From contig JAURXY010000034.1 of assembly GCA_030654225.1 (NCBI GenBank), positions 25,184 through 89,183 of the forward strand: a stretch of 64,000 bases of DNA, in the 5' to 3' direction. This document shows, piece by piece, positions 1-64,000 of this stretch. The DNA comes from a bacterium (GTDB taxonomy: Bacteria > Patescibacteriota > Minisyncoccia > Moranbacterales > UBA2206). The notes under the pieces are model-generated. The model was given only the letters and a program-made list of their open reading frames with translations, was not told where the DNA came from and did not search any database. The number at the start of each line of letters is the position of its first letter. The stretch's first letter is position 1. The position numbers were made by a program, and so were the translations under genes.

Positions 1-169
1 TATCTCCAAAACAAAAATTGTTGACAATGGTCGTTTTGGAATCGCCAGATTGCAAAGAGCTGGAAATACTTCTTGGACAAAAAATTTGACTTTTGGAATC
101 GCTCCAGAATTTTGGGGAAATATTTCCGGAGACATTTCTAGTGTGCTTTATATAAAATAAACTAACAGA

Positions 170-1336
170 ATGAAAATCGCATTTATAGGACAAAAAGGAA
201 TACCAGCAAAATCCGGCGGGGTTGAAAAACATGTTGAGGAAATTGCCACCAGACTTGCCCAAAAAGGACATGAGGTTTTTGTATATGTGCGAAATAATTA
301 TACACCAAAAAATCTCAATGGATACCGAGGGATAAAACTCGTTCATCTACCAAGTATTCCAACCAAACACCTCGATGCAATCAGTCATACTTTTTTTGCC
401 ACTATTCACGCACTGTTTCAAAATTATAATGTGATTCACTATCAAGCGATTGGGCCAAGCTCACTAAGTCCAATTATTAAAGTATTTAAAAGAAAAACAG
501 CACTTATTGCTACTTATCACTGCCAAGATTATTTTCACCAGAAATGGAATTGGTTTGCGCGTACCTGTCTTCGCTTTGGAGGAGCAATTGCATCATTAGT
601 TCCTGATAAAACTATAACAGTTTCAAAAATTTTGGAAAATCATATTCAAAATAAATTCAAAAAGCAAGCGGTGGTTATACCAAGTGGAATGGATGTTTTT
701 CCAACTTCAGAGAGTCAATATTTAGCTAAATGGAATTTGCAAAAAAACAGTTATGTCTTGTCTGTTAGCCGATTAATTAGACATAAGGGCGTTCACTACC
801 TCATCGAAGCTTTCAAAAATTTGGAAGATCAACATCTAACGCGTGGGAAAAAACTAGTAATTATTGGTGATGGATTTCATACTGATGATTATGTAAAAGA
901 AATCAAGGATTTGTCTCGTGGCCGAGAAAATATCATTTTTACTGGTAGCCAATTTGGCGAAGCGCTTAACCAATTTTTTTCCCATGCCTACTGCTTTGTT
1001 CAACCATCAGAATCAGAAGGTTTGTCAATAGCTCTTTTGGAAGCTATGGGTTATGGAAAAGCTATTTTATCCAGTGATATAAAAGAAAATATGCAAGCAC
1101 TTAATGACGATATGAGCGTATCTTTTCACTCTGGCGATGTATATGACTTGGAAGAAAAGCTAGTTTTTTTAATAAATAATCCAGCATTGGTAAAAACGAT
1201 GGGAGAAAAAGCAATGATCAAAGCTCAAACAGAATTTAGTTGGGATAAAATAGTGGATCAGACTGAAGCTGTTTATGAAGATGTCTTATTTAAAAAAAGA
1301 AGGGTGCTATCAAGACAATATGGAAAAAATATTTAA
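170..1336 (+). CDS. Glycosyltransferase family 4 (GT-B fold)
   Basis: 388 aa ORF; N-terminal 'GIPAKSGGVEKHVEE' and C-terminal 'ESEGLSIALLEAMGYGKAIL' (EX7E-type) motifs typical of GT4 enzymes. Confidence 0.75.
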   Translation: MKIAFIGQKGIPAKSGGVEKHVEEIATRLAQKGHEVFVYVRNNYTPKNLNGYRGIKLVHLPSIPTKHLDAISHTFFATIHALFQNYNVIHYQAIGPSSLSPIIKVFKRKTALIATYHCQDYFHQKWNWFARTCLRFGGAIASLVPDKTITVSKILENHIQNKFKKQAVVIPSGMDVFPTSESQYLAKWNLQKNSYVLSVSRLIRHKGVHYLIEAFKNLEDQHLTRGKKLVIIGDGFHTDDYVKEIKDLSRGRENIIFTGSQFGEALNQFFSHAYCFVQPSESEGLSIALLEAMGYGKAILSSDIKENMQALNDDMSVSFHSGDVYDLEEKLVFLINNPALVKTMGEKAMIKAQTEFSWDKIVDQTEAVYEDVLFKKRRVLSRQYGKNI

Positions 1337-2210
1337 ATCAAAAAAATTCTATATTATTTTTATTTTCGCAACCGCGTTTGTTTTTTTGTTGTTTATTAAT
1401 CTAAGTCGCACCTATAAATCCCAAACCGATATTCTAATTATCTTTAAAAGTGAAAACTCTGCCCAAAATGCTAATATTATCTTAGAAAATCTAACTACAC
1501 TACCAAAATCACTCTCCTTTTATGATAGAGTGGTGCAAGATGAAGAAGATGCACAAAATGAAGCGATATCAGAATTGCCTGACTATAAAAGAAAAGATTA
1601 TTGGAATAGAATAGTTGAAATCAGAAGAGTGGGCAATAGTTCTGTTTTGGAATTTATTGCAAAGGATAATGATTCATACACAGCAGAAGTTCTAAGTACA
1701 CAAACAGTTAAGACTCTTTTGAGTGTCATTGGTGTTTATTATGACATCAAAAATGATATTGGTATTAGGATAATTGACGGACCCGTAACTAAAACTTCTT
1801 TTTCTGGTTCATATTTTTATGCATTTATTGAAAGCTTACTAGCTGGATTTTTCTTGGCTCTTATATTGAATTATTTTTTGTTTTTATCTGGGCAAGAAAA
1901 ACCAAAAGAAAAAATAAAAACAAATCTAATTTGGTCATACAAGGAAACACCGAAGGATGAAGTTAAGCAAGTTGCTATAAAAATAGAGAAAGCAAAGAAA
2001 CCAATAGCGATGGCTGAAGAATATATTCCTATTTTTTCCAAAAAAGCCGTTGCGCCAGATAATTTGCCAATTGTTGAAGATATTCCCATATTTGAACAAC
2101 CTCAAAAGGAAGAACCTAAAAAAGAGGAAGTAAAAACTCCGCTAATTCATGAAGCTACTGCAGAAGAAGTTAAGGAAAGATTAAATCGACTTTTGAGCGG
2201 GAAATTATAA
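1320..2210 (+). CDS. Hypothetical membrane protein with Lys/Glu-rich C-terminal tail
   Basis: ORF 1275..2210. An internal ATG at 1320 gives a start 17 nt inside the upstream gene's end. Two predicted TM segments. No recognisable family. Confidence 0.5.
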   Translation: MEKIFKSKKFYIIFIFATAFVFLLFINLSRTYKSQTDILIIFKSENSAQNANIILENLTTLPKSLSFYDRVVQDEEDAQNEAISELPDYKRKDYWNRIVEIRRVGNSSVLEFIAKDNDSYTAEVLSTQTVKTLLSVIGVYYDIKNDIGIRIIDGPVTKTSFSGSYFYAFIESLLAGFFLALILNYFLFLSGQEKPKEKIKTNLIWSYKETPKDEVKQVAIKIEKAKKPIAMAEEYIPIFSKKAVAPDNLPIVEDIPIFEQPQKEEPKKEEVKTPLIHEATAEEVKERLNRLLSGKL

Positions 2211-2214
2211 CATT

Positions 2215-3582
2215 ATGCCAAAACAACACTCCCTAAAATTTTGGATTATTTTTTGGTCAATCGCAATTGTATTTCTGGCCGGTTTATATTTTTTCTTAGA
2301 AGCTAAAAAACAACCTGGAAAAGTAATTTCAGGCGCAATTGACTTTCTTCCAATTGAGCTTTCACAAAAAACAGAATATAAATCTATCGCCTATTTTGCA
2401 AATTATCTTTTGGCGCAAGATGATATGGAAAAAGCTTTTCTGATTCTTTTTCAAAATAATATGGAGCTTCGTCCAGGAGGAGGATTTATTGGAGCTTTTG
2501 GAATTTTGAAAATTAAAAATGGAAAAGTAATTGAATTTCAATCACACGATTTGTCTAATTTTGATGGGAGAATTCCATCAAATATTGAACCTCCATATCC
2601 AATGAAAGAAACCTTGCGTATAGATTCATGGAAATTGCGTGATTCCAATTGGTCGCCAGATTTTTCCGAAAATGCCAAGAAAGCTGAGTATTTTTATCGC
2701 CTAGGACAAGGTCAAGAAAATTTTGATGGCATCGTAGCCATCAACACCAATGTGCTAAATTCTTTTTTAAAAATCACTGGGCCTGTCACTTTGCCAGATT
2801 ATCCAGGAGAATTTAACAGCGAGAACGCTGTGTTGAATTTAGAATATCAAGTAGAGAAAGGTTATGCTGAGCAAGGAATTGAAAAGGGTGAGCGAAAAAC
2901 TATCATGAATGAACTGGCTGATGTACTAATGGAAAAAGTTTTTACTTTAAATAATTCACAAAAATTTGATTTGGCTAAAATTATTTTGGAGGATTTGAAT
3001 AATAAAAATATTCAACTATATTTCAAAGATCAGGATTTGGAAAATCAAGCCGAGAACTCTCTTTGGGCCGGAGAAACAAATTCAACTTGGGCAGGGGATT
3101 ATCTGATGATGATTGATGCAAATTTGGCATCATACAAAAGTGACTATTATATCGATCGCTCTTTTGATTACACAATTAATTTGTCTGGCGAAAAACCAAT
3201 CGCAACTCTCAAAATAACTTATACACACAGAGGAAAAGTCCAAGATTGGATGACTAAGGATTATCAAACCTATCTGCGAGTTTATGCGCCAAAAGACGCT
3301 TGGCTAGAAAATTCTAATAATGTCGGAAAAATTAATTTTGGTGAAGAATTCGGCAAAAAATATTTCGGCACACTTTTTACCGTGCCACTCAACCAAACCA
3401 AAACTGTGGAATTTAATTATACGCTAAAAGATTTAGACACAGAAAATTATGATTTACTAATCCAAAAACAATCTGGTGTCTCGCAGCTCCCAGGGAAAAT
3501 AACAGTTATTAATAAAAATGGAGAAAGGAAAGGTTATGATGTGAAAGTTGAGAATGAGTGGAAGCTGAATGAACACAAATAG
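2215..3582 (+). CDS. Hypothetical membrane-anchored extracytoplasmic protein (possibly DUF4012-like)
   Basis: 455 aa; N-terminal TM helix; 'MELRPGGGFIGAFGIL' motif recalled from DUF4012-type envelope proteins. Sits beside the dTDP-sugar genes. Confidence 0.4.
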   Translation: MPKQHSLKFWIIFWSIAIVFLAGLYFFLEAKKQPGKVISGAIDFLPIELSQKTEYKSIAYFANYLLAQDDMEKAFLILFQNNMELRPGGGFIGAFGILKIKNGKVIEFQSHDLSNFDGRIPSNIEPPYPMKETLRIDSWKLRDSNWSPDFSENAKKAEYFYRLGQGQENFDGIVAINTNVLNSFLKITGPVTLPDYPGEFNSENAVLNLEYQVEKGYAEQGIEKGERKTIMNELADVLMEKVFTLNNSQKFDLAKIILEDLNNKNIQLYFKDQDLENQAENSLWAGETNSTWAGDYLMMIDANLASYKSDYYIDRSFDYTINLSGEKPIATLKITYTHRGKVQDWMTKDYQTYLRVYAPKDAWLENSNNVGKINFGEEFGKKYFGTLFTVPLNQTKTVEFNYTLKDLDTENYDLLIQKQSGVSQLPGKITVINKNGERKGYDVKVENEWKLNEHK

Positions 3583-3603
3583 AAAAATATTAAATTTAAA
3601 TAA

Positions 3604-3645
3604 AGAAAGCCTGCACTAAAATGTGGGCTTTATTTAATTTTTGGG
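3604..3645 (+). terminator. Hairpin plus T-run downstream of the 2215..3582 ORF
   Basis: aaagcctgcactaaaatgtgggcttt stem-loop followed by tttatttaattttt. Confidence 0.45.
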
Positions 3646-3816
3646 TGTGGTAGAATAGAAAAAACAAAAGATTCCTTCTCTCCCTTTTGGAGAGATGTCG
3701 CGTACTCGCGACAGAGAGGGAAGAGTTAAATTAAAAATAATAAAATAATCTTAGTTTCTCCCTCATCCGCCCTTCGGGCACCTTCTCCCGAAGGGAGAAG
3801 GTGGAAATGAAAAATT

Positions 3817-4362
3817 ATGGAATTTATAAAAACCACTCTAAAAGACGCATACATAATCAAACCGCAAGTTTTTGGAGATAATCGGGGATTTTTTTTGGAG
3901 TCATATTCCAAGAAAAAATTTAAAAAAGAGGGGATTGGCGCAGAATTTGTGCAGGACAACCATTCAAAATCAGAAAAAAAAGGCACACTTCGCGGACTGC
4001 ATTTTCAAATTCCGCCATATACACAAGCTAAGCTCATCCGAGTTGTAAGTGGCAAAATTTTAGATGTAATCGTTGATCTTCGCCGTGACAGTGAGACTTT
4101 TGGAAAATGGGAGGTTTTCGAGCTATCAGCCGAAAATTTTCAAATACTTTTCGTTCCGCAAGGTTTTGCTCATGGTTTTATGACACTAGAAGATAACACG
4201 GAAGTTTTATATAAAGCGGACAATTTTTATGAGCCTTCGCATGAAGGAGGAATTGCCTGGAATGATCCAGATTTGAAAATTAACTGGCCACTAGAAAATC
4301 CGATTCTTTCCGAGCGCGACACCAAATGGCCTAATTTGAAAAATTTAGATAATCCGTTTTAA
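3817..4362 (+). CDS. rfbC: dTDP-4-dehydrorhamnose 3,5-epimerase
   Basis: 181 aa; 'RGLHFQ', 'FVPQGFAHGF' and 'DNRGFF' motifs of RmlC cupin epimerases. Confidence 0.9.
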   Translation: MEFIKTTLKDAYIIKPQVFGDNRGFFLESYSKKKFKKEGIGAEFVQDNHSKSEKKGTLRGLHFQIPPYTQAKLIRVVSGKILDVIVDLRRDSETFGKWEVFELSAENFQILFVPQGFAHGFMTLEDNTEVLYKADNFYEPSHEGGIAWNDPDLKINWPLENPILSERDTKWPNLKNLDNPF

Positions 4363-4372
4363 TAAAAAATAT

Positions 4373-5431
4373 ATGAAATTATTAGTCACTGGTGGTGCGG
4401 GGTTTATCGGTTCAAATTTCATTCACTATTGGATCGAAAAACATCCGCAAGATTTAATTGTCAATTTGGACGCCTTGACCTATGCCGGCAATTTGGAAAA
4501 TTTGAAATCCATTGAAAGCCCGCCTCGCGTCGACGAGCGATCGTCTTCGCGAGTCGAGGCGGGTAATCCGAATTATAAATTTGTCAAAGCTGATATTTCC
4601 GACAAGGAAAAAATCAACGAAATAATTTCCACTGAAAAACCAGATGCAATTGTGCACTACGCCGCTGAATCGCATGTTGATCGCTCAATTTTAGGACCAG
4701 AAGCTTTTGTTCGAACGAATGTTTTGGGCACGTTTAATTTATTAGAAGCAGCACGCCAAAATGGCAACATCCGCTTTCATCACGTTTCCACAGATGAGGT
4801 TTTTGGCTCACTAGGCCCAAATGACGCACCTTTCAATGAAACGACGCCTTATGACCCCAGAAGCCCCTATAGCGCTTCTAAAGCGTCTTCAGACCACTTA
4901 GTGCGAGCCTATTTTCACACTTTTGGCCTGCCAATTACTATCTCTAATTGTTCCAATAATTTTGGTCCATTTCAATTTCCAGAGAAACTAATTCCACTAT
5001 TTGTAACCAATCTGATCGAAGGCAAAAAAATTCCCCTTTATGGCGATGGAATGAATGTTCGCGATTGGCTCTATGTCGAAGATCACTCCGGCGCAATTGA
5101 TCTAATTTTGCAAAAAGGCAAGATTGGCGAAACTTATTGCGTTGGCGGAAACACGGAAAAAAACAATAAGGAAATTACTTATAAAATTTTGGAACTGATG
5201 GGTAAGGGCGAAGAGATGATTGAATTTGTAGCAGATCGAAAAGGACATGATTTGCGCTATTCAATTGATTTTTCCAAGATTCAGCACGAACTTGGCTGGA
5301 CGCCAAAAACTTCCTTTGAAGACGGAATGAAAAAAACTATCCAGTGGTACAAAGAAAATGAAAGTTGGTGGAAAGAAATAAAATCTGGCGAATACCAGAA
5401 TTACTACGAGAAAAATTATAAAGATAGATAA
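4373..5431 (+). CDS. rfbB: dTDP-glucose 4,6-dehydratase (SDR) with an in-frame 15-codon palindromic insertion
   Basis: 352 aa; 'LLVTGGAGFIGSNF' Rossmann motif, YxxxK and 'LDALTYAGNLENL'. Extra 'PPRVDERSSSRVEAG' is encoded by the GC-rich palindrome at 4519-4563. Confidence 0.9.
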   Translation: MKLLVTGGAGFIGSNFIHYWIEKHPQDLIVNLDALTYAGNLENLKSIESPPRVDERSSSRVEAGNPNYKFVKADISDKEKINEIISTEKPDAIVHYAAESHVDRSILGPEAFVRTNVLGTFNLLEAARQNGNIRFHHVSTDEVFGSLGPNDAPFNETTPYDPRSPYSASKASSDHLVRAYFHTFGLPITISNCSNNFGPFQFPEKLIPLFVTNLIEGKKIPLYGDGMNVRDWLYVEDHSGAIDLILQKGKIGETYCVGGNTEKNNKEITYKILELMGKGEEMIEFVADRKGHDLRYSIDFSKIQHELGWTPKTSFEDGMKKTIQWYKENESWWKEIKSGEYQNYYEKNYKDR

Positions 5432-5446
5432 TGATTATACTTTTGA

Positions 5447-5475
5447 AAAAGACCCTTTTGGGGAGTCTTTTTTTA
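5447..5475. terminator. Hairpin between convergent rfbB and the 5473..7008 ORF
   Basis: aaaaagacccttttggggagtcttttttt. Stem-loop with a flanking A-run and T-run, so likely bidirectional. Confidence 0.45.
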
Positions 5476-7008
5476 TCCGCCGATTCCGAAGAAAGTAGTT
5501 TTTTCAGGAAAAGTTATGGAGAATAGATTAGCAATAGCATCTTTCGTGTCGATAAAATACATTTTTTCCAAAGCGCTATTGTAGATAACGAAAGGATTTA
5601 GCGTCTCTGTGTTAATGAGATCCATGCAATTGGCATGATCTCGCGGGTCAATTTCGATAATTTTTATCCATTTCCCTGAATTGAAAATAACATGTTCATA
5701 ATCCTTAAACCATTGAACATTTTTAATCGGCTCGCTATAGCGAGTGATATTTTGCATTTCATTTTCTTGGCGAATTGGCTGAGAAAGTTGTTCGCGTAAA
5801 AAATAGACCGAGATTTCATTATTTGACCAAAAAAGAATTTTTTTGCCATCATCAGAAAAATGGGCTTCTTCAATATTATTGGATAGTTTTCTAAAATAAT
5901 CTCCGTAATCACCCTTGTTGAAAATATAGAAATCCTTGTTTTCCAAAATCAAAGCAATCCTCGAATCATCATAAACTACTATGGAAGAAATTCTGACATT
6001 TTGGAAGCCGGGAAAATTATTTGTAATTTGGGCTGGCTCGCTTTTTCCGTCGAGACTATTTTTATATAACATTCCTGAGTTTTGAGCATAATAAACATAG
6101 GAGCCAGAAAGATCAAAACTAGAAACATCAGAAGCGATTTGAATTATATCTTGAGGATTCTTTATGTCCGCGCGAAAAAGAATATTATTTTCCAAGAAAA
6201 ACAAGAAGCCACTATCTCTTGGATCCCACCTAACATTATGAATATTTTTTTTATTCAAAATTTCTGTTAAGTTGAGATTGTTTTTATTGACAAAATCATA
6301 AATAAAATAGTTATATTCATATTCACTGAGTGTTTCATCGGCTGTTTTCTTTACTGGATTTTTCACGAGAAGAGTTTTTTCTTTTTGAGCAGTTGGTTCG
6401 ATTATTTTTTTAACTGGAACAGAAAGAAAAAGATTATCTGGCGACCACTCGATGTTTTCTTTTTTGGTATCTTCGATAAATTCCCAACCAGAAAAATTAA
6501 TTTCTTGATCAACTAGGCTCGTCGCTATATTGAAAATCTTTACTGTCAAATCATTTTCCTTTTTTGTGATATAGGCCAAAAGATCATTCTTTGGCGAGGT
6601 GAAAAATTTTTGAATTTCTGGGGTATTAAGTTCGGTTTTTTCATAATCCTTTCTGACAAGAAGCACATTCCAAAATTCACTGGCCAATCCACTGTGCACT
6701 TGGGTTTTTTTGCTCCAAGTTTGAAAATCTGGTGCTGAAACCTGAACATCATATTCTCCCGGAACAATGCCGGAGACATTAAAGGAGCTATTTATTCGAT
6801 TTAATTTTTTCGATTCAAAAAGCTCATTGTTTAGTTTTACATCAACGGTTTGAGGGTTGGATTTGAAAGTAATGGTTCCGCTATGAACAAAAACACCCCG
6901 ATTCTTGTCGAAGCGATAACCTTTGGCATTAAGGATAATAACTGGTACTGTCATTAGAAACAGTAGCACTAAAATCCAAAAAAACACTTTTCTTTTCCAG
7001 CTTTCCAT
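5473..7008 (-). CDS. Hypothetical secreted or membrane-anchored protein, possibly beta-propeller
   Basis: 511 aa; N-terminal signal/TM (FFWILVLLFLMTVPVIIL). The repetitive C-terminal region suggests TolB-like repeats. No firm family. Confidence 0.5.
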   Translation of the reverse strand: MESWKRKVFFWILVLLFLMTVPVIILNAKGYRFDKNRGVFVHSGTITFKSNPQTVDVKLNNELFESKKLNRINSSFNVSGIVPGEYDVQVSAPDFQTWSKKTQVHSGLASEFWNVLLVRKDYEKTELNTPEIQKFFTSPKNDLLAYITKKENDLTVKIFNIATSLVDQEINFSGWEFIEDTKKENIEWSPDNLFLSVPVKKIIEPTAQKEKTLLVKNPVKKTADETLSEYEYNYFIYDFVNKNNLNLTEILNKKNIHNVRWDPRDSGFLFFLENNILFRADIKNPQDIIQIASDVSSFDLSGSYVYYAQNSGMLYKNSLDGKSEPAQITNNFPGFQNVRISSIVVYDDSRIALILENKDFYIFNKGDYGDYFRKLSNNIEEAHFSDDGKKILFWSNNEISVYFLREQLSQPIRQENEMQNITRYSEPIKNVQWFKDYEHVIFNSGKWIKIIEIDPRDHANCMDLINTETLNPFVIYNSALEKMYFIDTKDAIANLFSITFPEKTTFFGIGG

Positions 7009-7062
7009 ATTTAATATACTACTATAGAAAGCGCATTTTGTCCAGAAACAGTTGACAAATTA

Positions 7063-7091
7063 GCGTCTGTGCGATATAGTATTTAGGTAAT
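7063..7091 (+). promoter_or_regulatory. Sigma70-like promoter (TTGACA-17-TATAGT) upstream of rplU
   Basis: cagTTGACAaattagcgtctgtgcgaTATAGTatt; exact -35 with a 17-nt spacer and a near-consensus -10, about 33 nt before the rplU ATG. Confidence 0.6.
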
Positions 7092-7123
7092 ATTTTACTT
7101 ATAACAAATTCATAAAAACAGCT

Positions 7124-7432
7124 ATGTTGGCAATTATAAAAACTGGTGGAAAACAGTATAAAGTTAATGAAGGCGACAAAATCAAGGTAGAAAAATTGGA
7201 AGGCGAAGAGGGGAGCAAGATCGTTTTTTCTGAAGTCCTTTTTTTGGGCGATGAAAAAGATGTCAAAATTGGAACCCCAATTCTTACTGGTGTCACAGTT
7301 GAAGGCACAATCCTGAAAACTGCTAAAGGCAAGAAGGTGACGGGAATTAAATTCAAACCAAAGAAAAGATACAAAGTTAAATTCGGACATCGACAAACAA
7401 TGACAGAAGTGGAGATTACTAAGATTGGATAA
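7124..7432 (+). CDS. rplU: 50S ribosomal protein L21
   Basis: 102 aa; 'IIKTGGKQYKV...KFKPKKRYKVKFGHRQ' is a typical L21 sequence. Confidence 0.95.
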   Translation: MLAIIKTGGKQYKVNEGDKIKVEKLEGEEGSKIVFSEVLFLGDEKDVKIGTPILTGVTVEGTILKTAKGKKVTGIKFKPKKRYKVKFGHRQTMTEVEITKIG

Positions 7433-7458
7433 AAAAAATTATCTTTTACTATTTCAAA

Positions 7459-7490
7459 AAAGTCTTGATTTAAATCAAGACTTTTTTTAT
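7459..7490. terminator. Bidirectional rho-independent terminator between rplU and recR
   Basis: aaaaaagtcttgatttaaatcaagacttttttt: a perfect 9-bp stem flanked by an A-run and a T-run. Confidence 0.7.
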
Positions 7491-8074
7491 TTCCTATTTA
7501 TTATCGCGCTTCCTAATGTTAGTTCATCCGCATATTCAATATCAGAGCCCGTAGAAAGTCCGCGAGCGAGTTTGGTGACGTTGGCAGAGGTCTCTTTTAG
7601 CATTCTGGCAATGTAGAGCGCCGTAGCATCGCCTTCGGTAGTTGGATTCATTGCTAAAATTATTTCTTCTATTTTTTCGCTCAATACTCTTTTTTGCAAT
7701 TCGTTTAATTTCAATTGACTCGGATCATCATTTTTTGTGATGCCCAATGTTCCGCCCAAAACATGATAGAGCCCGTCATATTTTTTTGTTCGTTCAATGG
7801 CAATTATGTCGAGTGGTTCTTCCACGACACAAATTTTCTTTTGATTGCGGGATTTTTGCGAGCATATTTCACATAATTTTTCTTCACTGATATTGAAACA
7901 TTTTTCGCAATAGCGCAAATTAATTTTCAAATTTGAAAGAGAATTTCCAAACTCAACTAGCATTTCTTTGTCTTGTTTGAAGAGATACAAAACCAACCGT
8001 TCAGCCATTTTTGGCCCGACCGACGGAAGAGAAGAAAAATAATCAATTAGTTTTTTGAAAGATTTTGGATACAT
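7487..8074 (-). CDS. recR: Recombination protein RecR
   Basis: 195 aa; N-terminal 'LPSVGPKMAERL' HhH, C4 zinc finger (CEKC...CEIC) and Toprim region. Confidence 0.9.
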   Translation of the reverse strand: MYPKSFKKLIDYFSSLPSVGPKMAERLVLYLFKQDKEMLVEFGNSLSNLKINLRYCEKCFNISEEKLCEICSQKSRNQKKICVVEEPLDIIAIERTKKYDGLYHVLGGTLGITKNDDPSQLKLNELQKRVLSEKIEEIILAMNPTTEGDATALYIARMLKETSANVTKLARGLSTGSDIEYADELTLGSAIINRK

Positions 8075-8075
8075 G

Positions 8076-9443
8076 TTATTCTGTGTGAACCCTCTCTAAT
8101 GATTTAAAAGTAGTAGAATTTTCTTGGAAATATAGAGAAAATCTGCCCACTGGACCGTTTCTGTGCTTTGCTACATGCACCTCGACAATATTTTTGTTTG
8201 GCGTATCTGGTTTTTCTCGGTCTTCACGATAGAGAAACATCACAACATCGGCATCCTGCTCGATTGAACCTGATTCACGAAGGTCAGAAAGTTTTGGAAT
8301 TTGCGGACTGCGAGATTCCACCGCACGAGAAAGTTGAGAAAGAGCGATGACTGGAATATTGAGTTCACGCGCCAATTGTTTCAAGGCGCGGGAAATTTCC
8401 GAAATTTCATTCACGCGATTGTCCCCACCACCATTTCGACCTTCCATAAGTTGCAAATAATCGATGATAATTAGTCCCACATTATGTTCTGATTGCAATC
8501 GTCTCGCCATAGTACGCATTTCCATCACATTGGCACTTCCAGCGTCATCAATGTAAATTGGCGCTTCAGAGAGTGTTCCCATTGCTTCACCAATGCGTTG
8601 AAAATCATCATCACCTTCACCAGTTTTGAGTCGTCCGGTACGAAGTCGCCACAAATCCACGCCCGACTGAGCGGAAAGCATCCTGTCAATCAATTGGTCG
8701 GCGCCCATTTCTAAGGAGAAAATACCGACCGGAATTTTTTCCTTAACAGCAATTTGACGAGCTAAATCCAAAGCCAAAGTAGTTTTTCCAATCGAAGGTC
8801 GAGCAGCTAAAATTACTAAATCTGATTTTTGAAAACCAGCCAAGATATTGTCCATATCAGGATACCCGGTTGGAATTCCGCGCAATTTATGATCACCCTT
8901 GTGAAGTTCATCGATTCGATTGAAAGCCGCTTCCAGAATTGATTTGATTGGCACAAAATCCTGTTTGATATATTTTTGTGAAACGCCAAAAAGTTTTTGT
9001 TCAGCCGTATCAAGAATTTTTTCCACATCTTCTTCTTCGCGATACCCGAGTTCCACGATTTCACTAGCGGTGATGATTAGTTTTCGCAGAGTGGATTTTT
9101 TTTGCACCACCTTGGCATAATGAGCAATATTTGAACTAGAAGGCACAGAATTTACCAGTTCAGTCAAATAACTAGAACCGCCAATCTTATCCAAAAGTTT
9201 TTTTTCTTCCAAACGATTAGACAAACTCAAAACATCAATCGGCTCACGCTGTTCATAGAGTTCCATCATTGCCTCATAGATGATATTGTGATCATCCCGA
9301 TAGAAATCACCCAATCGCACCAGATTAGCAATCTTTATGACTGCATCTTTGTCCAACATCAAAGCCCCCAAAACTGATCTTTCAGCTTCGATATTTTGCG
9401 GTGGAATTTTTAGGTCGTTGTTTGAAGATGTGTTCTTTGCCAT
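8076..9443 (-). CDS. dnaB: Replicative DNA helicase DnaB
   Basis: 455 aa; 'GIPTGYPDMD', Walker A 'ARPSIGKTTLAL' and 'IIIDYLQLM' motifs. Confidence 0.95.
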   Translation of the reverse strand: MAKNTSSNNDLKIPPQNIEAERSVLGALMLDKDAVIKIANLVRLGDFYRDDHNIIYEAMMELYEQREPIDVLSLSNRLEEKKLLDKIGGSSYLTELVNSVPSSSNIAHYAKVVQKKSTLRKLIITASEIVELGYREEEDVEKILDTAEQKLFGVSQKYIKQDFVPIKSILEAAFNRIDELHKGDHKLRGIPTGYPDMDNILAGFQKSDLVILAARPSIGKTTLALDLARQIAVKEKIPVGIFSLEMGADQLIDRMLSAQSGVDLWRLRTGRLKTGEGDDDFQRIGEAMGTLSEAPIYIDDAGSANVMEMRTMARRLQSEHNVGLIIIDYLQLMEGRNGGGDNRVNEISEISRALKQLARELNIPVIALSQLSRAVESRSPQIPKLSDLRESGSIEQDADVVMFLYREDREKPDTPNKNIVEVHVAKHRNGPVGRFSLYFQENSTTFKSLERVHTE

Positions 9444-9530
9444 AATTTTTTTCTTTATCGTTTATACATTATAGCAACTGACTAGTAAAAATCAACTTGC
9501 GCTTTTACCCAATTTGTGCGCAAGTTATTC

Positions 9531-9553
9531 TCATAAATTATCCTAACATTCAA
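9531..9553. terminator. Palindromic hairpin downstream of dus
   Basis: atcctaacattcaatgttaggat is a perfect 9-bp inverted repeat immediately 3' of the dus stop. Confidence 0.4.
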
Positions 9554-9555
9554 TG

Positions 9556-10638
9556 TTAGGATAGAATTTCCTTTATTTCCTCTAAACTCTCCGCCATAAC
9601 TAATTTTCGGCGCAATTCTGAGGCTCCAGGGAAACCTTTGACATACCAACTCATATGCTTTCGAATTTCAAAAAGTCCTTGTTGACCCTTGTTTTTGTGG
9701 ATTAATTTTGCATGAAGAAGCATTATTTTCTTTACCCTGTTAAGTAAATTTTGCTCTGCAAAATTATTTTTCGTAATCGAAAAATACTTAACAGGGTGAA
9801 TTTTTTTAAAATCGTATTTTGCCCCCGTAGAGACGCCCCGACGGGGCGTCTCTACACAATTCAATAATTCTTTTATCTCCTCAAAAATCCACGGCTTACC
9901 CCAAGCGCCCCGGGCAATTCCAAGACCATCCAAAAGAGGATGGTCTTGCAAAATTTTCACGCCATCCTCAGCGGAATTTATCCCACCGTTCGCCAAAACG
10001 ATTTTTTCCGGAAACATTTTTTTGATTTTTTCAACAAGATTGAAATCTAGCGAACCAGAAAACCCACCTTCATATGTTCGACCATGAATCATAATGACCG
10101 AGTAGGGAAGATCAGCTGTGCTTTTGACAAAATCAAGGGCTGAAAATCCTAAAGCCGAGCTTTGAGAATTTTTTAAAAGCTCGGCTTTAGGATTTTCAAT
10201 ACCTGCTCGAATTTTTATAGACACCGGCAATTTGGTATTTTCACAAACAGCCGAAATAATTTCACGCGCCAATTTTTTTTGCATCATTAGCGCGCAACCC
10301 GAACCATGACCAAAAACTTTTTTGGCCGGACAACCAAAATTAATGTCAATTCCATCTGGCTTCACTATTTGCGAAATAATTTTAGTGGCCTTGGCAAAAT
10401 GCGCCGGGTCTTTCCCAAAAAGTTGCACCACGTATGGCCGTTCAGCTCTATTAAATTTTACTAATTCTAAAGTTTTTTGAGGTTTAAAAAATAAAGCGCT
10501 AACGCTTGCCATTTCCGAATATACCACATCCGCTCCATATCGCCGGCAAATTTGACGAAACGCACTGTCCGTTATGCCCGCCATCGGGGCTAGAGCCAGA
10601 ATTGGTTTTTTCAATTTTAACCAAAAATTTTTATTCAC
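9556..10638 (-). CDS. dus: tRNA-dihydrouridine synthase (probable GTG start) with an in-frame palindromic insertion
   Basis: 360 aa; 'LAPMAGITDSAFRQICRRYGADVVYSEM' plus FMN-binding TIM-barrel motifs. The 29-nt perfect palindrome at 9827-9855 encodes extra residues in 'ETPRRGVSTGA'. Confidence 0.9.
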   Translation of the reverse strand: MNKNFWLKLKKPILALAPMAGITDSAFRQICRRYGADVVYSEMASVSALFFKPQKTLELVKFNRAERPYVVQLFGKDPAHFAKATKIISQIVKPDGIDINFGCPAKKVFGHGSGCALMMQKKLAREIISAVCENTKLPVSIKIRAGIENPKAELLKNSQSSALGFSALDFVKSTADLPYSVIMIHGRTYEGGFSGSLDFNLVEKIKKMFPEKIVLANGGINSAEDGVKILQDHPLLDGLGIARGAWGKPWIFEEIKELLNCVETPRRGVSTGAKYDFKKIHPVKYFSITKNNFAEQNLLNRVKKIMLLHAKLIHKNKGQQGLFEIRKHMSWYVKGFPGASELRRKLVMAESLEEIKEILS

Positions 10639-10804
10639 TAATTTTAATGTCTCCCTCAGGAGTTTGTTCTACTTTAAAACCCAAGGCTGCAATAGCTTCT
10701 TTCAGATCCTCTACCTTATCCTCAGCTGACCTATGGATATCACACGCACAAGCATTTTTTTCCACATCCGTCACCTTACATTTTTTTATACAATCATCAG
10801 TCAT
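10634..10804 (-). CDS. Small Cys-rich protein (56 aa), unannotated
   Basis: Read by eye as MTDDCIKKCKVTDVEKNACACDIHRSAEDKVEDLKEAIAALGFKVEQTPEGDIKISE. It fills the cysS-dus gap exactly: it starts 4 nt after the cysS stop and stops 2 nt before the dus start. Confidence 0.4.
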
Positions 10805-10808
10805 GATT

Positions 10809-12245
10809 TTATTTTTTAATTAAATAATTATTATCTTTTAAATCTTCAATCACATAACCCGCCGATTCAATCTTCTTTCGCAGTTCATCTGAGGCTGCAA
10901 AATTCCCACTGATGCGAGCTTGTTTTCGCTCTTCGGCGAGCGTCAAAATATTCGCCGGAATTTCAATTTTATTTTCCGCAATTATCAATCCAAAAACTTT
11001 GTTTATTCTTTCCCAAAATTTCAAAATATTCTCAGCTGTTTCTTTGTCTAATTTATCCTCAGAAATCATTTTGTTAGTTTCACTAATCAGATCATATACT
11101 ACTGCCAAAGCCAATGGGGTATTGATATCATCATTCATGGCGCTTTCAAACCTTTTTTGATAGATATGAGAAAAATCTATTTTTTCTAAAGATTCCGCCT
11201 TTGGTGCGTCAGAAACATTTTTCAAATTACCCACCCAATCAGAAATTTTTTGCAAATTATTTTTGGCCTGAACGAGAACGCTAGGCGCATAATTCATAAC
11301 ACTTCTATATTGTGAACTCAGGATCCAGAGTCTTATCACCATTGGATCATATTCTTTTAGTATATCTTTTACAGAAGTGTGATTTCCTTTCGATTTAGAC
11401 ATTTTTTCACCATTTATATTGACCATATTCCAGAGTGTCCAGTAATTGGCCATTTTTTTGCCTAAATATGCTTCACTTTGAGCAACTTCATTTTCATTGT
11501 GCGGAAAAACATTCTCATTGCCTCCACCGTGGATGTCGAAAGTATCTTGACCAAGAAGATCAGCTGACATAACAGAACATTCAATATGCCAACCAGGATA
11601 TCCCAAACTCCAGGGACTTTGCCATTTCAAAATGTGATTTTCATCTGACTTTATCCAAAGAGCAAAATCTAGCTGATTTTTCTTTTCAGGATTATTTTCT
11701 ATACGCGCACCATCAATCAACTCCTCGGTTTTTCTTCCAGAAAGCTTTCCGTATTCTGGGAATTTGGTTACAGAAAAATATACGGATCCATTAGATTCGT
11801 AAGCATATTCTTTTTCAATTAAACCTTCAATGAATTTAATTATTTGTGCAATATATTGCGTTGGACGAGGATTAAAATTAGCTGGTTTGATATTTAGAGA
11901 TTGGAAATCTTCCTTGGCAGAATTGATATAATTTTCAACAATTTCCATTGGATCAATTTTTTCTGCTTTAGCTTTTTTTTCAATTTTATCTTCTCCTGTT
12001 TCGGCGTCATTCACAAGATGCCCAACATCTGTATAGTTCATAATAAATCTAACTTCATACCCTAAATATTCTAAATATTTTCTAAAAATATCCATTGAGA
12101 CATATCCGCGAGCATGACCGATGTGACAATGATCATAAACTGTCGGACCGCAAACATACATTCCGACTTTTCCCGTATAAATCGGTTTAAATTCTTCTTT
12201 TTTTCTAGTTAGAGTATTGTACAATAATAACATAATTTTTTTCAT
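10809..12245 (-). CDS. cysS: Cysteinyl-tRNA synthetase
   Basis: 478 aa; 'HIGH' (CHIGHARG) and 'KMSKS' motifs plus zinc-binding cysteines. Confidence 0.95.
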   Translation of the reverse strand: MKKIMLLLYNTLTRKKEEFKPIYTGKVGMYVCGPTVYDHCHIGHARGYVSMDIFRKYLEYLGYEVRFIMNYTDVGHLVNDAETGEDKIEKKAKAEKIDPMEIVENYINSAKEDFQSLNIKPANFNPRPTQYIAQIIKFIEGLIEKEYAYESNGSVYFSVTKFPEYGKLSGRKTEELIDGARIENNPEKKNQLDFALWIKSDENHILKWQSPWSLGYPGWHIECSVMSADLLGQDTFDIHGGGNENVFPHNENEVAQSEAYLGKKMANYWTLWNMVNINGEKMSKSKGNHTSVKDILKEYDPMVIRLWILSSQYRSVMNYAPSVLVQAKNNLQKISDWVGNLKNVSDAPKAESLEKIDFSHIYQKRFESAMNDDINTPLALAVVYDLISETNKMISEDKLDKETAENILKFWERINKVFGLIIAENKIEIPANILTLAEERKQARISGNFAASDELRKKIESAGYVIEDLKDNNYLIKK

Positions 12246-12301
12246 TTACGAACAAATTAAAATTTTCGTAGATTCGCATTAAATTCGTAGATTCGCATCG
12301 G

Positions 12302-13210
12302 TTATAGCCATTTTCTCATCTTAAAAATCGAAATAGTAACCGCTGAAAGGAAAAGCATAATCGCGAGATGAATCCAGAAAGCATTGGGGTTTTTTCCAAA
12401 AGGAATGTCGGCGCTCATGGCGAGAATATTAGAATAAACAGTCATCGGAAGCATCACGGCGGAAAAAATCGTGAGCACTTTCATGGTCATGTCTAGTTTG
12501 TTGGAAAGCAAGGAGTTATTAGTCTCTTCCAATGATTCGATCGTTTCTTTGGCACTTTCCAAATTATTCCAAATGCGAATATTAGTTCCGATCAAATCTT
12601 GATAGTATGGTTTCAAGGCTGGTTCGATTAGCTTGAAATCTTTTTGCGCCAAAGATTCAAAAACTGAGCGTTGCGGTTTCATTGTACGGCGAAAATTCAA
12701 AATGTCTCTTTTGACTACCGATATTTCAAAAACCATTTCTTTTTCGTGACCGGCAAAAATTTCTTTTTCCACATAATCCAATTTGTTGGAAATATGATCG
12801 AGTTTTGGAAAACAAGTTTCCAAAAGCATTTCGATAATATATCGTAACAGCGCACCAGGGGATTGATTCATATAAATTTCTCTTTTGGTTTTATCATTTT
12901 TCAATGAATTGAAAAAATCAGTAAGTTGAAAGATATCGCGATCATGAGAAGTGATCAAAGCATTTTCACAAAGAACTATGTCAATTTCTGCCGGATAGGT
13001 AGTTTTGTCCTCAGTGTCAAAAAGGGGAATGTGAATAGAGAGAAAGAGGCAGTTGTCATATTGCGTGGCTTTTGGCCTGAGAGTCGGCGTGGAAAATTCT
13101 TCAATGATAAGTGGATGCAAATTATATTTTTTCTGAATTTTCAGCACATCATCCGCGTTAGGTTCTTTGAAATAATGCCAAACTAAATCATTACATTTGA
13201 CTGTTTCCAT
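12302..13210 (-). CDS. CorA-family divalent cation transporter (divergent GMN motif)
   Basis: 302 aa; two C-terminal TM helices ending '...KMRKWL'; CorA-like cytoplasmic domain. Confidence 0.6.
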   Translation of the reverse strand: METVKCNDLVWHYFKEPNADDVLKIQKKYNLHPLIIEEFSTPTLRPKATQYDNCLFLSIHIPLFDTEDKTTYPAEIDIVLCENALITSHDRDIFQLTDFFNSLKNDKTKREIYMNQSPGALLRYIIEMLLETCFPKLDHISNKLDYVEKEIFAGHEKEMVFEISVVKRDILNFRRTMKPQRSVFESLAQKDFKLIEPALKPYYQDLIGTNIRIWNNLESAKETIESLEETNNSLLSNKLDMTMKVLTIFSAVMLPMTVYSNILAMSADIPFGKNPNAFWIHLAIMLFLSAVTISIFKMRKWL

Positions 13211-13223
13211 AACTTTTTAATCT

Positions 13224-13294
13224 TGTCATCCTGAATTTATTTCAGGATCTTATTTTTTTATTTTAGAGATGCTGAAACGAGTTCAGCATGACAA
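13224..13294. repeat. Hairpin repeat element, family C ('tgtcatcctgaa...ttcaggatc' plus 'gatgctgaaac..gttcagcatgaca')
   Basis: Two adjacent hairpins with GTCAT/ATGAC ends. Related copies at 22246-22314, 29807-29833 and 30129-30217. Confidence 0.7.
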
Positions 13295-13343
13295 TTTAAA
13301 TATAATTTTTTTTATGTTATTATTATAGCAATAAATTGCTTGA

Positions 13344-13616
13344 TTGACAAAGAGCTTTATGAAAAAGATAATTTTATTTTTAATCCGACTTTACCAAAAA
13401 ACACTCTCTCTTGACCACAGCTGGCTGTCTCGCGTCACCTTCGAGCGCTATTGTCGTTTTCATCCTTCCTGCAGTCAATATACTTATGAAGCCATTAATC
13501 GCTTCGGGGTGGCCAAGGGTGGATATCTTGGCATAAAACGAATTATCCGTTGCCATCCTTGGAATGATGGTGGATATGATCCGGTACCGAAGAGGCAGGT
13601 AGAAAGTAAGAAGTAG
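13344..13616 (+). CDS. yidD: Membrane protein insertion efficiency factor YidD
   Basis: 90 aa; conserved '[10 protein letters not shown]' and '[12 protein letters not shown]' motifs. Confidence 0.85.
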
Positions 13617-13719
13617 TAAGTATAAAGTATCCTTTACTAATTAATGAATATAAAGTATAGTATATAAACAATAATACATTAGTATATTCGTAATAAATTA
13701 GTAATTAGTAAAGAAAATC

Positions 13720-14679
13720 ATGCTTACTGACGAAGCTAAAATCAAGGTCGAAGCTGGCAAAGGAGGCGATGGGGCTGTGGCTTTTGACAAAATAATGATG
13801 TCACTTGGGCCGACTGGCGGAAAAGGTGGCAATGGAGGATCAGTCTATTTTGAAGGCGTATCTGATGTTTTTGCTTTGAATAAATATCGCCATCTCAAAG
13901 ATCATCACGCCCAAGATGGCGAGAGAGGCAAAAAAAATCGCTCCGATGGACAAAATGGAAAAGATTTGTTTTTGACCGTACCAATTGGAACAGTAATCAC
14001 ACAATTAGAAACCGGAAAAAATATTGAAATCACAAAAGTTGGAGAAAAAATTCTTGCCACTAGAGGAGGAACTGGCGGACAAGGCAATTTCTTTTTTCGC
14101 TCTTCGACCAATACCTCCCCACAAGAATTCAAAGAAGGTAAAATCGGTCAAAAATTTGAATTTTCTTTGGAGCTCCGCCTTATTGCTGATATTGGGCTAA
14201 TTGGCCTGCCAAGTGCCGGAAAATCATCTCTGCTCAACGAAATAACCTCCGCTCACGCCAAAGTGGCTGCCTATCATTTCACCACGCTTGAACCAAATTT
14301 GGGCGTATTCGATGATTTTATCATCGCCGATATCCCAGGTCTCATCGAAGGCGCTTCCGCTGGCAAAGGCTTGGGGATAAAATTTTTGCGTCACATTCAA
14401 AGAACAAAAATATTAGTTCATTGTTTGTCTCTCGAGTCAGATGATATCCTTCGTGATTACAAAGTAATTCGCAAAGAATTAGGAAAATATAATTCTGAAT
14501 TATTAGAAAAAAAAGAGCTAATTTTGTTTACCAAAAGTGATTTGATCGACCCTAAAGATTTAGCCAAGCAAATGAAAAAATTCCAAGCAAAAAATAAATG
14601 CGAAGTTATCCCAGTTTCTATCCATAATTTTGAAGAAATTGAAATGCTCAAAAAGAAACTTTTGATACTGTTGCGCTAA
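13720..14679 (+). CDS. obg: GTPase Obg
   Basis: 319 aa; Gly-rich Obg fold (GGKGGNGG) followed by a G domain 'GLIGLPSAGKSSLLN' and 'DIPGLIEGA'. Confidence 0.9.
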   Translation: MLTDEAKIKVEAGKGGDGAVAFDKIMMSLGPTGGKGGNGGSVYFEGVSDVFALNKYRHLKDHHAQDGERGKKNRSDGQNGKDLFLTVPIGTVITQLETGKNIEITKVGEKILATRGGTGGQGNFFFRSSTNTSPQEFKEGKIGQKFEFSLELRLIADIGLIGLPSAGKSSLLNEITSAHAKVAAYHFTTLEPNLGVFDDFIIADIPGLIEGASAGKGLGIKFLRHIQRTKILVHCLSLESDDILRDYKVIRKELGKYNSELLEKKELILFTKSDLIDPKDLAKQMKKFQAKNKCEVIPVSIHNFEEIEMLKKKLLILLR

Positions 14680-14722
14680 TTTTCTTGTTTGTGGTATATT
14701 AAAATTACTAAGACTTAATTAT

Positions 14723-14926
14723 ATGAAAACAGAAATCCTAATTATAATAATTGCCGTTGTTTGGACATTGCCTTGGAAAGGTTTTGCCCTTTGGAAATCA
14801 GCTCGCAAGGGGGATAGCATTTGGTTTACCATCCTTCTAATTGTGAATACTTTGGCTATTTTGGAAATTTTATATATTTTTATTTTTTCCGAAAGAAAAG
14901 TTGCTAACAGAATTCCCTCAAAATAA
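14723..14926 (+). CDS. Small hypothetical membrane protein
   Basis: 67 aa with two hydrophobic segments; no family assigned. Confidence 0.35.
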   Translation: MKTEILIIIIAVVWTLPWKGFALWKSARKGDSIWFTILLIVNTLAILEILYIFIFSERKVANRIPSK

Positions 14927-14929
14927 TTT

Positions 14930-15646
14930 ATGTATTGGATTTTTCTTATCATCTTCATAATAACGGTTCTTGTGCCTGACATCGTTCGCACAAATTTTGG
15001 TGTTATTTCAGAATCAAGGTTAGAAGAAATCTTGATTTTTTTTATGGGCGCAATGGCCTTTGCAATTTTCATAAAAAATGAACAGCAATTGATTTTTCAC
15101 AAAAAAGAAAAAGAGAAGGACAAGAAAAAAATTGAACAAACCGTCAAAGATTTGGTTGAGTCATACAGTTATATTGGAGAAGTAAATCGCAAGATGGATC
15201 TTTTGATGAACACCGCCCTTGGACTTTCGGATCGATCCGTGCTTAGCAAAGCTCATGAAAAAGAAACCTATCAGTCAATCGTGAGCGCCACCAGCTTTCT
15301 TTTGAAATCAGATTTTACCTCACTTCGTTTTGTCGATATGAAAAACATAAGAACTAAACAGGAATTTCGTTCGGAAAATAGCGGTCAGCCCATAAAAAAT
15401 AGTATGCTCGCTGAAATGAAAGATAATGTGAATGTGAAAAAACATGATGATTGTCTGATTATCTCTTCCAGTCAAAAAATAAATGACATCAAAGGTTATT
15501 TGATTATCTGTGGATTCGATGAAAAAGAAGAAAGCAACCCAAAAAACATCGAAATCCTCAAGGTCTTCGCCTCTCAAGCTCTTTTCCTATATTCATACAC
15601 CCACAACGAACCCAAAAACTGCCTGCCAAGCGAGAAGAAGAAATAA
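14930..15646 (+). CDS. Hypothetical membrane protein
   Basis: 238 aa; two N-terminal TM helices then a charged region; no family assigned. Confidence 0.5.
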   Translation: MYWIFLIIFIITVLVPDIVRTNFGVISESRLEEILIFFMGAMAFAIFIKNEQQLIFHKKEKEKDKKKIEQTVKDLVESYSYIGEVNRKMDLLMNTALGLSDRSVLSKAHEKETYQSIVSATSFLLKSDFTSLRFVDMKNIRTKQEFRSENSGQPIKNSMLAEMKDNVNVKKHDDCLIISSSQKINDIKGYLIICGFDEKEESNPKNIEILKVFASQALFLYSYTHNEPKNCLPSEKKK

Positions 15647-15670
15647 GATATTTTATTCGAATAAAAAAAT

Positions 15671-16150
15671 ATGAAGCAATGTATTTTTTGTGAAATTGGG
15701 AAGGGCAAAATCAAACCTCTTGGTGAAGCAGTCATCTTTGAAAATGAAGATTATCTAGCTTGGCTTTCTCCTTTTCCCAACACAGAAGGTTTTTCTGTCG
15801 TCATTCCAAAAAAACATTTTGGGAGTGATGTGCTAAAAATGCCAGACAAAAAATTGCAAGAATTTATTCTCGTTGCTAAAAAAATCTCAAAAATTTTGAT
15901 GAATTATTTTGAAGATGTTGGACGAGTTGGGCTTATTATGGAAGGTACCGGAATTGATCATGCGCATATAAAACTGTTTCCGATGCACGGCACAGGATAT
16001 ATGAAAAAAGGGGAGTGGAAACAATCCCACAGCAACAATGACAAATATTTCAAAAAATATGAAGGCTACATTTCTTCCCACGACGGCCCAAAAACTAATT
16101 TCAAAAAGTTGCAAAAAATGGCTGGGGAAATAACAGGCATGAGAAAATAA
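15671..16150 (+). CDS. HIT-family (histidine triad-like) protein
   Basis: 159 aa; N-terminal 'CIFCEI' and 'GIDHAHIKLFP' triad-like motif. Confidence 0.55.
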   Translation: MKQCIFCEIGKGKIKPLGEAVIFENEDYLAWLSPFPNTEGFSVVIPKKHFGSDVLKMPDKKLQEFILVAKKISKILMNYFEDVGRVGLIMEGTGIDHAHIKLFPMHGTGYMKKGEWKQSHSNNDKYFKKYEGYISSHDGPKTNFKKLQKMAGEITGMRK

Positions 16151-16184
16151 CAATGCGTTAAAATACGTATTTAAATTCAACCTT

Positions 16185-16292
16185 GCGATAGTGTCGCTAT
16201 AAATTGAAACTTTTTCGCGTTAAGAAATTTATCCTGTTTGAGGCCCGACGCATTTGGTCGGGTCGAGTTATAAATTTTAGCGAAAAAGTTGA
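16185..16292. repeat. Compound palindromic element in the convergent intergenic gap
   Basis: gcgatagtgtcgc hairpin; 12-bp inverted repeat aaactttttcgc...gcgaaaaagtt enclosing a cccgac/gtcggg hairpin. Possible bidirectional terminator or MITE. Confidence 0.5.
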
Positions 16293-16371
16293 AAATTTAT
16301 CGACACGAAAGCTTGGTTGAGAGTTTTTCTTTTGATACTTTTCTTTTTGCGGAAAAAAGAAAAGTATGTCA

Positions 16372-17211
16372 TCACTTCACCACCTCAAACCCTTTTTGTT
16401 TCCAATCATTTAGGCCGTCAGAGAGGGCGCTCACATTTAGGATGCCCATATCAAAAAGTCGGACAGCGCCTTGGAAGGCGAGTAGTCCGGTGTTGTCGTA
16501 GAGGATAATTCTTTTGTAAGTTGTAATTTCTTTGCGTCGGCTTTCCAAATTTTCTAGTGGAATGTTCACAGCATTTTTCAAATGATCAACAGTGAATTCT
16601 TTGGCGCTTCGCAAATCAAGTAGATATAGTGAGCCACCGTCTTCCGCCATCAAACTTTTCAATTCATCATTTTTGATATAATTTACTTTTGCTTGATTGG
16701 CAAATGAATTTTGATTGCCCGCTTCCACAATTGGATTTAGCTCATTAGCCCAAGCATATATTCCGCCTTCAAGATAAGAAACATTTTTGAAGCCATTTTT
16801 GACAAAAATATCAATGGCTTGTTTTTCATTAGGAGTGAGCCCCAAATCATCGACTATAAAATAGGTGCCATTTTTTTCAGTAAAAGGAAAATTTGCGGTC
16901 AACTCGTCGAGGGTTATATTTTTTGCATCTACGATGTGACTTTGTGAAAAATTTTGCGCGTCTCGAATATCAATAATTTCTATCTTTTCAGTACTATTGA
17001 TTTTTTTGAGCAATTCAGATGATTTTATGCTCGAATATTTTTGCAAATCATCAACCTTTTCCTGCGCCAAATTTTTCGCCAAAGTATCCTCATTTTTTTT
17101 GTTGAGCCAAGACGATTTCAGAAAAAAGAGAACTGTCACCAAAACAATCAAGAAAAAACCAATTGTGATTGGCAATAGATTATTTTTTGATTGATTATCA
17201 TTTTGATACAT
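16372..17211 (-). CDS. Membrane-anchored tandem rhodanese-like domain protein (catalytic Cys not evident)
   Basis: 279 aa; N-terminal TM and two rhodanese-like modules (IIDIRD..., LLDLRSAKEF...). Confidence 0.6.
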   Translation of the reverse strand: MYQNDNQSKNNLLPITIGFFLIVLVTVLFFLKSSWLNKKNEDTLAKNLAQEKVDDLQKYSSIKSSELLKKINSTEKIEIIDIRDAQNFSQSHIVDAKNITLDELTANFPFTEKNGTYFIVDDLGLTPNEKQAIDIFVKNGFKNVSYLEGGIYAWANELNPIVEAGNQNSFANQAKVNYIKNDELKSLMAEDGGSLYLLDLRSAKEFTVDHLKNAVNIPLENLESRRKEITTYKRIILYDNTGLLAFQGAVRLFDMGILNVSALSDGLNDWKQKGFEVVK

Positions 17212-17215
17212 ATTT

Positions 17216-18175
17216 TTATTTTAGCACGCTTCCAACAAAATTTGCATATCCGCAAACAAAATCCCGTGCGCTCATTTTGTTTTTTCCTTCCAATTGAACT
17301 TCTCCTAGGATTATATTACCCTTGCCAGTCTTGACTTTTATCATTTCATTTTCTTCAAAAACTTTTCCATTTTCAAAAACATTTTCTTTCGAATTTGCAT
17401 CTAAACTAATTTTGCTTAGTTTTAATCTTAGATTTCGATTGTCCTTTTCAAAATAGGTAAATATACCAGGCCAAGTGCAGAACGCCCTAAAGCGATTATA
17501 AATATCCTTTGCTTCATCTGACCAATTAATTTTTCCGTCTTCTTTTTTGATTAATTGACAAAAAGTTGCCTGCGTTTCATCCTGCTTTTTGGATTCTATC
17601 TTTCCTGTTGTCAAAAGGGGAATTGTTTCCACAAGAAGTCTCGCGGAAATTTCTGAAAGTCTTTGGGAAAGTTCAAGATATGTTTCTTTTTCTCCGATTT
17701 CAATCTCTTCTTGCATCAAAATATCACCCGCATCAACTTTTTCTTCAATGAACATAATAGTTGCTGATGTTTTCTTTTCGCCATTCAAAATAGCGTTTTG
17801 AATTGGTGAGGCTCCACGATATTTTGGTAAGCTCGACGGATGAGTGTTGATAACGCCAAAACGCGGAATTTCCAAAATGCTTTTTGGCAAAATTTTTCCA
17901 TAAGCCGAAACAATAATCAAATCAGGTTTTTTATTTTTGATCTCATTCACAACATCTTCATCAAATTTTTTCGGTTCAAAAATTTCAATTCCATAATCTT
18001 TGGCAACTTTCTTGACTGCTGATTTTTCCAATATTTGGTTCCTTCCAACTTTTTTGTCACCTTGAGTATAAACTGAAATGATATCAAACTTTTCTTTCAG
18101 CATCACACGCAAAATATTCGCCGCAAAATCCGGCGTCCCCATGAAAATAATTCTTATTTTTTTCAAATCATTCAT
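17216..18175 (-). CDS. fmt: Methionyl-tRNA formyltransferase
   Basis: 319 aa; 'IIFMGTPDFA' N-terminus, 'INTHPSLLPKYRG' and 'SLDANS' motifs. Confidence 0.9.
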   Translation of the reverse strand: MNDLKKIRIIFMGTPDFAANILRVMLKEKFDIISVYTQGDKKVGRNQILEKSAVKKVAKDYGIEIFEPKKFDEDVVNEIKNKKPDLIIVSAYGKILPKSILEIPRFGVINTHPSSLPKYRGASPIQNAILNGEKKTSATIMFIEEKVDAGDILMQEEIEIGEKETYLELSQRLSEISARLLVETIPLLTTGKIESKKQDETQATFCQLIKKEDGKINWSDEAKDIYNRFRAFCTWPGIFTYFEKDNRNLRLKLSKISLDANSKENVFENGKVFEENEMIKVKTGKGNIILGEVQLEGKNKMSARDFVCGYANFVGSVLK

Positions 18176-18180
18176 AATAT

Positions 18181-18327
18181 TGTCATCCTCGCACCCGCTT
18201 CGCGAGCATAAACTCCAGCGGGGATCCAGTATATAGACTAAGTTTATTGCGATAAAAATTATTTTGATACTAGATTCCCGTTTTCACTCGCCTCGCTGAA
18301 GCTTTGGCGAAGCGGGCGGGAATGACA
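18181..18327. mobile_element. MITE-like element, family A (TIR tgtcatcctcgc / gcgggaatgaca), copy 1
   Basis: 147 nt between fmt and def. Terminal inverted repeats; internal 'taagtttattgcgataaaaattatttt' shared with the copy at 18776-18872. Confidence 0.75.
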
Positions 18328-18328
18328 G

Positions 18329-18769
18329 CTATTTCTTGTCTATAAAAAGCATTCCGTTTAAATGATCAATCTCGTGTTGCAAGGCTCGCGAGAGAAGTCC
18401 TTCGGCTTTGATTTCAATTTTTTCTCCTTTTTTATCCAAGGCCTTCACGGTGACTTTTTTGTGTCTCTTGACTGGGATAAATTTTCCAGGAAAAGATAGA
18501 CAACCCTCTTCGCAAATTTCTTTTCCCCAAGATTTTCGAGCAATTTTCGGGTTGATTAGAATATGCGTTTTTCCATCTAATTTTATAATACAAAGTTGCA
18601 CTGATTGTCCCACTTGCGGAGCAGCCAAGCCCAAAGCATTGCCACTTTCTTCCATAGTCGCAATCATATCCAAAATCAAGTCTTTGATTTCTCGACTTTT
18701 TGGTTCTTTTATCTTCTTCGCTTTTTGACGAAGAATTTCATTAGGATAGGTTATTATTGGTAATATCAT
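18329..18769 (-). CDS. def: Peptide deformylase
   Basis: 146 aa; 'GLAAPQVG', 'EGCLSFPG' and 'HEIDHLNG' motifs. Confidence 0.95.
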   Translation of the reverse strand: MILPIITYPNEILRQKAKKIKEPKSREIKDLILDMIATMEESGNALGLAAPQVGQSVQLCIIKLDGKTHILINPKIARKSWGKEICEEGCLSFPGKFIPVKRHKKVTVKALDKKGEKIEIKAEGLLSRALQHEIDHLNGMLFIDKK

Positions 18770-18775
18770 ATTTTA

Positions 18776-18872
18776 TGTCATCTCCGCGTAGGCGGGGATC
18801 TAGTGTATAGATTAAGTTTATTGCGATAAAAATTATTTTTATGACTGGATTCCCGTTTTCACGGGAATGACA
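18776..18872. mobile_element. MITE-like element, family A, copy 2
   Basis: tgtcatctccgcgtaggcggggatc ... ggattcccgttttcacgggaatgaca. The two copies flank def. Confidence 0.75.
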
Positions 18873-18877
18873 ATGCT

Positions 18878-20902
18878 TTAAATAATTGAAATTGGATCTC
18901 GATCGATTATCCAACCTGATTTGAGTTTTCTAATTTCTTTTTCTAATTCAATTGGAATTTTATCTGGAAATTTAACAATCATTTGCTTTCGCCAGCGTCC
19001 TCTGATTTTTGAGAGCAGGGGAGTGTGCGGTTCAGATATTTTTATTCCTTTTGCTGATTTTAATATTTCAAAAACTGCCAGACTTTCTTTTTCAACTTTT
19101 TCAAAATTATAATCCTGAAAAACCAATTTGACAATTTTCCCATACGGCGGAAAATTCAAAGCTTTTCGTTCCTCAATTATCTTTTGAAAAAAACTTTGAA
19201 AATTATTTTCTCCGGCCAATTGAATAATTTTATTTTCCGGTTGATATGTTTGAATAACCACTTCTCCAGGAAAGCGCGCTCCAGGGCGATTCACTCTCCC
19301 GGCAAGCTGAGAGATTATTTGAAAGGCCTTTTCTTCAGCCGAAAAATCAGGAAATGACAAAAGATTATCTGCATCTATTATACCAACCAATGACACGCGA
19401 GGCAAATCCCAGCCCTTGGAAATCATCTGCGTTCCAATCAAAATATCCGCCTCACCTTTGGAAAAAGCATCATAAATTTTTTCATGAAAATTTTGTTCTT
19501 TTGAAGAGGCTGTGTCAGCCACAATTATTTTGGCCGAAGGAAACAAACTCAAAATTTCTTTTTCTACTTTTTGCGTTCCCAATCCAACGTTTTTGAAACT
19601 TATCCCGCCACATTTCTCGCATTTTGGAAAAATACTCGTCTTATAATTACAATGATTGCATTTATAGAATCCGCCTTTTTCATAAACAAGCGCCCGCTCA
19701 CACTCAGGACACTTGAGCACTGCTTTGCACGCTTCACAAATTGAAAAACTACTCATACCTTGGCGATTGATAAACAAGATTGATTGCTGTTTATTTTTTA
19801 GCGCATATTCAATTTCACCTTTTAATTTTCTTGATATGCAAGTATAGTTTCCTGCCTGCCGATGAGGCAGGTTGGTCCAGCGTTCTTTTTTCATGTCAAC
19901 GATGGTGGTGTTTGGTATTTTATATTTAGTGTCTAATATTTCAAGATGTGGCAATTCTAATAATTTCAAATCTTTGTTAATCGCACGATAATATGATTCG
20001 ATACTTGGCGTAGCTGAGCCACGAACGATTTTCGCTTTATGAATCTCAGCTAATTTTTCTGCCACCGTTCTAGCGTCGTAACGCGGATTCATATCCCACT
20101 GTTTGAAAGACATATCCTGTTCTTCATCAATCACAATAAGCCCGAGTTTTTTAAACGGCGCAAAAACCGCCATGCGAGTACCAATAACTATTTTTATTTT
20201 TCCTGATTGAATGCCTTGCCAAGTAGAAAAAATCTGTCCCTTGGAAATATTACTACTTAAAACCCCAATTTCTTCCGGCTTAAAATATGCACCATATCTT
20301 TCCATGGCCTGCGGAGTCAAAGTTTTTTCTGGGATAATAATCAGAAATTGAAAATTCTTATTTATTTTTCTTAATTCAATAATTGAATTTATATAAACCT
20401 CCGTCTTCCCCGATCCCGCCGGACCAAAAAGCAAGTAATTTGTAATTGGTAATTTGTAATTGGTAATTTTTTTGACAGCATCTTTTTGCTCTTTTGTTAA
20501 TACAATATTTCCTCCTCTCCCTTCGGGAGAGGATGTCCGAAGGACAGGAGAGGGAGCTTTGCGTGATTTCATACGCTTTGGGACAAAATTTTTCATCACT
20601 ACACCCAATGGAGAAATATAATAATCAGAAATAAATTTTGCCAATTCTATTTGGCTATCGGAGAGAAAATTTTCAACGATTATTTTTTCAACTTTTTTTA
20701 GTTCAATATTACCCAATCTTTCAAAATCCTGCCTCGTCCCCAAAACAATTCCTTCCACACTTCGATGAAAAAGGGGAATCGAGACCAAGGTTCCAGTTGA
20801 AATTTTGACATCTGACAAATAGGAAAAAGACTGATGGGAAGACATCGGAATTTTTGTTAGTGGAACAATGTCGATAATAAACTTCTGCTTTTTGTTTGCC
20901 AT
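18878..20902 (-). CDS. priA: Primosomal protein N' (PriA helicase) carrying two in-frame hairpin insertions
   Basis: 674 aa; Walker A 'GPAGSGKTEVY', DEEQ box and a Cys4 zinc finger (CEACKAVLKCPECE...CNHC). Palindromes at 19851-19871 and 20511-20556 lie in-frame. Confidence 0.9.
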   Translation of the reverse strand: MANKKQKFIIDIVPLTKIPMSSHQSFSYLSDVKISTGTLVSIPLFHRSVEGIVLGTRQDFERLGNIELKKVEKIIVENFLSDSQIELAKFISDYYISPLGVVMKNFVPKRMKSRKAPSPVLRTSSPEGRGGNIVLTKEQKDAVKKITNYKLPITNYLLFGPAGSGKTEVYINSIIELRKINKNFQFLIIIPEKTLTPQAMERYGAYFKPEEIGVLSSNISKGQIFSTWQGIQSGKIKIVIGTRMAVFAPFKKLGLIVIDEEQDMSFKQWDMNPRYDARTVAEKLAEIHKAKIVRGSATPSIESYYRAINKDLKLLELPHLEILDTKYKIPNTTIVDMKKERWTNLPHRQAGNYTCISRKLKGEIEYALKNKQQSILFINRQGMSSFSICEACKAVLKCPECERALVYEKGGFYKCNHCNYKTSIFPKCEKCGGISFKNVGLGTQKVEKEILSLFPSAKIIVADTASSKEQNFHEKIYDAFSKGEADILIGTQMISKGWDLPRVSLVGIIDADNLLSFPDFSAEEKAFQIISQLAGRVNRPGARFPGEVVIQTYQPENKIIQLAGENNFQSFFQKIIEERKALNFPPYGKIVKLVFQDYNFEKVEKESLAVFEILKSAKGIKISEPHTPLLSKIRGRWRKQMIVKFPDKIPIELEKEIRKLKSGWIIDRDPISII

Positions 20903-20957
20903 AATTTAATTGTATCACTTTATTGCTAAAACTTCTAAAAGAAGCTACACTTTATAT

Positions 20958-21500
20958 ATGAAAAATAAGATATTTATCAGTATTAATCTTCCCTCAAAAG
21001 TCAAAAAAAGGCTGGTTTTGGCAACTGAAAAATGGCAAGAACTGCCAGTAAAATGGGAAAAAGAAGCTGATTTACACATAACATTGGTCTATTTAGGCTT
21101 TACCGATGAAGAAGTTGTCCTAGAGATTTGTGAAAAAGTCAAAAAATCTTGCGAGGATGTAGATATTTTTGACATTAAACTCGACCAAATTGAACTTTTT
21201 CCCTCTGCCGAAGAACCAAAAGTAATTGCCCTCACAGGAGAACCAAGCGAAGAATTGAAAAACTTAGTTAATGCGATTGAAAAAGAATTGGGAATCTCCA
21301 CTTCACCCAAAAAATCTTTTCGTCCGCACATAACACTGGGACGAGTAAAGAAACATAAATGGGAAGATTTGGAAAATAAACCTGAAATTTTGGAGAAATT
21401 TCCTTTGACTGTTGATGCCAACAGCGTTGATGTTATGACTAGTCAATTTAGTTCCAAGGAAAGTCGCTATTCTATTCTTGATTCTTGCCCGCTACAATAA
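20958..21500 (+). CDS. thpR: RNA 2',3'-cyclic phosphodiesterase / 2'-5' RNA ligase (2H family)
   Basis: Two H-x-T-x motifs ('HITLVYLG' and 'HITLGRV'). Start chosen at the internal ATG 20958. Confidence 0.75.
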   Translation: MKNKIFISINLPSKVKKRLVLATEKWQELPVKWEKEADLHITLVYLGFTDEEVVLEICEKVKKSCEDVDIFDIKLDQIELFPSAEEPKVIALTGEPSEELKNLVNAIEKELGISTSPKKSFRPHITLGRVKKHKWEDLENKPEILEKFPLTVDANSVDVMTSQFSSKESRYSILDSCPLQ

Positions 21501-21504
21501 AAAA

Positions 21505-22236
21505 ATGAATATTTTAGGAGTAAAAGTTGATAATCTCACTAAAAAAGAAATTCTGGAAAAAATCAGAACTTTTTTGACTGAACCAAAATTTCATCAGATC
21601 GCCACTATTAATCCGGAATTTATCTTGGAAACACAGAAAAATTTAGAGTTTAAAAATATTTTGAACACTTGCGATTTGAATGTAGCTGATGGAGTTGGGA
21701 TAAAATTGGCTTTTTGGCGATTTGGAAAAAATTTGAAAACTAGACTTGCTGGCGCAGATTTGATGCTGGAAATTTTGAAAATTGCCCAGACACAAAAATT
21801 TTCAATTTTTTTAGCTGTAAATAAGAATGGTTTGAGTAATTTTGAAGAAACAAAAAAAGCTATATTGAAAATTTATCCTAAATTAGAAATTAATGGGGGA
21901 AATATAGACACAAAAACAGAAGCTAAGCTTCTGTTTGACAGAAGCTTAGCTTCTGTTTTTGGACAGATACTTTTTTGCAACTTCGGCGCCCCGCATCAAG
22001 AACTCTTCATAAATTCACAAAAATGTGATACTATAAGACTAGCCATGGGAGTTGGCGGAAGTTTCGATTTTCTTACCAAAAAAGTCCGTCGCGCTCCGCA
22101 ATTTATGCAAATTATTGGCTTAGAATGGCTCTGGCGAATATTTCAACCGCAAGAATGGAAATTCAAAAAAGAAAGACTTCGAAAAATTTTTCAAGCGGTA
22201 ATAATTTTTCCAATTAAAATAATAATCAACAAATAA
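21505..22236 (+). CDS. WecB/TagA/CpsF-family glycosyltransferase (GT26) with an in-frame palindromic insertion
   Basis: 'MNILGVKVDNLTKKEILEKI' N-terminus is typical of TagA-like enzymes. The palindrome pair at 21917-21957 encodes 'TEAKLLFDRSLASV'. Confidence 0.75.
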   Translation: MNILGVKVDNLTKKEILEKIRTFLTEPKFHQIATINPEFILETQKNLEFKNILNTCDLNVADGVGIKLAFWRFGKNLKTRLAGADLMLEILKIAQTQKFSIFLAVNKNGLSNFEETKKAILKIYPKLEINGGNIDTKTEAKLLFDRSLASVFGQILFCNFGAPHQELFINSQKCDTIRLAMGVGGSFDFLTKKVRRAPQFMQIIGLEWLWRIFQPQEWKFKKERLRKIFQAVIIFPIKIIINK

Positions 22237-22245
22237 AATTAAAAT

Positions 22246-22314
22246 TGTCATACTGAACTTGTTTCAGTATCTAAAAAATTGCAAAGCAGATCCCGAAATA
22301 AATTCGGGATGACA
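22246..22314. repeat. Hairpin repeat element, family C
   Basis: tgtcatactgaacttgtttcagtatc ... gatcccgaaataaattcgggatgacaa. Confidence 0.65.
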
Positions 22315-22325
22315 AAACAATAACT

Positions 22326-22766
22326 ATGACAACAAAGACAACAAGATTAGTTCGATCAATTTATTTGTATCTAGCAGCGCTTATTAGTCTTATTTTTGTA
22401 GCAGTTGGAGCCGGAAGAATTATAAACACGACCCTAAAGGCATATGTTTTTCCGGAAGCGGAAAAAGGAGGGTATGGAATGTGCAGAAATGAGCCTCCGA
22501 TGTATGAGCTTACAGCTTCCAAATCCATAGAAAATGCAAAAGATAGTGAAATAACAACTCAAGAACAAAAAGATCAACTAGCATCTCTTTTGGTTGATTA
22601 TAAAAACTGGAAAGAAAATAATTCCGGAGATATTTGCTTCAAAAGAGAAAGACAAACAAATTATGTCGATTCATTCACAATGCTTCTTGTTGCCCTACCA
22701 TTATGTCTTCTGCATTGGAGAATAATCAAAAAAGATAAGGAGGAAAAAGAAACTGAAAACGCTTAA
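22326..22766 (+). CDS. Hypothetical membrane protein
   Basis: 146 aa; N-terminal TM and a second C-terminal TM; no family assigned. Confidence 0.45.
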   Translation: MTTKTTRLVRSIYLYLAALISLIFVAVGAGRIINTTLKAYVFPEAEKGGYGMCRNEPPMYELTASKSIENAKDSEITTQEQKDQLASLLVDYKNWKENNSGDICFKRERQTNYVDSFTMLLVALPLCLLHWRIIKKDKEEKETENA

Positions 22767-22776
22767 AGTTAAATTT

Positions 22777-23370
22777 ATGCCACAACAAATTCTTATTATT
22801 CGCGGAGGAGATGCTCATAAAACTAATGAGGATTATTTAGATTTTCTTCGTACAAGAAACTTTGAAAAAGAAGATTTAGTTGGCAGAAAAAAATGGGCTA
22901 GCATCTTACAAAAAGACCTGGGAAGCAATTATGAAGTATTGTTGCCAGGAATGCCTTGTAGTTGCAATGCCAAATATATAAATTGGAAAATTTGGTTTGA
23001 AAGATTTTTTCCTTTTCTTAGAGACAATATAATTTTAATTGGTAGTTCATTAGGTGCCACCTTTCTAGCTAAATACCTCTCTGAAAACACTTTGCCCGTA
23101 AAAATAAAAGTTGTTTTTATGTTAGCAGGACCGTATGATAGTGAATATTTAGGAGATTTTTCTCTACCAGAATCTTTGGAAAAATTTTCCACCCAATGTC
23201 CCAAAATTTTTCTCTATCACAGCAAAGATGATCCTATTGTGCCATTTACTGAGCTCGAAAAATATTCAAAAGCCCTGCCTAAAGCTGAGAAAGTTATTTT
23301 TAAAGATAAGGGACATTTTGCTCTAAAAGAATTTCCGGAATTTGTAGAAAAATTAAAAAGTATAAAATAA
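22777..23370 (+). CDS. Alpha/beta-hydrolase-fold serine hydrolase (YdeN/RBBP9-like)
   Basis: 197 aa; GxSxG elbow 'GSSLGA' and His near the C-terminus (KDKGHF). Confidence 0.55.
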   Translation: MPQQILIIRGGDAHKTNEDYLDFLRTRNFEKEDLVGRKKWASILQKDLGSNYEVLLPGMPCSCNAKYINWKIWFERFFPFLRDNIILIGSSLGATFLAKYLSENTLPVKIKVVFMLAGPYDSEYLGDFSLPESLEKFSTQCPKIFLYHSKDDPIVPFTELEKYSKALPKAEKVIFKDKGHFALKEFPEFVEKLKSIK

Positions 23371-23371
23371 T

Positions 23372-24940
23372 ATGAACAAAATCAGAACTAGATTTGCGCC
23401 GTCGCCGACGGGATACTTGCATATTGGGGGTCTTCGGACTGCACTGTATGATTATTTATTCGCCAAAAAAAATGGTGGTGATTTTTTGTTGAAAATTGAA
23501 GATACTGATCGAAAAAGATTTGTTGAAGGTGCGGTGGAAAAATTAATAATTTCATTAGATTTTCTAGGATTGGAAAGAAATGAAGGAGTAATGTTAAACA
23601 ATAATACCAATGGTCAGGAATCAAAAAATTATCCCAGAGTTTTTGAAGTAGGCGAATATGGACCTTATATTCAATCAGAAAAATTAGAAATTTACAAAAA
23701 ACATGTTGATGAATTAGTGAAAAATGGCCATGCCTATTATTGTTTTTGCGAACCAAAAAGACTTGAGGAAATGAGATCTGAACAAACCGCCCAAAAACAA
23801 CCCCCTATTTATGATAGATTTTGTTTGCAAAATGTTAGCGAAGAAGAAATAAATAAAAATCTAAAAAATAATTGTCCCTATACTATTCGAATTAAAGTTC
23901 CGCACGACGAAATAATTGAAGTGGATGACGAAATCAGAGGACGCGTTAAATTTAATACTAATTTAGTCACCGATCAAATACTTTTGAAATCTGACGGCTT
24001 TCCCACTTATCATTTAGCTAGCATCATAGATGACCATGATATGCAAATCACACATGTTATTCGTGGCGAAGAATGGCTTCCGAGCATTCCAATTCATATT
24101 TTATTATATCGCTATTTCAATTGGGAAGCTCCGAAATTTGCTCACTTACCACTTCTTCTTAATCTAGACAAATCCAAACTTTCTAAGCGTCAGGGGGATG
24201 TGGCGGTGGAAGATTACATTAAAAACGGATATTTAAAAGAAGCTCTTATTAATTTTGTAGCCTTTTTAGGTTGGAATCCTGGGAAAGGAGAAACGCAAGA
24301 AATTTTCACGCTTGAAGAATTAGTGGAGAAATTTGATCTGACTCATGTTCACAAGGCGGGCGCAGTTTTTGACATCAAAAAATTAGATTGGATAAATTCA
24401 CAGTGGATCAAGAAACTTTCCATCGAAGAGTTATATCAAAAATCTTTGCCATTTCTTGAGGAAAAAGAATTTTATAAAAATGCTAGTGCAGAAAAAAAAT
24501 CCGAAGACTATATCAAAAAAATCCTTTCCATTGAACAGGACCGTCTCACAAATTTGTCAGAAGTGGGGGAGAGCAATCAGTTCTTTTTTAGGGATACAAA
24601 TTTTGACAAAGAACTTTTACGCTGGAAAGATATGAATGACGAAGACTTGAAAAAATCACTAGAAAAATCTCTCCGCGTTTTGGAAAATATAACGGACGAA
24701 AATTGGACGCGCGAAAATTTGGAAAAAATTCTGATGGAAAAGGCGGATGAAAAGCCTGCCTCGCCGGCTCGCCTCGCTGGAGCTATGGCGAAGCGGGCAG
24801 GCGGGAGGGGAGAGCTCCTCTGGCCACTGCGCGCCACGCTTACGGGAGAGAAAAAATCACCTTCACCATTTGAATGTGCGTGGGTGCTTGGGAAAGAAGA
24901 AACATTATCGAGATTAAAAAATACAATAGGCAAAATATAA
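23372..24940 (+). CDS. gltX: Glutamyl-tRNA synthetase with a GC-rich, MITE-derived in-frame insertion
   Basis: 522 aa; 'RFAPSPTGYLHIGG' and 'KLSKR' motifs. The 24751-24850 segment shares about 30 nt with the MITE family A arm. Confidence 0.9.
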   Translation: MNKIRTRFAPSPTGYLHIGGLRTALYDYLFAKKNGGDFLLKIEDTDRKRFVEGAVEKLIISLDFLGLERNEGVMLNNNTNGQESKNYPRVFEVGEYGPYIQSEKLEIYKKHVDELVKNGHAYYCFCEPKRLEEMRSEQTAQKQPPIYDRFCLQNVSEEEINKNLKNNCPYTIRIKVPHDEIIEVDDEIRGRVKFNTNLVTDQILLKSDGFPTYHLASIIDDHDMQITHVIRGEEWLPSIPIHILLYRYFNWEAPKFAHLPLLLNLDKSKLSKRQGDVAVEDYIKNGYLKEALINFVAFLGWNPGKGETQEIFTLEELVEKFDLTHVHKAGAVFDIKKLDWINSQWIKKLSIEELYQKSLPFLEEKEFYKNASAEKKSEDYIKKILSIEQDRLTNLSEVGESNQFFFRDTNFDKELLRWKDMNDEDLKKSLEKSLRVLENITDENWTRENLEKILMEKADEKPASPARLAGAMAKRAGGRGELLWPLRATLTGEKKSPSPFECAWVLGKEETLSRLKNTIGKI

Positions 24941-24959
24941 AAGAAAGAAAATAAAACTC

Positions 24960-26192
24960 ATGTTAAACAAAAAAACAAAATTAATATTTTTTATTTTTAT
25001 CGCAATTTTTTCATTTTTAAATTTGGAAAAAGTTTTTGCTGTTGATTGCGACGATAAATGCAAAACTCTTTATCCAACCGACCAAACACTGCAAAAAAAA
25101 TGCTCTGATGATTGCGATACTATTGAAAAATATCAAAAACTCATTGACATCAAAGACAAACAGCTGGAAGTTGTCACCACTCAACTCAGCTATATAAACA
25201 AAGAACAAGCCCAAAATCAACAAACTCTCCTTGAAACAATCAAAAATCTAACTAGTATTTCTGAAAAAATAACCAAACTCGAAGAAAGTATTGAACAGAA
25301 AGAAAAAGATATAATTTATCAAAAAAAGATGCTTTCTGGGCTGATGCAATCTTATTATGATTATGATCAACAGGGGATATTAGAAATAATCCTTCTGGAT
25401 AACACCTTTATAAATCCTTTTGGACAAGTCGACTATATTAACCAATCCGGAGTTAAGGTTTCAGATTTATTAAGCTCTATTAAAAAAAATCAACAAGAAT
25501 TAATCGATGATCAAAAAGAACTTCAGGGGTCTTATGATCAAAGCAATAAATTAAAAGATGAACTGCAGAGTGAAAAAAACGAATTACAATTAAACGAAAA
25601 TCAAAAACAAAAAGTTCTAGTCGATACTCAAGCTGAAAAAGCAAAATATGAAAAACTTTTGTCCGACATTGAAGATGAAATATATAATCTAGAATCAAAT
25701 AAAGCGGTTGATTATAGCAATCTACCCCCAGCCAAAGGCGGATATTTCAACTATCCAGTTTCTTCAGTGAGAATCACTCAAGGATATGGGATGACTGCCT
25801 ATGCTAAGCGAGGGGCTTATGGTGGCAAACCTCACAACGGGGTTGATTTTGGACTTAGCACTGGCAATAATATTTTCACGGCTAAGGGCGGAAAAGTTGT
25901 TGGTGTTGGTAATAATGGAAAATATGCTTATGGCAAATGGGTTGCAGTTGACCATGGTGATGGGCTGCTCACGCTATACGGACACCTTAGTAGTCAACTT
26001 GTTTCAAAAGGTAGCACTCTCAAAATAGGGGACAAGATTGGAAAAAGTGGCAATACAGGAAATTCAACTGGACCACATCTTCACTTTTCTGTTTTCACTT
26101 CAAAAAGTTTTGAAACTGTTCAATCGAAATATGTTAAAGGACTTATGATTCCTATTGGTGCTTCAATCAACCCAACCAAATATCTAAAATAA
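24960..26192 (+). CDS. M23-family metallopeptidase with N-terminal signal and coiled-coil
   Basis: 410 aa; 'HNGVDFG' and 'GNSTGPHLHF' LytM/M23 motifs. Long Gln/Glu-rich coiled-coil, EnvC-like. Confidence 0.85.
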   Translation: MLNKKTKLIFFIFIAIFSFLNLEKVFAVDCDDKCKTLYPTDQTLQKKCSDDCDTIEKYQKLIDIKDKQLEVVTTQLSYINKEQAQNQQTLLETIKNLTSISEKITKLEESIEQKEKDIIYQKKMLSGLMQSYYDYDQQGILEIILLDNTFINPFGQVDYINQSGVKVSDLLSSIKKNQQELIDDQKELQGSYDQSNKLKDELQSEKNELQLNENQKQKVLVDTQAEKAKYEKLLSDIEDEIYNLESNKAVDYSNLPPAKGGYFNYPVSSVRITQGYGMTAYAKRGAYGGKPHNGVDFGLSTGNNIFTAKGGKVVGVGNNGKYAYGKWVAVDHGDGLLTLYGHLSSQLVSKGSTLKIGDKIGKSGNTGNSTGPHLHFSVFTSKSFETVQSKYVKGLMIPIGASINPTKYLK

Positions 26193-26194
26193 AA

Positions 26195-26232
26195 ACAACC
26201 CTCAAAATTGACTTGAGTGTTGTTTTTATTTA
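26195..26232 (+). terminator. Hairpin plus T-run after the M23 peptidase gene
   Basis: aaacaaccctcaaaattgacttgagtgttgtttttatttattt. Confidence 0.45.
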
Positions 26233-26362
26233 TTTCGGGACACATTGATATGTATACGGAACCTAACCAATTCAATAAGGCCTGAAGTAATATATAGTGT
26301 CGCATAACTGTTCTTGTGCGACCCTTAATATATTTCCTTTAGCACTCCCCTCTAACAAAAAA

Positions 26363-26390
26363 ACCGCATTAAGAGCGGTTTTAAAAATAT
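26363..26390. terminator. Hairpin with flanking A-run and T-run in the convergent M23/iscU gap
   Basis: aaaaaaccgcattaagagcggtttt. Confidence 0.5.
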
Positions 26391-26404
26391 AATTAAAATA
26401 TTCT

Positions 26405-26791
26405 TTATTTTTTATTCTTCTCCCTATAATCTTTTATCGCTTCTCTTAAACTGTCAGCTGCCAAATTTGAACAATGCATTTTTATCGGTGGCAAACCTTC
26501 TAGTGCTTCCGCCACATCATTCCTGGTAATCTTCAATGCCTCCTCTAGGGTCTTGTTTTTTGCCAAATCCGTGATCATAGATGAGGTCGCAATCGCGCTA
26601 GCGCATCCTAGCGTCTCAAATTTGATGTCATTTATCACTTCCCTCTTTTTGGAATCTTTTTTTACCTTGATATAAATTTTCATCATATCTCCACAAGTTG
26701 GATTGCCAACCATCCCAACTCCTGACGGATTTTTTATCACGCCTTGATTGTGTGGACGAGTGAAATGTTCCAGAACTTTTTTACTATACAT
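26405..26791 (-). CDS. iscU: Fe-S cluster scaffold protein IscU/NifU
   Basis: 128 aa; 'GNPTCGDMMKI', 'LGCASAIATSS' and 'HCSNLAADSL' conserved cysteines. Confidence 0.9.
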   Translation of the reverse strand: MYSKKVLEHFTRPHNQGVIKNPSGVGMVGNPTCGDMMKIYIKVKKDSKKREVINDIKFETLGCASAIATSSMITDLAKNKTLEEALKITRNDVAEALEGLPPIKMHCSNLAADSLREAIKDYREKNKK

Positions 26792-26795
26792 AATT

Positions 26796-28004
26796 TTATT
26801 TTTTATTATTTAAATAGAAATCCCTAAGCACATTGCCAGAAACTTTTCTTAATTTTTCCACTGATCCCTTGATTACTTTCACAGCATAATCAATTTCTTT
26901 TTTGGTCGTATTTTTTCCGAGCGTCAATCGCAGTGACCCATGCGTTTCTTCCGGTTTCAAACCAAGTGCCAAAAGCACATGCGATGGAGAAAGCGATCCT
27001 GATGAACAAGCAGAACCAGTCGAAGCAAAAACTCCTTCTTGCGAGAGCATCATAAGTAGACTCTCCCCTTCTACTCGCGAAAAATTTACATTCACATTAT
27101 TTGGTGATCTTTTTATTTTCGAACCATTCAATCTTGAATCCGGAATTTCTTTGAGAATTTTTGCAATTAAATAATCTCTTAACTTTTGAATTTGCATATT
27201 GTTCTTTGTTCTTTGATCATTGATCATTGATATTGCACTTCCAAGACCAACAATTCCTGGCGTATTAATTGTGCCTGCGCGCAATCCAAATTCTTGCGCC
27301 CCACCATCTTGAATTTTGGCTATATTAAGCCCAAATTTGGCATATAACGCCCCCACTCCCTTTGGTCCATATATTTTATGCGCTGACATTGAAAGTAAAT
27401 CCACGCCTAATTTTTCCACATTACAATCAAAATAATTTACCGCCTGCGTCGCATCGGTATGGAAAATTATTTTAGCATTATTTTTTTTAATCATTTTTCC
27501 AATTTCGGAAATTGGTTGCACAGTGCCAATTTCATTGTTAACATACATCATAGAAACAAAAATTGTATTTGACTTGATCGCATTTTTTATATCCGCAACA
27601 CTTATAACCCCGTCTTTTTTTGGATTGATAAACGTTGCTTCGATTAGATTTTCTTTTTCCATTTTCTTCACTGTCTCCAAAACACAATGATGTTCAAAGG
27701 TAGTCGTGATTACATGTGGTTTCTTTTTTTCTTTTTTATAATACGCTTTCACCACTCCCTTTATAGCAAGGTTATTCGATTCGGTTGCGCCACTGGTAAA
27801 AATAATTTCATTTAAATTAGCATTGAAATATTTTGCCACTTGCATTCTGGCTTTTTCCACTGCTTGATCCGCTTCTTGACCAAAAGAATGAAGTGATGAA
27901 GCATTGCCAAAATTCTGACTAAAATACGGTATCATTTCCTTTAATACTTTTTTGTCTATCGGTGTAGTCGCTGCGTGATCTAAATAAATTGTTTTTTTTG
28001 TCAT
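26796..28004 (-). CDS. iscS: Cysteine desulfurase (IscS/NifS)
   Basis: 'YLDHAATTP' plus PLP lysine 'SAHKIYGPKG' and 'SACSSGS'. The ORF's first ATG (28019) lies inside the MITE terminus, so the second ATG (28004) is chosen. Confidence 0.9.
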   Translation of the reverse strand: MTKKTIYLDHAATTPIDKKVLKEMIPYFSQNFGNASSLHSFGQEADQAVEKARMQVAKYFNANLNEIIFTSGATESNNLAIKGVVKAYYKKEKKKPHVITTTFEHHCVLETVKKMEKENLIEATFINPKKDGVISVADIKNAIKSNTIFVSMMYVNNEIGTVQPISEIGKMIKKNNAKIIFHTDATQAVNYFDCNVEKLGVDLLSMSAHKIYGPKGVGALYAKFGLNIAKIQDGGAQEFGLRAGTINTPGIVGLGSAISMINDQRTKNNMQIQKLRDYLIAKILKEIPDSRLNGSKIKRSPNNVNVNFSRVEGESLLMMLSQEGVFASTGSACSSGSLSPSHVLLALGLKPEETHGSLRLTLGKNTTKKEIDYAVKVIKGSVEKLRKVSGNVLRDFYLNNKK

Positions 28005-28013
28005 AAAATGTTT

Positions 28014-28092
28014 TGTCATTCCCGTGAAAACGGGAATCTAGTCTCAAATCACTAAGTTTCTACACTAGATTCCCGCCTACGCGGGAATGACA
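28014..28092. mobile_element. MITE-like element, family B (TIR tgtcattcccg / cgggaatgaca), copy 1
   Basis: tgtcattcccgtgaaaacgggaatctagtctcaaatcactaagtttctacactagattcccgcctacgcgggaatgaca; between iscS and iscR. Confidence 0.75.
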
Positions 28093-28096
28093 GAGG

Positions 28097-28501
28097 TTAG
28101 TTTTTTATTAAATCGCTCAATTTTATTCCATACAAAGTTTTTCTAATTTGCTCACCTAATTTTATCCACACGAAACTGGAAGCACATTTTTTCATCGCCG
28201 AGCAATGTATTCCTTGGCATTTGGCTGTCATCGGCCCTTCCATGATCTCAATAATCTCCCCCGCAGAAATTTCTTTCGGTTTTCTCGCCAAGACATACCC
28301 ACCATTTTTTCCTTTGATACTTTTGACTAATCCACTCTTTCGCAAATCACCAATCAATCTTTCCAGATATTTAGCCGAGATTTTTTCTTCTATTGATATC
28401 TCTTTTATATTCTTAATTTGAGGATAATTACGCGCCAAATTAACTATTGCTCGAAGCCCATATTCCCCTTTTGTTGATATCTTTAACATTTGTTTATTCA
28501 T
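28097..28501 (-). CDS. iscR: Rrf2-family transcriptional regulator (IscR-like)
   Basis: 134 aa; wHTH 'KGEYGLRAIVNLA' and C-terminal Cys cluster 'CQGIHCSAMKKC'. Confidence 0.85.
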   Translation of the reverse strand: MNKQMLKISTKGEYGLRAIVNLARNYPQIKNIKEISIEEKISAKYLERLIGDLRKSGLVKSIKGKNGGYVLARKPKEISAGEIIEIMEGPMTAKCQGIHCSAMKKCASSFVWIKLGEQIRKTLYGIKLSDLIKN

Positions 28502-28582
28502 ACTAATTTAGTATGCTTTAATTATAATCTTTTTGAAATAATCTGTCAACAGTGTTATAATTAAAATGTAATTGTAATTTTT

Positions 28583-28662
28583 ATGTCATCCTCGCGAATG
28601 CGGGGATCCAGTCTCAAATCATTAATTTTCTACACTAGATTCCCGCATTCGCGGGAATGACA
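28583..28662. mobile_element. MITE-like element, family B, copy 2
   Basis: tgtcatcctcgcgaatgcggggatccagtctcaaatcattaattttctacactagattcccgcattcgcgggaatgaca. The two copies flank iscR. Confidence 0.75.
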
Positions 28663-28671
28663 AAAATTTTT

Positions 28672-29796
28672 ATGCGTATATCATACAGCGCCTTTGATGC
28701 CTATCAAAATTGCCCACTGAAATATAAATTTCAAAATATTGACCACATTAAGGTGCCCAAATCCAAGGAGGCGGTTTTTGGCTCGACAATCCACGAGACA
28801 ATGAAGTTTATCCATACTCCTGGCATTCTCTCCCCTACATTAGATCAAGCCATGGAACATTTTTCCAACTCTTGGAATCCGGCAGTTTTTGACGGAGAAA
28901 TGGAGGAGCGCGCCGCTTTTTCTCAGGGCGTAAAAATTATTCAGGACTACTATCAAAAAAATAATCCCGCAGATTTTAATATCATCAATTTAGAATCACG
29001 CTTTCAAATTGAAATTGGGCCGGAAAATGATCGGCATATTATCTCCGGCATCATCGACCGCATCGACAAAACTGAAGACGGTTTTGAAATTATTGATTAT
29101 AAAACTACCAAGAAAATGCCTAACCAAGAAAAAGTTGACAACGACATTCAACTTTCCGTTTATCTCCAAGCATTTCTCTCTAATTATCCTAAAGAAATTG
29201 AAAATCTGGATAAGATAAAAGTAAGTTTGTATTTTTTAAAGCATGGCGTTAAACTTTCTGCCACAAGAACTTTGGAGCAACTGAAAAAAAGCGAGCGACT
29301 TTTTTTAGACACTATAAAAGTCATCGAGGCTGGCAATTTTGAACCGACTATGTCCCCTCTTTGCGATTGGTGCGGATACCAAAATCTTTGCCCGATGTGG
29401 AAACATAAATTCAAGGAACTGCGCCATATCGACACAGAGGAAATTAATAAATCAATCGAAGAATATATTGATCTAAAATCAGCCATCGCTATGACGAAAG
29501 ATAGGATGGCTAAACTACAAGAAGATATTCTGGGTTATATGGATCAAGAAGGCGTGGAAAGAGTTTTTGGTCCGCAAGGCGTCATTGCCAGGTCACTTCG
29601 TAAGACTTATAAATACGACGAGAAAAAACTCCGCGAAGTTTTGGAACCGCTGGATCATTGGGAAGATGTGCTAAAAGTAGATGGCATTGCACTGCGAAAT
29701 ATTCTGGGTGTCTTACCATTTGAAGCCAAAAAAGAAATTGAAAAAGCTAAAGTTCTCGACAAAGAAACTAAAAGTTTAAGCGTGAAGAAAAAATGA
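28672..29796 (+). CDS. PD-(D/E)XK nuclease (Cas4/RecB-like Fe-S nuclease domain) with an ~140-aa C-terminal extension
   Basis: N-terminal Cys 'AYQNCPLKYKF'; 'IIDRID...EIIDYKT' catalytic D/E-K; C-terminal 'CDWCGYQNLC' cysteine triad. The first ATG (28657) lies within the MITE terminus, so 28672 is preferred. Confidence 0.7.
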   Translation: MRISYSAFDAYQNCPLKYKFQNIDHIKVPKSKEAVFGSTIHETMKFIHTPGILSPTLDQAMEHFSNSWNPAVFDGEMEERAAFSQGVKIIQDYYQKNNPADFNIINLESRFQIEIGPENDRHIISGIIDRIDKTEDGFEIIDYKTTKKMPNQEKVDNDIQLSVYLQAFLSNYPKEIENLDKIKVSLYFLKHGVKLSATRTLEQLKKSERLFLDTIKVIEAGNFEPTMSPLCDWCGYQNLCPMWKHKFKELRHIDTEEINKSIEEYIDLKSAIAMTKDRMAKLQEDILGYMDQEGVERVFGPQGVIARSLRKTYKYDEKKLREVLEPLDHWEDVLKVDGIALRNILGVLPFEAKKEIEKAKVLDKETKSLSVKKK

Positions 29797-29806
29797 TAAC
29801 CTCAGT

Positions 29807-29833
29807 TGTCATCCTGAACTTGTTTCAGGATCC
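29807..29833. repeat. Hairpin repeat element, family C
   Basis: tgtcatcctgaacttgtttcaggatcc, immediately upstream of the GIY-YIG ORF. Confidence 0.65.
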
Positions 29834-29843
29834 CTATTAATCT

Positions 29844-30152
29844 ATGAAACAATATTGTGTTTACATTATTACTAATAAACTAAATAAAGTTTTTTATATT
29901 GGATTTACTGGAAATTTACCAAAAAGAATTTACGAACATAAAAATAAATTAGTAAAAGGATTTTCTGAAAAATATAATTTAACAAAATTAGTTTATTTTG
30001 AGCAAACAACGGATGTTTATTCTGCTATCTCCAGAGAAAAACAACTAAAAAATTGGCACAGGGATTGGAAAATAAACCTGATAACTAAAAGTAATCCGGG
30101 TTGGATAGATTTGTATGACACATTATTAGATGCTGAAACAAGTTCAGCATGA
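29844..30152 (+). CDS. GIY-YIG nuclease-domain protein (stand-alone, about 100 aa)
   Basis: 'VYIITN...FYIGFTGNLPKRIYEHK' GIY-YIG motif. The ORF's 3' end overlaps the downstream hairpin element. Confidence 0.75.
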   Translation: MKQYCVYIITNKLNKVFYIGFTGNLPKRIYEHKNKLVKGFSEKYNLTKLVYFEQTTDVYSAISREKQLKNWHRDWKINLITKSNPGWIDLYDTLLDAETSSA

Positions 30153-30217
30153 CAGTCTTTTTTATCTTATCATCCTGAGTTTGTCTTTTTGTCATCCTGA
30201 ATTTATTTCAGGATCTC
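30129..30217. repeat. Hairpin repeat cluster, family C
   Basis: gatgctgaaacaagttcagcatgaca ... tcatcctgagtttgtc ... tgtcatcctgaatttatttcaggatc. Confidence 0.7.
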
Positions 30218-30230
30218 TATAAAAATTCAT

Positions 30231-30680
30231 ATGCATAAACTGAAAACCTTTCTCAAAAAATTCTTTCTCATCGACGACACTCCACACAAAATTGCTGCGG
30301 GAGCATCTTTGGGAATTTTTTTAGGAATCATTCCTGGTGAAGGAGTTTTAGCAACTCTTATTTTGGCTTCGCTTTTTCGCTTCAATCGTTTGTCAGCTAC
30401 TGCTGGAGTCTTGGTTTTTAATATGTGGGCCACGGTTGCAATCCTGCCCTTTTCCGCAGGAATTGGCGCTTTTATTTTCAAAACTAATCCGCAAGAATTG
30501 ATTGATAATTTTAATTCAACTTATCATCTTGGACTAAAATATTTTTTCAGTAAAATTATTTTTCTCGAATTATTACTTCCGCTTATTGTTGGCTTCTTCA
30601 TCACCGCCGGCATCATCGCTTTAGCTTTTTATTTCTTGATTTATTTTTTGTTGAAATATAAAAAAGTGAGTTTTAGGTAA
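30231..30680 (+). CDS. DUF2062-like small membrane protein
   Basis: 149 aa; 'DDTPHKIAAGASLGIFLGIIP' followed by several TM segments. Confidence 0.5.
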   Translation: MHKLKTFLKKFFLIDDTPHKIAAGASLGIFLGIIPGEGVLATLILASLFRFNRLSATAGVLVFNMWATVAILPFSAGIGAFIFKTNPQELIDNFNSTYHLGLKYFFSKIIFLELLLPLIVGFFITAGIIALAFYFLIYFLLKYKKVSFR

Positions 30681-30727
30681 ATTAAAAGGCATACGCAGTT
30701 ATGAACTGGATGCCTTTTTTGTTTTGT

Positions 30728-30800
30728 TGCTCTGGCAGGGATTTGAACCCCGGACTAAGACATTGACAGTGTCTTGTTCTGACCGCTGAACTACCAGAGC
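30728..30800 (-). tRNA. tRNA-Asp (anticodon GTC)
   Basis: Reverse complement folds as a 73-nt cloverleaf: acceptor GCTCTGG/CCAGAGC, D-arm GTTC/GAAC, anticodon stem AGACA-CTGTCAA-TGTCT, T-arm CGGGG-TTCAAAT-CCCTG, discriminator A. Confidence 0.85.
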
Positions 30801-30809
30801 ATAAAAAAT

Positions 30810-30896
30810 TGGCGGGAGAGAGAGGATTTGAACCTCCGTCATAAGGGATTATGTGTTGACCCTTCATCCTATCCATAATTTCTAGACGACTCTCCC
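30810..30896 (-). tRNA. tRNA-like gene with canonical acceptor/T-arm and encoded CCA, but non-canonical D/anticodon region
   Basis: Reverse complement: GGGAGAG...GGAGG-TTCAAAT-CCTCT-CTCTCCC-G-CCA. The middle region (52 nt) does not give a standard 5-bp/7-nt anticodon arm. AAGGG[12 nt]CCCTT is the only clean stem. Confidence 0.5.
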
Positions 30897-31000
30897 AAAA
30901 GAACAACATCTTAATAAAAAATCCTAGCATAACGCTAGTCTTTTTGTCAAGTATTAAAAAAGTAAAAATCCTATTCACTAATAAACTAATCAACTATTCA

Positions 31001-31708
31001 CTATCTTATCACCGTCCCTTGAAATTCCTTCTCCTCTAAAATATTTTTCAAATTCTTTAAATTTTTTCCTTCGGCAATGATGACCTCAAGATTGTTTTCC
31101 TGGGCAAGTTTTGAAGCTACTGGATCAAAAGGCATATTGAGTCCTGGGTCCCAACGATTGCCAACAATTTTGCGAAAATTTTTCCAATTAATTTCTTTGA
31201 TTATTTTAGCATCCGGATATTTTTTCGGATCTTTGTCGCAAGCATATTTAATGTTGGAAAGATTGATGAGTTTTTTAGCGCCCAGTCTTTCTGCGATAAT
31301 TGTGGCGACATAGTCAGTGGACGCTCCTGGCTTCCAACCAGCAGCCACCATAATCCCCTCCCCAGCCGCAAAGTGAGTGGATAAATTTTCTTTAGTGCGC
31401 GGGTTTTTGTTGATTCTTGGATGAGCATAGGCACGAAAAATAGTTTTCACTAAATGCGCATTGAGTCTTGTTGCATGAATACCTAGCCAGTCTTGGTCAT
31501 CCTTGGTAAGTTTAGTCACTTTATTAGCTGCTTGCGCATATTCCCTCGCCGCATATCCCCCGCCCGTAATAATCGCAAATTTTTTGCCTTTCTTAATTTC
31601 TGAGACTATCAACTCGCGAAACTTTTTCAAAAACTGCCAATCGATTCTTTTTGGAACGATTAGTGAACCTCCGAGAGAAATTACAATGATATTATTTTTA
31701 TTATTCAT
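31001..31708 (-). CDS. pyrH: Uridylate (UMP) kinase
   Basis: 235 aa; 'ISLGGSLI', 'ITGGGYAARE' and 'AAGEGIMVAAG' amino-acid kinase motifs. Confidence 0.9.
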   Translation of the reverse strand: MNNKNNIIVISLGGSLIVPKRIDWQFLKKFRELIVSEIKKGKKFAIITGGGYAAREYAQAANKVTKLTKDDQDWLGIHATRLNAHLVKTIFRAYAHPRINKNPRTKENLSTHFAAGEGIMVAAGWKPGASTDYVATIIAERLGAKKLINLSNIKYACDKDPKKYPDAKIIKEINWKNFRKIVGNRWDPGLNMPFDPVASKLAQENNLEVIIAEGKNLKNLKNILEEKEFQGTVIR

Positions 31709-31746
31709 AGTGTTTTAATTTTGTTCGTAGATTCGCATATAATTCG

Positions 31747-31790
31747 CCCGCCTCGCGTCGACGAGCAATCGTCTTGCGAGTCGAGGCGGG
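31747..31790. repeat. GC-rich palindromic element, second copy of the rfbB insert
   Basis: cccgcctcgcgtcgacgagcaatcgtcttgcgagtcgaggcggg, nearly identical to 4519-4563. Confidence 0.8.
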
Positions 31791-31808
31791 TAGTTTCGCA
31801 TCGGTTAA

Positions 31809-32240
31809 TTATTTAATACAATTTTTATCCGGCAAGTATCCTCTTGATTCTGCCTCAATTTTCGAAGAAAAGCAAACTAGGTTTTTCGGACTTATATTCT
31901 TGGCATAACGGCAAGTCGACAAATGATATTTATTGGAATTTTTTGACCCTACGAAAGCGCAATTTTGAGGTTGGCCAGTAGCGCCAGTTTCATCCTTTTT
32001 CGCCTCAGATGGCAAATTTTGGCTTTGAGAGACGCCACAAACCGCCTGATTGTTGTTATCGGCCGGCTTTTCAATAATAAGCGGGTTTTGAGCCATTTTT
32101 TGACCTTTCAAAACTCCCCCTTCAAAAGAAATTACAGCGACTAAAACAAAGCCCAGAATGAGAATTATCTTATGTTCGTATTTTTGCCAAAAATCTTTAG
32201 TTTTTGCTTTTATGACGTTTTTATCCATAGCTGTTGACAT
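31809..32240 (-). CDS. Membrane-anchored protein with a C-terminal Ada-type zinc-binding domain
   Basis: 143 aa; N-terminal TM. The C-terminal 'YHLSTCRYAKNISPKNLVCFSSKIEAESRGYLPDKNC' matches the Ada N-terminal Zn(Cys4) domain pattern. Confidence 0.6.
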   Translation of the reverse strand: MSTAMDKNVIKAKTKDFWQKYEHKIILILGFVLVAVISFEGGVLKGQKMAQNPLIIEKPADNNNQAVCGVSQSQNLPSEAKKDETGATGQPQNCAFVGSKNSNKYHLSTCRYAKNISPKNLVCFSSKIEAESRGYLPDKNCIK

Positions 32241-32300
32241 TATACCACAAATAAAGTAAGCTTATTTAAGTAATAATAAACAATTTAGTAATTCAATTAT

Positions 32301-32573
32301 ATGGCGCATAGAAAAGCAGGTGGTTCCACTCAACTGGGACGAGATTCAATTTCGAAAAGATTAGGTGTGAAAAAATTTGCGGGAGAAAAAGTTGCTCCCG
32401 GACAAATCATTATCCGCCAACGAGGAACAAAATTCCGACCTGGAAAAGATGTTAAACGAGCAGAAGACGATACTCTCTTTGCGTTGAAAGAGGGAGTAGT
32501 GAAATTTACTGCCAAAAAAGTTCGAAAATTTACTGGTAAAATGATTTCAAAGAAATTTGTTTCTGTAGAATAA
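32301..32573 (+). CDS. rpmA: 50S ribosomal protein L27
   Basis: 90 aa; '[28 protein letters not shown]'. Confidence 0.95.
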
Positions 32574-32597
32574 ATTCAAAGTCAAAAATTATCTTTC

Positions 32598-32628
32598 AAA
32601 AAACCCTGCTCATCTGCAGGGTTTTTTA
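32598..32628. terminator. Bidirectional rho-independent terminator between rpmA and pyrG
   Basis: aaaaaccctgctcatctgcagggtttttt. Confidence 0.7.
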
Positions 32629-32633
32629 TTATA

Positions 32634-34274
32634 TCAAGCTACTTTTTTTTTGCTACTTGCTTTTATAAATTCAAGAAATAGTGGGTGTGAATTAATTGGA
32701 TCGGTTTTGAATTCCGGATGAAATTGAGCTCCTAGAAAAAATGGATGAACATTTTTTGGCAACTCTGCTATCTCCATCAGTTTTCCGTCGGCTGATTTTC
32801 CAGAGAAAACTAAACCGGCTTTCTCTAATTTTTCAATATACTGCGGATTAACCTCCCAGCGATGTCGATGGCGTTCAGAAATTTTATTTTTCCCATAAGC
32901 CTGATGTGCCAGCGTTCCCTTTTTAATAACTGCCGAGTAGGCGCCGAGTCGCATAGTGGCTCCGAAATTATGGTCAGCTAGATTCTTCTTTTGCTCTGGC
33001 ATAATATCAATTACTGGATTTTTTGTTTTTCTGTCAATTTCGGTGGTATTAGCATCTTTCAAATCCAATACATTTCTGGCATATTCAACCACAGCGAGTT
33101 GCATTCCATAACAAAGTCCAAAAAAAGGAATCTTGTTTTCTCGCAAAAATTTGATGGCTTTTATTTTCCCCTCAATTCCGCGTGAGCCAAAGCCACCAGG
33201 GATAATCACCCCGTCATAATTTTTCAATTCTTCCAATTTTTCCGGCTCTTTTTCAAAAGCCTCACTGTTCACCCAACTTATTTTTGGTTTCAATTGAAAT
33301 TTGTAAGCAGCATGTTTTATCGCTTCAATCACACTAAGATACGCATCCGAAAGTACAAAATCACCTGTGCCAAAATATTTTCCCACTATACCAATCTTAA
33401 CTTCTCCCTTTGGATTCTTAATTTTTTCCAAAAGATCATACCATTTTTTCAAATTAGTTTTCTTGTATGGCAAACCTAATTTCTTAAGAAGCAACCGACT
33501 CAAATCATCTCGTTCAAAATTTATCCCCACTTCATAGATACTCTCAATATCCGGAGCGCTAATTACATATCTTTCTGGGATATTGCAAAACATCGCAATT
33601 TTTTCTTTTCTTTTTTGATCAAGTCGAGTGTCACTTCTAGCCACAATAACATCCGGCAAAATTCCGGCGCTATTAAGTGTTCGCACTGCATATTGAGTTG
33701 GTTTAGTTTTCATTTCTCCTACCTTAGAAGGAATTGGCAAATAACTCACCATCACAAACAGAACATCATCTGGATGTTTTATCTTCATCATCCTAGCCGC
33801 TTCTAAAAAAAGAATATTTTGATATTCACCAACTGTTCCGCCAATCTCAATCATAGTCACATCTGAATCAGCTTTCTTGGAAGCTTTTTCTATTCTTTCA
33901 ATAACTTCCATTGGAATATGTGGCACAACCTCCACACACTTTCCATTATATTCAAGATTTCTTTCCTTGTGAATCACTGTTTCATACACTCTGCCAGTGG
34001 TCATATAATTATCTCGATTCAAAGTAATACCCAAAAATCTTTCATAATTTCCCATATCTTGATCAGTCTCATCACCATCATCCAAAACAAAAACTTCTCC
34101 GTGTTCAGTTGGGTTCATTGTACCAGCATCAACATTAATGTAAGGATCAATTTTTATAGCCGTCACATTAAATCCACGCGCCTGAAGAATCGCGCCGATA
34201 GCTGAAGTAGTTATCCCCTTTCCCACTCCACTCATCACACCCCCAACAACAAAGATATACTTTCTGTTTTTCAT
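32634..34274 (-). CDS. pyrG: CTP synthase
   Basis: 546 aa; 'VVGGVMSGVGKGI' N-terminus and a glutamine amidotransferase domain with 'GLCYGMQ'. Confidence 0.95.
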   Translation of the reverse strand: MKNRKYIFVVGGVMSGVGKGITTSAIGAILQARGFNVTAIKIDPYINVDAGTMNPTEHGEVFVLDDGDETDQDMGNYERFLGITLNRDNYMTTGRVYETVIHKERNLEYNGKCVEVVPHIPMEVIERIEKASKKADSDVTMIEIGGTVGEYQNILFLEAARMMKIKHPDDVLFVMVSYLPIPSKVGEMKTKPTQYAVRTLNSAGILPDVIVARSDTRLDQKRKEKIAMFCNIPERYVISAPDIESIYEVGINFERDDLSRLLLKKLGLPYKKTNLKKWYDLLEKIKNPKGEVKIGIVGKYFGTGDFVLSDAYLSVIEAIKHAAYKFQLKPKISWVNSEAFEKEPEKLEELKNYDGVIIPGGFGSRGIEGKIKAIKFLRENKIPFFGLCYGMQLAVVEYARNVLDLKDANTTEIDRKTKNPVIDIMPEQKKNLADHNFGATMRLGAYSAVIKKGTLAHQAYGKNKISERHRHRWEVNPQYIEKLEKAGLVFSGKSADGKLMEIAELPKNVHPFFLGAQFHPEFKTDPINSHPLFLEFIKASSKKKVA

Positions 34275-34335
34275 ATTTTTTCAGACAAAAAGTCGCTCTT
34301 CCCCGCGACTTTTAAAAATAAATTTATTAAGGTTG

Positions 34336-34779
34336 CTACTCAATCCCCCTTACTTCTAATTTAATTTTTTCTCTTATTTCTTCTGACAATTTTATTTCAA
34401 TTTCATATTCTCCCACCTTCTTTATTGCTTGTTTAATTATAATTGAATTTGCTAAAATGTTCAAGCCTTCTTTTTTCAGGGCTTCTTCGATATTTTTGAC
34501 TGTTATCGAACCGAAAAGCTTACCCTTTTTTTCCTTAGCTTCAATAGTAATTTTTTTGCCTTTTAGAACACTGGCTAAATTTCTTAGTCGCTCCGTCTCG
34601 GCCAGTTTGTTTTTTTGTTCTTTTTCTTTTTGCGATTGAAAAAACTTAACTGCACTTTCTGTTGCAACGCCCGCTAATTTTTTGGGAAGCAAAAAATTTT
34701 GCGCATACCCTTCCGCCACTTCTTTCACATCTCCCTTCTTCCCCAAACTTTTCACATCTTGTAATAATATTATTTTCAT
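34336..34779 (-). CDS. rplI: 50S ribosomal protein L9
   Basis: 147 aa; 'MKIILLQDVKSLGKKGDVKEVAEGYAQNFLLP'. Confidence 0.9.
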   Translation of the reverse strand: MKIILLQDVKSLGKKGDVKEVAEGYAQNFLLPKKLAGVATESAVKFFQSQKEKEQKNKLAETERLRNLASVLKGKKITIEAKEKKGKLFGSITVKNIEEALKKEGLNILANSIIIKQAIKKVGEYEIEIKLSEEIREKIKLEVRGIE

Positions 34780-34797
34780 AGATTCGTATAATTAAAA

Positions 34798-36120
34798 TTA
34801 TTTAACAGGGTTAATTTTTTCCTTAATTATTTCCATCGCCTTATCCAATTGTGGATCGCGTTCGTTTTTATAGTCATCACTTGTCATTTTTACTTCTACA
34901 TCCGGAGCAATTCCTTTTTCCATAATGTAATCACCTTTGGGTGTGAGCCACTTGGCAACCGTAATTTTCACGCTTGAACCACCAGGAAGATCCATAAGTT
35001 GCTGAACACTACCCTTGCCAAAAGTTTTTTCTCCAATCAAGGTTATCCCACGATCATCTTTCAATGCTCCTGCTAAAATTTCTGAGGCGCTAGCACTACC
35101 TTCGTTAATGAGAACTACCATTGGAATAGAGCTTAACTTATCTCCTCCAATTGTATGTAGACTATCTTTCTTGCCCGCATTATTTTCTTCTAGTACCACA
35201 ACATTGCCCTTAGCTATCATGCGACTGGCTACTTTTATTGATTTATCCAAAAGACCGCCTGGATTATCACGCAAATCCAAGACTATCCCCTTACTTTTTT
35301 GGGCAATTATTTTATTCATTGCACTGTCAAACTGCACATCAACATCATCAGAAAATTTTATTATTTTTAGATACGCAATGCCGTCATCCTTAAATTCTAC
35401 CTTAGCACTATCTAATTTTATCGTTTCTCGAACCACTGTTATTTCTGTAGTCTCCTGATCTCCAGAATGAAGAATGGTGAGTTTAACTTGTGTGCCTTTC
35501 TTACCTCTTATTAAATCTACCGCTTGATCGATTGTGAGCTCCAAGGATGATTTTTCATCAATTTTCAAAATTTTATCCCCTGAGCGAATCCCAGCTTTTT
35601 GCGCTGGAGAACCATCTAGCGGAGCAATGACTGTTAGAATTTCATCTTTTATCCCGAGTTCGGCGCCTATTCCATCAAAAGAACCTGCGATATCCTGCGA
35701 AAACATCTTGCTTTCCTCCGGATTAAAAAAACTTGAATATGGATCGCCCGTAGCACTAAGCATTCCATTGATCGCTCCATAAACCATTTTTTGTGCATCT
35801 AAATTGTTTCGCTCAATATGCTTTTCTTTGACCAAATCCCAAACTTTCCAAAAAAGCGAGAAGTCAACTTTTTCATTTTGCGAAGACGCTTTATTTTCAA
35901 TAATCGCTTTTTCCAAAGGAACATTTTTATTATCAGGTATATTGGACTGCCCCTTTTTATATCCCAAAAAGAAACTGCCCGCCACTAAAAAAATAATCAC
36001 CAGTAAAGATGAATAACGCTTAAAAAGATGGAGATTTTTCTCCATATTTTCTTTTTCTTTTTTTTCTTTATCTTCTATTATTTCTTGTTTTATTTTTTCT
36101 TCAAAATTTTCTGATTCCAT
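34798..36120 (-). CDS. ctpA: Carboxyl-terminal processing protease (S41) with PDZ domain
   Basis: 440 aa; N-terminal TM, PDZ 'GIRSGDKILKID', and 'VVLINEGSASASE' with 'GEKTFGKGSVQ' S41 motifs. Confidence 0.85.
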   Translation of the reverse strand: MESENFEEKIKQEIIEDKEKKEKENMEKNLHLFKRYSSLLVIIFLVAGSFFLGYKKGQSNIPDNKNVPLEKAIIENKASSQNEKVDFSLFWKVWDLVKEKHIERNNLDAQKMVYGAINGMLSATGDPYSSFFNPEESKMFSQDIAGSFDGIGAELGIKDEILTVIAPLDGSPAQKAGIRSGDKILKIDEKSSLELTIDQAVDLIRGKKGTQVKLTILHSGDQETTEITVVRETIKLDSAKVEFKDDGIAYLKIIKFSDDVDVQFDSAMNKIIAQKSKGIVLDLRDNPGGLLDKSIKVASRMIAKGNVVVLEENNAGKKDSLHTIGGDKLSSIPMVVLINEGSASASEILAGALKDDRGITLIGEKTFGKGSVQQLMDLPGGSSVKITVAKWLTPKGDYIMEKGIAPDVEVKMTSDDYKNERDPQLDKAMEIIKEKINPVK

Positions 36121-36128
36121 AAATTTTT

Positions 36129-36938
36129 TCAGTTATGTTTTGGCAACGGCTTGCCCCGATATTTCCAAAAATACTTAATCGCACTAGCAATATGAATTCT
36201 AGAAAGTTTATTAAAAAAAAGGAGTTTGAAAATATTTTTACCAGCCGAACTTCTTCTGTGGTAATGATACATTTTAGCGATTGGATAATAAATAACTTTA
36301 TATCCGTTTTCCCAAAAATTTCGACACCAATCAATATCTTCGAAATAATATGTGAACCGCTTATCAATAAGTCCGACCACATCCGCTATTGCACGCCTTG
36401 TCATCATAGCTGATCCCAAAATCCAATCTACCTCCTGTATTTTATTATTATCCACATCTTTCATCAAATAATACTCAAGGTATTTCTTAGCAAACCACAA
36501 TTTTCCTAAAGGAGTTCTGCGATAAAGAATAGTTAGAGGAGTCATAAATCTAAAGCAGGATGTCTGGATAGAATCATTGAAATTAAGAAGTTGTGGTCCA
36601 ACAACACCCACTTCTTGATTATTTTTCATATATTCCAAAAGTTTCTCAATAGAATTTTCCTTGATAATAATATCGTCATTCAGAATGAGAATAAAATCTC
36701 CTGTACTCTCCTTATATCCTCTCCGTACCTCACCTCCAAACCATAAATTTATTTCCGAACTTAAAAATTTTATTTCAGAATAATCCTCTCTCATCATAGT
36801 AGAAATTTCTTCAGTAGTTTCAGAATCTGAAACTACAATTTCATAATCTGATCCGCTATAATTTTTCTTAATCGAATCAATGCAAACTTTCAAGAGTTCC
36901 GGACTTTTATAGCTAGTAATGATGATGGATAATTCCAT
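36129..36938 (-). CDS. Glycosyltransferase family 2
   Basis: 269 aa; 'LSIIITSYK' N-terminus and a DxD-like 'LNDDIII' motif. Confidence 0.75.
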   Translation of the reverse strand: MELSIIITSYKSPELLKVCIDSIKKNYSGSDYEIVVSDSETTEEISTMMREDYSEIKFLSSEINLWFGGEVRRGYKESTGDFILILNDDIIIKENSIEKLLEYMKNNQEVGVVGPQLLNFNDSIQTSCFRFMTPLTILYRRTPLGKLWFAKKYLEYYLMKDVDNNKIQEVDWILGSAMMTRRAIADVVGLIDKRFTYYFEDIDWCRNFWENGYKVIYYPIAKMYHYHRRSSAGKNIFKLLFFNKLSRIHIASAIKYFWKYRGKPLPKHN

Positions 36939-36943
36939 TTAAT

Positions 36944-38116
36944 TTATTTGGGTTTTATGTCTGATTGTGCTGGAAGGATAAAAATATCTTTTGCCATCTG
37001 GCGAATGCGATCGTAATTACCACCGATTGGCAAAAGAATATAACCGACTTCTTTTGGCATATCAGTTGGATTATAAAGTAATCCCTCTTCACTATTTTCC
37101 AAAACTCTTTGGTAAATTTGCAAATTTCCCAATTTCTTATAAAGCTCGTAGAATTTTTGCATTTCCCAAACCTGCATATCAGTTCTAACATTATCTCCTA
37201 AAGCCTTAAGCATAGCACTGCCCTTGGAAAAATCAGCTAGTGTTCCAATGCTTAACATTTTATCCTTAACTAGTTGAATTATTATTTGTTGCCTTTTAGC
37301 TCTTTCAAAATCACTAGAAGTCACACGAGATCTGGCATAGCAAAGAGCCTGATCACCATTAAGCATTTGCTTACCTGCAGGAAGCTTGAAATTTCCACCA
37401 CATTCCAAGGTGTTTTCAGGCGCTGCGCACAAAGGATAACTAGCTACAATTCTAGTTTTGTAAGTTTGTGTAGTTTTGCTAAAATATTTAACTGTTTTGT
37501 CTTCGTATTTTCCAGTTGGAATAGTGAAAAATGAATCGCAAACGTGAGGTTCCTTAAACTGCATAGCTTCTTCAAAAGGTTGATCAAGAGTTATTTCAAT
37601 TCCGCCAATAGCATCAATAAGTTGCTTGAAGCCAGCAAAATTTATACTCGCTCCATATTGAATCGGAAGTCCTGTCACTTCCCCAATAACTTTTTTCATA
37701 TCTTCCATTCCTTGTTTTTTGCCATTCTCTTCACCAGCAGCATAAACTGCATTAACTTTAGTTTTATTGCCCCAACCAGGGTTATCCACATATAAATCAC
37801 GCGGGATGGAAATTAATGAAGCCTTGTTATCTTTGATGTTGATACTAGCCACCATAATAGTGTCGGCTAAGGTTCCCCCGCCAACCACACCTTCTCCTCG
37901 CATTCCTAAAAGCAAAACATTGATTCTGCCGTCTTTTTCACCCTTTAAATCATTATTAACTCCAGGGATATTTTTTACTAATGATTGCAATAATCCACCC
38001 TTGGAAATTTTGTTAAGTATTCCGCCAGTTTTCCAAGCGAAAATTCCTCCGCCCAAAAACAAAACAACCGCAACAACTGCAAAAATTTTAAACCATCTTT
38101 TTTGATAAAATTTCAT
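36944..38116 (-). CDS. LytR-CpsA-Psr (LCP) family glycopolymer ligase
   Basis: 390 aa; N-terminal TM; 'VLLLGMRGEG...LADTIMVASI' and 'ISIPRDLYV' LCP core motifs. Confidence 0.8.
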   Translation of the reverse strand: MKFYQKRWFKIFAVVAVVLFLGGGIFAWKTGGILNKISKGGLLQSLVKNIPGVNNDLKGEKDGRINVLLLGMRGEGVVGGGTLADTIMVASINIKDNKASLISIPRDLYVDNPGWGNKTKVNAVYAAGEENGKKQGMEDMKKVIGEVTGLPIQYGASINFAGFKQLIDAIGGIEITLDQPFEEAMQFKEPHVCDSFFTIPTGKYEDKTVKYFSKTTQTYKTRIVASYPLCAAPENTLECGGNFKLPAGKQMLNGDQALCYARSRVTSSDFERAKRQQIIIQLVKDKMLSIGTLADFSKGSAMLKALGDNVRTDMQVWEMQKFYELYKKLGNLQIYQRVLENSEEGLLYNPTDMPKEVGYILLPIGGNYDRIRQMAKDIFILPAQSDIKPK

Positions 38117-38198
38117 TTTATTTTTTTAAATTTAAATTAATACTGCCAAATTATTGATTTGGCAATTATTACTATTTTACTTACAATTATATATTTAG

Positions 38199-39359
38199 TC
38201 AATGACTCATCTGCAAAAAAATTTCTAGCAATTTTTCCGCAGTTTTTTGCCAGGAAAATTTTTCAGCTTGCAACTTTCCATTTTTCGACAAACTATCTCG
38301 CACCATCTCATTGGTCATTATTTCCTTGATTTTTTGGGTCAACTCTCCGGGAATTTCTGGTTTGAAATATAGCGTTGCGTTATCTGCAATTTCTCTGTGT
38401 GGTGGAATATCGGAAACTATGGTTGGCACACCTAGCGACATCGCTTCGATAATTGGCATACCAAAACCTTCATAAAATGAAGGGAACACAAAAATATCCG
38501 CACCTTTGATTATCCCTGCCTTATCTTCTTCATCAATATACCCAGGAAAGAAAACGTCTTCAATTAAATTATTTTTTTTAGTTACTTCATCTATTAATTT
38601 GTCATAATTATACCCCTTACCTCCGGCGATAACTAATTTCAAAGAATTAAGTTTTAACTTTAAGTTGAGTTCGGTTTTTAACAGTGCCACTGCTTCGATA
38701 AGCGCTGGTATATTTTTTCTTGGTTGTAATGTGCCGATATATAGAATGTATCTTTCTGGAAGATTATATTTTATCTTGATTGCTTTTATTTTTTCCTCGG
38801 ATATATCTTGCGTCGAAAAATCCTCTGACACCGCATTATGAAACCAATCAACTTTTTTTGGATCAGTTTTATAATATTTAATTATTTCGTCTTGAGTGAA
38901 TTGGGACACCGCAATTATCTTGTCCGCACGCTTGAGACTTTTTGGAATCAAAGTTTTTAGAAATAACAAATCCCAAAATTTGATAAATTGCGGATAAAAA
39001 TTGAAAGAAATGTCATGAATAATTGTGACGATTTTTATTTTTTTCGGCACGAACCATGGTGTGATATATTGCGTGAGATAAACATCGACTGGTTTTTTTC
39101 GCAAATACATTGGAAGCGTCCAAAAATTCCAACTAAATTTGTTTTTCGTTGGAAGTGAAATTATTTCAAAATTTTTCTGATTATCTATTCCAAGACTTAC
39201 TCCAGTATTCTGTAATACTGTAGTATCAGTTATGTCGGTGAATAATTTATATTCATTCTCACTATCTATTTTAGCTAAATTTTTAGTCAAATTGAAAAAC
39301 ACCGCTTCGCTGCCAGTTTGTTTTTTGCCTATAAGTCGAATGTCAATACCTATTTTCAT
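38199..39359 (-). CDS. Glycosyltransferase family 4
   Basis: 'FPSFYEGFGMPIIEAMSLGVPTIVSD' EX7E motif. Start placed at the internal Met (MKIGIDIR) to avoid overlapping the upstream ORF. Confidence 0.75.
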   Translation of the reverse strand: MKIGIDIRLIGKKQTGSEAVFFNLTKNLAKIDSENEYKLFTDITDTTVLQNTGVSLGIDNQKNFEIISLPTKNKFSWNFWTLPMYLRKKPVDVYLTQYITPWFVPKKIKIVTIIHDISFNFYPQFIKFWDLLFLKTLIPKSLKRADKIIAVSQFTQDEIIKYYKTDPKKVDWFHNAVSEDFSTQDISEEKIKAIKIKYNLPERYILYIGTLQPRKNIPALIEAVALLKTELNLKLKLNSLKLVIAGGKGYNYDKLIDEVTKKNNLIEDVFFPGYIDEEDKAGIIKGADIFVFPSFYEGFGMPIIEAMSLGVPTIVSDIPPHREIADNATLYFKPEIPGELTQKIKEIMTNEMVRDSLSKNGKLQAEKFSWQKTAEKLLEIFLQMSH

Positions 39360-40957
39360 TTTTTTATTTGTGCTATTCCCAGCCAGAGCCAAAAAAATCC
39401 CAAAAATATTCCAGCATTAAAAAAATTGGGAACAATGATCGCAAACCAAGAAATTATTAAAAATAAACTAATAATTATTTGCGAATCATTTTGTGCTGCG
39501 TAATATTCTTTTATCGCTCTACCTAGTATATACGATAGCATAATCACAAAGGACGCAAAACCTAGAATTCCACTGCCAAGCCAAATTTCCAAAAATATAT
39601 TGGAAGAATTGAAGTTCATGCCTCGACCGTCTTCTCCTAAAATTTTCCCAATACTCCCCCAACCTATTCCTAAAATCGGGTGATTTTTTATCTCCTGCCA
39701 AGATCTTTGATAAATAAAGCTTCGAATTGAAATATTTGGATCTTTTCTAAAAATCTCCGTTACTAAATTTCCCTGATTTTTTTCTATTTCAATTTCTTCC
39801 AAGTTAATATGTCGACAACTATATTTTTCCAATTCAGAAATATTTTCAATTTCTTTTGGTAGGGAACGCAAATTTGCGTTCCCTACATTACAGGAAACGG
39901 TGATTTTCTGCATTCCTGATCCGGTTGACTGAACACGATTAAATAATTGGAAATTAGTTAGATGAAAAATATAAACCAGACCAACAGCAACAAAAAGCGC
40001 CGGGACTATAATCAGCTTTATTTTAATAGTTTCCCTCCATTGCCAATTTTTGGGATGGAATTTTAAATTTGTAAAAATAGTGAAAAGAAAAATAAATGTC
40101 ACGGCAAATGCACCGAGCCAAGCGCTTCTGCTTACAGTTAGGATAAGTAAAACATATGAAATAGTAAGTAATAAAAATAAACCGCCCAACAGAAGCTTAG
40201 CTTCGGGAGCTCCCGAAGCTAAGCTTCTGTCTGAGTCTTCGAAGTAATATATCAAAACATAAATTAAACTTATAACTAGCACTATAAAAATTCCCAACCA
40301 ATCCGCCTCCGAAAAAGTCGCATTTGGTCGTCCGGGCATCGTTTCAAAACTATTTAGCCCTCGCAAGAACCAAATATTTTGCCAAATTCCATAAAACACA
40401 ACGACCAAAGAAGAGCTAAGAAAAAATGGCACTACTTTTTTCAAGTCCTCGATATTTTGAATATAATTTCGCACTAAAAAATATAGCGCGGAAAATGTGG
40501 CCAGGATTATCGCCAATTTTAAACTTAAAATTTTATTCGACGCATTTATAATACTAAAAAGTCCGCCGATATTTATTATGACAATTAACCAATCATACCA
40601 TTCCAATTTAACTAATTTGAAATTCAGTTTTCCGGAAAGCAATCTGATTATTATGGCAGTAATTGTGAGTGCGCCGATAAATTGATATGGCCTGATTGCA
40701 ATTCCAAGCTCCAATGGCGCCAGATTGATGTTTTCTAGCGCAATCGTTCCAACAAAAAACAGAAACGCCCACCCAGGACGGTATAGCGCCAAAAACAAAG
40801 TCAGAATTGCAAAGAAAACAAAATCCCCTATTCGCAAAGGAATAATCCCTAAATTATTAAAAATAATCAAAAATAAAACTAAAGCCACATTCACCAAAAT
40901 CAACCAGCTCTTTGGTTTGTTGAGGTTATTAATTATTTTTTCAAAAAATAAATTCAT
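39356..40957 (-). CDS. O-antigen ligase/polymerase-like polytopic membrane protein (Wzy/WaaL family) with two in-frame palindromic insertions
   Basis: 533 aa with at least 10 TM helices and a large periplasmic loop. Palindromes at 39860-39887 and 40189-40238 are in-frame. Confidence 0.55.
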   Translation of the reverse strand: MNLFFEKIINNLNKPKSWLILVNVALVLFLIIFNNLGIIPLRIGDFVFFAILTLFLALYRPGWAFLFFVGTIALENINLAPLELGIAIRPYQFIGALTITAIIIRLLSGKLNFKLVKLEWYDWLIVIINIGGLFSIINASNKILSLKLAIILATFSALYFLVRNYIQNIEDLKKVVPFFLSSSLVVVFYGIWQNIWFLRGLNSFETMPGRPNATFSEADWLGIFIVLVISLIYVLIYYFEDSDRSLASGAPEAKLLLGGLFLLLTISYVLLILTVSRSAWLGAFAVTFIFLFTIFTNLKFHPKNWQWRETIKIKLIIVPALFVAVGLVYIFHLTNFQLFNRVQSTGSGMQKITVSCNVGNANLRSLPKEIENISELEKYSCRHINLEEIEIEKNQGNLVTEIFRKDPNISIRSFIYQRSWQEIKNHPILGIGWGSIGKILGEDGRGMNFNSSNIFLEIWLGSGILGFASFVIMLSYILGRAIKEYYAAQNDSQIIISLFLIISWFAIIVPNFFNAGIFLGFFWLWLGIAQIKK

Positions 40958-42160
40958 TTACATTTCTTCAATTATATTCAAAATCTTCTCACTAAATTTT
41001 TCCCACGAAAATTGCTTGGCTCGTTCTTGACCTCTGTTTTTTAGTTGTTCTCGCAAGTCATGATTAGTCAAAACATTCTTCAAAACCATCGCGATATCAG
41101 TTATGTCATCAGGATTACAATATAGCACACTATCTCCACCAACTTCTGGCAGTGAGGAAACTTTTGAAGTGATGACAGGCGTGCCAACATTCATTGCTTC
41201 CAGAATTTGCATGCCGAAACCTTCATAATGTGATGGATAGACAAACATAACAGCCTCACTAAACAGTGCTGGCAAATCTTTTTGCGGAACTTCACCCAAA
41301 AGAATCACGTGTTTCGTTAAATTTAATTCTTTAAGAATTCTTTCTATCGGCGTTGCCAGGCTCAAACTTTCCGGCAAAACTTTCCCGTATATCGCTAACT
41401 TCGGAAAATTTGGCAAGAAATTTTCTTTTTTGTTTCTTTCCAAAAGCAACTTATATGCCCGCACCACTCCTTCGACATTTTTCCGCACTTCATATCCCCC
41501 ACCAGCCAAAACATATCCGGGATTTATTTTGTATTTCTTCAAAATATTCGCATGTCCAGCATTCGTAGCGCCGGTTCGCGAAGCGAATAACTCATCTACA
41601 TCTATATAATTAGTAGTAATTTTGTCTGCGCCTATATTTAAGTGTTCAATTAGATCTTTTTCTGTCCTTTTGGAAACAGCAACAATTTTGTCCGCCTTTT
41701 TTATCCCATATTCTGTTAATTTCCAATACAATTTCTTTCTAAAGTTATCCAGATATTTGGGAAACAATTTTGGAATAATATCATGCACCAGCATAATATG
41801 CTTCACTTCCTTATATGGTTGAATGCCCGCCTGCCGGCGAGGCAGGGAAGTAGGACATTGGTACATACTAACAAAAACATCGCAACCGTCTTTTTTGACA
41901 AGGCGCGGCAAAAGGATTTTTTCCCACCAAATTTTTCGAATCAAATCATCGCGCTTATAAACTGGTAGGAATATTTTCTTGCTAAAATTATCAGGAAGCT
42001 TAAAATCTTTTGGAATATCTTCCTCCAAATACAAAACAAATTCAAAATCATTCTGCTTATATCTTACCAACATTTTCAAAAAATTGGTTGTCACTTGCCC
42101 GATGCCCGTATGAGGCTTTCGAAGATAACTTGCATTGATTCCTACTTTTTTCTTTTTCAT
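40958..42160 (-). CDS. Glycosyltransferase family 4 with an in-frame hairpin insertion
   Basis: 400 aa; 'YPSHYEGFGMQILEAMNVGTPVI'. The hairpin at 41826-41848 encodes 'LPRRQAG'. Confidence 0.75.
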   Translation of the reverse strand: MKKKKVGINASYLRKPHTGIGQVTTNFLKMLVRYKQNDFEFVLYLEEDIPKDFKLPDNFSKKIFLPVYKRDDLIRKIWWEKILLPRLVKKDGCDVFVSMYQCPTSLPRRQAGIQPYKEVKHIMLVHDIIPKLFPKYLDNFRKKLYWKLTEYGIKKADKIVAVSKRTEKDLIEHLNIGADKITTNYIDVDELFASRTGATNAGHANILKKYKINPGYVLAGGGYEVRKNVEGVVRAYKLLLERNKKENFLPNFPKLAIYGKVLPESLSLATPIERILKELNLTKHVILLGEVPQKDLPALFSEAVMFVYPSHYEGFGMQILEAMNVGTPVITSKVSSLPEVGGDSVLYCNPDDITDIAMVLKNVLTNHDLREQLKNRGQERAKQFSWEKFSEKILNIIEEM

Positions 42161-42280
42161 ATTTATATTGTAAAGCCAAAATCAAATTATGTCATCTGCT
42201 GAAATTATGCATTGCCAGATAATCACTTCTGAGCTATAATCAAGTTATAATAAAAGCTAATTTTTAAGCCTATAATACTT

Positions 42281-42511
42281 ATGTTTAGTATTGTTAAATT
42301 TGCCATTTGGATTGTCCTTTTTTTGGCCGCAACCTATTTTGTGCTTAAATTTTTCGGTTATGATGTTAATCGGGAATATTTTTCCGGCACCAGAAAGCAA
42401 TGTGAAGAAAGATTAAAAGAATGCACTAATGATATTTTTCATCAAGGCGTCGATAACGCCAAATGCGATTTTAATTGCGTCGACCCGAAACTAATAATTA
42501 AAAAGAACTAA
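42281..42511 (+). CDS. Small membrane-anchored Cys-containing protein
   Basis: 76 aa; N-terminal TM then four Cys (CEERLKEC...CDFNC). Lies immediately upstream of, and 1 nt from, the GT2 gene. Confidence 0.4.
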   Translation: MFSIVKFAIWIVLFLAATYFVLKFFGYDVNREYFSGTRKQCEERLKECTNDIFHQGVDNAKCDFNCVDPKLIIKKN

Positions 42512-42512
42512 T

Positions 42513-43496
42513 ATGAAATTAATCATCAACATTCCAGCCTACAACGAAGAAAAGGATCTTGGAAAAACAATTGAGCGAATCAAAGAAAGTCTTTCTAATG
42601 ATTTCTATTCTAATGAGGGCGCGCGTATTACTGAAAAATTAATTCAAGTAGTGGATGACGGTTCAAGTGATAATACTGCTGAAGTTGCTAGAAACAGCGG
42701 AGCAGATATAGTAATCTCCTACAAACCCAACAGACGCCTCGCCTATTCTTTCAAACAAGCAGTGGAAAGCTCCTTAGAAAAAGGCGCTGATTTTATGGTC
42801 AACATCGACGCTGACGGACAATTTGATCCTAACGATATTCCAAAGCTTCTTTTGCCAATACTGAATGGTGAAGCTGATATGGTGATTGCTAATCGTTTTG
42901 GAAGTCACAAAGCTAAAAACATTCCATGGGTGCGAAGTTTCTTTAATCGCTTTGCCGCTTCGGTTATTAGTTTTTTCCTAAATTGTAAAACCGATGACCT
43001 CACTTGTGGATTTCGTGCTCACTCTCGAGAAACCTTGCTCCGTTTTAATCTAACTAATATTCATTTCACCTACACTCAGGATACTATTATTGACGCCATT
43101 GGAAAAAATTTGAAACTAAAATGGGTGCCGATTACCGTCACTTATTTTGATAATCGCGAAGCCAAAATCACTAAGTCTATTTTTAAGTATATCAATGACT
43201 CTGGAAAAATAATTTTGAAAGCTGTTCGGGATGTCAGACCTTTGAAATTTTTCGGCTGGCCGGGAATATTTCTAATGTCAATCGGAGTTATTGGCTTTCT
43301 TATTTTCCTTTTTAATTACATTCAAGATTTGAAAATCGCCCCCTATCTTCATTATATAGTTTTTTCTGCTATCTCTTTACTCCTTGGAATTCAGCTGGTT
43401 GTTTTCGCCTTGATTGCTGATATGATCAAATCTGCCCGCCAACTCACCGAAGAACTTTTCTACCAATGGAAGAAAGATAAATACAATAAAAATTAA
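42513..43496 (+). CDS. GT2 polyprenyl-phosphate sugar synthase (DPM1/GtrB/ArnC-like) with C-terminal TM helices
   Basis: 327 aa; 'INIPAYNEEKDL', 'VVDDGSSDNT' and 'NIDADGQFD' motifs. Two C-terminal TM helices as in GtrB. Confidence 0.75.
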   Translation: MKLIINIPAYNEEKDLGKTIERIKESLSNDFYSNEGARITEKLIQVVDDGSSDNTAEVARNSGADIVISYKPNRRLAYSFKQAVESSLEKGADFMVNIDADGQFDPNDIPKLLLPILNGEADMVIANRFGSHKAKNIPWVRSFFNRFAASVISFFLNCKTDDLTCGFRAHSRETLLRFNLTNIHFTYTQDTIIDAIGKNLKLKWVPITVTYFDNREAKITKSIFKYINDSGKIILKAVRDVRPLKFFGWPGIFLMSIGVIGFLIFLFNYIQDLKIAPYLHYIVFSAISLLLGIQLVVFALIADMIKSARQLTEELFYQWKKDKYNKN

Positions 43497-43499
43497 TTC

Positions 43500-44618
43500 A
43501 TGAAAATTCTTTTTATCTCCCATTCCTATCCTCCAATTCTTGGTGGAGTGGAAAGTCAAAATTACAATTTAGCCCAGGGGCTTTCAAAAATTGCCCAAGT
43601 TAAGATTATCGCTAATGGCCGTGGTAAATGGTGGCTGCCTGTTTTTGTGCCGATAACATTCATACGGGCATTTTTTTTGATGATGAATTATGACGCCTGT
43701 CTCGTAGGGAATGGCGTTTTAGCTCCCCTAGCTTATGCTCTAAAACTTTTTCATCCCAAAAAGAAGTTTTTTTCAATTATCCATGCGCTTGATATAACCT
43801 TTTGTCATAAAAAAGGAATTCTACCAAAAATCTATAGCCTTACAAATATTCCTTCTATAAAAAAAATGGATAAACTTTTCATGGTGGGAAATTTTGCCGT
43901 CGAAGAAGCTATAAAAATTGGAGTGCCTAAGGAAAATTGCGTTTTTATTCCTAATGGAGTTTTTATTGAAAATTTCAGAAAAGAATTTTCTAGGCAAGAC
44001 TTGTCCGCTCTTTGGGGTGCAGACACCACCGAAAAAAAAGTTATTTTGCGCCTTGGCAGATTTGTTCCTCACAAAGGTACAGCTTGGTTTATAAAAAATA
44101 TAATGCCAAGACTCCCGGAAAATGTAATACTACTTGCCGTAGGAGGTCGCGTTGATAAAAATACCCCTGGCGATCCGGATAATTTTTCCGATTGCGAGAA
44201 AGAAATAAAAGAAAACAATTTAGAAAACAGAGTGAAACTTATCCCTAACATTCCACAAAAAGATTTGGAGATTTTGCTAAACACTGCTGATTTGGTAGTT
44301 TCTCCTAATATTCATTATAAAAGTTCCTCAGAAGGTTTTGGCATCAACGCTATTGAAGCTGCAGCTTGTGAAAGAGTAGTTATCGCTTCAAATATGCAAG
44401 GTTTGGCTGACGCAATCAAGGATGGCAAAAATGGTTTTCTAGTTGAAAGCGAAAACATAGATCAATGGGTCAAAAAAATCAACGCTATTTTTTCCGCCGG
44501 ACCGGAATTCGCCAAGAACTTTGGAATAATGGCTGGAAAATATGTGCAGGAAAATTTCACTTGGGAAAAAATTTCGAGGAAGTATTTAGAAGAGATGGAG
44601 AAAATAAGTAGCAAATAG
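43500..44618 (+). CDS. Glycosyltransferase family 4
   Basis: 372 aa; 'SEGFGINAIEAAACERVVIAS' motif. Confidence 0.7.
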   Translation: MKILFISHSYPPILGGVESQNYNLAQGLSKIAQVKIIANGRGKWWLPVFVPITFIRAFFLMMNYDACLVGNGVLAPLAYALKLFHPKKKFFSIIHALDITFCHKKGILPKIYSLTNIPSIKKMDKLFMVGNFAVEEAIKIGVPKENCVFIPNGVFIENFRKEFSRQDLSALWGADTTEKKVILRLGRFVPHKGTAWFIKNIMPRLPENVILLAVGGRVDKNTPGDPDNFSDCEKEIKENNLENRVKLIPNIPQKDLEILLNTADLVVSPNIHYKSSSEGFGINAIEAAACERVVIASNMQGLADAIKDGKNGFLVESENIDQWVKKINAIFSAGPEFAKNFGIMAGKYVQENFTWEKISRKYLEEMEKISSK

Positions 44619-44636
44619 AAAATATAAAGCAATAAA

Positions 44637-46595
44637 ATGTTAAATTTTATTTACAGTCAAATTTTATTTTATATATCTATTTTAGTAATTCTGTTTGTCC
44701 CAGGATATTTTTTGCTTTTGGCGGTTTTTGGTAAATATGAAAATCAGATAAGTAAATTAGAAAGATTTATTTTTTCTTTTGGATTAAGTTTAATCGTTGT
44801 TGATTTTATCGCTTTTGCTTATTCCAAACTAAACGTTCCGATTACTGCCCTCTCTTCAATTTTGGGGGTACTGTTTTTTGCCATAATTTGCCTTGCATTT
44901 AGACACTGGGTGTCTAAAAAGACACCCAGTGTCTCTGTAGGCATTCAAGAAGAAGATAAATTATTTTCTTTTTCCAAAAATCAATTTCTCCTCCTTTTGC
45001 TTCTTTTGTTTTTGACAATTTTTATTAAAACTGCCTATCTCAGTGGAACAGTTGCCCCAACTGCCACTGACATGGGTCATCACACCTATTGGGCTAAAGA
45101 AATGTCCACCACTCACAAACTTCCTGTTTATGAAGGAATGCCTGATTTTATCATTGGTGAACATATTGCTTTGTCAGAGATAAATATGATCAGTGGAAAA
45201 AGTTTCTTTTCAGCTTTCCCGGTTATTTTTTTGCTACTGATTAATCTTCTTAGTATCCTCACTGTTTTTATCTTGACTTTACGAATTTTCAAAAACAAGA
45301 ATGTTGCTATTCTTTCAATTCTTTTTTTGGGAGTTCTTTTTGCTGTTTCCTCACCTCAGGCTAAATTTGTTAGTGGTGGTGTAATAGGAAATATCTTGGG
45401 AAATCTTCTGATGCCTATGGCCTTTTATTTTTATTTCAGAGCTACAGAATTTCTAAATGTAGGGGTTCAATTTATTGAACCCACTAATAAACCGATTGGG
45501 TTTGATAAATCAAACCCCTACATTTTAAATGATAGTCAGAAATTTCTTTCCCTTGGAATTTTTTCCACTTTCGGACTTTTTTATACGCATCATCTCACTG
45601 CTTTTATATTTTTATTTATTTTTTCCTTACTTATTATTATTTTCCTAGCTCTAAATTACAAAGACCTGAAAAATATTTTTGGAAAAATATTTGATTTGGT
45701 TTTTTCCGTTCCTGTTATCACAACTTTTGCAGTCGGATTGATTTTTTTCTTTTTTATTTTCACTCCAAATTATATGCAGACTAGTGCGGTAGAAACCGCT
45801 GTCGGCACACCCTCAAAAGCCACTCGCGAAGGATTGAGTATGGACAACATAAAATCTTCCGTGGGCGAAGTTCGTCTGGCTCTTGGATTTTTAGGACTTC
45901 TGATTTTATCTTTGAATTATAAAAGAAAAAATTTCGGCTTCACTTTGATTTCTGCTTGGACAGTTATGCTTTTTATCATGTCCACTAAACCAGAATTAAT
46001 TTTCATCAACTTGCCTAGTTCTCGAATTGGAAATTATATGAGCTATCCCCTTGCCATCCTTTCTGCCTATGGATTATTTTCTATTTTCAATCCCAGTTTA
46101 GTTGATTCAAAAAAAATAATTCCCAAGAAATTTCTAGCTGGCTCATTTTTGATTATCCTAATTTTTGTTTTAACTAGCGGGATAAGCGACAGCGTTCAAG
46201 CTTTCAAAAAAGCCCCTGACTTCACTCCCGTTATTGAAACTTATGACGCTTCTAATTATTTAGTGAAAAATACTAACGAGGAAGATGTGATTCTAAAAGA
46301 TCATAATTATATCACTGCAGATTCTTGGATAAAATTGTTTTTTATGCAAGGTTATAGATACCCTCAGTCTCGTGGCTATTTCAAGCGTTATGAAGATCCC
46401 ACTAAACCTCGTGAAATGTGCACCCTCTATATGATTTCCAATCCGGCCGGTCAAGACGCCCAGGATTGTTTTTTTGAAACAAAAACTAATTATATTTTGG
46501 TTAATCCAAAATTTGATAGCTCCCAATTTGTAAAACTCAAAAATTTTAGCAAAGTTTATAACAATGGCGATGTAGCTGTTTATTATAAAAAATAA
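44637..46595 (+). CDS. Large polytopic membrane protein, possibly a third GT-C-type glycosyltransferase
   Basis: 652 aa; about 12 TM helices then a soluble C-terminal domain. Conserved-looking loop 'TATDMGHHTYWAKEM'. Confidence 0.45.
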   Translation: MLNFIYSQILFYISILVILFVPGYFLLLAVFGKYENQISKLERFIFSFGLSLIVVDFIAFAYSKLNVPITALSSILGVLFFAIICLAFRHWVSKKTPSVSVGIQEEDKLFSFSKNQFLLLLLLLFLTIFIKTAYLSGTVAPTATDMGHHTYWAKEMSTTHKLPVYEGMPDFIIGEHIALSEINMISGKSFFSAFPVIFLLLINLLSILTVFILTLRIFKNKNVAILSILFLGVLFAVSSPQAKFVSGGVIGNILGNLLMPMAFYFYFRATEFLNVGVQFIEPTNKPIGFDKSNPYILNDSQKFLSLGIFSTFGLFYTHHLTAFIFLFIFSLLIIIFLALNYKDLKNIFGKIFDLVFSVPVITTFAVGLIFFFFIFTPNYMQTSAVETAVGTPSKATREGLSMDNIKSSVGEVRLALGFLGLLILSLNYKRKNFGFTLISAWTVMLFIMSTKPELIFINLPSSRIGNYMSYPLAILSAYGLFSIFNPSLVDSKKIIPKKFLAGSFLIILIFVLTSGISDSVQAFKKAPDFTPVIETYDASNYLVKNTNEEDVILKDHNYITADSWIKLFFMQGYRYPQSRGYFKRYEDPTKPREMCTLYMISNPAGQDAQDCFFETKTNYILVNPKFDSSQFVKLKNFSKVYNNGDVAVYYKK

Positions 46596-46606
46596 ATTTC
46601 ATTTTT

Positions 46607-46966
46607 ATGCAACAAAAAAAGATTATTCTCTTCCTATTGATTACCTTCATAGCCAGCTCCGTTTGGCTTTTTTATGTGAGTGACAAAATTCTTGATCCGA
46701 ATGTTGGGAAAAATTGGTGGTCAATCTCTTTTTCCGATTCTAAATCAGAGAATTTAGATTTCGTAATTGAAAATCATAGTGATAAGGATAATTTTCAATG
46801 GGTTGTTTTGTCTGGCAATGATACAATCAAAGAAAGCGATGTGACTATCAAAAAAGGAGAGATCAGTTCAGTTAATGTTAATTTTGAAGATAGCTATAGA
46901 AACAAAAAAATTACCATTCAAGTAACTTCAGGAGATGAGAAAAAAGAAATTTATAAAAACTTATGA
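46607..46966 (+). CDS. Hypothetical secreted or membrane-anchored protein
   Basis: 119 aa; N-terminal TM/signal. Confidence 0.4.
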   Translation: MQQKKIILFLLITFIASSVWLFYVSDKILDPNVGKNWWSISFSDSKSENLDFVIENHSDKDNFQWVVLSGNDTIKESDVTIKKGEISSVNVNFEDSYRNKKITIQVTSGDEKKEIYKNL

Positions 46967-48081
46967 AAAAGATACTTCTAGTAACGAGGCCAATTGCCCC
47001 GCCGTGGGACGAAGGTTCAAAAAATTTCGCCTATTACCTAGCAAAAAATCTAGCAGGTTTTGAAATTAATTTAATGACTAAAGGAATTTTGTCCGGACTA
47101 TCTGATAATGTTCACCAGCATTCGGTTTATTCAACTTCAGAAATTCGCGATTTCAATTTTTCACAAAAGCTTCGCGCGCTTCTTTTCCAATTCAAAACCA
47201 AAGGCAAGTTCGATATCAATCACTATTTTTTCACTCCAACAAAACTCAACTCCTTCCTGATTAAGCATTTTTTCAAATCATCCAAAACTAAAACTATTCA
47301 AACTGTCGCTTCTCTTCGTGATGACTTGTGGTCGTCGGATGATATTCGAAAATTGATGTTTGCAGATCTCATCATCACCTATTCTGATTATGCCAAGAAC
47401 AAATTAAATTCACTTGGATTTCAAAATGTCAAAAGGGTTTATCCAGGAATTGATCTGGAAAAATATCAACTACAAGAAAGAAACTTGGAGCTTATGCAAG
47501 AAAAAAACATTTCGCCAACGGACTTTGTGATAAATTTCACTGGCGAGTATGTGCGCCTTGGTGCGATTGATTTAGTGATTGACAGTTTTATCGAAATTTC
47601 CAAAAAAATTCCCGAAGCCAAACTCACTCTAGCAGTTAGAATCAAAAACGAAAAAGACGCTCAGAAAAAAGAAGAGGTTATGGAAAAGATCAAAAAAAGT
47701 AATCTTCTGGAAAAAGTTTCTTTTTTTGATAATGGTAAATATGATATGCCAGAAGTTTATAATCTTTGCGACATTAGTCTTTTCCCAGTACAAAATATGC
47801 ACGGAAAATTTGATATCCCTCTCGCTGTTATCGAAACGATGGCCTGTGAAAAACCAGTCATCTTAACAGATTTGGAAATTCTAAAAGAATTGGGAAATAA
47901 TAATAACTCTGTTATAATTGAGAAAGACAATCTAAAACAATTGACTGACGCAATTTTTGATTTATACCAAGACACAGAAAAAAGAAAAATGCTCGGGAAA
48001 AATGCTAGAAAGTTTTGTGAGGAAAATTTCGACATAAAAAATATAGCTAGGGCTTATGAAAAAATATATGAACAATTATAA
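46963..48081 (+). CDS. GT-B fold glycosyltransferase (GT4-like, divergent)
   Basis: 372 aa; C-terminal 'FPVQNMHGKFDIPLAVIETMACEKPVILTDL' resembles an EX7E region. Confidence 0.55.
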   Translation: MKKILLVTRPIAPPWDEGSKNFAYYLAKNLAGFEINLMTKGILSGLSDNVHQHSVYSTSEIRDFNFSQKLRALLFQFKTKGKFDINHYFFTPTKLNSFLIKHFFKSSKTKTIQTVASLRDDLWSSDDIRKLMFADLIITYSDYAKNKLNSLGFQNVKRVYPGIDLEKYQLQERNLELMQEKNISPTDFVINFTGEYVRLGAIDLVIDSFIEISKKIPEAKLTLAVRIKNEKDAQKKEEVMEKIKKSNLLEKVSFFDNGKYDMPEVYNLCDISLFPVQNMHGKFDIPLAVIETMACEKPVILTDLEILKELGNNNNSVIIEKDNLKQLTDAIFDLYQDTEKRKMLGKNARKFCEENFDIKNIARAYEKIYEQL

Positions 48082-49570
48082 TTTTGAAAATTTAAACGAA
48101 AACAAAAAAAAGTTCCAAACGGAAAAAATGAAAGTGCCGGCTATTTTTTTTATGAGTGAAGATTTAATACCTAAGGATGATTCTTTCGAAAAATTAGAAG
48201 ATATTGCTTCTAATCAAGATACACTTTTCCGTAATTTAGTCGCTATGCCTGATGTTTGTTCAAAGCCAGGCAGGAAAAATGCTTCCGGAACAACTATAGT
48301 CAGCGAAAATTACATACTGCCTCAAGTTAATGACTCAGACCCAAACTGTGGAATGCGTCTAATTAAAACTAATTTAACTGAAGATAATCTAACTAGTAAT
48401 GATATTGAAAATATTTTCAAGGAATTAGTAAGCACCGTTCCAACTAAAAAATTCGTCGGAACCAAAGTCCCTTTTAATGTTGTCGTTGATATTTGTCGAG
48501 AAGGAACATCCGCCATAATCAAACATCTCGGAATCAAAACAAAAAACGAACTCGAAAACACTCAGGATGGTGGTAATTTTTTCGGACGTATTATGGAAAG
48601 AAAAGATATTTTTGATGTAATACCAAAGCTGTACTTGTTTTTTGCGCGGTATCGCTTGGGAATTTTAGGCGCAGCTGGAAACCATTTTTCAGATCTTATG
48701 AAAGTAGATGAGATTATAGATTCCGAAATTGCCAAAAAAATGGGAATAGAAAAGGGACAGTATCTCTTTATGATTCACACTGGTTCAGGAATTTTGGGAC
48801 AATACACAATGTATACTCATACTGCCAAGAAACGCGAGCATCTTTCACAAGCTCTTATGGTAACACTTGGAAAAATGACTTTCAATTCCAGAAAAAAAGA
48901 AACTTATAAAAAGATGCAACAAAAAATAAAATTGCATATGTCAGGAGAAGAATCACTGCTTAGATATGACGGCAACGGAGAGGATGGAGAATTATATATG
49001 AACGCGCGAGCAGCCGCTTCTAATTTCGGCACTGCCAATAGAGCTGTTATCACTCACAATATCTCCGAAACGATAAAAAAAGTTCTTGGGCGTGACCCCG
49101 AAATGGATTTGATCTATGACATGCCTCACATTTCAATTTCCAAGGAAGAACATTTTGGGCGTGAAGTTTTTGTTCACCGAAGCAACACTTCAAGAGCATA
49201 TGGCCCTAGCAAGATGAAAAGTCATCCGATTTACGGCGAAACCGGCGAACCTGTCTTTATTCCATCTTCAATGGCCACTGACGCCTACATTTGCGTCGGA
49301 ACAGATGAAAATCAAGACAGTTTTTTCTCAGCTCCTCATGGCACCGGCAAAGGAACTAACGATAATGAAAAAACCATTGCCAATAAAGATGACCTTTTCG
49401 CCAAAATGAAAGAAAAAAATATCCGTCTTTACAATGCCCAATCTTCCATTGTTATCAATCAAGATTCTTCTCGATACAAAAATATAGACAAAGTAATTGA
49501 AGGTATTGAAGCCAACAAAATCGCTCACATTGTAGCAAAAATGAAACCCGTAGCGGTTATAATGTATTAA
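48056..49570 (+). CDS. rtcB: RtcB-family RNA ligase (divergent)
   Basis: 'AMPDVCSKPG', 'DPNCGMR' and 'HTGSGILGQ' are RtcB-like motifs, with C-terminal 'KMKPVAVIMY'. The start may instead be at 48128 (MKVPAIFF). Confidence 0.65.
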   Translation: MKKYMNNYNFENLNENKKKFQTEKMKVPAIFFMSEDLIPKDDSFEKLEDIASNQDTLFRNLVAMPDVCSKPGRKNASGTTIVSENYILPQVNDSDPNCGMRLIKTNLTEDNLTSNDIENIFKELVSTVPTKKFVGTKVPFNVVVDICREGTSAIIKHLGIKTKNELENTQDGGNFFGRIMERKDIFDVIPKLYLFFARYRLGILGAAGNHFSDLMKVDEIIDSEIAKKMGIEKGQYLFMIHTGSGILGQYTMYTHTAKKREHLSQALMVTLGKMTFNSRKKETYKKMQQKIKLHMSGEESLLRYDGNGEDGELYMNARAAASNFGTANRAVITHNISETIKKVLGRDPEMDLIYDMPHISISKEEHFGREVFVHRSNTSRAYGPSKMKSHPIYGETGEPVFIPSSMATDAYICVGTDENQDSFFSAPHGTGKGTNDNEKTIANKDDLFAKMKEKNIRLYNAQSSIVINQDSSRYKNIDKVIEGIEANKIAHIVAKMKPVAVIMY

Positions 49571-49575
49571 ATTTT

Positions 49576-50160
49576 ATGAAACTAATCACAATTTCTGGTC
49601 TTGATGGCTCAGGGAAATCAACTCAAATTGAAATGCTAAAAAAGCATTTAGAATCGCAAAGTAAGCGGGTTTTTTATTTTCATGCTGGGCAATTTAGTAT
49701 TAGTAAGATTTATAATATTTTAAGACCACACAAGATTATTACTGGCAAACATCATGAAAGCGTGGTCAAAGCTAATGTTTTTCAAATTTATCTTCGTCGT
49801 TTTGCATTACTGATAGATTTGGTGCGCTTTAAGTTATTACATAATAAATTACGTAATAAAAATTATGATTATATTTTGAGTGACCGGTATTTTTATGATA
49901 GTGTGGTTAATATTGAATTTTTATGTAGGGAACGCATATATGCGTTCCCTACGTGGATTGTAAATCCCGATTTGGCAATCTATCTTCAAACTGATCCGGA
50001 AATAATAATGCAAAGAGAAAGAAAGCCTGATCAAGGAATTGATTATCTCAAAAAGAAAAAAAATATATATGACGCAAAAATTCTCGATTGGAATATGAAA
50101 CTAATTAATGGCAATCGAGGCCAAGAAGAAATTTTTAAAGAAATAAAATCATTTTTATGA
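49576..50160 (+). CDS. tmk: Thymidylate kinase-like P-loop kinase with an in-frame palindromic insertion
   Basis: 194 aa; 'ISGLDGSGKSTQ' P-loop and 'LSDRYFYDS' DRY motif. The palindrome at 49925-49952 encodes 'RERIYAFP'. Confidence 0.6.
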   Translation: MKLITISGLDGSGKSTQIEMLKKHLESQSKRVFYFHAGQFSISKIYNILRPHKIITGKHHESVVKANVFQIYLRRFALLIDLVRFKLLHNKLRNKNYDYILSDRYFYDSVVNIEFLCRERIYAFPTWIVNPDLAIYLQTDPEIIMQRERKPDQGIDYLKKKKNIYDAKILDWNMKLINGNRGQEEIFKEIKSFL

Positions 50161-51638
50161 AAAACAATTTAGTAAAATCAGTTTTCTGGGTAACGGTTTC
50201 GGAAATTTTATTTAATCTTTCCGGTTATGTAATCCATTCTGTTGCTGGAAGAGTTTTGGGTCCGGGTGATTATGGTCGCTATGGAATTGTAATAACACTC
50301 ACTACGATGATTATTATTCTTGTTGGCAATGGCGTGCCAACTGCTATGGCAAAATATTTGAGTGAAGTTTTTGAATCCAATCCGATAATGATTGGTGTAA
50401 TTAAGAAAAAAGCTATCATTCTCCAATCCATTATTATTGGAACGCTAACCGTAATATTTTTTCTTTTAGCGCCAGTTTTGGCATGGGCGTTAAAAGATCC
50501 AACACTTACCAATCTTTTTCGTCTTTCCACTTTGATTATTCCTGCTTTTGCTATGTCCTCTTTCTATTTTTCCTATTACACCGGTCTTCACAAGTTCAAC
50601 ATTCAATCTCTGCTAAAAACTCTGCGCTCGCTTTTTAGAGTGACTATTATTGTTGCTCTCGCCTATTTCTACAAAGTGCCCGGAGCAATCTTGGGTTATG
50701 TCATCGCTCCGTTTCTAACTTTTATTATCGGTTGGTGTATTGATAAATTTAGAGTTAAAGCAGAAATTGAAAATCAAATACAACTTAATCCCAATAAAGC
50801 AGAAATAGTTTTTGAATATAAAAAACTTATGCGTTATGCTTGGCAAATCGTTATTTTTTTTCTCGCCTACGAGCTTTTTATCAGCATTGATTTATATTTA
50901 GTAAAAGGAATTTTGAGAAATGATTATTTAACCGGAATATATAATGGCGCCCTTACAGTTGGACGCATCCCCTATTATGTTTTTTATGCCCTCACCGTTG
51001 TTCTTCTTCCGGCAATTTCCAAAAGCACTTCCGAGAACAACCATGCAAAAACCAGCCAGATCATTGGAAATTCCTTGCGCTTAATGTTGATTATTTTGGC
51101 CCCCGCTATTATCTTGATGGCCTATTTTTCTCAACCAATAATAAAGATTTTTTATAGCGCTAGATATTTGGCGGCTGCTGAACCGATGGCGGTTTTGGTT
51201 TATGGGGTGGGATTTTTGACAATTTTCTATGTGATGAGTTTTGTTATGAATGGAGCGGGAAAAACTAAGATCCCGATGATTATTTCTATTATTGGCTTGA
51301 CTTTGAATTCTGTTTTGAACTATTTTTTCATTCAAAAATTTGGACTTATGGGTTCCGCTTGGGCCACAACAATTTCTTCATTTCTAGCCATGCTTCTAAT
51401 GGTCTATTTCCTCTATAGAGAGTTTGGGGTTGTAATTAGTATAAAGAGCCTTCTAAGAGTTATTTTCTCCTCAGGAGGGCTTTATTTGACTTCCACACTC
51501 TTCCCTAATGAAAATTATTACTTTATTATCTGGTCTATAATTCTGCTATCTTTCTATTTTATTTTTCTTTATATACTAGGAGAAATAAAAAAAGATGATA
51601 TTTCATATTTCAGAAATATCATCCTTAAGAAAAAATAA
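50157..51638 (+). CDS. Polysaccharide flippase (Wzx-like, MOP superfamily)
   Basis: 493 aa; about 14 TM helices; N-terminal 'VFWVTVSEILFNLSGYVIHSVAGRVLGPGDYGRYG'. Confidence 0.7.
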   Translation: MKNNLVKSVFWVTVSEILFNLSGYVIHSVAGRVLGPGDYGRYGIVITLTTMIIILVGNGVPTAMAKYLSEVFESNPIMIGVIKKKAIILQSIIIGTLTVIFFLLAPVLAWALKDPTLTNLFRLSTLIIPAFAMSSFYFSYYTGLHKFNIQSLLKTLRSLFRVTIIVALAYFYKVPGAILGYVIAPFLTFIIGWCIDKFRVKAEIENQIQLNPNKAEIVFEYKKLMRYAWQIVIFFLAYELFISIDLYLVKGILRNDYLTGIYNGALTVGRIPYYVFYALTVVLLPAISKSTSENNHAKTSQIIGNSLRLMLIILAPAIILMAYFSQPIIKIFYSARYLAAAEPMAVLVYGVGFLTIFYVMSFVMNGAGKTKIPMIISIIGLTLNSVLNYFFIQKFGLMGSAWATTISSFLAMLLMVYFLYREFGVVISIKSLLRVIFSSGGLYLTSTLFPNENYYFIIWSIILLSFYFIFLYILGEIKKDDISYFRNIILKKK

Positions 51639-51642
51639 TTTT

Positions 51643-53262
51643 CTATTTAACCTTCAAAGCAAAAACTGAAAATTGGCGAAAGATTGAACATTTTTCAATG
51701 TCATATTTTTTTGCTATCTCTTGGGAAAGCTCGCATTTAGCCGAAGCATTTTTAAGATAGAATAGCTTGTCTCCTGAGTTTAATTTAATTTCTTTTCTAA
51801 GTTGAATTATTTCAATTTGTTCTTTCCCTGCTAAAAACTGAAGTGAGCGAAGAGATTTGAAAAGATAACCAGCTTGCGCATCAATGTAGGCTGTTTTATT
51901 TTCTGAATTATTTTTGATAAAATCAACGATATATTTCCCCTCTCCTAAAGTCAGATAATCAAAATCTCCATTGATTTCTCTTCCGCCATATTGCAAATCT
52001 TTATAGGTATAGAATATTTTTTGCAAATTGAAAGATGAAAAAATGGCAATAATAGCTATCGCAACCCACAAGCCTTTTTTGAATTTTTTCTCAAAAAAAT
52101 TCAACCAAAATCCCAAGATCAGCAATGGAATAAATAACAACGGCAAAAAGAAACGAACCGCCAATTCAGTGGCCCAAGTTATATAGAAAAGAAAAGACAA
52201 TATTATATAACTAGATATAAGCCCCAGGAAAAGTTTTTTATTCCTATCGCTTTCTTTTATAGCTTTTTTAAATAAGAGAAAATATCCACCCAAAGAAAAT
52301 ACTAGCGACAAAATAATCAAAACAACAAAACTTGCTTTTTCTCCTATGGTCATCCTTGTTCCATCTAACTTTTTGAAAATTTTCCAATCATTTTCATACC
52401 CGCATTCATTTTCATTGCCTAATGATGTGAGGATGTGATTATTGGTTTTGATATGACAAGAAAAATTCAAAAGCAAATTATTCGCCCAACTTCCATTTCG
52501 TTCATTCTTGCTGGTAATTCCCAAAATAAACTGATATGAATTAGCCCCACCGCTTCTAACTTCACTTACAATCTGGGGAATATTAACAAAAATAGTGGAC
52601 GCCACAATGATTACTATTGCCGTTGCTGAAATTATTTTTTTCTTGAAAAAGATAATCGCCGTGAAAAAAGAAAGCACTGGAAGGATTATCAAAAGCGAAG
52701 TATGCAATTGAATGCAAATTCCCAGAGATATTCCTGTCAAAATTGCCCAGGCAATTTTTCTTTTTTGTAAAATTGCCAAATTATAAAGTGCGTAGATAAA
52801 AAGCATCACAAAAAACGGGGTGGAATTTGGATTCCAAGCAAAACGAGAAAATTTAATCGCAAAATATGAAATTGAATACAGCCAAGCCAAAGCCAATGCG
52901 ATGGGAATTTTGAAATAAATTTTTGCTAAAAGAAAAAACATCCCGATTGACAAAATAGAAAAAAATAAATCCGGATAAGCTACTTTTTCCGGCTCTGCCC
53001 CAAATATTTTCGCTGAAACTAACTGAAAATAATAGAATGCTGGGCCAAGCAAAAATTCTGTTCCGCCTGCTCCAGGACCAAGATCTGGCAATCTGTTATT
53101 TTCGCTTAAATTTTCTATCAATTCCACATCGCGCGATTGATCCATATTGAATCTGAGCCAATCAGAAAAATGATAGGTACGCAAAAATATTCCCACTAAA
53201 ATAATCAGCATCAATAATATTGCGACTTGATGTTTTTTTATTTTTCCAAAAAAATTATTCAT
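51643..53262 (-). CDS. ArnT/PMT-like membrane (GT-C fold) glycosyltransferase, subfamily A, paralog 1
   Basis: 539 aa; N-terminal 'FLRTYHFSDWLRFNMDQSRDV' loop motif and 'GPAFYYFQ'. Polytopic; 'FAWNPNS'. Confidence 0.65.
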   Translation of the reverse strand: MNNFFGKIKKHQVAILLMLIILVGIFLRTYHFSDWLRFNMDQSRDVELIENLSENNRLPDLGPGAGGTEFLLGPAFYYFQLVSAKIFGAEPEKVAYPDLFFSILSIGMFFLLAKIYFKIPIALALAWLYSISYFAIKFSRFAWNPNSTPFFVMLFIYALYNLAILQKRKIAWAILTGISLGICIQLHTSLLIILPVLSFFTAIIFFKKKIISATAIVIIVASTIFVNIPQIVSEVRSGGANSYQFILGITSKNERNGSWANNLLLNFSCHIKTNNHILTSLGNENECGYENDWKIFKKLDGTRMTIGEKASFVVLIILSLVFSLGGYFLLFKKAIKESDRNKKLFLGLISSYIILSFLFYITWATELAVRFFLPLLFIPLLILGFWLNFFEKKFKKGLWVAIAIIAIFSSFNLQKIFYTYKDLQYGGREINGDFDYLTLGEGKYIVDFIKNNSENKTAYIDAQAGYLFKSLRSLQFLAGKEQIEIIQLRKEIKLNSGDKLFYLKNASAKCELSQEIAKKYDIEKCSIFRQFSVFALKVK

Positions 53263-55048
53263 TCATATTTATATCACTGGTTAATTCCTCATCTTCTTCA
53301 ATAGTTTGTTTTTTTATCCCAAAAACATCCTTCCAAAAAAGTCGATCAGTTTTGGAATATTTTTTGTTAAACCTAAAATTCTTGGAAATGTTTCTCTCTG
53401 GAAAATTTATCTCATAAACTGAAATTTGTCCACAATCTTGAGAAGACAATATTTCAACTGGCACCCCATATTTTTTTTCTAAGGCTTTTTTTGGCTCCGT
53501 GTCAGAAGGAATAGTTGCAAAATATTGGGCGTTAGGATTATCATTCAAACTCAAAGTTTCATAAACAAAATTAGGATCATTTTTTTGCGCCAAAATATAT
53601 TTTATCGGATTTATATGCTCCGGCTTAGTATAAAAATAACTCGTATCGCCAGTTTTTCTTTTTGTATATATAAAATCGGCCACTTTTTGCAGTTCACTCA
53701 AGGTCACACCATCTTTTGTTTTCAAAATCAAAGTGCGGTTTATTTCCACATCCTTGATTTGAGACTGCTTCATTTCCGAAAACCACGCCAGCGTTCCATA
53801 CACATTCAAGCTAAATATAATGATTGCGACTGCCGAAATAGGATACGCTGATTTTTTCGGCCATCTTTCTTGAAAAAAATTAAATACTACTCCGCTCAAC
53901 AAAAATGGCACAGCAAAAACCAAGATAAAAAATCTTGGACGAAGTTGAAAAGAAACTGGGAAAGTAAAAATGAAAAACACACCTATCCACAAAAACAACA
54001 GTGCCAAAAAATTTCTTCTGCTAGAATCTTTTTCTCTCCTTAGGGCTCGTGCCGACAAAATTATTCCGGAAGAAATAAGGATAATTGTGAGAATTGACGG
54101 CAAATCATTATTTGTGCCATCAAACGGCTCACCTTCTCCGCAAAAAGAAGTAGTGATGAGACAATAATATTTGGTATTCTCAGAAAAATTTTTGGAAATT
54201 TTTTCTGCAAATGATTTGTCTTTTGCTTTGGAACTCAAAGCTTGAATGAAATTTCCGGCATTTTCCCCTTTTCTCATCACATCACTTATAATCACAGGCG
54301 AATAAATCAAAGCAAAAACAGAAATAAAAACCAAAGAATAAATGGCTATTTTTTGCAAAATATTTTTTTGGAATATATCCTTGATTTTTTGCAATTTCCA
54401 AAACTGACTATGAAACAAAATCAAACATCCGGAGATAGCGGTGAGCACAAAGAAACCAAAAAAATGCAGTTGTGATCCGATAGAAAGTCCGAGTACCCAA
54501 ATAATGAGCCAACCTATTTTTCTTTTGAGCTTTTGTTCACTCAGAAACTTCAGGAGTCCAAAAAAAGTCAATAAGGCAAAAAATTGCAACGGATTAGGAT
54601 TCCAAGCAAAACGAGAATATTGAATCACAATGAAAGAAAAAGCATACATCGCCATAGTAAGCAATGAAATATTTTTGGAAAAATAAATTCTCGCCAGAAA
54701 ATACAGCAGGACTATCGCCAAGATTGAAAAAAATAAATCCGGATAGGCAAAAACTTGCGGGGCAGTAGAGTTGGAAATGGCACCCGCGATATATTGAAAA
54801 TAATAATAGGCGGGACCGAGTCTCAAAAATCCACTATCCACTTCGGTTGCACCGGCTCTTGGCCCCAAAAGCGGAAGCATCATTGGTCCTTCATTTATCG
54901 CATGACTAACGAGTTGCGCATCACGCGATTGATCCATTTTGAAATATAGCCAATCGGAAAAATTGTAAAAACGGAAAGCAAAAGCACCGATAACTATCGC
55001 TAGCATAATAATCGTAACGGCATATTTTTTGGTTAGTAAGTTTTTCAT
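53255..55048 (-). CDS. ArnT/PMT-like membrane (GT-C fold) glycosyltransferase, subfamily A, paralog 2
   Basis: 597 aa; 'FYNFSDWLYFKMDQSRDAQL', 'GPAYYYFQ' and 'FAWNPNP'. Confidence 0.65.
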   Translation of the reverse strand: MKNLLTKKYAVTIIMLAIVIGAFAFRFYNFSDWLYFKMDQSRDAQLVSHAINEGPMMLPLLGPRAGATEVDSGFLRLGPAYYYFQYIAGAISNSTAPQVFAYPDLFFSILAIVLLYFLARIYFSKNISLLTMAMYAFSFIVIQYSRFAWNPNPLQFFALLTFFGLLKFLSEQKLKRKIGWLIIWVLGLSIGSQLHFFGFFVLTAISGCLILFHSQFWKLQKIKDIFQKNILQKIAIYSLVFISVFALIYSPVIISDVMRKGENAGNFIQALSSKAKDKSFAEKISKNFSENTKYYCLITTSFCGEGEPFDGTNNDLPSILTIILISSGIILSARALRREKDSSRRNFLALLFLWIGVFFIFTFPVSFQLRPRFFILVFAVPFLLSGVVFNFFQERWPKKSAYPISAVAIIIFSLNVYGTLAWFSEMKQSQIKDVEINRTLILKTKDGVTLSELQKVADFIYTKRKTGDTSYFYTKPEHINPIKYILAQKNDPNFVYETLSLNDNPNAQYFATIPSDTEPKKALEKKYGVPVEILSSQDCGQISVYEINFPERNISKNFRFNKKYSKTDRLFWKDVFGIKKQTIEEDEELTSDINMNE

Positions 55049-55095
55049 AATTTGCTATTTTAGTTTAAGCCAAAAATTATAATTTGGCAAAAAAA

Positions 55096-56721
55096 TTATT
55101 TGGGGTCATTTTTAATTTTCAAAATTGTAACATCATAAATCCGATGAAATTTTTCGACTTCACCATATTTTTTATATGACATTCCGACATAGAAGTTTTC
55201 CGATGATTCATTCACTGCAACAAATATCGGTAAATTTTTATCTCTCTCTATTCCTTCATTCAGCATAATAATTTCAATTTTTGCATCGGATAAAAAATAT
55301 TTTATTCTACCAACAAAACGACCCAGATAAACACTCTGTCCATCCAATTGGATTCTCTTATATGAGCCAGCTTCAGAAACTATGTATTCAGCAATTTCCT
55401 TGGCTTGATTCATGGTTCCGTCAATCATATTACTGGGAATATTAGTAGCATAAGTGCGAAAAGTTAATAAACAAAAAAATAAATTATACCCGATTAAAAT
55501 AGACATCGTCATCCAAGCCAAAAATTTAGTCGCCACCATATTTTGACTTAACAAAAATTCAAGCCATAGACCTAACAATATAAATGGAATAAAAATTAAT
55601 AAAATAAAATATCTCAAACTAACTTCAGCTCCAAATGGCACAAAAACACTCAATAGCGATAAGCTAAACAACACTAAGATAATATACTTACCATTTTTTT
55701 CTTTATCTTTCTTTATTTTTTTATATATAAAAAAATAACTCACACCCGAAAATATCACGACCGCAATAATCTTAGCTACATACAAAAACCAATCCACAAA
55801 ACCATCGTTTCTTCTTTCGAGTCGTTTTAGATATTTATCTGCAAGCGGAAAATCACAACTCTCTTGATTTGCGTATGGCGCTAGAATTTTCGCATTTGAT
55901 TGAACCTGACAAGAAGCAATGAAGAGTGCATTTTTCCAAAGTGAATTCTGATCATCAGATTTATATACGAGAGCATTTTTAAAATCCAAATAATTACCCC
56001 TTCCGGTTTTTATCTCACTTACAATCTGAGTATTATTTAAAATTAAAACGATCAAGGCAATTAACACCATACCTGAAAATTTAATCCGTTTATTTTTGAA
56101 CAAATATATTGCCAATATCAAGGATGCGAATGGCATACCGAACAAAAGCAATGTATGAAGTTGCATACTTATGCCAAGAGAAATTCCAATTAAAATAATC
56201 CAGGGCATTTTTTTCCTCTCCAGACTATTCCATAATTTAAGCACGGAATAAACAAAGAGCATATCAAAAAACTGAGCGGAGTTAGGATTCCAAGCAAATC
56301 TTGAATATTGCACAGTGAAAGATGCTATTGCATATAGTGCAGTCAATATCAATGAAATATTTTTTTCAAAATATTGTCGTGCTAAAAGATACAACAATGG
56401 GATAGCCAGAATACCAAAAAACAAATCTGGATAAGCCATCGTGTTAGGCGACACTCCAAAAACTCTTGCACTTAAATATTGAAAATAATAAAAAGCCGGA
56501 CCAAGTTTGAATAATGTACCACCAGCTACAGGACCGAGTAGCGGAATTTTATTTTCTTCAATCATACTTCGTACTACGGAAGCGTCTCTGGCTTGATCAG
56601 AATTAAATTTTAGCCAATCGGAAAAATGATAGGTGCGAAGAAAAATACCAACGATTATAATAATAACTAATGCCCAAAAATAAATAGATATTTTTCTAAT
56701 TTTTTTTATCAAATCATCCAT
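55096..56721 (-). CDS. ArnT/PMT-like membrane (GT-C fold) glycosyltransferase, subfamily A, paralog 3
   Basis: 541 aa; 'YHFSDWLKFNSDQARDAS', 'GPAFYYFQ' and 'FAWNPNS'. Confidence 0.65.
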   Translation of the reverse strand: MDDLIKKIRKISIYFWALVIIIIVGIFLRTYHFSDWLKFNSDQARDASVVRSMIEENKIPLLGPVAGGTLFKLGPAFYYFQYLSARVFGVSPNTMAYPDLFFGILAIPLLYLLARQYFEKNISLILTALYAIASFTVQYSRFAWNPNSAQFFDMLFVYSVLKLWNSLERKKMPWIILIGISLGISMQLHTLLLFGMPFASLILAIYLFKNKRIKFSGMVLIALIVLILNNTQIVSEIKTGRGNYLDFKNALVYKSDDQNSLWKNALFIASCQVQSNAKILAPYANQESCDFPLADKYLKRLERRNDGFVDWFLYVAKIIAVVIFSGVSYFFIYKKIKKDKEKNGKYIILVLFSLSLLSVFVPFGAEVSLRYFILLIFIPFILLGLWLEFLLSQNMVATKFLAWMTMSILIGYNLFFCLLTFRTYATNIPSNMIDGTMNQAKEIAEYIVSEAGSYKRIQLDGQSVYLGRFVGRIKYFLSDAKIEIIMLNEGIERDKNLPIFVAVNESSENFYVGMSYKKYGEVEKFHRIYDVTILKIKNDPK

Positions 56722-56723
56722 AT

Positions 56724-58382
56724 TTAATTTTCTAATTTATAAATTATAATTCTTCCAAAAACTTTATGCCTTTCTATTTTATACATAGCAAAATAATTAT
56801 CTGCCGCATCTTTCAATTTATCAGTTATATAAAATACTGACTTTGAGGGAGGTGCATCGTTTTTTTTATAATCAAATTCAATGATATCGACATTTTGTCG
56901 TTGAGCTATATACTTTAATGGTGGCAGTAGCGAGAATCTATCACCAGAAATATAAATATCTTTTTGGTTATTTGAATTATCAACTAGGTATCTTATTATC
57001 GATTCAAGCTCTCCTAAAACAGCATAGTGATAATATGCATCGCTTTTCACCCCAGCTTGAAACTTTTTAAATTCATTTTTTATGGAAACTATATTTGTGA
57101 TTATAATAAATAAAATAATAGCAAAGGAAATTACTAAATACTTTTTTGATAGTTTATTGTTTATAAAATCAATCAGAAAACCTAAAAATATAAGTGGGAC
57201 AAAAAAAGTTGGGCTAAAATATCTAAACGAATCAAAGCTTTTGCCAATAATAAAAAGCATAAGTAAAAAGAAAAATGCAATAAATATTGTTATCAATCCC
57301 AGAAAATATTTCTTACCATTATCCTTTTCTCTCCAGAGCAAATAAAGCAAAGAGGCGTATCCAAAAATAGCAAATAGTGCTTGCAGAAAAATGAGGATAA
57401 TAAAATCAGCGGACTTAAGCTCTGCTATTAATGTCTTGGATTTCTTATTTTTCAATATATCACTATATGAAAAATTACAATTTTCACTACCATAAGAAGA
57501 TAGTATGTATAAATTAGCCTCTGCGTGGCAATCAATGTTGTTGACTAATTTTCCTAAAAAATTTTCATTATTGACCCGCTCTGATTTGAAAAGAATTCTT
57601 GTGTTAGAAAAATCATTTTTATATTCACTTATCAAATAACCTAAATTCAAAATAATAACAATCAGTAAGGCGACAGCCAATTTTTTCCATATACTGCGAT
57701 TGCACACAAGTAAATATGAAAAAACTAAGAGGGTGACTGCTGAAAATAAAACGAGAAGCATAATATGAAGCTGGATACCAATTCCAATAGCAATTCCAAC
57801 AGCAACTACCCATATCCAATTGGTTTTTTCTTTATTTAATAGTAATTCCAATAACGAAAACAAAAATAGAATTGTAAAAAAGGGAATCAAGTTAGGATTC
57901 CAAGCAAAGCGAGAATAGCGGATAGAAAAAAAAGATATAGTATAAAGACTAACTAAAATAAGTGTGGTATTTATACTAAAATATCGTTTTAAAAAAATAA
58001 ATAATAATGGGATAGATAAAAAAGAAAAAAATAAATCAGGATATCCGAGCTTTTCTGGTTCGTTTCCAAAAAAATTAGCAGATAAAATTTGAAAGTAATA
58101 ATAAATTGGACCGATGTGAAATAGTTCGTCTTTCGAATCGCTTGATTTTCTCATTGTTGGTCCAAGCAGAGGCCAGCTGGTACTTCCATCCAAAACATCA
58201 CTCACTAAAATTGCATCCCTCAATTGATCATTTTCAAAATGAAGCCAATCATGAAAATTATATGTTCGCAAAAAAATACCTATCAACAAAACAGCCAAAA
58301 GAAACCATAAATATTTTGGGATTGTTTTTATTCTGTTTAATAATTTACTATAATTTATATTTAATTTCATTCTAGGATGCAT
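56724..58382 (-). CDS. ArnT/PMT-like membrane (GT-C fold) glycosyltransferase, subfamily A, paralog 4
   Basis: 552 aa; 'YNFHDWLHFENDQLRDAIL', 'GPIYYYFQ' and 'FAWNPN'. Confidence 0.65.
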   Translation of the reverse strand: MHPRMKLNINYSKLLNRIKTIPKYLWFLLAVLLIGIFLRTYNFHDWLHFENDQLRDAILVSDVLDGSTSWPLLGPTMRKSSDSKDELFHIGPIYYYFQILSANFFGNEPEKLGYPDLFFSFLSIPLLFIFLKRYFSINTTLILVSLYTISFFSIRYSRFAWNPNLIPFFTILFLFSLLELLLNKEKTNWIWVVAVGIAIGIGIQLHIMLLVLFSAVTLLVFSYLLVCNRSIWKKLAVALLIVIILNLGYLISEYKNDFSNTRILFKSERVNNENFLGKLVNNIDCHAEANLYILSSYGSENCNFSYSDILKNKKSKTLIAELKSADFIILIFLQALFAIFGYASLLYLLWREKDNGKKYFLGLITIFIAFFFLLMLFIIGKSFDSFRYFSPTFFVPLIFLGFLIDFINNKLSKKYLVISFAIILFIIITNIVSIKNEFKKFQAGVKSDAYYHYAVLGELESIIRYLVDNSNNQKDIYISGDRFSLLPPLKYIAQRQNVDIIEFDYKKNDAPPSKSVFYITDKLKDAADNYFAMYKIERHKVFGRIIIYKLEN

Positions 58383-58464
58383 AAATATACTATCTTTACA
58401 ATAAGCCTATTTTTAATTATATTATATACAGATAGATTGTCAAAGTTTAATCTCAATAAAAATT

Positions 58465-60342
58465 ATGTCTAAAAAAACAATTCATATCCTAATAATTATT
58501 GTCGTTATTTGCACTAATCTTTTTTTTGGGTTTCCTAGAATTTCCCACTTTACTGCTGGCGATGAAACACTTTGGTCTTATGATCGAGTTCCGAAATTTT
58601 GGCGTAGTGTCGCCAAGGGAAACTGGCGCGGAACAAACTTGTGCGATAAGCCTGGCATAACTCTGGCAATGATTTCCGGGGCTGGATTGCCTTTCATTCC
58701 AGATCCGAGAGATTATGAAAAATTAACTCGACTGCCAAAAACGCCAGAGCAACTGGCTATGATTGAAAAAATTTATTTTTCTCTTCGATTGCCAGTCTAT
58801 CTTTTTACTCTCGCCTCGCTATTTATTTTTTATTTCTTACTCAAACGACTACTCTCAGCAGAAATCGCACTGTTATCAGTCATATTTATCGGGCTATCCC
58901 CAATCCTTCTAGGCATTTCACTTATTGTCAATACTGATGCAATTCTATGGATTTTAATGCCTATCACTTTGGTTAGTTTTCTAATTTACCAAAAAGAACC
59001 TACTTCACCGGCAGACAAGAGTAATCAAAAATTTCTCTATTTAACTGGCTTTCTGCTTGGACTAGCAATTCTTGATAAATTTGTAGCTAATTTTCTGTTT
59101 CCATTTTTGTTAGTTTTGGTTTTTGTTAAATATATTTTGAGTAATTATGTCAAAACAGAAGATAAGATTGAATATTTCAAAAAAGCAATGCGTGATTACT
59201 TAATTATCATTGCAATTGCACTACTAACTATTTTTCTTTTTTATCCATCTGCTTGGATCAAACCCAAAGAACTGCTCAACACTACCATCTATAGTCTGGC
59301 ATTTGCAAAAATATGGCCACTAATCATTGGCACTATCGCAATTATTTCAGCGGATATTTTTCTTTGGAAAAGCACAGTTTCCAGAAAAATTTGTGATTTT
59401 TTTTCAAACCACAAAACAGCTTTCGTTAGAATTTTAAGTGTTATTATTTTAGTCGTAATTGCTTTTACCCTCCTAAACACCTATGTAGGAATGAAATTTT
59501 ACAATTTTGAAAAAATTCTTTCGGATCCAAAAGATGGAGAATTTTTTGAAAATTTTTTCTCAGCTTTTTACCCCTTGCTTTTTGGTCTTACCCCGCTAAT
59601 CTCCTTATTATTTTTGTCATCAATAATATTACTAACAAAAATAAAAAGCACAGAGTTAACAAAAAACATAGGCTCGATGCGCATCCTTCCTTTTATTTTA
59701 TTCGTACTAATCTACTATGTCGCCAATTCAATTTCAAACACGGGGTCAACTATTCGATATCAAATCGTAAATTATCCCATTGCCTCAATAATTGCTGTTA
59801 TAGGATTATGTGAACTAATTGAGATTAAATCAATTAAAAAATATTTTTCTGGAATAAGATTTTATTTTCTTATCTTTTTTATTTTTATAATTTCCATTAT
59901 TTCCCTCGCATTAACAAAACCATTCTTTCTTGCCTATTCTTCAAAACTATTGCCCGCCAAATTCATAACCAATCTGAAGGATATGGGTGATGGTAGCTGG
60001 GAGACATCCCAATATCTAAATAGCCTGCCCAACGCCAACCAACTTAGTATTTGGTCGGACAAAAAACAGGTGTGTGAAAAATTTGTCGGCAAGTGTAACG
60101 CCAGTTCCAACCAGAAATATATTGGAACTTCAAAATTTGATTATTTAGTTTCATCCAGAGGCGGAATAATAAATATCCCAACTTCAAAAAATCAAAAGTC
60201 CGCACTAAGAATTGGTGCTGACATCGTTGACACAAAGAAACTTTATTCACCAAATGAATATTATGACTTTAAAGTAAACATTGATAATAGAGAAAATGAT
60301 TTTATCAAGGTTATTAATCCTACTAAGATACTATCTAATTAA
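58465..60342 (+). CDS. ArnT/PMT-like membrane (GT-C fold) glycosyltransferase, subfamily B, paralog 1
   Basis: 625 aa; 'GDETLWSYDRVPKFW' DE-loop motif, 'CDKPGITLAMISGAGLPF' and 'SPILLGISLIVNTDAILW'. Confidence 0.65.
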   Translation: MSKKTIHILIIIVVICTNLFFGFPRISHFTAGDETLWSYDRVPKFWRSVAKGNWRGTNLCDKPGITLAMISGAGLPFIPDPRDYEKLTRLPKTPEQLAMIEKIYFSLRLPVYLFTLASLFIFYFLLKRLLSAEIALLSVIFIGLSPILLGISLIVNTDAILWILMPITLVSFLIYQKEPTSPADKSNQKFLYLTGFLLGLAILDKFVANFLFPFLLVLVFVKYILSNYVKTEDKIEYFKKAMRDYLIIIAIALLTIFLFYPSAWIKPKELLNTTIYSLAFAKIWPLIIGTIAIISADIFLWKSTVSRKICDFFSNHKTAFVRILSVIILVVIAFTLLNTYVGMKFYNFEKILSDPKDGEFFENFFSAFYPLLFGLTPLISLLFLSSIILLTKIKSTELTKNIGSMRILPFILFVLIYYVANSISNTGSTIRYQIVNYPIASIIAVIGLCELIEIKSIKKYFSGIRFYFLIFFIFIISIISLALTKPFFLAYSSKLLPAKFITNLKDMGDGSWETSQYLNSLPNANQLSIWSDKKQVCEKFVGKCNASSNQKYIGTSKFDYLVSSRGGIINIPTSKNQKSALRIGADIVDTKKLYSPNEYYDFKVNIDNRENDFIKVINPTKILSN

Positions 60343-60357
60343 ATCTTGCTTTGTTTT

Positions 60358-62253
60358 ATGAAAAATAAAAATATTCCCATTGTTCTAATTTTTATCAGCA
60401 TCATCACCTCTAGCTTGTATTTTGGATTACCGCGTCTCAAAAATTTTTCCGGCGTGGATGAACCGTATTGGTCATATGAACGCGTGCCAACCTTTTGGAA
60501 AGCCATCAAAAATATGAAATGGGAAAAGACTAATATTTGTGACAAGCCAGGGATACCTCTGGCAATAATTTCTGGCACAGGATTGCCATTTATAAGTGGC
60601 AATATTAAGGAGCTAAAAAATCTACGCTATAGCACAAGAACACTCCAGCAACGCGAAGATATAACTGACCTCTATTTCTATCTCCGTCTTCCCATTTTTC
60701 TTTTCACATTAGTTATACTTCCACTTTTTTACTATCTTATTAGAAAATTATTAGGAACTGAAACGGCTGGCTTTGCGCTTATATTCATTGGCTTTTCCCC
60801 TATTCTTCTGGGGATTTCACTCATAATAAATTCAGACGCAATGCTTTGGATTTTTACAGCACTCTCAATTCTGAATCTTTTTGTTTTTTTAAAAAACAAT
60901 AAAAGGAGGTACTTATTGTTTTCAGGTTTTTTTCTCGGACTTTCAGTTATCACTAAATATGTTGCCAATATACTTTTCGTATATTTCTTCTTAATATTCT
61001 TTTTAGAATACATATTTTTTGCTTATAATAAAATTGCCATTGGCAAATATCTTAAATCCGCCCTAGTCAATTATCTCGTCCTTTCCGTCACCGCCCTTGC
61101 TACCGCTTTCGTTTTTTTTCCAGCCACTTGGGTAGATTTTTCAGTTCTTATAAATGCCACCATCGGCAACCTCGTTTTTTCTTCAATATGGCCGATTTTT
61201 GTTGGAATTATGGGTATACTAACTTTAGATATATTAATTTTTAAAACAAAATTTTCAAACTTTCTGTTTAATTTTTTGATTAAATATAAACAAGTATTGA
61301 CAAAAATTATCAGTATCCTATTTCTTATCTTTGCCATAATTGTTTTTCTTCATATATTTTTTAAGATTAATATTTTTGACATTCAAGGAATGGTATCCTC
61401 TCCTAAGGGCATTGGTCAGGATTTGGACACCAGAGATCCCCGATTAGAAAATCTCATATCAGCTTCAAAAGGAATTGGGATCGCAAATATATCCCGCGAA
61501 TATATTGGAGCAATTTTAGCTGATTTTTATAGCCTACTTTTTAGTATCTCTCCAATCGTTCTCTTGGCTATTCTATTCGCAATTATTAATCTAGCACGCA
61601 AAAAAGAAATGACCCGTAATTCCATAGTTGCCCTATATATAATAATTTTTATCCTTCTTTTTTATTTTAGTTCGACTTTCAATAATGTGATTGCCACTGT
61701 GAGATATCAAATTATAATATATCCCTTAGCTTTTATTTTGGCAGCGATTGGGATTTCAGAATTTATGAAGATTGAAATAATTAGAAAGTATATAAATTTA
61801 CCAATCGCATATGCATCATTAATTATCCTGCTTCTCATAAGTCTCTTCTTCGTCAAGCCACACTATCTTGCTTATTCAAGTGAAATTCTACCCGATGCAT
61901 TTCTTGTCAATCTTAAGGGTATGGGAGAAGGTAGTTTTGAAGCTACAAATTATCTAAATAGTCTTCCAAACGCACAGAATATGATCATCTGGACAGACAA
62001 AGGAACTGTATGCGAAAGATTTGCTGGACTTTGCTATACGGACTTCAAACCAAAAACACAACAAAAAAATATTGACTATTTTGTAGTTTCCACAGATAGA
62101 AAATTAAGAACCTTGAAATTAATTGTAAACCCGTCCGATTTACAACAAGCCTACGAAAGCAAAAATCCCGCTTTTGAAGTTTTGATAAACAATAATCCTA
62201 ATAATTTTGTAAAAGTTGTAAAAAGTGATATTATAATCAAATTAAACAAGTAA
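60358..62253 (+). CDS. ArnT/PMT-like membrane (GT-C fold) glycosyltransferase, subfamily B, paralog 2
   Basis: 'VDEPYWSYERVPTFW', 'CDKPGIPLAIISGTGLPF'. Start at the internal ATG 60358 (MKNKNIP); the ORF opens at 60346. Confidence 0.65.
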   Translation: MKNKNIPIVLIFISIITSSLYFGLPRLKNFSGVDEPYWSYERVPTFWKAIKNMKWEKTNICDKPGIPLAIISGTGLPFISGNIKELKNLRYSTRTLQQREDITDLYFYLRLPIFLFTLVILPLFYYLIRKLLGTETAGFALIFIGFSPILLGISLIINSDAMLWIFTALSILNLFVFLKNNKRRYLLFSGFFLGLSVITKYVANILFVYFFLIFFLEYIFFAYNKIAIGKYLKSALVNYLVLSVTALATAFVFFPATWVDFSVLINATIGNLVFSSIWPIFVGIMGILTLDILIFKTKFSNFLFNFLIKYKQVLTKIISILFLIFAIIVFLHIFFKINIFDIQGMVSSPKGIGQDLDTRDPRLENLISASKGIGIANISREYIGAILADFYSLLFSISPIVLLAILFAIINLARKKEMTRNSIVALYIIIFILLFYFSSTFNNVIATVRYQIIIYPLAFILAAIGISEFMKIEIIRKYINLPIAYASLIILLLISLFFVKPHYLAYSSEILPDAFLVNLKGMGEGSFEATNYLNSLPNAQNMIIWTDKGTVCERFAGLCYTDFKPKTQQKNIDYFVVSTDRKLRTLKLIVNPSDLQQAYESKNPAFEVLINNNPNNFVKVVKSDIIIKLNK

Positions 62254-62291
62254 AGAATAAACATTTTTTATTAATCACTAATTAAAAGAAC

Positions 62292-64000
62292 ATGAAAGAA
62301 AAAATAGCGGTTATTCTAATTTTTCTAAGCATACTAACCTCCAGCCTATATTTCGGACTTCCTCGCCTTAGGAATTTTTCTGGCGTGGATGAACCATATT
62401 GGTCGTATGATCGCGTTCCTCAATTTTGGAACAGCATCAAAACTCAAAATTGGAAAAGTACCAACATTTGCGACAAACCAGGAATACCGCTAGCGATAAT
62501 TTCCGGCACTGGGTTGTCATTTATCTCCCAAGATATCAAAGAATTGGGCAAACTTCGCTATGAACCAAAAACTGTTTCCGAACTCAACGCTATTCGCGAT
62601 ATTTATCACAAACTTCGTTTTCCGGTTTTTATTTTCACGCTTCTGGTCTTGCCGATTTTCTATTTTCTCATCCGAAAATTACTAGGAGAAAACACAGCTA
62701 ATTTTGCCTTGATTTTCATCGGTCTCTCCCCTGTTCTGCTTGGAATTTCACTCATCATCAATTCTGATGCCATACTTTGGATCCTCACCGCCCTTTCAAC
62801 CTTGAGTTTATTCAACTTTTTCAAATCAGATAATAAAAAATATTTGATTTTGTCCGGTTTTATTTTGGGTCTTTCCGTCATTACTAAATATGTAGCCAAT
62901 ATGCTTTTCATCTACTTCTTTTTGCTTTTCTTTTTAGAATATATCTTTTATGCTCACCAAAAAATAGAAGTGGGAAAATATCTAAAACAATCTTTTCTAA
63001 ACTATCTCACTCTATTTGCTAGCGCCATGGCAACAGCCTTCATTTTTTTCCCGGCTACCTGGGTGAAAATTTCCGTCCTCTTCAACGCCACTATTGGAAA
63101 TCCGGTTTTTTCTTCAACTTGGCCGATTTTTATGGGAATAATTTTGCTTTTAGGCGTTGATACATTCCTTTTGAAAAACAAAATATTCTCCTATATTTTC
63201 AAATTCCTAATTCGCTACAAAAGAATTCTTTCCCGCTCAATTGTTGCAATTTTTGTCATTTTTACCATCATTGTCTTTTTGCATGTATTTTTAAAAATAA
63301 ATATTTATAATATTCAAGAATTTATTTCTTCACCCAAAGGAATCGGCATTGATCTTGACACGATTGACGCCAGCGTAAAAACTATCACTTCCACTCAAAA
63401 AATGGGTTCTTTTTGGATTATCGCCAATCAATATGTCGGCTCAATGATTGCTGATCTATACAGCTTGATGTTTAGCATTTCCCCGCTTATCTTGTGCCTT
63501 ATACTTGCGCCGATATTTTTCATTTTTCGCAAAAAAGAAATAGACCGAGATCTGATCACGGTGATCTATATAATTATTTTCATTTTATTTTTCTATCTCG
63601 GTTCCGCCCTTAATAATGTCACCACCACTGTGCGCTATCAAATTATGACTTACCCTTTGGTTTTTGTTATGGCAGCCATCGGAATGGTTCAACTTCTGAA
63701 ATATATAAAAATAAAAGAAAATTTGAAATTTCCCGTGGCTTATATTTTCTCTATCTTAATTCTCCTAACTAGTCTCTTTCAAATCAAGCCTGACTTTCTC
63801 GCTTATGCTTCGGAAATATTGCCGAAAGACTACATCGTCAATTTGAAAGGAATGGGTGAAGGCAGTTTTGAAGCAGGAAGCTATCTCAATACTTTGCCCA
63901 ACGCTCACGAGATGACAATTTGGTCGGACAAGGGAGCGGTGTGCGAAGCTTTTGTTGGCAAGTGTTATATTGATTTCAAAAACAAAACTTTCAAAGAAAA
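62292..64000 (+). CDS. ArnT/PMT-like membrane (GT-C fold) glycosyltransferase, subfamily B, paralog 3 (3' end beyond window)
   Basis: Read by eye from the ATG at 62292: MKEKIAVILIFLSILTSSLYFGLPRLRNFSGVDEPYWSYDRVPQFW...CDKPGIPLAIISGTGLSF... The frame is open to the window end. Highly similar to paralog 2. Confidence 0.65.
   Translation, partial: MKEKIAVILIFLSILTSSLYFGLPRLRNFSGVDEPYWSYDRVPQFWNSIKTQNWKSTNICDKPGIPLAIISGTGLSFISQDIKELGKLRYEPKTVSELNAIRDIYHKLRFPVFIFTLLVLPIFYFLIRKLLGENTANFALIFIGLSPVLLGISLIINSDAILWILTALSTLSLFNFFKSDNKKYLILSGFILGLSVITKYVANMLFIYFFLLFFLEYIFYAHQKIEVGKYLKQSFLNYLTLFASAMATAFIFFPATWVKISVLFNATIGNPVFSSTWPIFMGIILLLGVDTFLLKNKIFSYIFKFLIRYKRILSRSIVAIFVIFTIIVFLHVFLKINIYNIQEFISSPKGIGIDLDTIDASVKTITSTQKMGSFWIIANQYVGSMIADLYSLMFSISPLILCLILAPIFFIFRKKEIDRDLITVIYIIIFILFFYLGSALNNVTTTVRYQIMTYPLVFVMAAIGMVQLLKYIKIKENLKFPVAYIFSILILLTSLFQIKPDFLAYASEILPKDYIVNLKGMGEGSFEAGSYLNTLPNAHEMTIWSDKGAVCEAFVGKCYIDFKNKTFKE

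Follow-up and report, generated by a model that had tools for sequence, protein, structure and literature searches.

The systems described so far that come closest to the locus reported here are the polyprenyl-phosphate-sugar/GT-C systems that glycosylate on the extracytoplasmic side: GtrA-GtrB-Gtr(type) O-antigen glucosylation, CsbB-GtcA-YfhO teichoic-acid glycosylation, ArnC-ArnT and Ppm1-PMT. The locus shares with them a GtrB-type GT2 with two C-terminal transmembrane (TM) helices and polytopic GT-C enzymes (a 652-aa protein and seven PMT_2 paralogs), and in one relative a YfhO gene is adjacent, as in CsbB-GtcA-YfhO. It differs in having a flippase of the MOP (Wzx-like) type and no small GtrA/GtcA-type one, in its additional cytoplasmic GT4 enzymes, which suggest an oligosaccharide, not a single sugar, and in the rtcB and tmk genes embedded in it.

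A second likeness is to archaeal Agl N-glycosylation (AglJ, cytoplasmic glycosyltransferases, the AglR flippase and the GT-C enzymes AglS/AglB), which likewise combines a polyprenyl-monophosphate hexose synthase, soluble glycosyltransferases, a Wzx-like flippase and an OST/DPY19-like GT-C fold. The best NCBIfam match of the GT2 is AglJ (122 bits), but this is far under the equivalog cut-off of 325, and the 652-aa GT-C protein has no STT3 Pfam match and a TM-score of only 0.43-0.51 to OST structures. The host is bacterial, and the likeness is one of gene set. To our knowledge, the Haloferax Agl-type pathway starts without a phosphoglycosyltransferase.

Wzx/Wzy capsule or wall loci with LCP proteins (pneumococcal cps; the TagO/TagA linkage unit) resemble the region in their Wzy_C, MOP flippase, LCP, GT2 and GT4 genes, and a TagA-family gene and RmlB/RmlC lie in the same window, that is, the whole stretch of 64,000 nucleotides that was analysed. 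However, the window contains no priming phosphoglycosyltransferase, chain-length regulator, RmlA or RmlD, the flippase belongs to another, divergently transcribed operon, and the Wzy_C domain fails to discriminate polymerase, ligase and O-oligosaccharyltransferase.

The window holds 28 kb or more of a genuine envelope sugar-attachment gene cluster in a Moranbacteria (candidate phyla radiation, CPR/Patescibacteria) genome. With a probability of about 0.6, we read the region as a conserved envelope-glycosylation supercluster of three modules in which rtcB and the tmk-like gene are ancestral passengers; most likely the locus encodes lipid-linked glycosylation of a known kind, and two housekeeping genes are co-transcribed with it as passengers. 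The modules would be a minus-strand GT4-Wzy_C-GT4-LCP-GT2 set, a 9.4-kb plus-strand operon and a seven-paralog PMT_2 array. The features are as follows.

36129-36938, minus strand: GT2 glycosyltransferase, soluble type (Pfam Glycos_transf_2, 72.9 bits)
36944-38116, minus strand: LCP (LytR-CpsA-Psr) glycopolymer transferase (Pfam LytR_cpsA_psr, 114.7 bits)
38199-39392, minus strand: GT4 glycosyltransferase (Pfam Glycos_transf_1, 121.9 bits)
39356-40957, minus strand: Wzy_C-domain polytopic protein (Pfam Wzy_C, 60 bits; about 11 hydrophobic segments)
40958-42160, minus strand: GT4 glycosyltransferase, first gene of the minus-strand module (Pfam Glycos_transf_1, 98.7 bits)
42161-42280: divergent promoter region between the modules (sigma-70-like consensus matches only)
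42281-42511, plus strand: Cys76, a 76-aa membrane-anchored four-Cys protein, first gene of the plus-strand operon (below the length limit of the ORF list and read from the sequence)
42513-43496, plus strand: GtrB/AglJ-like GT2 (Pfam GT2, 72 bits)
43500-44618, plus strand: GT4 glycosyltransferase (Pfam Glycos_transf_1, 106.8 bits)
44637-46595, plus strand: 652-aa DUF1616/DUF6541 protein with a GT-C fold (Pfam DUF1616 and DUF6541; AF2 and Foldseek)
46607-46966, plus strand: p119, a 119-aa single-TM protein (conserved position, TM segment)
46963-48081, plus strand: GT4 glycosyltransferase (Pfam Glycos_transf_1, 68.7 bits)
48056-49570, plus strand: RtcB-family 3'-phosphate/5'-hydroxyl RNA ligase (Pfam RtcB, 241 bits, full length)
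49576-50160, plus strand: divergent thymidylate-kinase-family P-loop kinase, Tmk-like (Pfam Thymidylate_kin, 46.9 bits)
49925-49952: perfect 28-nt palindrome in tmk, translated in frame as CRERIYAFPT, part of a variable loop at the protein surface
50157-51638, plus strand: MOP-superfamily (Wzx/SpoVB/MurJ-like) lipid-linked glycan flippase (Pfam Polysacc_synt, 93.5 bits)
51591-51626: hairpin with a 14-bp stem where the flippase and first PMT_2 genes converge, a candidate bidirectional terminator
51643-53262, 53255-55048, 55096-56721 and 56724-58382, minus strand: four tandem PMT_2 GT-C paralogs (Pfam PMT_2/PMT)
58465-60342, 60346-62253 and 62292 to beyond the window end, plus strand: three more PMT_2 GT-C paralogs (Pfam PMT_2/PMT)

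An earlier note on this DNA had listed the genes of 36129-51638 as a coherent envelope-glycan island with rtcB and tmk embedded in it. The list agrees with our gene calls in coordinates, and the glycosyltransferase, LCP, Wzy_C, RtcB, Tmk-like and flippase calls all lie above the Pfam gathering thresholds, with rtcB and tmk as the sole non-glycan genes within these limits. Because the orthologous loci of relatives hold identical genes in identical order, the genes are not a scattered set, and the island stands as coherent. Its right boundary was drawn too short, as the seven PMT_2 genes prolong the island from 51643 to the window end. The rfbC/rfbB and TagA-like genes noted outside the island were also recovered by profile search as RmlC, RmlB and a TagA/WecG-family gene.

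In the minus-strand module, the LCP protein scored 93.8 bits against the NCBIfam lytR_cpsA_psr domain (above the cut-off of 62.3) and has one TM segment, at the N-terminus, in a TM scan. The true start of the GT4 at 38199-39392 is likely the ATG at 39359, which would give a 4-nt overlap with the stop of the Wzy-like gene. The Wzy_C protein could be of the polymerase, ligase or O-oligosaccharyltransferase type, and the GT4 at 40958-42160 stays beside the Cys76 gene in relatives. A module of this type would build a lipid-linked polymer and then ligate it to the wall; together with TagA and RmlBC, it is a plausible candidate for a Wzx/Wzy-dependent, LCP-anchored rhamnose polymer. As had been noticed earlier, a priming phosphoglycosyltransferase is missing from the window: no ORF of at least 110 aa matched Bac_transf or Glycos_transf_4 (WbaP/WecA) in Pfam. 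The plus-strand operon may do without a priming transferase, because a GtrB/AglJ-like polyprenyl-phosphate sugar synthase starts it.

The top sigma-70-like site of the divergent region (TTGCCA-17-TATAAT, 42212-42240, plus strand, 11/12) lies upstream of Cys76, and a sequence scan found no strong terminator-like site from there until 51591; a minus-strand promoter-like site at 42195-42167 matched at 10/12, both sites being consensus matches only. Cys76 has no Pfam or NCBIfam match; proteins 30-92% identical to it are encoded at this position in at least 13 relatives. The GtrB/AglJ-like GT2 also matched PpgS, Dol-P-hexose transferase, ArnC and PgfS in NCBIfam, each under its equivalog cut-off; its two C-terminal TM helices start at residues 246 and 275, and it is predicted to be a polyprenyl-phosphate sugar synthase. 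The p119 gene, without a family match in Pfam or NCBIfam, invariably follows directly after the GT-C gene in the relatives compared. The 3' end of the GT4 at 46963-48081 runs 14-26 nt into rtcB, tmk starts 5 nt past the end of rtcB, and the flippase start overlaps the tmk stop by 4 nt (ATGA). From this layout we infer that rtcB and tmk are co-transcribed with the glycan genes.

The AF2 model of the 652-aa protein (pLDDT 78, pTM 0.84) has a GT-C fold, and its best 17 Foldseek PDB matches are all GT-C proteins (DPY19, STT3, PglB, ALG12, AftA and ArnT). The protein is thus predicted from the model to be a GT-C glycosyltransferase with a C-terminal extracytoplasmic domain. The four minus-strand PMT_2 paralogs are pairwise 29-40% identical. 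Six PMT_2 genes are complete (51643-62253); the seventh is an open frame that starts at 62292, shares 62% identity with the PMT_2 gene before it and runs past the window end.

Judged from the GtrB/AglJ-like GT2, the GT-C-fold protein and the seven PMT_2 genes, the plus-strand operon looks like a polyprenyl-phosphate-sugar/GT-C glycosylation route. In the order of reactions and with the acceptors that we infer, the GT2 would load polyprenyl phosphate with a sugar, the GT4 enzymes would work on the cytoplasmic face, the MOP flippase would carry the lipid-linked glycan out, and the GT-C-fold enzyme with its 119-aa partner would transfer the glycan outside the membrane. The seven PMT_2 paralogs may draw on lipid-linked donors of this type to glycosylate proteins or wall polymers.

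The flippase also matched Polysacc_synt_3 (66 bits) and MurJ (58.9 bits) in Pfam, and its best NCBIfam scores were for SpoVB (84 bits) and MurJ (64.5 bits). These scores would suit a peptidoglycan lipid II flippase of the MurJ/SpoVB type, in which case RtcB-Tmk-flippase would be a housekeeping block merely adjoining glycan genes on both sides; consistent with this, the three genes move as a block and adjoin PriA/Fmt in two relatives (L011 and L015). We consider this quite unlikely, however. The flippase is below every equivalog cut-off, with MurJ and SpoVB far under theirs (235 and 372), and the top Pfam family is Polysacc_synt. In nearly all relatives a GT4 lies upstream and a PMT_2 GT-C gene downstream, and without this gene the plus-strand operon would have no flippase for the GtrB-like/GT-C route. 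A glycan flippase serving the operon is the reading we retain.

The order Cys76-GT2-GT4-GT-C-p119-GT4-RtcB-Tmk-flippase was found in Moranbacteria relatives (locus entries L001, L003, L005, L007-L029 and L087) and persists down to 34% Tmk identity, and the GT4-RtcB-Tmk-flippase core is retained in L011 and L015 despite differing flanks. Tmk and the flippase are adjacent in all 26 locus entries, two of which are duplicates of other contigs, and their reading frames overlap in 11. Because the order recurs over this range, rtcB and tmk are ancestral rather than recently inserted, and, on gene order, are old conserved residents of the operon. Other housekeeping blocks (PriA-Fmt-Rhodanese, LigT-PriA and NifS-PDDEXK) are likewise kept intact in these genomes, so that conservation of the block by descent can be taken as lineage background. 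Unrelated genes intervene among GT4, RtcB and Tmk in L025 (ZnuA, ABC-3 and a Wzy_C gene) and L026 (Ddl and a 2-thiouracil desulfurase), and L014 lacks RtcB at the GT4-Tmk slot, which argues against an obligatory functional unit.

The earlier note had instead taken rtcB and tmk, the latter with a palindromic insert, as hinting at a recent rearrangement; on this reading, the palindrome would be its scar. The two genes are indeed the only non-glycan genes of the stretch, and the palindrome is real and perfect over 28 nt. Nevertheless, a recent arrival is refuted by the synteny, with the core kept to 34-39% Tmk identity, and we hold it to be extremely improbable. GC at 48-50 kb (0.334-0.350) is like that of the flanks, without a compositional break. 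Compared with its orthologs, the Tmk-like protein is not lengthened by the palindrome, which falls within a hypervariable loop at the protein surface; in relatives this loop holds a degraded copy, another palindrome or none.

Similar palindromes occur throughout the window, and for this reason the one in tmk loses its value as a rearrangement mark: 37 in-frame palindromes whose arms reach 11 nt or more were counted, compared with 4-9 in shuffled sequences. The Wzy_C gene has two in-frame palindromes, a near-copy of the tmk palindrome at 39859-39886, with 2 mismatches and 0 expected by chance, and another at 40189-40230. The 652-aa GT-C gene has an in-frame palindromic insertion relative to orthologs (45455-45525) and a further palindrome at 44901-44934, and TagA, Dus and PriA carry such in-frame palindromes too. 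The tmk palindrome would then be one of many small hairpin repeats of this genome that variable loops tolerate without loss of the reading frame. Rickettsia palindromic elements and REP-like hairpin repeats resemble these palindromes: they too are short, keep the frame of the genes that carry them, sit at variable loops and recur as related copies from one gene to another, unrelated one. The window palindromes differ from both in being much shorter (28-71 nt) and in forming several unrelated sequence families, and no exact copies were found in relatives; the likeness is one of form and placement.

The RtcB here is full length and belongs to what we call type A of the Moranbacteria clade. Every metal-binding His/Cys and the His nucleophile are kept, as in the known RtcB RNA repair operons (rtcBA-rtcR, RtcB-archease and RtcB-PrfH), and the equivalents of P. 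horikoshii C98, H203, H234, H329 and H404 are invariant in orthologs covering those positions. Unlike in those operons, rtcB lies inside a glycosyltransferase operon, and the window genes that were scanned did not include RtcA, RtcR, archease or PrfH. The clade has specific changes (P. horikoshii numbering): the C-terminus is ...LMY, not ...KG, E206 is replaced by D and N330 by I/V, positions that we take to be GMP-contacting in the P. horikoshii enzyme. The best 120 database matches are all at least 75% identical. In L001, L007 and L010, RtcB is only 37-39% identical whereas the neighbouring GT4 is 83-89% identical; RtcB has been replaced or has strongly diverged in situ there, and three divergent types fill one slot across relatives. 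RtcB is most probably an ordinary RNA-repair ligase, a passenger in a compact-genome operon outside the glycan chemistry.

The Tmk-like protein scored 49 bits with TIGR00041, well under the dTMP-kinase equivalog cut-off of 83.25, and has an invariant YFHA in place of the REPGG-type motif. Equally divergent proteins occur in an Acidobacteria cluster with GT4 and flippase-type (Wzx-like) genes (L034) and beside GT4 and MprF-type flippase-domain genes in an Uhrbacteria CPR genome (L047), although this cross-phylum association is not statistically established because GT genes are common neighbours. In L003, moreover, Tmk and the flippase fall together to 63% identity while flanking genes are at 81-94%. 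These points and the constant Tmk-flippase adjacency weigh against passenger status, as do the clade changes and in situ divergence of RtcB. The Tmk and flippase points would fit a kinase that, possibly with RtcB, takes part in the glycan pathway itself. Its substrate could be a nucleotide-sugar precursor, the polyprenol carrier or the lipid-linked glycan before flipping, and selection would maintain its translational coupling to the flippase.

We regard such a role as unlikely, if less so than the alternatives above. We know of no glycan pathway with a Tmk-fold kinase or RtcB, and literature searches for one found nothing. The P-loop, the DRY motif, the F/R thymine-site positions and the LID arginines are all retained in a family alignment, and the top 50 Foldseek matches of the AF2 model (pLDDT 85.8) are all thymidylate kinases. 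A PADLOC search for defence systems gave no matches beyond weak P-loop ones. The protein is most probably the divergent dTMP kinase of the cell, an operon passenger outside the glycan chemistry. Its similarity to the Acidobacteria proteins (E ~1e-16) grades continuously into other Tmks (1e-13 to 1e-9), and other Tmk paralogs from the same scan lie in unrelated contexts, among them the canonical-type L050, whose match to the M. tuberculosis enzyme scores 90 bits.

The compact gene map of the window, obtained from a six-frame ORF listing and translation followed by Pfam scans with gathering thresholds applied, is typical of a CPR bacterium, and the close homologs all come from Candidatus Moranbacteria/Moraniibacteriota or 'Parcubacteria group' MAGs. 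GC stays at ~0.33–0.37 across the window, with no compositional break at the envelope-glycan island or at the rtcB/tmk pair embedded in it. The earlier note, a reading of the sequence alone, had placed this island at 36129–51638; each gene that it listed was found in its place, and all of them, including every glycosyltransferase (GT) call, lie above the Pfam gathering thresholds.

Genes of the island at 36129–51638 (Pfam scores in brackets)
36129–36938, minus strand, GT2 (72.9 bits)
36944–38116, minus strand, LCP protein (114.7 bits)
38199–39392, minus strand, GT4 (121.9 bits)
39356–40957, minus strand, Wzy_C protein (60 bits)
40958–42160, minus strand, GT4 (98.7 bits)
42281–42511, plus strand, 76-aa four-Cys membrane protein, Cys76 (no family match)
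42513–43496, plus strand, GT2 with two C-terminal TM helices (72 bits)
43500–44618, plus strand, GT4 (106.8 bits)
44637–46595, plus strand, 652-aa DUF1616/DUF6541 polytopic protein
46607–46966, plus strand, 119-aa single-TM protein, p119 (no family match)
46963–48081, plus strand, GT4 (68.7 bits)
48056–49570, plus strand, RtcB (241 bits)
49576–50160, plus strand, Thymidylate_kin protein, here Tmk-like (46.9 bits)
50157–51638, plus strand, Polysacc_synt/MurJ-type MOP flippase (93.5 bits)

The right limit had been set too early: six complete PMT_2/PMT GT-C genes continue the island at 51643–62253, and a seventh PMT_2 gene starts at 62292 and runs past the window end. An unbroken glycan region thus covers 36129–64000 or more, and rtcB and tmk are still its only non-glycan genes when it is extended to 64000. 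The island is real and extends further than first described, and it stays coherent throughout an entire CPR lineage; loci of its kind, for lipid-linked glycosylation of the envelope, are known. The PMT_2 paralogs of 51643–64000 form two groups, PMT1–4 on the minus strand and PMT5–7 on the plus strand, without similarity between the groups by BLASTP; the last two genes are 62% identical, suggesting a recent tandem duplication.

Outside the island, Pfam scans confirmed RmlC, RmlB and a WecG/TagA-family gene in the same window; RmlA and RmlD were not found in it. Directly upstream of RmlC/RmlB, at the left window end (170–3582), lie further envelope genes, namely those of a GT4, a 311-aa two-TM protein without a family and a DUF4012 protein. 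The gene of a LigT/2H phosphoesterase (20910–21500) overlaps the start of the TagA/WecG-family gene (21478–22236) by 23 nt, a second instance in the window of an RNA-end-processing enzyme joined operon-fashion to a wall-glycan gene, and one that may be chance given that ~40% of the window genes are glycan-related.

Taken with TagA and RmlBC, the GT4-Wzy_C-GT4-LCP-GT2 module of the minus strand is compatible with the idea of a Wzy/LCP wall polymer. Its LCP protein scored 114.7 bits with PF03816 and 93.8 bits with TIGR00350 (cut-off 62.3) and has one N-terminal TM segment, and so has the features of a membrane-anchored LytR-CpsA-Psr protein for LCP-mediated wall attachment. The Wzy-like protein carries a Wzy_C domain at 60 bits, which alone does not separate polymerase from ligase types; the domain is common to polymerases, WaaL ligases and PglL-type O-oligosaccharyltransferases. 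The flippase is of the MOP family (Wzx), at 93.5 bits with Polysacc_synt against a cut-off of 28.2; it falls below every NCBIfam equivalog cut-off, and the assignment is at the family level and does not imply a substrate. Neither a Wzz nor a tyrosine-kinase family match, as for a Wzz/CpsCD chain-length regulator, was found among the window proteins scanned. The absence of a priming transferase held up in the Pfam scans, with neither Bac_transf (WbaP) nor Glycos_transf_4 (WecA) in any window ORF of at least 110 aa. A Wzy/LCP wall-polymer route would require a priming enzyme encoded elsewhere, and an initiating phosphoglycosyltransferase may indeed lie elsewhere in the genome.

The plus-strand operon (Cys76-GT2-GT4-GT-C-p119-GT4-RtcB-Tmk-flippase) looks different in kind. 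An AlphaFold2 model of the 652-aa protein, built on 37 homologs (mean pLDDT 78.3, pTM 0.84), was searched against the PDB with Foldseek, and all 17 matches with E <1e-3 were GT-C glycosyltransferases (E 1e-6 to 6e-4, TM 0.43–0.51), with the C-mannosyltransferase DPY19, yeast and human OST STT3, PglB, ALG12, AftA and ArnT among them. In the first predicted external loop of the family, T144-D145-x-G147-H148-H149, the acidic and histidine residues are invariant. Because of these GT-C-only matches and this invariant loop, DUF1616/DUF6541 in the Moranbacteria lineage is best read as a GT-C enzyme predicted to use a polyprenyl-phosphate-linked donor outside the membrane; the family thereby gains a fold-level function, that of a GT-C glycosyltransferase. 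The literature on DUF1616 and on Moranbacteria glycosyltransferases yielded nothing relevant.

The GT2 at 42513–43496 has its catalytic domain at residues 7–173 and hydrophobic segments from 246 and 275, which is the GtrB-type arrangement of a GT2 domain followed by two C-terminal TM helices. Its best NCBIfam match was AglJ (122 bits), followed by PpgS, Dol-P-hexose transferase, ArnC and PgfS; no score reached the equivalog cut-off of its model. Polytopic transferases of the GT-C fold are represented by the 652-aa protein and the seven PMT_2 paralogs. A small GtrA/GtcA-type flippase was not seen, as no GtrA-family match occurred among the window proteins scanned and the MOP flippase is the only one. 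With a GT-C enzyme, a GtrB/AglJ-like GT2, two GT4 enzymes, the MOP flippase and seven PMT_2 proteins, the operon looks, by analogy, like a lipid-linked glycosylation route that would start on polyprenyl monophosphate. Routes of this kind (Gtr, CsbB/YfhO, Arn, Haloferax Agl) need no phosphoglycosyltransferase, which may explain why the plus-strand operon contains none.

In CPR bacteria, which are episymbionts not yet in culture, attachment to hosts and recognition by phages probably go through the surface glycans. The locus offers a conserved, order-wide blueprint of how Moranbacteria build such glycans; it combines a polyprenyl-phosphate sugar synthase and GT4 enzymes with a MOP flippase, a GT-C enzyme of the OST/DPY19 kind and an extensive PMT_2 array. 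Equally order-wide is the presence of an RNA ligase and a divergent kinase of the Tmk fold, embedded where the last GT gives way to the flippase.

The embedded genes are packed closely. The start of rtcB (ATG 48056 or 48068) lies inside the 3' end of the upstream GT4 (stop 48081), and the N-terminal residues encoded within the overlap are conserved among orthologs, which argues that the upstream start is real. The tmk start is 5 nt past the rtcB stop, and the tmk stop and the flippase ATG overlap as ATGA. The top sigma-70-like site of the 16.5-kb region (42212–42240, 11/12 matches) falls between the two divergent gene sets, ahead of Cys76, and the sole long hairpin (51591–51626) is at the convergent end. 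Because such scans are not very specific (78 promoter-like sites, 60 in shuffles), we can only infer that the plus-strand operon is co-transcribed.

The pair had been taken as a hint of recent rearrangement. On contigs with Tmk homologs 60–72% identical, the window's order of Cys76, GT2, GT4, DUF6541, the 119-aa protein, GT4, RtcB, Tmk, flippase and PMT_2 is kept. A Tmk-family alignment, used to scan GTDB species at one genome each, gave 23 Moranbacteria-type loci (L007–L029; L numbers denote loci fetched from other genomes) with Tmk identity of 34–57%, some of them labelled 'uncultured Bdellovibrionales' in their records. Labelling of ORFs by BLASTP against the window proteins showed the same gene order wherever the contig was long enough, in place of the scattered genes that would have argued against a coherent island. 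The core GT4-RtcB-Tmk-flippase is retained even where the flanks have changed, with LigT and PriA upstream in L011 and PriA, Fmt and rhodanese downstream in L015. Tmk and flippase were adjacent in 26/26 locus entries, never more than 640 nt apart, and their frames overlapped in 11; RtcB and Tmk were adjacent in 23/25. Two entries are duplicates of other contigs, and L014 has no RtcB upstream of Tmk.

This conserved order refutes the inference of a recent rearrangement and, with no break in GC or skew around 48–50 kb, leads us to reject a recent insertion of rtcB/tmk; judged by gene order, the two are ancestral, tightly packed residents of the locus. Their embedding thus cautions against equating odd genes in an island with recent rearrangement.

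Other housekeeping blocks of the window likewise stay together in relatives (PriA-Fmt-rhodanese, LigT-PriA, NifS-PDDEXK), so that inheritance of whole blocks is the norm in the Moranbacteria lineage. Unrelated genes can enter the GT4-RtcB-Tmk stretch, which we count in favour of passenger status: in L025, GT4 is parted from RtcB by ZnuA and an ABC-3 permease, and RtcB from Tmk by a Wzy_C gene, and in L026, Ddl and a 2-thiouracil desulfurase separate RtcB from Tmk. A role in anti-phage defence was considered and rejected, since PADLOC gave no match for RtcB, Cys76, p119, GT4d, the flippase or LigT and a weak P-loop match only (VakA, 28 bits) for Tmk-like.

Identity to the window differs cassette by cassette. 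L003 comes closest among the sequenced relatives; there most genes of the locus are 78–94% identical but Tmk and flippase both only 63%, suggesting that this pair was exchanged as one cassette. In L001, L007 and L010, GT genes are 74–89% identical (neighbouring GT4 83–89%) and the GT-C gene is 41–42%, p119 49–50% and RtcB 37–39% identical. This looks like allele exchange at the locus, embedded genes included, as is typical of surface-glycan loci.

RtcB is full length (PF01139 241.4 bits, model positions 10–424 of 426), and equivalents of P. horikoshii C98, H203, H234, H329 and the guanylylated H404 are invariant in the orthologs covering these positions; the D95 equivalent is D in the window RtcB and A in 10 orthologs. 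Over the 120 best database clusters, identity to the window type never falls below 75%, a sign of a constrained enzyme. Compared with P. horikoshii, the clade has E206 replaced by D, N330 by I/V and a C-terminus ...LMY in place of the usual ...KG, with no Lys equivalent there. The GMP-pocket residues E206, K480 and N330, whose positions we take to contact the nucleotide in the P. horikoshii RtcB-GMP structures, are thus not retained. Across relatives, three RtcB types occupy the one slot. The third, 438–474 aa and 37–39% identical to the window's (L001 8639–9955, L007 8219–9643, L010 8509–9837), has LSEAHT for MPDVC, S for N202 and HEIGK for HGTGK and lacks the Y451 segment, and retains the Cys/His ligands and the His nucleophile. 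In the Moranbacteria MAG of L024 (7903–9409), RtcB is split over three overlapping or adjacent ORFs, which could reflect a pseudogene or assembly frameshifts. We found nothing relevant in the literature on RtcB, or on thymidylate kinase, in CPR.

The Tmk-like protein passes the Pfam family threshold (46.9 vs 27) and falls far under the cut-off of the dTMP-kinase equivalog TIGR00041 (49 bits vs 83.25); it matches solved Tmks at only ~34 bits. The fold is that of Tmk: in an AF2 model (pLDDT 85.8, residues 48–63 below 50), the top 50 Foldseek matches were all thymidylate kinases (TM 0.58–0.73). The P-loop GLDGSGKST and SDRY (DRY motif) are invariant in the family, but the dTMP-binding 'REPGG' segment after strand 2 is absent and an invariant YFHA stands in its place, followed by residues 48–63.

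This divergence raises the question of whether the kinase participates in the glycan pathway instead of travelling as a passive passenger, and its embedding would matter more if it did. Similarly divergent Tmk-likes occur in GT4/hexapeptide/STAS/Polysacc_synt clusters of Acidobacteriaceae (L034 and relatives), and in the Uhrbacteria MAG L047 one ends a GT4-methyltransferase-GT4-LPG_synthase_TM operon; by contrast, a canonical-type Bacteroidales Tmk (90 bits to the M. tuberculosis enzyme) and the tandem Tmk pairs of other phyla have unrelated neighbours. The pocket changes of the RtcB clade (...LMY, D for E206, I/V for N330) also count against a purely passive pair. However, the Tmk fold, P-loop and DRY motif are kept, as are the metal/His residues of RtcB, and the conserved housekeeping blocks, the insertions in L025 and L026 and the lack of a defence association all suit passengers. 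With so few loci sampled, and with GT genes so often found as neighbours, participation is a minority hypothesis that we regard as unlikely. A universal link between Tmk-likes and glycans was rejected, as Tmk paralogs in Bacteroidales and UBP8 have unrelated contexts and only three lineages show the link.

Less probable still is the fuller proposal that a divergent Tmk-fold kinase was recruited to lipid-linked glycan synthesis in Moranbacteria, and possibly in Uhrbacteria and Acidobacteria, coupled to the flippase, and that the RtcB clade also serves the envelope and not RNA repair. It draws on translational coupling of Tmk-like to the MOP flippase, the altered nucleotide pocket of the RtcB clade and in-situ allele replacement; if it were true, the phosphate acceptor of the kinase might, for instance, be the carrier lipid, a nucleotide-sugar precursor or the glycan.

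Divergent Tmk-family kinases with 30–41 bits to solved Tmks end GT4 and flippase-type clusters at L034 4452–10678 and L047 523–9271. Tandem Tmk-family pairs were seen in Verrucomicrobia, Thermoplasmata and Chloroflexi loci (L036, L043–L045, L059–L063, L086).

The palindrome reported in tmk is present: GTAGGGAACGCATATATGCGTTCCCTAC at 49925–49952 is a perfect 28-nt palindrome in frame (CRERIYAFPT). In the AF2 model it falls in a loop between helix 106–116 and strand 133–138 that is hypervariable among orthologs in length and sequence, and the window protein is not lengthened. The Wzy-like gene holds, also in frame, a copy that differs at 2 positions (39859–39886; 0 expected by chance). Palindromes with arms of at least 11 nt number 37 in the window, against 4–9 in mononucleotide shuffles. 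The in-frame ones are GC-rich and perfect or near-perfect, and some share sequence between unrelated genes.

Further in-frame palindromes
40189–40230, Wzy-like gene
44901–44934, GT-C gene
45455–45525, GT-C gene, an insertion relative to most orthologs
21911–21961, TagA gene
9762–10198 and 20511–20535, Dus (four) and PriA

Those in the GT-C gene and in the Wzy-like gene coincide with insertions relative to orthologs, and at the loops concerned relatives have palindromes of other sequence. Among three relatives compared at the tmk loop, L087 has a degraded copy of the window palindrome, L001 an unrelated perfect palindrome with 21-nt arms and L003 no such palindrome. Among the 87 fetched loci, exact copies of GTAGGGAACGC(N6)GCGTTCCCTAC were found in none, and L029 was the one locus with exact copies of AGAAGCTTAGCTTC, three in number. 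Most simply, these are lineage-specific hairpin repeats that insert at many sites and persist in frame only where a loop tolerates them. With palindromes throughout the window and relatives differing at the loop, the one in tmk says nothing about a rearrangement of rtcB/tmk; in-frame palindromes of this kind, sitting in variable loops, are a minor oddity of their own in the genome plasticity of CPR. Two imperfect hairpins of ~80 nt (28014–28092 and 28580–28666), sharing the motif TGTCATTCCCG...CGGGAATGACA, flank an Rrf2-family regulator gene (28097–28501) between the genes of NifS and a PD-(D/E)XK/Cas4-like nuclease.

Follow-up and report, generated by a model that had tools for sequence, protein, structure and literature searches.

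In-Frame 28-nt GTAG Palindromes in Two Genes of a Moranbacteria Genome and Their Probable Kinship With REP Elements and RAYT Transposases

Palindromes at the Locus

The window (the whole 64-kb stretch of DNA analysed here) contains two perfect 28-nt palindromes, one within a gene for an O-antigen-ligase-like membrane protein and the other within a gene for a thymidylate-kinase-family protein (Table 1). As an earlier note on this DNA had stated, both are in frame within intact open reading frames, where the Wzy_C protein reads CN-VGNANLRSL-PK and tmk reads L-CRERIYAFPT-W, and they differ at the central four nucleotides only, the arms being 14 nt long in both copies. The sequences quoted in that note and its coordinates for the tmk copy are exact, whereas the copy in the Wzy-like gene, placed there at 39860-39887, starts one nucleotide earlier. 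The second palindrome family which the note had seen in the Wzy-like gene is borne out as a perfect 42-nt palindrome, unrelated to the 28-mer.

Table 1. Palindromes, host genes and other features of the window.
Feature	Position	Strand	Description
29-nt perfect palindrome GTAGAGACGCCCCGaCGGGGCGTCTCTAC	9827..9855	.	Same class; in frame as VETPRRGVST in a dihydrouridine-synthase-like ORF (9556-10638, -)
tRNA	30728-30800		Rfam match
23-nt perfect palindrome GTAGTTTCAGAaTCTGAAACTAC	36814..36836	.	Possible weak relative; in frame in a glycosyltransferase-like ORF (36129-36938, -)
Host gene 1, O-antigen-ligase-like membrane protein (Wzy_C)	39356..40957	-	533 aa, intact; Pfam PF04932, E=3e-16
Palindrome copy 1 GTAGGGAACGCAAATTTGCGTTCCCTAC	39859..39886	.	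GTAG...CTAC ends, centre AAATTT; inside the Wzy-like gene
42-nt perfect palindrome	40189-40230		Inside the Wzy-like gene
Host gene 2, thymidylate-kinase-family protein (tmk)	49576..50160	+	194 aa, intact; PF02223, E=3e-12
Palindrome copy 2 GTAGGGAACGCATATATGCGTTCCCTAC	49925..49952	.	Centre ATATAT; inside tmk

A search allowing up to three mismatches returned these two copies and no others in the 64-kb window. None is expected by chance, and 100 dinucleotide shuffles of the window yielded no such palindrome. The 28-mers have a GC content of 0.50 (vs. 0.35 for the window) and fold as single-stranded DNA with an energy of -13.1 kcal/mol (z = -8 to -10) and as RNA into hairpins of about -20 kcal/mol. 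Either strand of both copies carries GTAG at its 5' end, which is paired with the 3' CTAC in the free hairpin. The codon phase differs between the copies, the Wzy copy being read in phase 0 (minus strand) and the tmk copy in phase 1 (plus strand). An Rfam scan of the window at the gathering threshold returned a tRNA as its sole match, the palindromes matching no RNA family. A CRISPR repeat was considered and rejected, as the copies lie 10 kb apart and within genes, and neither the window nor the other loci contain an array.

Both copies belong to a class of 28/29-nt GTAG...CTAC palindromes, each strand of which consists of 5'-GTAG, a perfect stem-loop and CTAC-3'. The window holds a further member of this class, the 29-mer in the dihydrouridine-synthase-like ORF, and possibly a fourth palindrome, GTAGTTTCAGAaTCTGAAACTAC, whose membership is doubtful on account of its AT-rich sequence and its shorter length. 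GTAG begins 4 of the 32 perfect hairpins in the window and 11 of the 221 in loci from CPR genomes, against an expectation of 1 in 256. Every one of these 11 GTAG hairpins, which come from 1.24 Mb of CPR DNA, falls within an ORF and is read solely in phase 0 or 1; on each strand, two of the three phases are free of stop codons (GTA-GGG... and xGT-AGG...), and the remaining phase has TAG. In a related member of the Moranbacteria, in-frame copies are also carried by UvrB and UvrC.

Host Genes and Their Orthologs

The tmk copy had been placed after the DRY motif, and it indeed starts 14 residues beyond D103, the aspartate of that motif. The alignment of Tmk orthologs which the earlier note had suggested shows the palindrome segment to be a loop that is hypervariable among orthologs, and the Wzy copy lies in a hypervariable loop as well. 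In the AF2 model of Tmk, the palindrome-encoded segment is a coil with a pLDDT of 67-75. An ortholog of tmk with 88% amino-acid identity (L121) keeps 27 of the 28 nucleotides, and in another with 66% identity (L122) the palindrome has decayed. At the orthologous Wzy site, L203-205 carry a compensated variant in which the pair C11A/G18T preserves the inner 20-nt stem, L124 carries a decayed copy and L123/L125 carry a derivative shorter by 12 nt. Across CPR orthologs, the Tmk and Wzy loops contain decayed copies or different GTAG palindromes, and in other CPR lineages both loops are filled by GTAGAGACG-type 28/29-mers. These different GTAG palindromes of other lineages are of equal length and occupy identical codon positions. 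Conservation of the two segments in orthologs, a point on which the earlier note had laid weight, thus holds for the closest orthologs, which keep them, and breaks down in the wider families, which have other sequences or palindromes.

The palindrome is a discrete in-frame element, but to describe the tmk copy as a plain insert is too simple, given that orthologs which lack the element have a tmk loop of no lesser length and that 28 is not a multiple of three. The Wzy loop is likewise not lengthened by 28 nt. Cut-or-copy-and-paste insertion alone does not explain the in-frame copies, whose length is not a triplet multiple, which lack a target duplication and which have not lengthened their host loops. 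As the data derive entirely from metagenome assemblies, one might suspect an assembly or sequencing artefact or mere chance. We give this almost no credence, since shuffling produced no such palindromes, orthologs assembled independently from other samples carry the element at the same codon, and it is also present in long-read complete chromosomes.

Occurrence Across Phyla

That only two copies might exist, as the earlier note had allowed, is true of the window alone and fails overall. The pattern GTAGGGAACGC-N2-10-GCGTTCCCTAC matches at least 120 loci elsewhere, as opposed to about 0.6 expected in 596 Gb by an arithmetic estimate. Matches occur in Poribacteria, Thermodesulfobacteriota, Aminicenantes, Elusimicrobiota, Planctomycetota, Clostridia, Gammaproteobacteria, Patescibacteria and others, and one Poribacteria chromosome alone contains at least 14 loci. 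Among the matches listed, the flanks are unrelated between loci, complementarity ends at the edge of the 28-mer in 89 of 123 copies, and 111 of 124 copies (about 90%) lie outside long ORFs. Some copies cap longer hairpins (L032, L074 and L116). The centre is constant within a genome and variable between genomes, being AGATCT in Poribacteria, ATATAT in three genomes and AAATTT in Aminicenantes.

Several traces of transposition were sought at these loci. No target-site duplication was found, as flanking direct repeats among the matches listed have a chance-like length distribution (0 nt, n=96; 1 nt, 15; 2 nt, 9; 3 nt, 3; 4 nt, 1), and a search for a target motif yielded nothing beyond a weak T/C preference at positions -1 to -3. 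A BLAST search for empty sites, with joined flanks against all loci, returned orthologous sites which are all filled, one of them by a different palindrome. The pattern has no match in 2.9 million viral contigs, and a phage vector is therefore unsupported. A MITE was rejected on the lack of a target-site duplication flanking the palindrome, and a REPIN doublet because the copies are solitary and form no regular doublets of the BIME or REPIN kind, with complementarity stopping at the 28-mer in the proportion given above for the matches listed.

The distribution bears on two explanations that dispense with mobility. According to the first, the palindromes are RNA or DNA structures kept by the host for a function, such as translational pause sites, mRNA stabilisers or mRNA cleavage sites, as the earlier note had suggested. 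Their RNA hairpins are very stable, the 28-mers are better conserved than their host genes (27/28 vs. 88%, 23/28 vs. 72% and 24-25/28 vs. 73-78% nucleotide identity), and the compensatory pair in L203-205 also speaks for it. Even so, we consider such a function unlikely. Decay or deletion of the stem is tolerated in L122, L124 and L123/L125, the same loops of other lineages hold unrelated palindromes, and the predominance of copies outside long ORFs, in unrelated contexts among the matches listed, speaks against it, as does the link to RAYT genes described below, which a regulatory role in the host would not predict. Since most family members are extragenic, neither ribosome pausing nor mRNA cleavage is needed to explain the data.

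According to the second, the palindromes arose locally and independently through template switching or quasipalindrome correction at replication, requiring neither a mobile element nor a dedicated enzyme. Such an origin would agree with centres that vary yet remain palindromic, with the copies at the tips of longer hairpins and with host loops that are not 28 nt longer, and template switching could well help to maintain the perfect arms. As an account of the class it is nevertheless very unlikely, because identical arms of 11-14 nt recur at 120 loci or more in many phyla where fewer than one would be expected, and because it leaves unexplained the constant length of 28/29 nt, the GTAG/CTAC ends and the tight tie to one RAYT clade.

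Probable RAYT Partner Genes

The tie to REP-associated tyrosine transposases (RAYTs), which are Y1 HUH nucleases acting on hairpins of single-stranded DNA, was seen in L048, where a Y1_Tnp gene (PF01797, E=1e-8) has one internal copy, another copy about 130 nt upstream and an adjoining variant. RAYTs with internal copies were also identified by HMM search in L085, L068, L084, L059, L134, L206 and L208, and copies occur both inside and beside RAYT genes in L048, L208 and L209. In all six genomes compared (6/6), the variant inside the RAYT is identical to the one dispersed in the genome, and L209 encodes a pair of RAYT paralogs which each carry a palindrome of their own, together with a matching intergenic 29-mer. 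The internal 28-mer of one RAYT gene (P0252 in L206/L207) is identical to the tmk copy at 28 of 28 positions, and a CPR RAYT in L134 encodes QERIYAFPT from a degraded ATATAT copy.

The motifs MPNHxHG and YIxxNP vary little or not at all within this RAYT clade, in keeping with a Y1 HUH fold. A Foldseek search with an AF2 model matched 4ER8 TnpA_REP (rmsd 3.4), ISDra2 and IS608, and 4ER8 was the sole match in a sequence search of the PDB. The best NCBIfam family is NF047646 “REP-associated tyrosine transposase,” with essentially no other; its scores of 61-71 bits fall below the curated cut-off of 80, and the clade is divergent.

The RAYT-internal palindrome is in frame and follows the HUH motif in a disordered loop, where the palindrome-encoded segment has a modelled pLDDT of below 50. 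Among homologs of the L048 RAYT, 80 of 120 carry a peptide that can be back-translated to a perfect GTAG...CTAC palindrome. Clade representatives collected with a palindrome-free query have a compatible peptide in 55 of 150 cases, 53 of which place it in the post-HUH loop, and shuffled controls gave 0/150. The internal palindromes are 28 nt (44), 29 nt (15) or 27 nt (1) long. The partner RAYT gene usually carries the same palindrome in frame within its own coding sequence. Internal copies occur in both codon phases and may therefore represent recurrent insertions rather than an ancestral co-evolving feature.

These proteins also allow the peptides themselves to be judged. VGNxxxRSL and RERxxAFP could be functional motifs selected at the amino-acid level, as they recur in several protein families and VG occupies one position in the alignment of the RAYT clade with more than 90% conservation. 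This is scarcely plausible for peptides of which one DNA sequence, read in two phases, produces two unrelated forms, which fall in a disordered segment of the RAYT model and a low-confidence coil of the Tmk model, and whose DNA is mostly non-coding. Furthermore, coupled residue changes in the RAYT peptides (e.g., N..S <-> D..P) obey the pairing rule of the DNA and not amino-acid chemistry. VGNANLRSL and RERIYAFP are by-products of the palindromes and not functional motifs.

A different role for the enzyme would follow if the palindrome were an operator or the binding site of a conserved dimeric protein, perhaps of the RAYT itself as a domesticated, non-mobilising nuclease or regulator, with no transposition involved. 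On this view, the copies inside genes would be incidental or would serve regulation. Perfect dyad symmetry is typical for sites bound by dimers, RAYTs are seen as single-copy genes that have been domesticated (PMC5581495), and both L048 and L208 have a copy upstream of where the RAYT starts, as autoregulation would predict. We regard this role as improbable in view of sites that are scattered through coding and non-coding DNA alike, whose positions bear no relation to promoters, and of copy numbers ranging from a few to at least 14 loci per genome, and the turnover of palindromes at orthologous sites points to a process of spreading.

Proposed Explanation

In our reading, the palindromes of the window are probably copies of a discrete, symmetric 28-bp REP element of the GTAG type, which is partnered by a divergent RAYT clade and sits in tolerant loops of proteins. 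Mobilisation of the palindrome by the RAYT is inferred from this association. By analogy with other RAYTs, for which biochemical evidence exists, the enzyme would recognise the hairpin via the 5' GTAG as a “guide” and cut at the CT with which the 3' CTAC starts. Acting on single-stranded DNA, it could then copy the hairpin from site to site or swap interiors between sites. Genes are densely packed in this Moranbacteria lineage, and the surviving copies would be those which landed in tolerant surface loops with the frame kept. The tmk and Wzy copies were probably gained in an ancestor and inherited vertically, decaying in some relatives. The variety of palindromes at the same codons is best explained by replacement of the interior in situ or by repeated hits of a hotspot.

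Counting against the assignment to REPs and RAYTs, the window holds no more than two copies, alongside one or two palindromes related to them, and thus falls well short of “high copy.” Furthermore, the GTAG is base-paired, no pair of an empty and a filled site was found, and the 64-kb window contains no RAYT gene by motif regex or by an HMM built from 27 RAYTs.

A more far-reaching reading, which we put forward tentatively as possible but doubtful, takes the RAYT-internal palindrome as a heritable master copy or address label which co-varies with its enzyme and with the copies dispersed in the genome, the RAYT exchanging GTAG-CTAC interiors among resident sites so that loops of CPR proteins are continuously rewritten. 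Such an exchange would explain the fixed length, the frame-preserving turnover in Tmk and Wzy, the uniformity within genomes and the near-identical palindromes across phyla.

Implications

Peptides such as VGNADLRSL, VGNAYMRSL, RERIYAFPT and VETQNFASL in CPR and metagenomic proteomes are translated selfish DNA and not motifs, and such translated palindromes can lead homology searches, alignments and structure predictions astray. If every RAYT of the clade holds its cognate palindrome within its own gene, the specificity between RAYT and REP could be read from a single gene in thousands of uncultured genomes. Two long-standing questions, namely by what means RAYTs recognise REPs and whether they mobilise them, would then become testable at scale, with dozens of natural compensatory variants at hand for biochemical assays. 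The turnover of equal-length palindromes at the same site and in the same frame hints at an undescribed cassette-exchange activity of Y1 nucleases. A full-text literature search found no account of this element or of RAYT-internal palindromes, and nothing relevant was found in the literature on palindromic insertions in CPR; neither the class of 28-mers spanning many phyla nor the copy inside the RAYT appears to have been described.

Comparison With Known Systems

GTAG-tagged REPs, their association with RAYTs and a minority of in-frame intragenic REPs are established (PMC3733652), and RAYTs are known to use GTAG as a guide and to cut at a CT adjoining the stem-loop, Group 3 REPs having perfect stems (PMC8266576). 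The 28-mer resembles the GTAG REPs and REPtrons in being a short (20-40 bp), G+C-rich palindrome which starts with GTAG, is dispersed and is mostly extragenic across the family (Nunvar 2010, PMC2817692; Di Nocera 2013, PMC3733652; Corneloup 2021, PMC8266576). It also shares with REPtrons the uniformity within and difference between genomes and the location next to a Y1 HUH transposase gene, each RAYT paralog having its own variant, and with REPs the CT directly 3' of the stem, which is the cut position in characterised RAYTs, as well as occasional in-frame intragenic copies, notably in uvr genes. In contrast to the classical REP with its unpaired GTAG tag, the 28-mer is fully symmetric, such that GTAG pairs with CTAC, making the two strands equivalent. 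It has a fixed length of 28/29 nt and arms that are common to many phyla rather than one genus, the cognate copy lies within the RAYT ORF and not merely beside it, and the RAYTs form a divergent clade with an additional loop which E. coli TnpA_REP lacks. Finally, both copies in the window are intragenic and in frame, whereas REPs are predominantly extragenic.

In-frame palindromes call to mind the RPEs of Rickettsia. These elements, attributed to work by Ogata and colleagues in 2000, are reportedly selfish palindromic DNA lying in frame in essential genes, where they are said to add surface peptides and leave the protein active. The likeness lies in selfish palindromes being in frame in protein genes of a small, reduced genome, and the precedent of selfish palindromes tolerated in essential genes would thereby extend to reduced CPR genomes. 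Unlike RPE-1, which measures 100-150 bp, is confined to Rickettsia and is not known to have a partner enzyme, the palindromes described here are 28 bp long, occur in many phyla and are linked to RAYTs. Membership among the RPEs was therefore rejected on size and host range, despite the in-frame insertion. RPE-4 and RPE-6 have been equated with CGTC REPs (PMC3733652).

Genome-specific populations are also a property of REPINs, which have been proposed to be non-autonomous and mobilised by a single-copy RAYT (Bertels and Rainey, 2011; PMC3116915). A REPIN is a doublet of inverted REPs with a spacer, whereas the complete unit here is a lone 28-mer, a single hairpin whose arms are its two halves. 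The small dispersed repeats (SDRs) of cyanobacteria, ascribed to Elhai and colleagues in 2008, are said to be apparently mobile sequences of 21-27 nt which occur in hairpins and differ at orthologous sites of related strains. The turnover of palindromes at the Tmk, Wzy and Poribacteria sites resembles these reported differences of SDRs at orthologous sites.

Two palindromes within coding sequence

Both 28-nt palindromes claimed in the earlier note are present exactly as described, namely GTAGGGAACGCAAATTTGCGTTCCCTAC and GTAGGGAACGCATATATGCGTTCCCTAC, although the first had been placed one base too high (Table). Their location inside ORFs, a Wzy_C ORF and a thymidylate-kinase-family ORF (tmk), holds as well. 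Codon phase differs between the two copies, and the third phase would contain TAG. With a tolerance of three mismatches, the 64-kb window yields no match besides these two, and 100 dinucleotide-preserving shuffles of it yield none. The 28-mers have a GC content of 0.50 (vs. 0.35 for the window); their folding energy is -13.1 kcal/mol for single-stranded DNA and about -20 kcal/mol for RNA. Hairpins of the GTAG...CTAC type account for 4 of the 32 in the window, all four intragenic. Protein matches identify Candidatus Moranbacteria/Parcubacteria (CPR/Patescibacteria) as the nearest relatives.

Coordinates of the palindromes, host genes and related repeats (window positions unless a locus is named)
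Feature	Position	Strand	Remarks
Palindrome GTAGGGAACGCAAATTTGCGTTCCCTAC	39859-39886		perfect 14+14
Palindrome GTAGGGAACGCATATATGCGTTCCCTAC	49925-49952		perfect 14+14
Wzy_C ORF, 533 aa	39356-40957	-	holds copy 1, read VGNANLRSL
Thymidylate-kinase-family ORF, 194 aa	49576-50160	+	holds copy 2, read CRERIYAFPT
42-nt perfect palindrome, ACAGAAGCTTAGCTTCTGT core	40189-40230		hypervariable loop of Wzy-like gene, reads RSLASGAPEAKLL
Second copy of ACAGAAGCTTAGCTTCTGT-core family	21911-21961		24-nt arms, inside 265-aa ORF
58-nt palindrome	10141-10198		28-nt arms, 93%; reads ENPKAELLKNSQSSALGFSA; in ORF 9556-10638(-)
29-nt palindrome, GTAGAGACG-type	9827-9855		reads VETPRRGVST; in ORF 9556-10638(-)
TGTCAT-hairpin-ATCT family	13214-13293, 18218-18873, 22236-22314, 28006-28092, 28576-28662, 29797-29833, 30128-30216		
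Inverted repeat AGACACTGGGTGTCT aaaa AGACACCCAGTGTCT	44901-44934		perfect 15-nt arms; in frame in ORF 44637-46595(+), 652 aa
RAYT paralogs of L209 (Parcubacteria MAG)	7861-8418 and 10001-10537		each with its own perfect 28-mer
Intergenic 29-mer of L209	5716-5744		arms those of the first RAYT's palindrome
Copies in Moranbacteria MAG PCRW01	L014 3412-3439 and L104 322-349		in frame in UvrC / UvrB

Other repeats in the window

The second palindrome family reported in the Wzy-like gene by the earlier note was recovered as a perfect palindrome with core ACAGAAGCTTAGCTTCTGT, and orthologs carry other palindrome-type peptides in that loop, e.g., SRHSERSEAESKNL. A dihydrouridine-synthase-like ORF holds two palindromes in frame. 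A further family consists of TGTCAT, a G+C-rich hairpin and ATCT (e.g., TGTCATCCTGAATTTATTTCAGGATCT and TGTCATTCCCGTGAAAACGGGAATCTAGT), with frequent inverted pairs and two sets about 570 nt apart. Each arm of the inverted repeat in the 652-aa ORF is almost palindromic by itself, and the counterparts of this ORF in the orthologous loci L203 and L204 have DUF1616. Four tandem paralogous genes of about 1.6-1.8 kb, which look like large membrane proteins, occupy ~51600-59000 on the minus strand (repeat families D2-D4 and D11, spacings 1610-1792 nt), and two further repeats of 226 nt each form a pair (60368 and 62299).

Distribution across genomes

The element is a discrete symmetric unit of 28/29 bp, dispersed and with a genome-specific centre. 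A count of copies beyond the window was made over 596 Gb, with one genome per species, and returned at least 120 loci matching GTAGGGAACGC-N2-10-GCGTTCCCTAC, where about 0.6 would be expected by chance by our own arithmetic. The matches listed come from Poribacteria (many per chromosome), Thermodesulfobacteriota, Aminicenantes, Elusimicrobiota, Planctomycetota, Clostridia, Gammaproteobacteria, Dadabacteria, Spirochaetes, Patescibacteria, Gracilibacteria and others. Among these listed matches, flanking sequences show no kinship, target-site duplications were looked for and not found, pyrimidines are weakly preferred beside the 28-mer, and complementarity stops at its edge in 89 of 123 copies, a few copies capping longer hairpins. 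Here the centre is mostly palindromic too (AGATCT 64, ATATAT 17, AAATTT 6), with one type per genome that differs from genome to genome. Copies lie outside long ORFs in 111 of 124 sampled cases, and a scan of 2.9 million viral contigs yielded no copy.

The related Moranbacteria MAG PCRW01 has both window palindrome types in frame, in UvrC (VGNAYMRSL) and UvrB (CRERKFAFPT), which resembles the excess of intragenic REPs reported in repair genes (PMC3733652). The same UvrC also contains VETQNFASI and other palindrome-type segments. In Poribacteria, one orthologous site carries a GTAG 28-mer in L071 (7809-7836) vs. an unrelated longer imperfect palindrome, CCCTCCTCTCAGCTCCCCGCCTGCGGAGAGGAAGGGGGAG, in L096 (~330-400), a contrast suggesting that different palindromic elements turn over at specific sites. 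Many Poribacteria copies (e.g., L020, L024, L042, L047, L106, and L120) adjoin on one side a conserved motif, (A)GGAGTTACGCACTTCA or its complement TGAAGTGCGTAACTCCT, and may form a composite repeat with it.

Persistence and replacement in tolerant loops

Intragenic copies sit in tolerant loops, where they are read in two stop-free phases. Across 30 aligned Tmk orthologs, the residues that the palindrome encodes, starting 14 residues past D103 of the DRY motif, fall within the sole hypervariable stretch, located between the end of the conserved NIEYL helix and the PDxAIYL strand. In the AlphaFold model of the window Tmk, C117-T126 form a coil modelled at reduced confidence (pLDDT 67-75), with helix 106-117 before it and strand 133-138 after it. 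At 14 aa, the loop is not longer than in element-free orthologs (12-15 aa), and other palindrome-type peptides occupy it in further orthologs. The site after the conserved QKITxSC in the Wzy family is as variable as the Tmk loop.

At such fixed codon positions, copies persist, decay and are replaced. Judged from its relatives, the tmk copy is old and vertically inherited, since L121 (88% aa identity to the window Tmk) keeps the 28-mer with one mismatch and L122 (66%) has a decayed copy, GTAGGGAACGCATAcATaCGTTCCaaaa. The three Wzy orthologs L203-205 have GTAGGGAACGAAAATTTTCGTTCCttgC, in which the outer pairs are gone and the inner 20 nt are still perfect through the compensatory changes C11A/G18T; the L124 copy has three mismatches. 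L123 and L125, both close relatives, have sites that resemble 12-nt deletion derivatives and hint that certain "empty" loops are relics. Conservation is higher in the 28-mers than across the genes that hold them (27/28 vs. 88%; 23/28 vs. 72%; 24-25/28 vs. 73-78%), a difference that the small numbers make no more than suggestive.

Replacement is seen in both families. Six different palindrome interiors, all in phase 1, occupy the Tmk loop among 120 homologs; that of L210 was confirmed as DNA (cGTAGAGGGCAAAAATTTTTGCCCTCTACg), with the right-hand junction and phase of the window copy. Across 80 further metagenomic Wzy loci, different GTAG palindromes fill the Wzy loop in other CPR lineages, such as GTAGAGACGAGGCAgTGCCTCGTCTCTAC in L132 and GTAGAGACGCATTGCAATGCGTCTCTAC, read in the other phase, in L141 and L142, and a second Wzy site (~aa 140) has, always in phase 0, four distinct perfect 28-mers. 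A survey of 1.24 Mb of CPR DNA gives 221 perfect hairpins with a stem of 10 bp or more, of which 11 begin with GTAG. Nine of the 11 have a length of exactly 28 nt, and all of the 11 fall inside ORFs of 100 aa or longer, in phase 0 or 1.

Association with a RAYT clade

The element is enriched in and beside one clade of REP-associated tyrosine transposases (RAYTs), with matching variants. Locus L048 encodes a 190-aa protein with an HUH motif (MPNHVH), a YIxxNP tyrosine motif and a Pfam Y1_Tnp match (E=1e-8), whose gene carries an in-frame palindrome. Upstream of this gene, ~130 nt from the start, there is another copy, with a variant 22 nt from that one. Its homologs are chiefly from Patescibacteria and bear the JGI name "REP element-mobilizing transposase RayT." The best NCBIfam family of the clade is likewise "REP-associated tyrosine transposase" (61-71 bits, under the 80-bit cut-off), and the fold matches 4ER8 (rmsd 3.4 A) and the ISDra2 and IS608 transposases. 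Searched with the clade HMM, L085, L068, L084, and L059 have RAYTs around the palindrome, and CPR locus L134 has one directly upstream of a Wzy ortholog; this RAYT gene also encodes QERIYAFPT in a degraded ATATAT copy. The same HMM finds none in the 64-kb window.

At the DNA level, the internal 28-mer of RAYT P0252 (L206/L207) is identical to the tmk copy, and that of P0243 (L208), GTAGGGAACGGGCATGCCCGTTCCCTAC, has a compensated variant ~100 nt upstream of the start. P0252 lies directly upstream of a thyA-folA-tmk cluster (L206 497-3133), probably by coincidence. In L209, the two RAYT paralogs are separated by 1.6 kb, and the perfect 28-mer inside one differs from that inside the other. The RAYT-internal variant equals the dispersed variant in six of six genomes with both sampled.

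In the alignment of the L048 RAYT homologs, VGNxxxRSL occurs at a constant position past the HUH strand, and its variants back-translate to palindromes, with predicted centres GCAGATCTGC for ADL, GAAAATTTTC for ENF, GGGCATGCCC for GHA, AAAAATTTTT for KNF and GCATATATGC for AYM; VGDADLRPL corresponds to GTAGGGGACGCAGATCTGCGTCCCCTAC. Perfect GTAG...CTAC palindromes fit the peptides of 80/120 L048 RAYT homologs, found with a query that contained the peptide. Because this search was word-seeded with that query, it was repeated as an exhaustive phmmer search from the palindrome-free clade member P0317. Among the resulting 150 diverse representatives, 55 peptides fit, 53 of them in the loop past HUH (shuffles 0/150); the figures are 7/120 for Tmk homologs (shuffles 0) and 14/120 for Wzy homologs (shuffles 2). 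For the 150 RAYT representatives from the unbiased query, with 26-32 nt permitted, lengths are 28 (44), 29 (15), and 27 (1), and phases are 0 (45) and 1 (15).

The encoded residues 98-108 are disordered in an AlphaFold model of a RAYT (pLDDT <50), flanked by the HUH strand and the helix that follows, whereas E. coli TnpA_REP has only ~7 residues there. RAYT genes hold copies in both phases, so the internal copy may be recurrent, favored by a cis-acting enzyme and one permissive loop, instead of ancestral. In P0258, P0275, P0340, P0351, and P0358, parts of the encoded peptide are repeated in tandem (e.g., VGNGHARSLRARSLRARSLRARS and VGVNDYSPKNINANDYSPKNVGANDYSPKNI), which suggests slippage or repeated insertion in this loop.

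Proposed mechanism and relation to known elements

Characterized RAYTs use a 5' GTAG guide and cleave at CT beside a stem-loop, with perfect stems in group 3 (PMC8266576). By analogy, either strand of the 28-mer would be a full substrate (GTAG, stem-loop, CT-AC), which the RAYT may copy or exchange on single-stranded DNA. If the interior between GTAG and CTAC were swapped at equal length, the reading frame would be kept, and such exchange would explain both the same-site, same-phase turnover and the uniformity within genomes.

In-frame palindromes are known in Rickettsia (RPE). GTAG-tagged REPs, REPtrons and in-frame intragenic REPs have also been described (PMC3733652; PMC2817692), and a previous analysis was limited to extragenic 16-mers flanking RAYTs (Bertels 2017). 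Our literature search found no description of the symmetric 28/29-nt class, cross-phylum arms, a RAYT-internal copy or CPR turnover, which is not proof of novelty. Four features appear new: the fully symmetric palindrome class of fixed 28/29-nt length, the near-identical arms across many phyla, the cognate palindrome inside the RAYT ORF, and the frame-preserving palindrome turnover in CPR housekeeping genes. The element behaves as a REP, with most of the tests for that family borne out at family level; unlike the predominantly extragenic REPs, both window copies are intragenic.

Follow-up and report, generated by a model that had tools for sequence, protein, structure and literature searches.

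Gene content and layout of the locus

The window, by which we mean the whole stretch of 64,000 nucleotides analysed here, derives from the genome of an uncultivated Candidatus Moranbacteria member (CPR/Patescibacteria) and ends in seven long open reading frames, lying where the original prediction had placed them and denoted here as M1 to M4 (minus strand) and P1 to P3 (plus strand) (Table 1). All seven frames are intact, with zero internal stops, and the gene junctions within the array are tight, the start of M1 and the end of M2 overlapping by 8 nt. An alternative TTG start at position 60346 would extend P2 to 635 residues. P3 is cut by the end of the window and continues for about 200 nt more; its full length can be set at 636 residues because the NCBI protein P0017 starts with the 569 residues encoded in the window. 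The two gene sets had been described as convergent arrays. However, the minus-strand genes occupy the left side and the plus-strand genes the right, so that each array begins at the 82-bp spacer separating M4 from P1 and runs outward, which is a divergent arrangement. Two sites were recognized in this spacer. TTGACA-16-TATAAT occurs without mismatch on the minus strand (58443->58416), and 10 of the 12 consensus positions are matched on the plus strand (58395-58423); both are consensus matches only and are considered putative promoters. The genes would thus form two divergent operons, M4-M3-M2-M1 and P1-P2-P3, transcribed from one short promoter spacer.

Every one of the seven proteins exceeds the Pfam gathering cut-off (26.1 bits) for PMT_2 (PF13231), with scores of 31.9-47.1 bits. 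The cut-off of the PMT family (PF02366) was passed by M2, P1 and P2, over profile positions ~80-240 only, and M1, M3, M4 and P3 remained below it. No MIR domain was detected by the Pfam scan in any of the seven, and the ArnT equivalog model of NCBIfam matched none of them. Identical NCBI proteins, as well as Moranbacteria homologs, are named "glycosyltransferase family 39 protein".

Table 1. Features of the window discussed in the text, with coordinates, strand and supporting evidence.
Feature	Coordinates	Strand	Evidence or remark
Flanking surface-glycan gene cluster	36129-48081		Pfam and NCBIfam scans
GT2	36129-36938		Pfam/NCBIfam
LCP glycopolymer ligase	36944-38116		Pfam/NCBIfam
GT4	38199-39392		Pfam/NCBIfam
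Wzy_C/O-antigen-ligase-like protein	39356-40957		Pfam/NCBIfam
GT4	40958-42160		Pfam/NCBIfam
GT2, candidate donor-making enzyme (GtrB/DPM1/ArnC/AglJ type)	42513-43496	+	Pfam Glycos_transf_2; two C-terminal TM helices
GT4	43500-44618		Pfam/NCBIfam
DUF1616+DUF6541 membrane protein	44637-46595		Pfam/NCBIfam
GT4	46963-48081		Pfam/NCBIfam
Wzx/MurJ-type (MOP) flippase, candidate for lipid-linked sugars/repeat units	50157-51638	+	Pfam Polysacc_synt, Polysacc_synt_3, MurJ
M1, PMT_2-type GT-C glycosyltransferase, 539 aa	51643-53262	-	ORF; final gene of minus-strand operon; PMT_2 31.9 bits
M2, PMT/PMT_2-type GT-C glycosyltransferase, 597 aa	53255-55048	-	Pfam PMT 47.7 bits, PMT_2 32.1 bits
M3, PMT_2-type GT-C glycosyltransferase, 541 aa	55096-56721	-	M-family representative modelled
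M4, PMT_2-type GT-C glycosyltransferase, 552 aa	56724-58382	-	First gene of minus-strand operon; PMT_2 32.2 bits
Spacer, 82 bp, AT-rich, between M4 and P1 start codons	58383-58464		Back-to-back divergent promoter-like sites
P1, PMT/PMT_2-type GT-C glycosyltransferase, 625 aa	58465-60342	+	First gene of plus-strand operon; PMT_2 45.1 bits, PMT 39.6 bits
P2, GT-C glycosyltransferase, 631 aa from ATG	60358-62253	+	P-family representative modelled
P3, GT-C glycosyltransferase	62292->64000	+	569/636 codons inside window; PMT_2 47.1 bits

Fold, putative catalytic loop and age of the two families

Hydropathy analysis predicted 8-13 transmembrane helices in each of the seven proteins. AF2 models of M3 and P2 consist of a helical bundle and a small C-terminal α/β domain, which is distinct in each family and marks a difference from ArnT and PMT. 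The structural comparison revealed similarity to solved GT-C enzymes: Pmt4 and Pmt2 appeared among the top matches, ALG12, ArnT and AglB scored equally or higher, and AftA, AftB, AftD, PimE and EmbA were matched as well. A search of PDB sequences with the family profiles, in turn, gave nothing significant (the best being Pmt2, E 0.15).

The putative catalytic residues are acidic and, according to the secondary structure of both models, sit just after TM1. All 42 P-family sequences share D34 and E35, whereas the M family has a D..D arrangement (D42 and D46, invariant in 42 homologs) and lacks the D-E pair; all seven window proteins carry the invariant residues of their family. A D-E pair right after TM1 is typical of protein O-mannosyltransferases. 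The motifs originally quoted for the two groups all exist, with small deviations (RDV in M1, FHDWL in M4 and GDETLWSY in P1). Within the M family, identity reaches 44-60% over the first ~200 residues vs. 18-27% in the C-terminal half.

The division into two divergent subfamilies was upheld by three comparisons: no M vs. P pair of window proteins was significant in BLASTP, the M and P family HMMs gave no cross-hits, and hhalign assigned a probability of just 25% to the alignment of both profiles. Within families, pairwise protein identity is 31-39% among M1-M4 (31-37% for M1 against M2-M4 and 33-36% for M4 against M1-M3) and 37-39% for P1 against P2 or P3. P2 and P3 are the closest pair and had been considered the product of a recent tandem duplication, given their matching antisense ORFs (60732-61013 and 62660-62911), which do exist and resemble each other. 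However, P2 and P3 share only 62% of their protein and 66.6% of their DNA sequence, and separate orthologs of P1, P2 and P3 (72%, 71% and 66%) are found in the same order in another contig of Moranbacteria, L013. Indeed, each paralog has its own orthologous clade, with orthologs in other Moranbacteria closer than its sister paralogs. Thus, M1 has orthologs with 81% identity in L002 and 55% in L013, M2 with 83% and 64% in these same loci, P1 with 85% in L001, and P3 with 91% in L002 and 80% in L001; M4 has only weak orthologs in relatives (38-42%). These sequence relationships indicate that the duplications are ancient and took place before the Moranbacteria species split, which argues against a recent expansion of the array.

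A divergent array with 5-8 GT39-type genes recurs in independent assemblies (L002, L003, L005, L006, L008, L009 and L013), and in L012 five genes of this kind are more loosely arranged. Since this layout recurs in independently assembled Moranbacteria contigs, it is not an assembly artefact. The idea that the array results from collapse or expansion during assembly, or consists of non-functional pseudogene copies, can in practice be dismissed, and nothing was found in its favor: besides their intact frames and conserved loop residues, the copies are much too divergent for mis-assembled repeats, and the layout is found in NCBI, ENA, JGI and UBA assemblies alike. The gene content does vary, as the window has M1-M2-M3-M4|P1-P2-P3, L002 has M1-M2b-M2|YfhO-P1'-P3 (with 80-87% nucleotide identity in the shared genes), and L001 lacks M4 and P2. 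Such differences between fairly close relatives denote gene flux and would fit the original notion of a recently expanded tandem array driving a rapid diversification of surface glycosylation. Nevertheless, that notion is very improbable and already largely refuted at the sequence level, because the paralogs are just 31-62% identical, all of them have closer orthologs elsewhere and the P1-P2-P3 order is kept in L013; the variation resembles a differential loss of old paralogs, or their replacement, rather than new duplication. The seven genes are, therefore, real and anciently diverged, and they encode membrane glycosyltransferases whose dependence on lipid-linked sugars is predicted from their context.

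Candidate partners and genomic neighborhood

The GT2 encoded at 42513-43496, which had been proposed as the GtrB/DPM1-like lipid-sugar synthase of the system, is indeed built like a polyprenyl-phosphate sugar synthase, with hydropathy-derived transmembrane helices at 252-270 and 282-300 and with NCBIfam matches to AglJ, ArnC and PgfS that are full-length although sub-threshold. However, the partner conserved beside P genes in relatives is a different enzyme, a 312-residue ArnC/PgfS-like GT2 that is only 26% identical to the former. For this protein, alignments from end to end were obtained with ArnC (E 3e-51) and PgfS (E 7e-44), ArnC being its best NCBIfam match (174 bits vs. a cut-off of 529); both GT2 types score far under every NCBIfam equivalog cut-off. 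Its gene is found directly upstream of, and co-directional with, a P gene in L007 and L010, ~440 nt upstream of a P gene in L011, and near a P gene in six other loci. An ortholog that is 97% identical (P0393) is taken to be on the source contig, outside the window, as its contig matches in length (104,869 bp) the one that carries P2, P3 and M3. A membrane-anchored GT-A is therefore encoded near the GT-C genes both in the window and in the relatives.

The flippase gene that precedes the array is convergent with M1, their stop codons being 4 nt apart, and its product gave sub-threshold NCBIfam matches to MurJ, SpoVB and Wzx. An ortholog adjoins the array in L008 only, and the gene may instead serve a Wzx/Wzy pathway. 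No GtrA-type flippase was found among the scanned proteins, including the 119-residue ORF at 46607-46966. Further upstream lies the surface-glycan cluster listed in Table 1, and the window also holds TagA/WecG, RmlB and RmlC genes. A functional tie between this cluster and the seven GT-C genes can be inferred from proximity; the linkage was not conserved in those relatives that could be examined, and in the window the stretch between cluster and array is broken up by RtcB and thymidylate kinase genes.

The relatives provided additional clues. A gene for a TuaD-like UDP-glucose 6-dehydrogenase lies directly 3' of the last P gene in L001, L002, L008 and L013, and within 3 kb in two more relatives; in L009, one extra M2-type gene is placed between both. 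A C-terminal GH28 polygalacturonase-like domain is present in seven of nine long P-family homologs, and is not present in the window proteins. YfhO-like GT-C genes lie inside the array in relatives. In contrast, neither genes for ArnA, ArnB, ArnD or ArnE/F-like proteins nor, near the array, any pilin or S-layer gene were seen in the window or in the relatives' loci.

Proposed function and comparison with known systems

These observations could be integrated in a model, which we regard as probable, in which seven GT-C enzymes of two ancient subfamilies, encoded by two divergent operons, most likely glycosylate a wall-linked glycopolymer on the extracytoplasmic side. In the first step, a membrane-anchored GT2 would transfer the sugar of a nucleotide-sugar to polyprenyl phosphate on the cytoplasmic side of the membrane; this role could fall to the 42513-43496 product and, more consistently, to the 312-residue GT2 encoded just outside the window. 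Flipping of the lipid-sugar would follow, with the adjacent Wzx-type protein as a possible flippase, and, in the third step, each GT-C paralog would use its acidic first extracytoplasmic loop (D-E in P, D..D in M) to pass this one sugar on to an acceptor on the outer side. We infer the donor sugar, the acceptor and the catalytic activity of the seven proteins. The conserved N-terminal module of the paralogs would be devoted to donor binding and catalysis, the C-terminal half being the most variable, and the paralogs probably differ from one another in the acceptor site or linkage that they serve.

The gene context points to a wall-linked glycopolymer as the most likely acceptor, possibly one containing uronic acid. 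This polymer is favored by the LCP, TagA, Wzx, Wzy-like, Rml and four GT4 genes of the window, by the UDP-glucose dehydrogenase adjoining the array and the GH28 domain fused to P-family homologs in relatives, and by the YfhO-like genes placed within their arrays. Moreover, teichoic acids or wall polysaccharides are the substrates of every PMT_2-type GT-C that a 2021 review lists for Gram-positive bacteria (PMC8035078).

A protein acceptor is possible because of the PgfS-like GT2 partner and of the P-family D-E motif. The seven enzymes would then be PMT/Pgf-like O-glycosyltransferases acting on secreted or surface proteins (pilins, S-layer, adhesins), each paralog attending to one protein or sequon. 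The PMT domain matches of M2, P1 and P2, the presence of Pmt4 and Pmt2 among the best structural matches, and the end-to-end alignment of the conserved GT2 with PgfS, which presumably belongs to a protein-glycosylation machinery, fit this proposal. Still, we consider it rather unlikely, since the PMT matches cover a limited part of the profile, ALG12, ArnT and AglB score at least as high in the structural comparison, the neighbors are polysaccharide or wall-polymer genes without a pilin or S-layer gene among them, and the GH28 fusions and the UDP-glucose dehydrogenase suggest a glycan substrate. The missing MIR domain also counts against it, but it is not decisive because bacterial PMTs are not known to carry this domain either.

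It is more doubtful that these are ArnT-like enzymes placing charged sugars on a membrane glycolipid or a lipoteichoic-acid-like anchor and thereby tuning surface charge. JGI labels many homologs as "Ara4N transferase-like", ArnC is the best family match of the conserved GT2, and UDP-glucose dehydrogenase, which catalyses the first step toward Ara4N, is encoded next to the array in relatives. However, the ArnT equivalog match and the remaining Arn genes are missing from the proteins and loci scanned, CPR bacteria are generally regarded as lacking LPS and lipid A, and seven conserved paralogs exceed the needs of a simple lipid head-group modification. In sum, the likeness to ArnT (GT83) and PMT (GT39) lies in the D-E pair of the P family and the NCBI family label; the window proteins differ from ArnT in having no arn operon, with only the ArnC-like GT2 found, and from PMT in their domain composition.

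The wall-glycopolymer model finds a close counterpart in the multi-component systems of Gram-positive bacteria (CsbB/GtcA/YfhO, GtlA/GtlB, CsdA-F/CflA, GacI-L and GtsA-C), in which the C55-P-sugar produced by a membrane-linked GT-A is translocated by a flippase and then used by a polytopic GT-C, in many cases carrying PMT_2, to transfer the sugar outside (PMC8035078). As in these systems, the window encodes PMT_2-type GT-Cs, a GtrB/ArnC-like GT2 with C-terminal transmembrane helices, LCP and TagA, as well as a Wzx-type candidate flippase comparable to GacK in GAS. Unlike them, with their one GT-A and one GT-C, it has seven GT-Cs (5-8 in relatives), belonging to two families that cannot be related by sequence and placed together in a divergent array that has just one or two candidate GT-As in its vicinity; a GtrA-type flippase is missing from the scanned set, and the host is a CPR bacterium. 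The three-component analogy of the original prediction thus seems reasonable, and the locus is most likely a multi-GT-C version of such transmembrane glycosylation systems.

In spirit, the locus also resembles two assembly lines. In Rhizobium leguminosarum, RgtA, RgtB, RgtC and RgtD, together with RgtE, reportedly carry out galacturonosyl transfer to the LPS core and lipid A. The Rgt system comprises a number of ArnT-like GT-C paralogs, some of them encoded in tandem; each acts at its own acceptor position, and all draw on the same polyprenyl-P-uronic acid donor, the product of a single GT2. The ArnC-like GT2 and the UDP-glucose dehydrogenase beside P genes, and the GH28 fusions of P-family relatives, are Rgt-like features. 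However, the Rgt acceptors belong to a diderm and Moranbacteria are not known to produce LPS, no specific sequence relationship with the window proteins is detectable beyond PMT_2, and a uronic-acid donor is hypothetical here. In mycobacteria and corynebacteria, GT-Cs (EmbA/B/C, encoded by the tandem embCAB, AftA-D, PimE and MptA/B) use decaprenyl-P-monosaccharides to assemble a heteropolysaccharide of the wall on the outer side of the membrane. The likeness consists in the many GT-C paralogs and in the structural matches to AftA, AftB, AftD, PimE and EmbA. These mycobacterial and corynebacterial enzymes, unlike the window proteins, belong to other CAZy families, are larger and have carbohydrate-binding domains; besides, a polymerising rather than decorating role for the window GT-Cs is conjectural.

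The array can therefore be viewed as a large but recognizable case of a known system type. A broader and more tentative proposal, which we consider possible, is that Moranbacteria, and perhaps other CPR bacteria of the Parcubacteria group, build a complex branched wall heteropolysaccharide, possibly rich in uronic acid (teichuronic-acid-like), largely outside the cytoplasmic membrane, by means of a conserved line of 7-8 GT-Cs of two ancient families, supplied with only one or two polyprenyl-phosphate monosaccharide donors. If so, this pathway would parallel, in CPR bacteria, the arabinogalactan/LAM pathway of mycobacteria and would yield an envelope polymer not described before, and the differential retention of paralogs among close relatives would give rise to surface diversity.

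Organisation of the array and of its surroundings

The region from position 51643 to 64000 contains, as the original prediction stated, seven long open reading frames (ORFs) without internal stops, four on the minus strand (M1 to M4) and three on the plus strand (P1 to P3). These arrays had been described as convergent; since the four genes of the minus strand occupy the left side and the three of the plus strand the right, both actually begin at an AT-rich spacer of 82 bp and run outwards, that is, they are divergent. In the spacer, two putative promoters were recognised, as consensus matches only: on the minus strand a perfect TTGACA-16-TATAAT, on the plus strand one that agrees at 10/12 positions. 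The gene junctions are operon-like, with an 8-nt overlap and gaps of 47 and 2 nt in the M array, and gaps of 3-15 and 38 nt in the P array. The M operon possibly terminates at 51591-51626, where the minus strand shows a hairpin with a 14-bp stem and then a T-run; this site lies shortly past the stop codon of M1, in the 3'-terminal part of the Wzx gene. The locus extends over ~12.5 kb, and P3 is cut by the window. The opening 569 residues of the NCBI protein P0017 (636 aa) are exactly the P3 residues encoded in the window, which places the end of the gene ~200 nt past position 64000. The continuation past 64 kb was deduced from the related loci L001, L002 and L013, plus P0017 and a second database protein, P0393, and this synteny makes it most likely that the array ends with P3.

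Genes for wall glycopolymers abound in the window and are listed in the table. The glycan cluster is interrupted, between the GT4 genes and the Wzx flippase, by genes for an RtcB RNA ligase and a thymidylate-kinase-like protein (48056-50160, plus strand). Inside the GT4 cluster, the plus-strand gene at 44637-46595 encodes a polytopic membrane protein of 652 aa that matches DUF1616 and DUF6541. It was linked by hhalign to neither the M nor the P family and matched no PDB sequence, which gives no support for an eighth GT-C at this place; it could be another lipid-linked-sugar enzyme or polymerase. Between it and a GT4 gene lies a 119-aa ORF (46607-46966, plus strand) whose product has a hydrophobic segment near its N-terminus and matched nothing in Pfam or NCBIfam. 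Further away, a PD-(D/E)XK (Cas4-like) nuclease with a C-terminal DUF7376 domain is encoded at 28657-29796 (plus strand), and ORFs of 511, 311 and 238 aa at 5473-7008 (minus), 1275-2210 (plus) and 14930-15646 (plus) had no Pfam match.

Coordinates of the array, of glycan-related genes in the window and of genes in the related loci (L001 to L013)
Feature	Sequence	Coordinates	Strand	Remark
M1	window	51643-53262	-	ORF
M2	window	53255-55048	-	ORF
M3	window	55096-56721	-	ORF
M4	window	56724-58382	-	ORF
Spacer	window	58383-58464		82 bp, AT-rich; both arrays begin here
P1	window	58465-60342	+	ORF
P2	window	60346 (TTG) or 60358 (ATG)-62253	+	ORF, two possible starts
P3	window	62292 to window end	+	ORF, cut by window
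GT4, fifth	window	170-1336	+	
DUF4012 protein	window	2215-3582	+	
RmlC and RmlB	window	3817-5431	+	dTDP-rhamnose pathway
TagA/WecG-family transferase	window	21478-22236	+	
Second GT2	window	36129-36938		
LCP ligase	window	36944-38116		
Wzy_C-type protein	window	39356-40957		
GT4 genes, four	window	between 38199 and 48081		
Wzx/MurJ-type flippase	window	50157-51638		abuts M1
TuaD-like UDP-glucose 6-dehydrogenase	L001	5437-6771		after last P gene, opposite strand
TuaD-like UDP-glucose 6-dehydrogenase	L002	12320-13654		after last P gene, opposite strand
TuaD-like UDP-glucose 6-dehydrogenase	L008	11970-13283		after last P gene, opposite strand
TuaD-like UDP-glucose 6-dehydrogenase	L013	13893-15251, 15489-16829		after last P gene, opposite strand
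312-aa-type GT2	L002	13743-14681		
312-aa-type GT2	L007	9051-9998		
312-aa-type GT2	L010	5309-6259		
312-aa-type GT2	L011	1231-2190		
YfhO-family membrane protein, ~705 aa	L002	5958-8072		array centre
YfhO-family membrane protein, ~705 aa	L003	5731-7848		array centre
YfhO-family membrane protein, ~705 aa	L008	5826-7946		array centre
DIE2/ALG10-family protein, ~408 aa	L005	4850-6076		array centre
DIE2/ALG10-family protein, ~408 aa	L006	4839-6065		array centre
DIE2/ALG10-family protein, ~408 aa	L009	4779-6107		array centre

Two glycosyltransferase families and their predicted fold

All seven proteins score above the Pfam gathering score for PMT_2 (PF13231) and belong to the GT-C superfamily. Their proposed division into two divergent subfamilies proved correct because no M-P pair was significant by BLASTP among the seven, HMMs built from 60 homologs per family each picked up only members of their own family in the window, and hhalign related the two family alignments with a probability of only 25%, in the C-terminal region. 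The M and P families are linked solely via Pfam PMT_2 and fold. The motifs quoted in the original prediction are present with minor deviations, and a scan of the rest of the window with the family HMMs brought up no additional M or P genes. Identity is 31-39% across the four M proteins and 37-39% between P1 and P2 or P3.

Searches of PDB sequences with the family profiles gave nothing significant (A1, no match; A2, best match Pmt2 at E 0.15). The foreseen GT-C fold was recovered in AF2 models of one member per subfamily: the P2 model matched ALG12 (score 22.1), ArnT (21.4), AglB (19.3), ALG9, Pmt4 (18.5), Pmt2, STT3B, AftA, PglB and others, and the M3 model ALG12 (23.7), Pmt4 (23.2), AglB (23.1), ArnT (21.9) and others. 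ArnT-like modification of a lipid or glycolipid appears improbable; the NCBIfam scan gave sub-threshold matches only (Agl23, LA_3751/2 family), and membership in the ArnT equivalog was rejected, as none of the seven proteins matched it.

Acidic residues in the loop after the first transmembrane (TM) helix are kept in all seven proteins, with D34-E35 invariant in the P family and D42 and D46 in the M family, in both cases just past TM1. Each family also has a small alpha/beta domain at the C-terminus, which in the P family contains an invariant Cys pair (C552 and C559) that fits an extracytoplasmic location. Conservation within each family peaks over the first ~200 residues (44-49% in M, 53-60% in P) and is lowest, at 18-27%, in the C-terminal half of the M proteins, as would be expected of paralogs with a common donor chemistry but different acceptors.

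Related loci and the age of the duplications

P2, P3 and M3 have identical counterparts among the proteins of a single NCBI MAG contig. The relatives of these proteins come overwhelmingly from Candidatus Moranbacteria/Moraniibacteriota (CPR) and are annotated as "glycosyltransferase family 39 protein" or "Ara4N transferase-like". Some members of these Moranbacteria gene families (L003, L011; P0119, P0203) carry the labels "uncultured Bdellovibrionales", "Bathyarchaeia archaeon" or "Fimivivens", probably through binning or labelling errors. Twelve related loci were obtained from a scan of GTDB species representatives and a thirteenth from an ENA contig. A divergent M and P array with 5-8 GT39-type genes is found again in L002, L003, L005, L006, L008, L009 and L013, and in L012 five such genes are more loosely arranged; because of this recurrence an assembly artefact was rejected, its probability being practically nil.

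The duplications had also been regarded as recent, on the grounds that P2 and P3 show matching antisense ORFs. That likeness is real, but it is a by-product of the 62% identity between the two proteins rather than a sign of recency. In neighbour-joining trees and reciprocal BLAST, each window paralog groups with the orthologs from other genomes and not with its array neighbours, and P2 and P3 are only 66.6% identical at the DNA level; therefore, the duplications are ancient, and a recent diversifying expansion is largely refuted and very improbable. Indeed, L013 has orthologs of P1, P2 and P3 in the same order as the window (72%, 71% and 66%), together with those of M1, M2 and M3 (55-64%). Array content varies even among fairly close relatives: L002, whose common genes are 80-87% identical to the window in nucleotides, is devoid of M3, M4 and P2 and carries in their place another M2-type paralog plus a gene of the YfhO family, and L001 lacks M4 and P2. 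This pattern looks like old paralogs having been retained or replaced differently from genome to genome. In L005, L006 and L009 a DIE2/ALG10-family gene lies between the arrays, and since the array centre in relatives accommodates both YfhO- and DIE2/ALG10-family genes, the locus is a hotspot at which GT-C-type enzymes of more than one kind come together.

Donor, acceptor and biological meaning

The family-2 glycosyltransferase (GT2) at 42513-43496 had been proposed as a GtrB/DPM1-like partner, a class assignment that agrees with its GT-A domain, its two C-terminal TM helices and its full-length, although sub-threshold, matches to AglJ, ArnC and PgfS. However, the partner truly conserved with P-type genes is not this enzyme but a separate 312-aa ArnC/PgfS-like GT2, only 26% identical to it, whose alignments with ArnC (E 3e-51) and PgfS (E 7e-44) run over the whole length and which also has two C-terminal TM helices. 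In L007 and L010 its gene directly precedes a P gene on the same strand, and in L011 it lies ~440 nt upstream of one; in L001, L002, L003, L008, L009 and L012 it is found nearby on the opposite strand, adjoining the UDP-glucose dehydrogenase gene where present; P0393 is a 97%-identical ortholog, outside the window. The conservation of this GT2 (75-97%) is far above that of the GT-Cs, in keeping with a donor that stays constant while the acceptor enzymes diverge.

On the acceptor side, a gene for UDP-glucose dehydrogenase (UGDH) directly follows the last P gene in L001, L002, L008 and L013, and lies at most 3 kb from it in L009 (after another M2-type gene) and L012 (after two non-GT39 genes), which hints at a uronic-acid donor or polymer. 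An exhaustive profile search yielded 373 P-family clusters at E<=1e-30. Some long homologs have an extra C-terminal domain (P0242, P0245, P0251, P0313, P0321, P0356 and P0376; also P0254): in seven of the nine long members examined it is a GH28 (polygalacturonase-like beta-helix) domain, and in one a metallophosphoesterase (calcineurin-like). Many other P-family homologs have an unexplained N-terminal extension of ~150 aa. The GH28 fusions and the adjacent TuaD-like dehydrogenase suggest, circumstantially, that the substrate is a polysaccharide, possibly containing uronic acid. Protein O-glycosylation by the seven enzymes, consistent with the PMT matches of the set, the D-E motif of the P family and the PgfS-like GT2 partner, is considered rather unlikely. 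Three of the seven (M2, P1 and P2) pass the PMT profile (PF02366), over its central part only.

The most likely reading, held with moderate confidence, is that the seven genes represent a multi-GT-C version of the Gram-positive multi-component transmembrane glycosylation systems. There, the C55-P-sugar produced by a GT-A enzyme is translocated by a flippase of the GtrA or Wzx type, and a GT-C of the PMT_2 or YfhO type passes the sugar on to teichoic acids or wall polysaccharides (PMC8035078). Each GT-C paralog of the array would then serve a distinct acceptor site or linkage. Together with these systems, the closest analogues include the mycobacterial Emb/Aft/Pim GT-C assembly lines and the Rhizobium Rgt system, in which several ArnT-like paralogs reportedly use one common polyprenyl-P-GalA donor.

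In the literature on GT39/ArnT/PMT_2 expansions in CPR, Patescibacteria and Moranbacteria, no description of the Moranbacteria array was found; a paper on Peregrinibacteria mentions ~8 genes annotated as dolichol-phosphate mannosyltransferase (PMC4736985). The GT39-family annotation of the enzymes is already known and the proposed mechanism is of a known type. What is unusual is the number of clustered GT-C paralogs, the union of two families in one divergent unit and the conservation of the array in a lineage generally regarded as genome-reduced. CPR/Patescibacteria are episymbiotic, with genomes typically near 1 Mb and a surface that contacts hosts and phages, and to our knowledge the composition of their cell envelope is largely unknown. 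If Moranbacteria genomes are of ~1 Mb, the locus would devote >1% of the genome to seven putative extracytoplasmic glycosyltransferases, which are kept as distinct orthologous groups across the class; both facts would point to an elaborate surface glycan relevant for fitness. The locus provides concrete candidates (the ArnC-like GT2, the UGDH and the P- and M-type GT-Cs) for working out the identity of this glycan, and the M and P families widen the diversity of the poorly characterised bacterial PMT_2 group.
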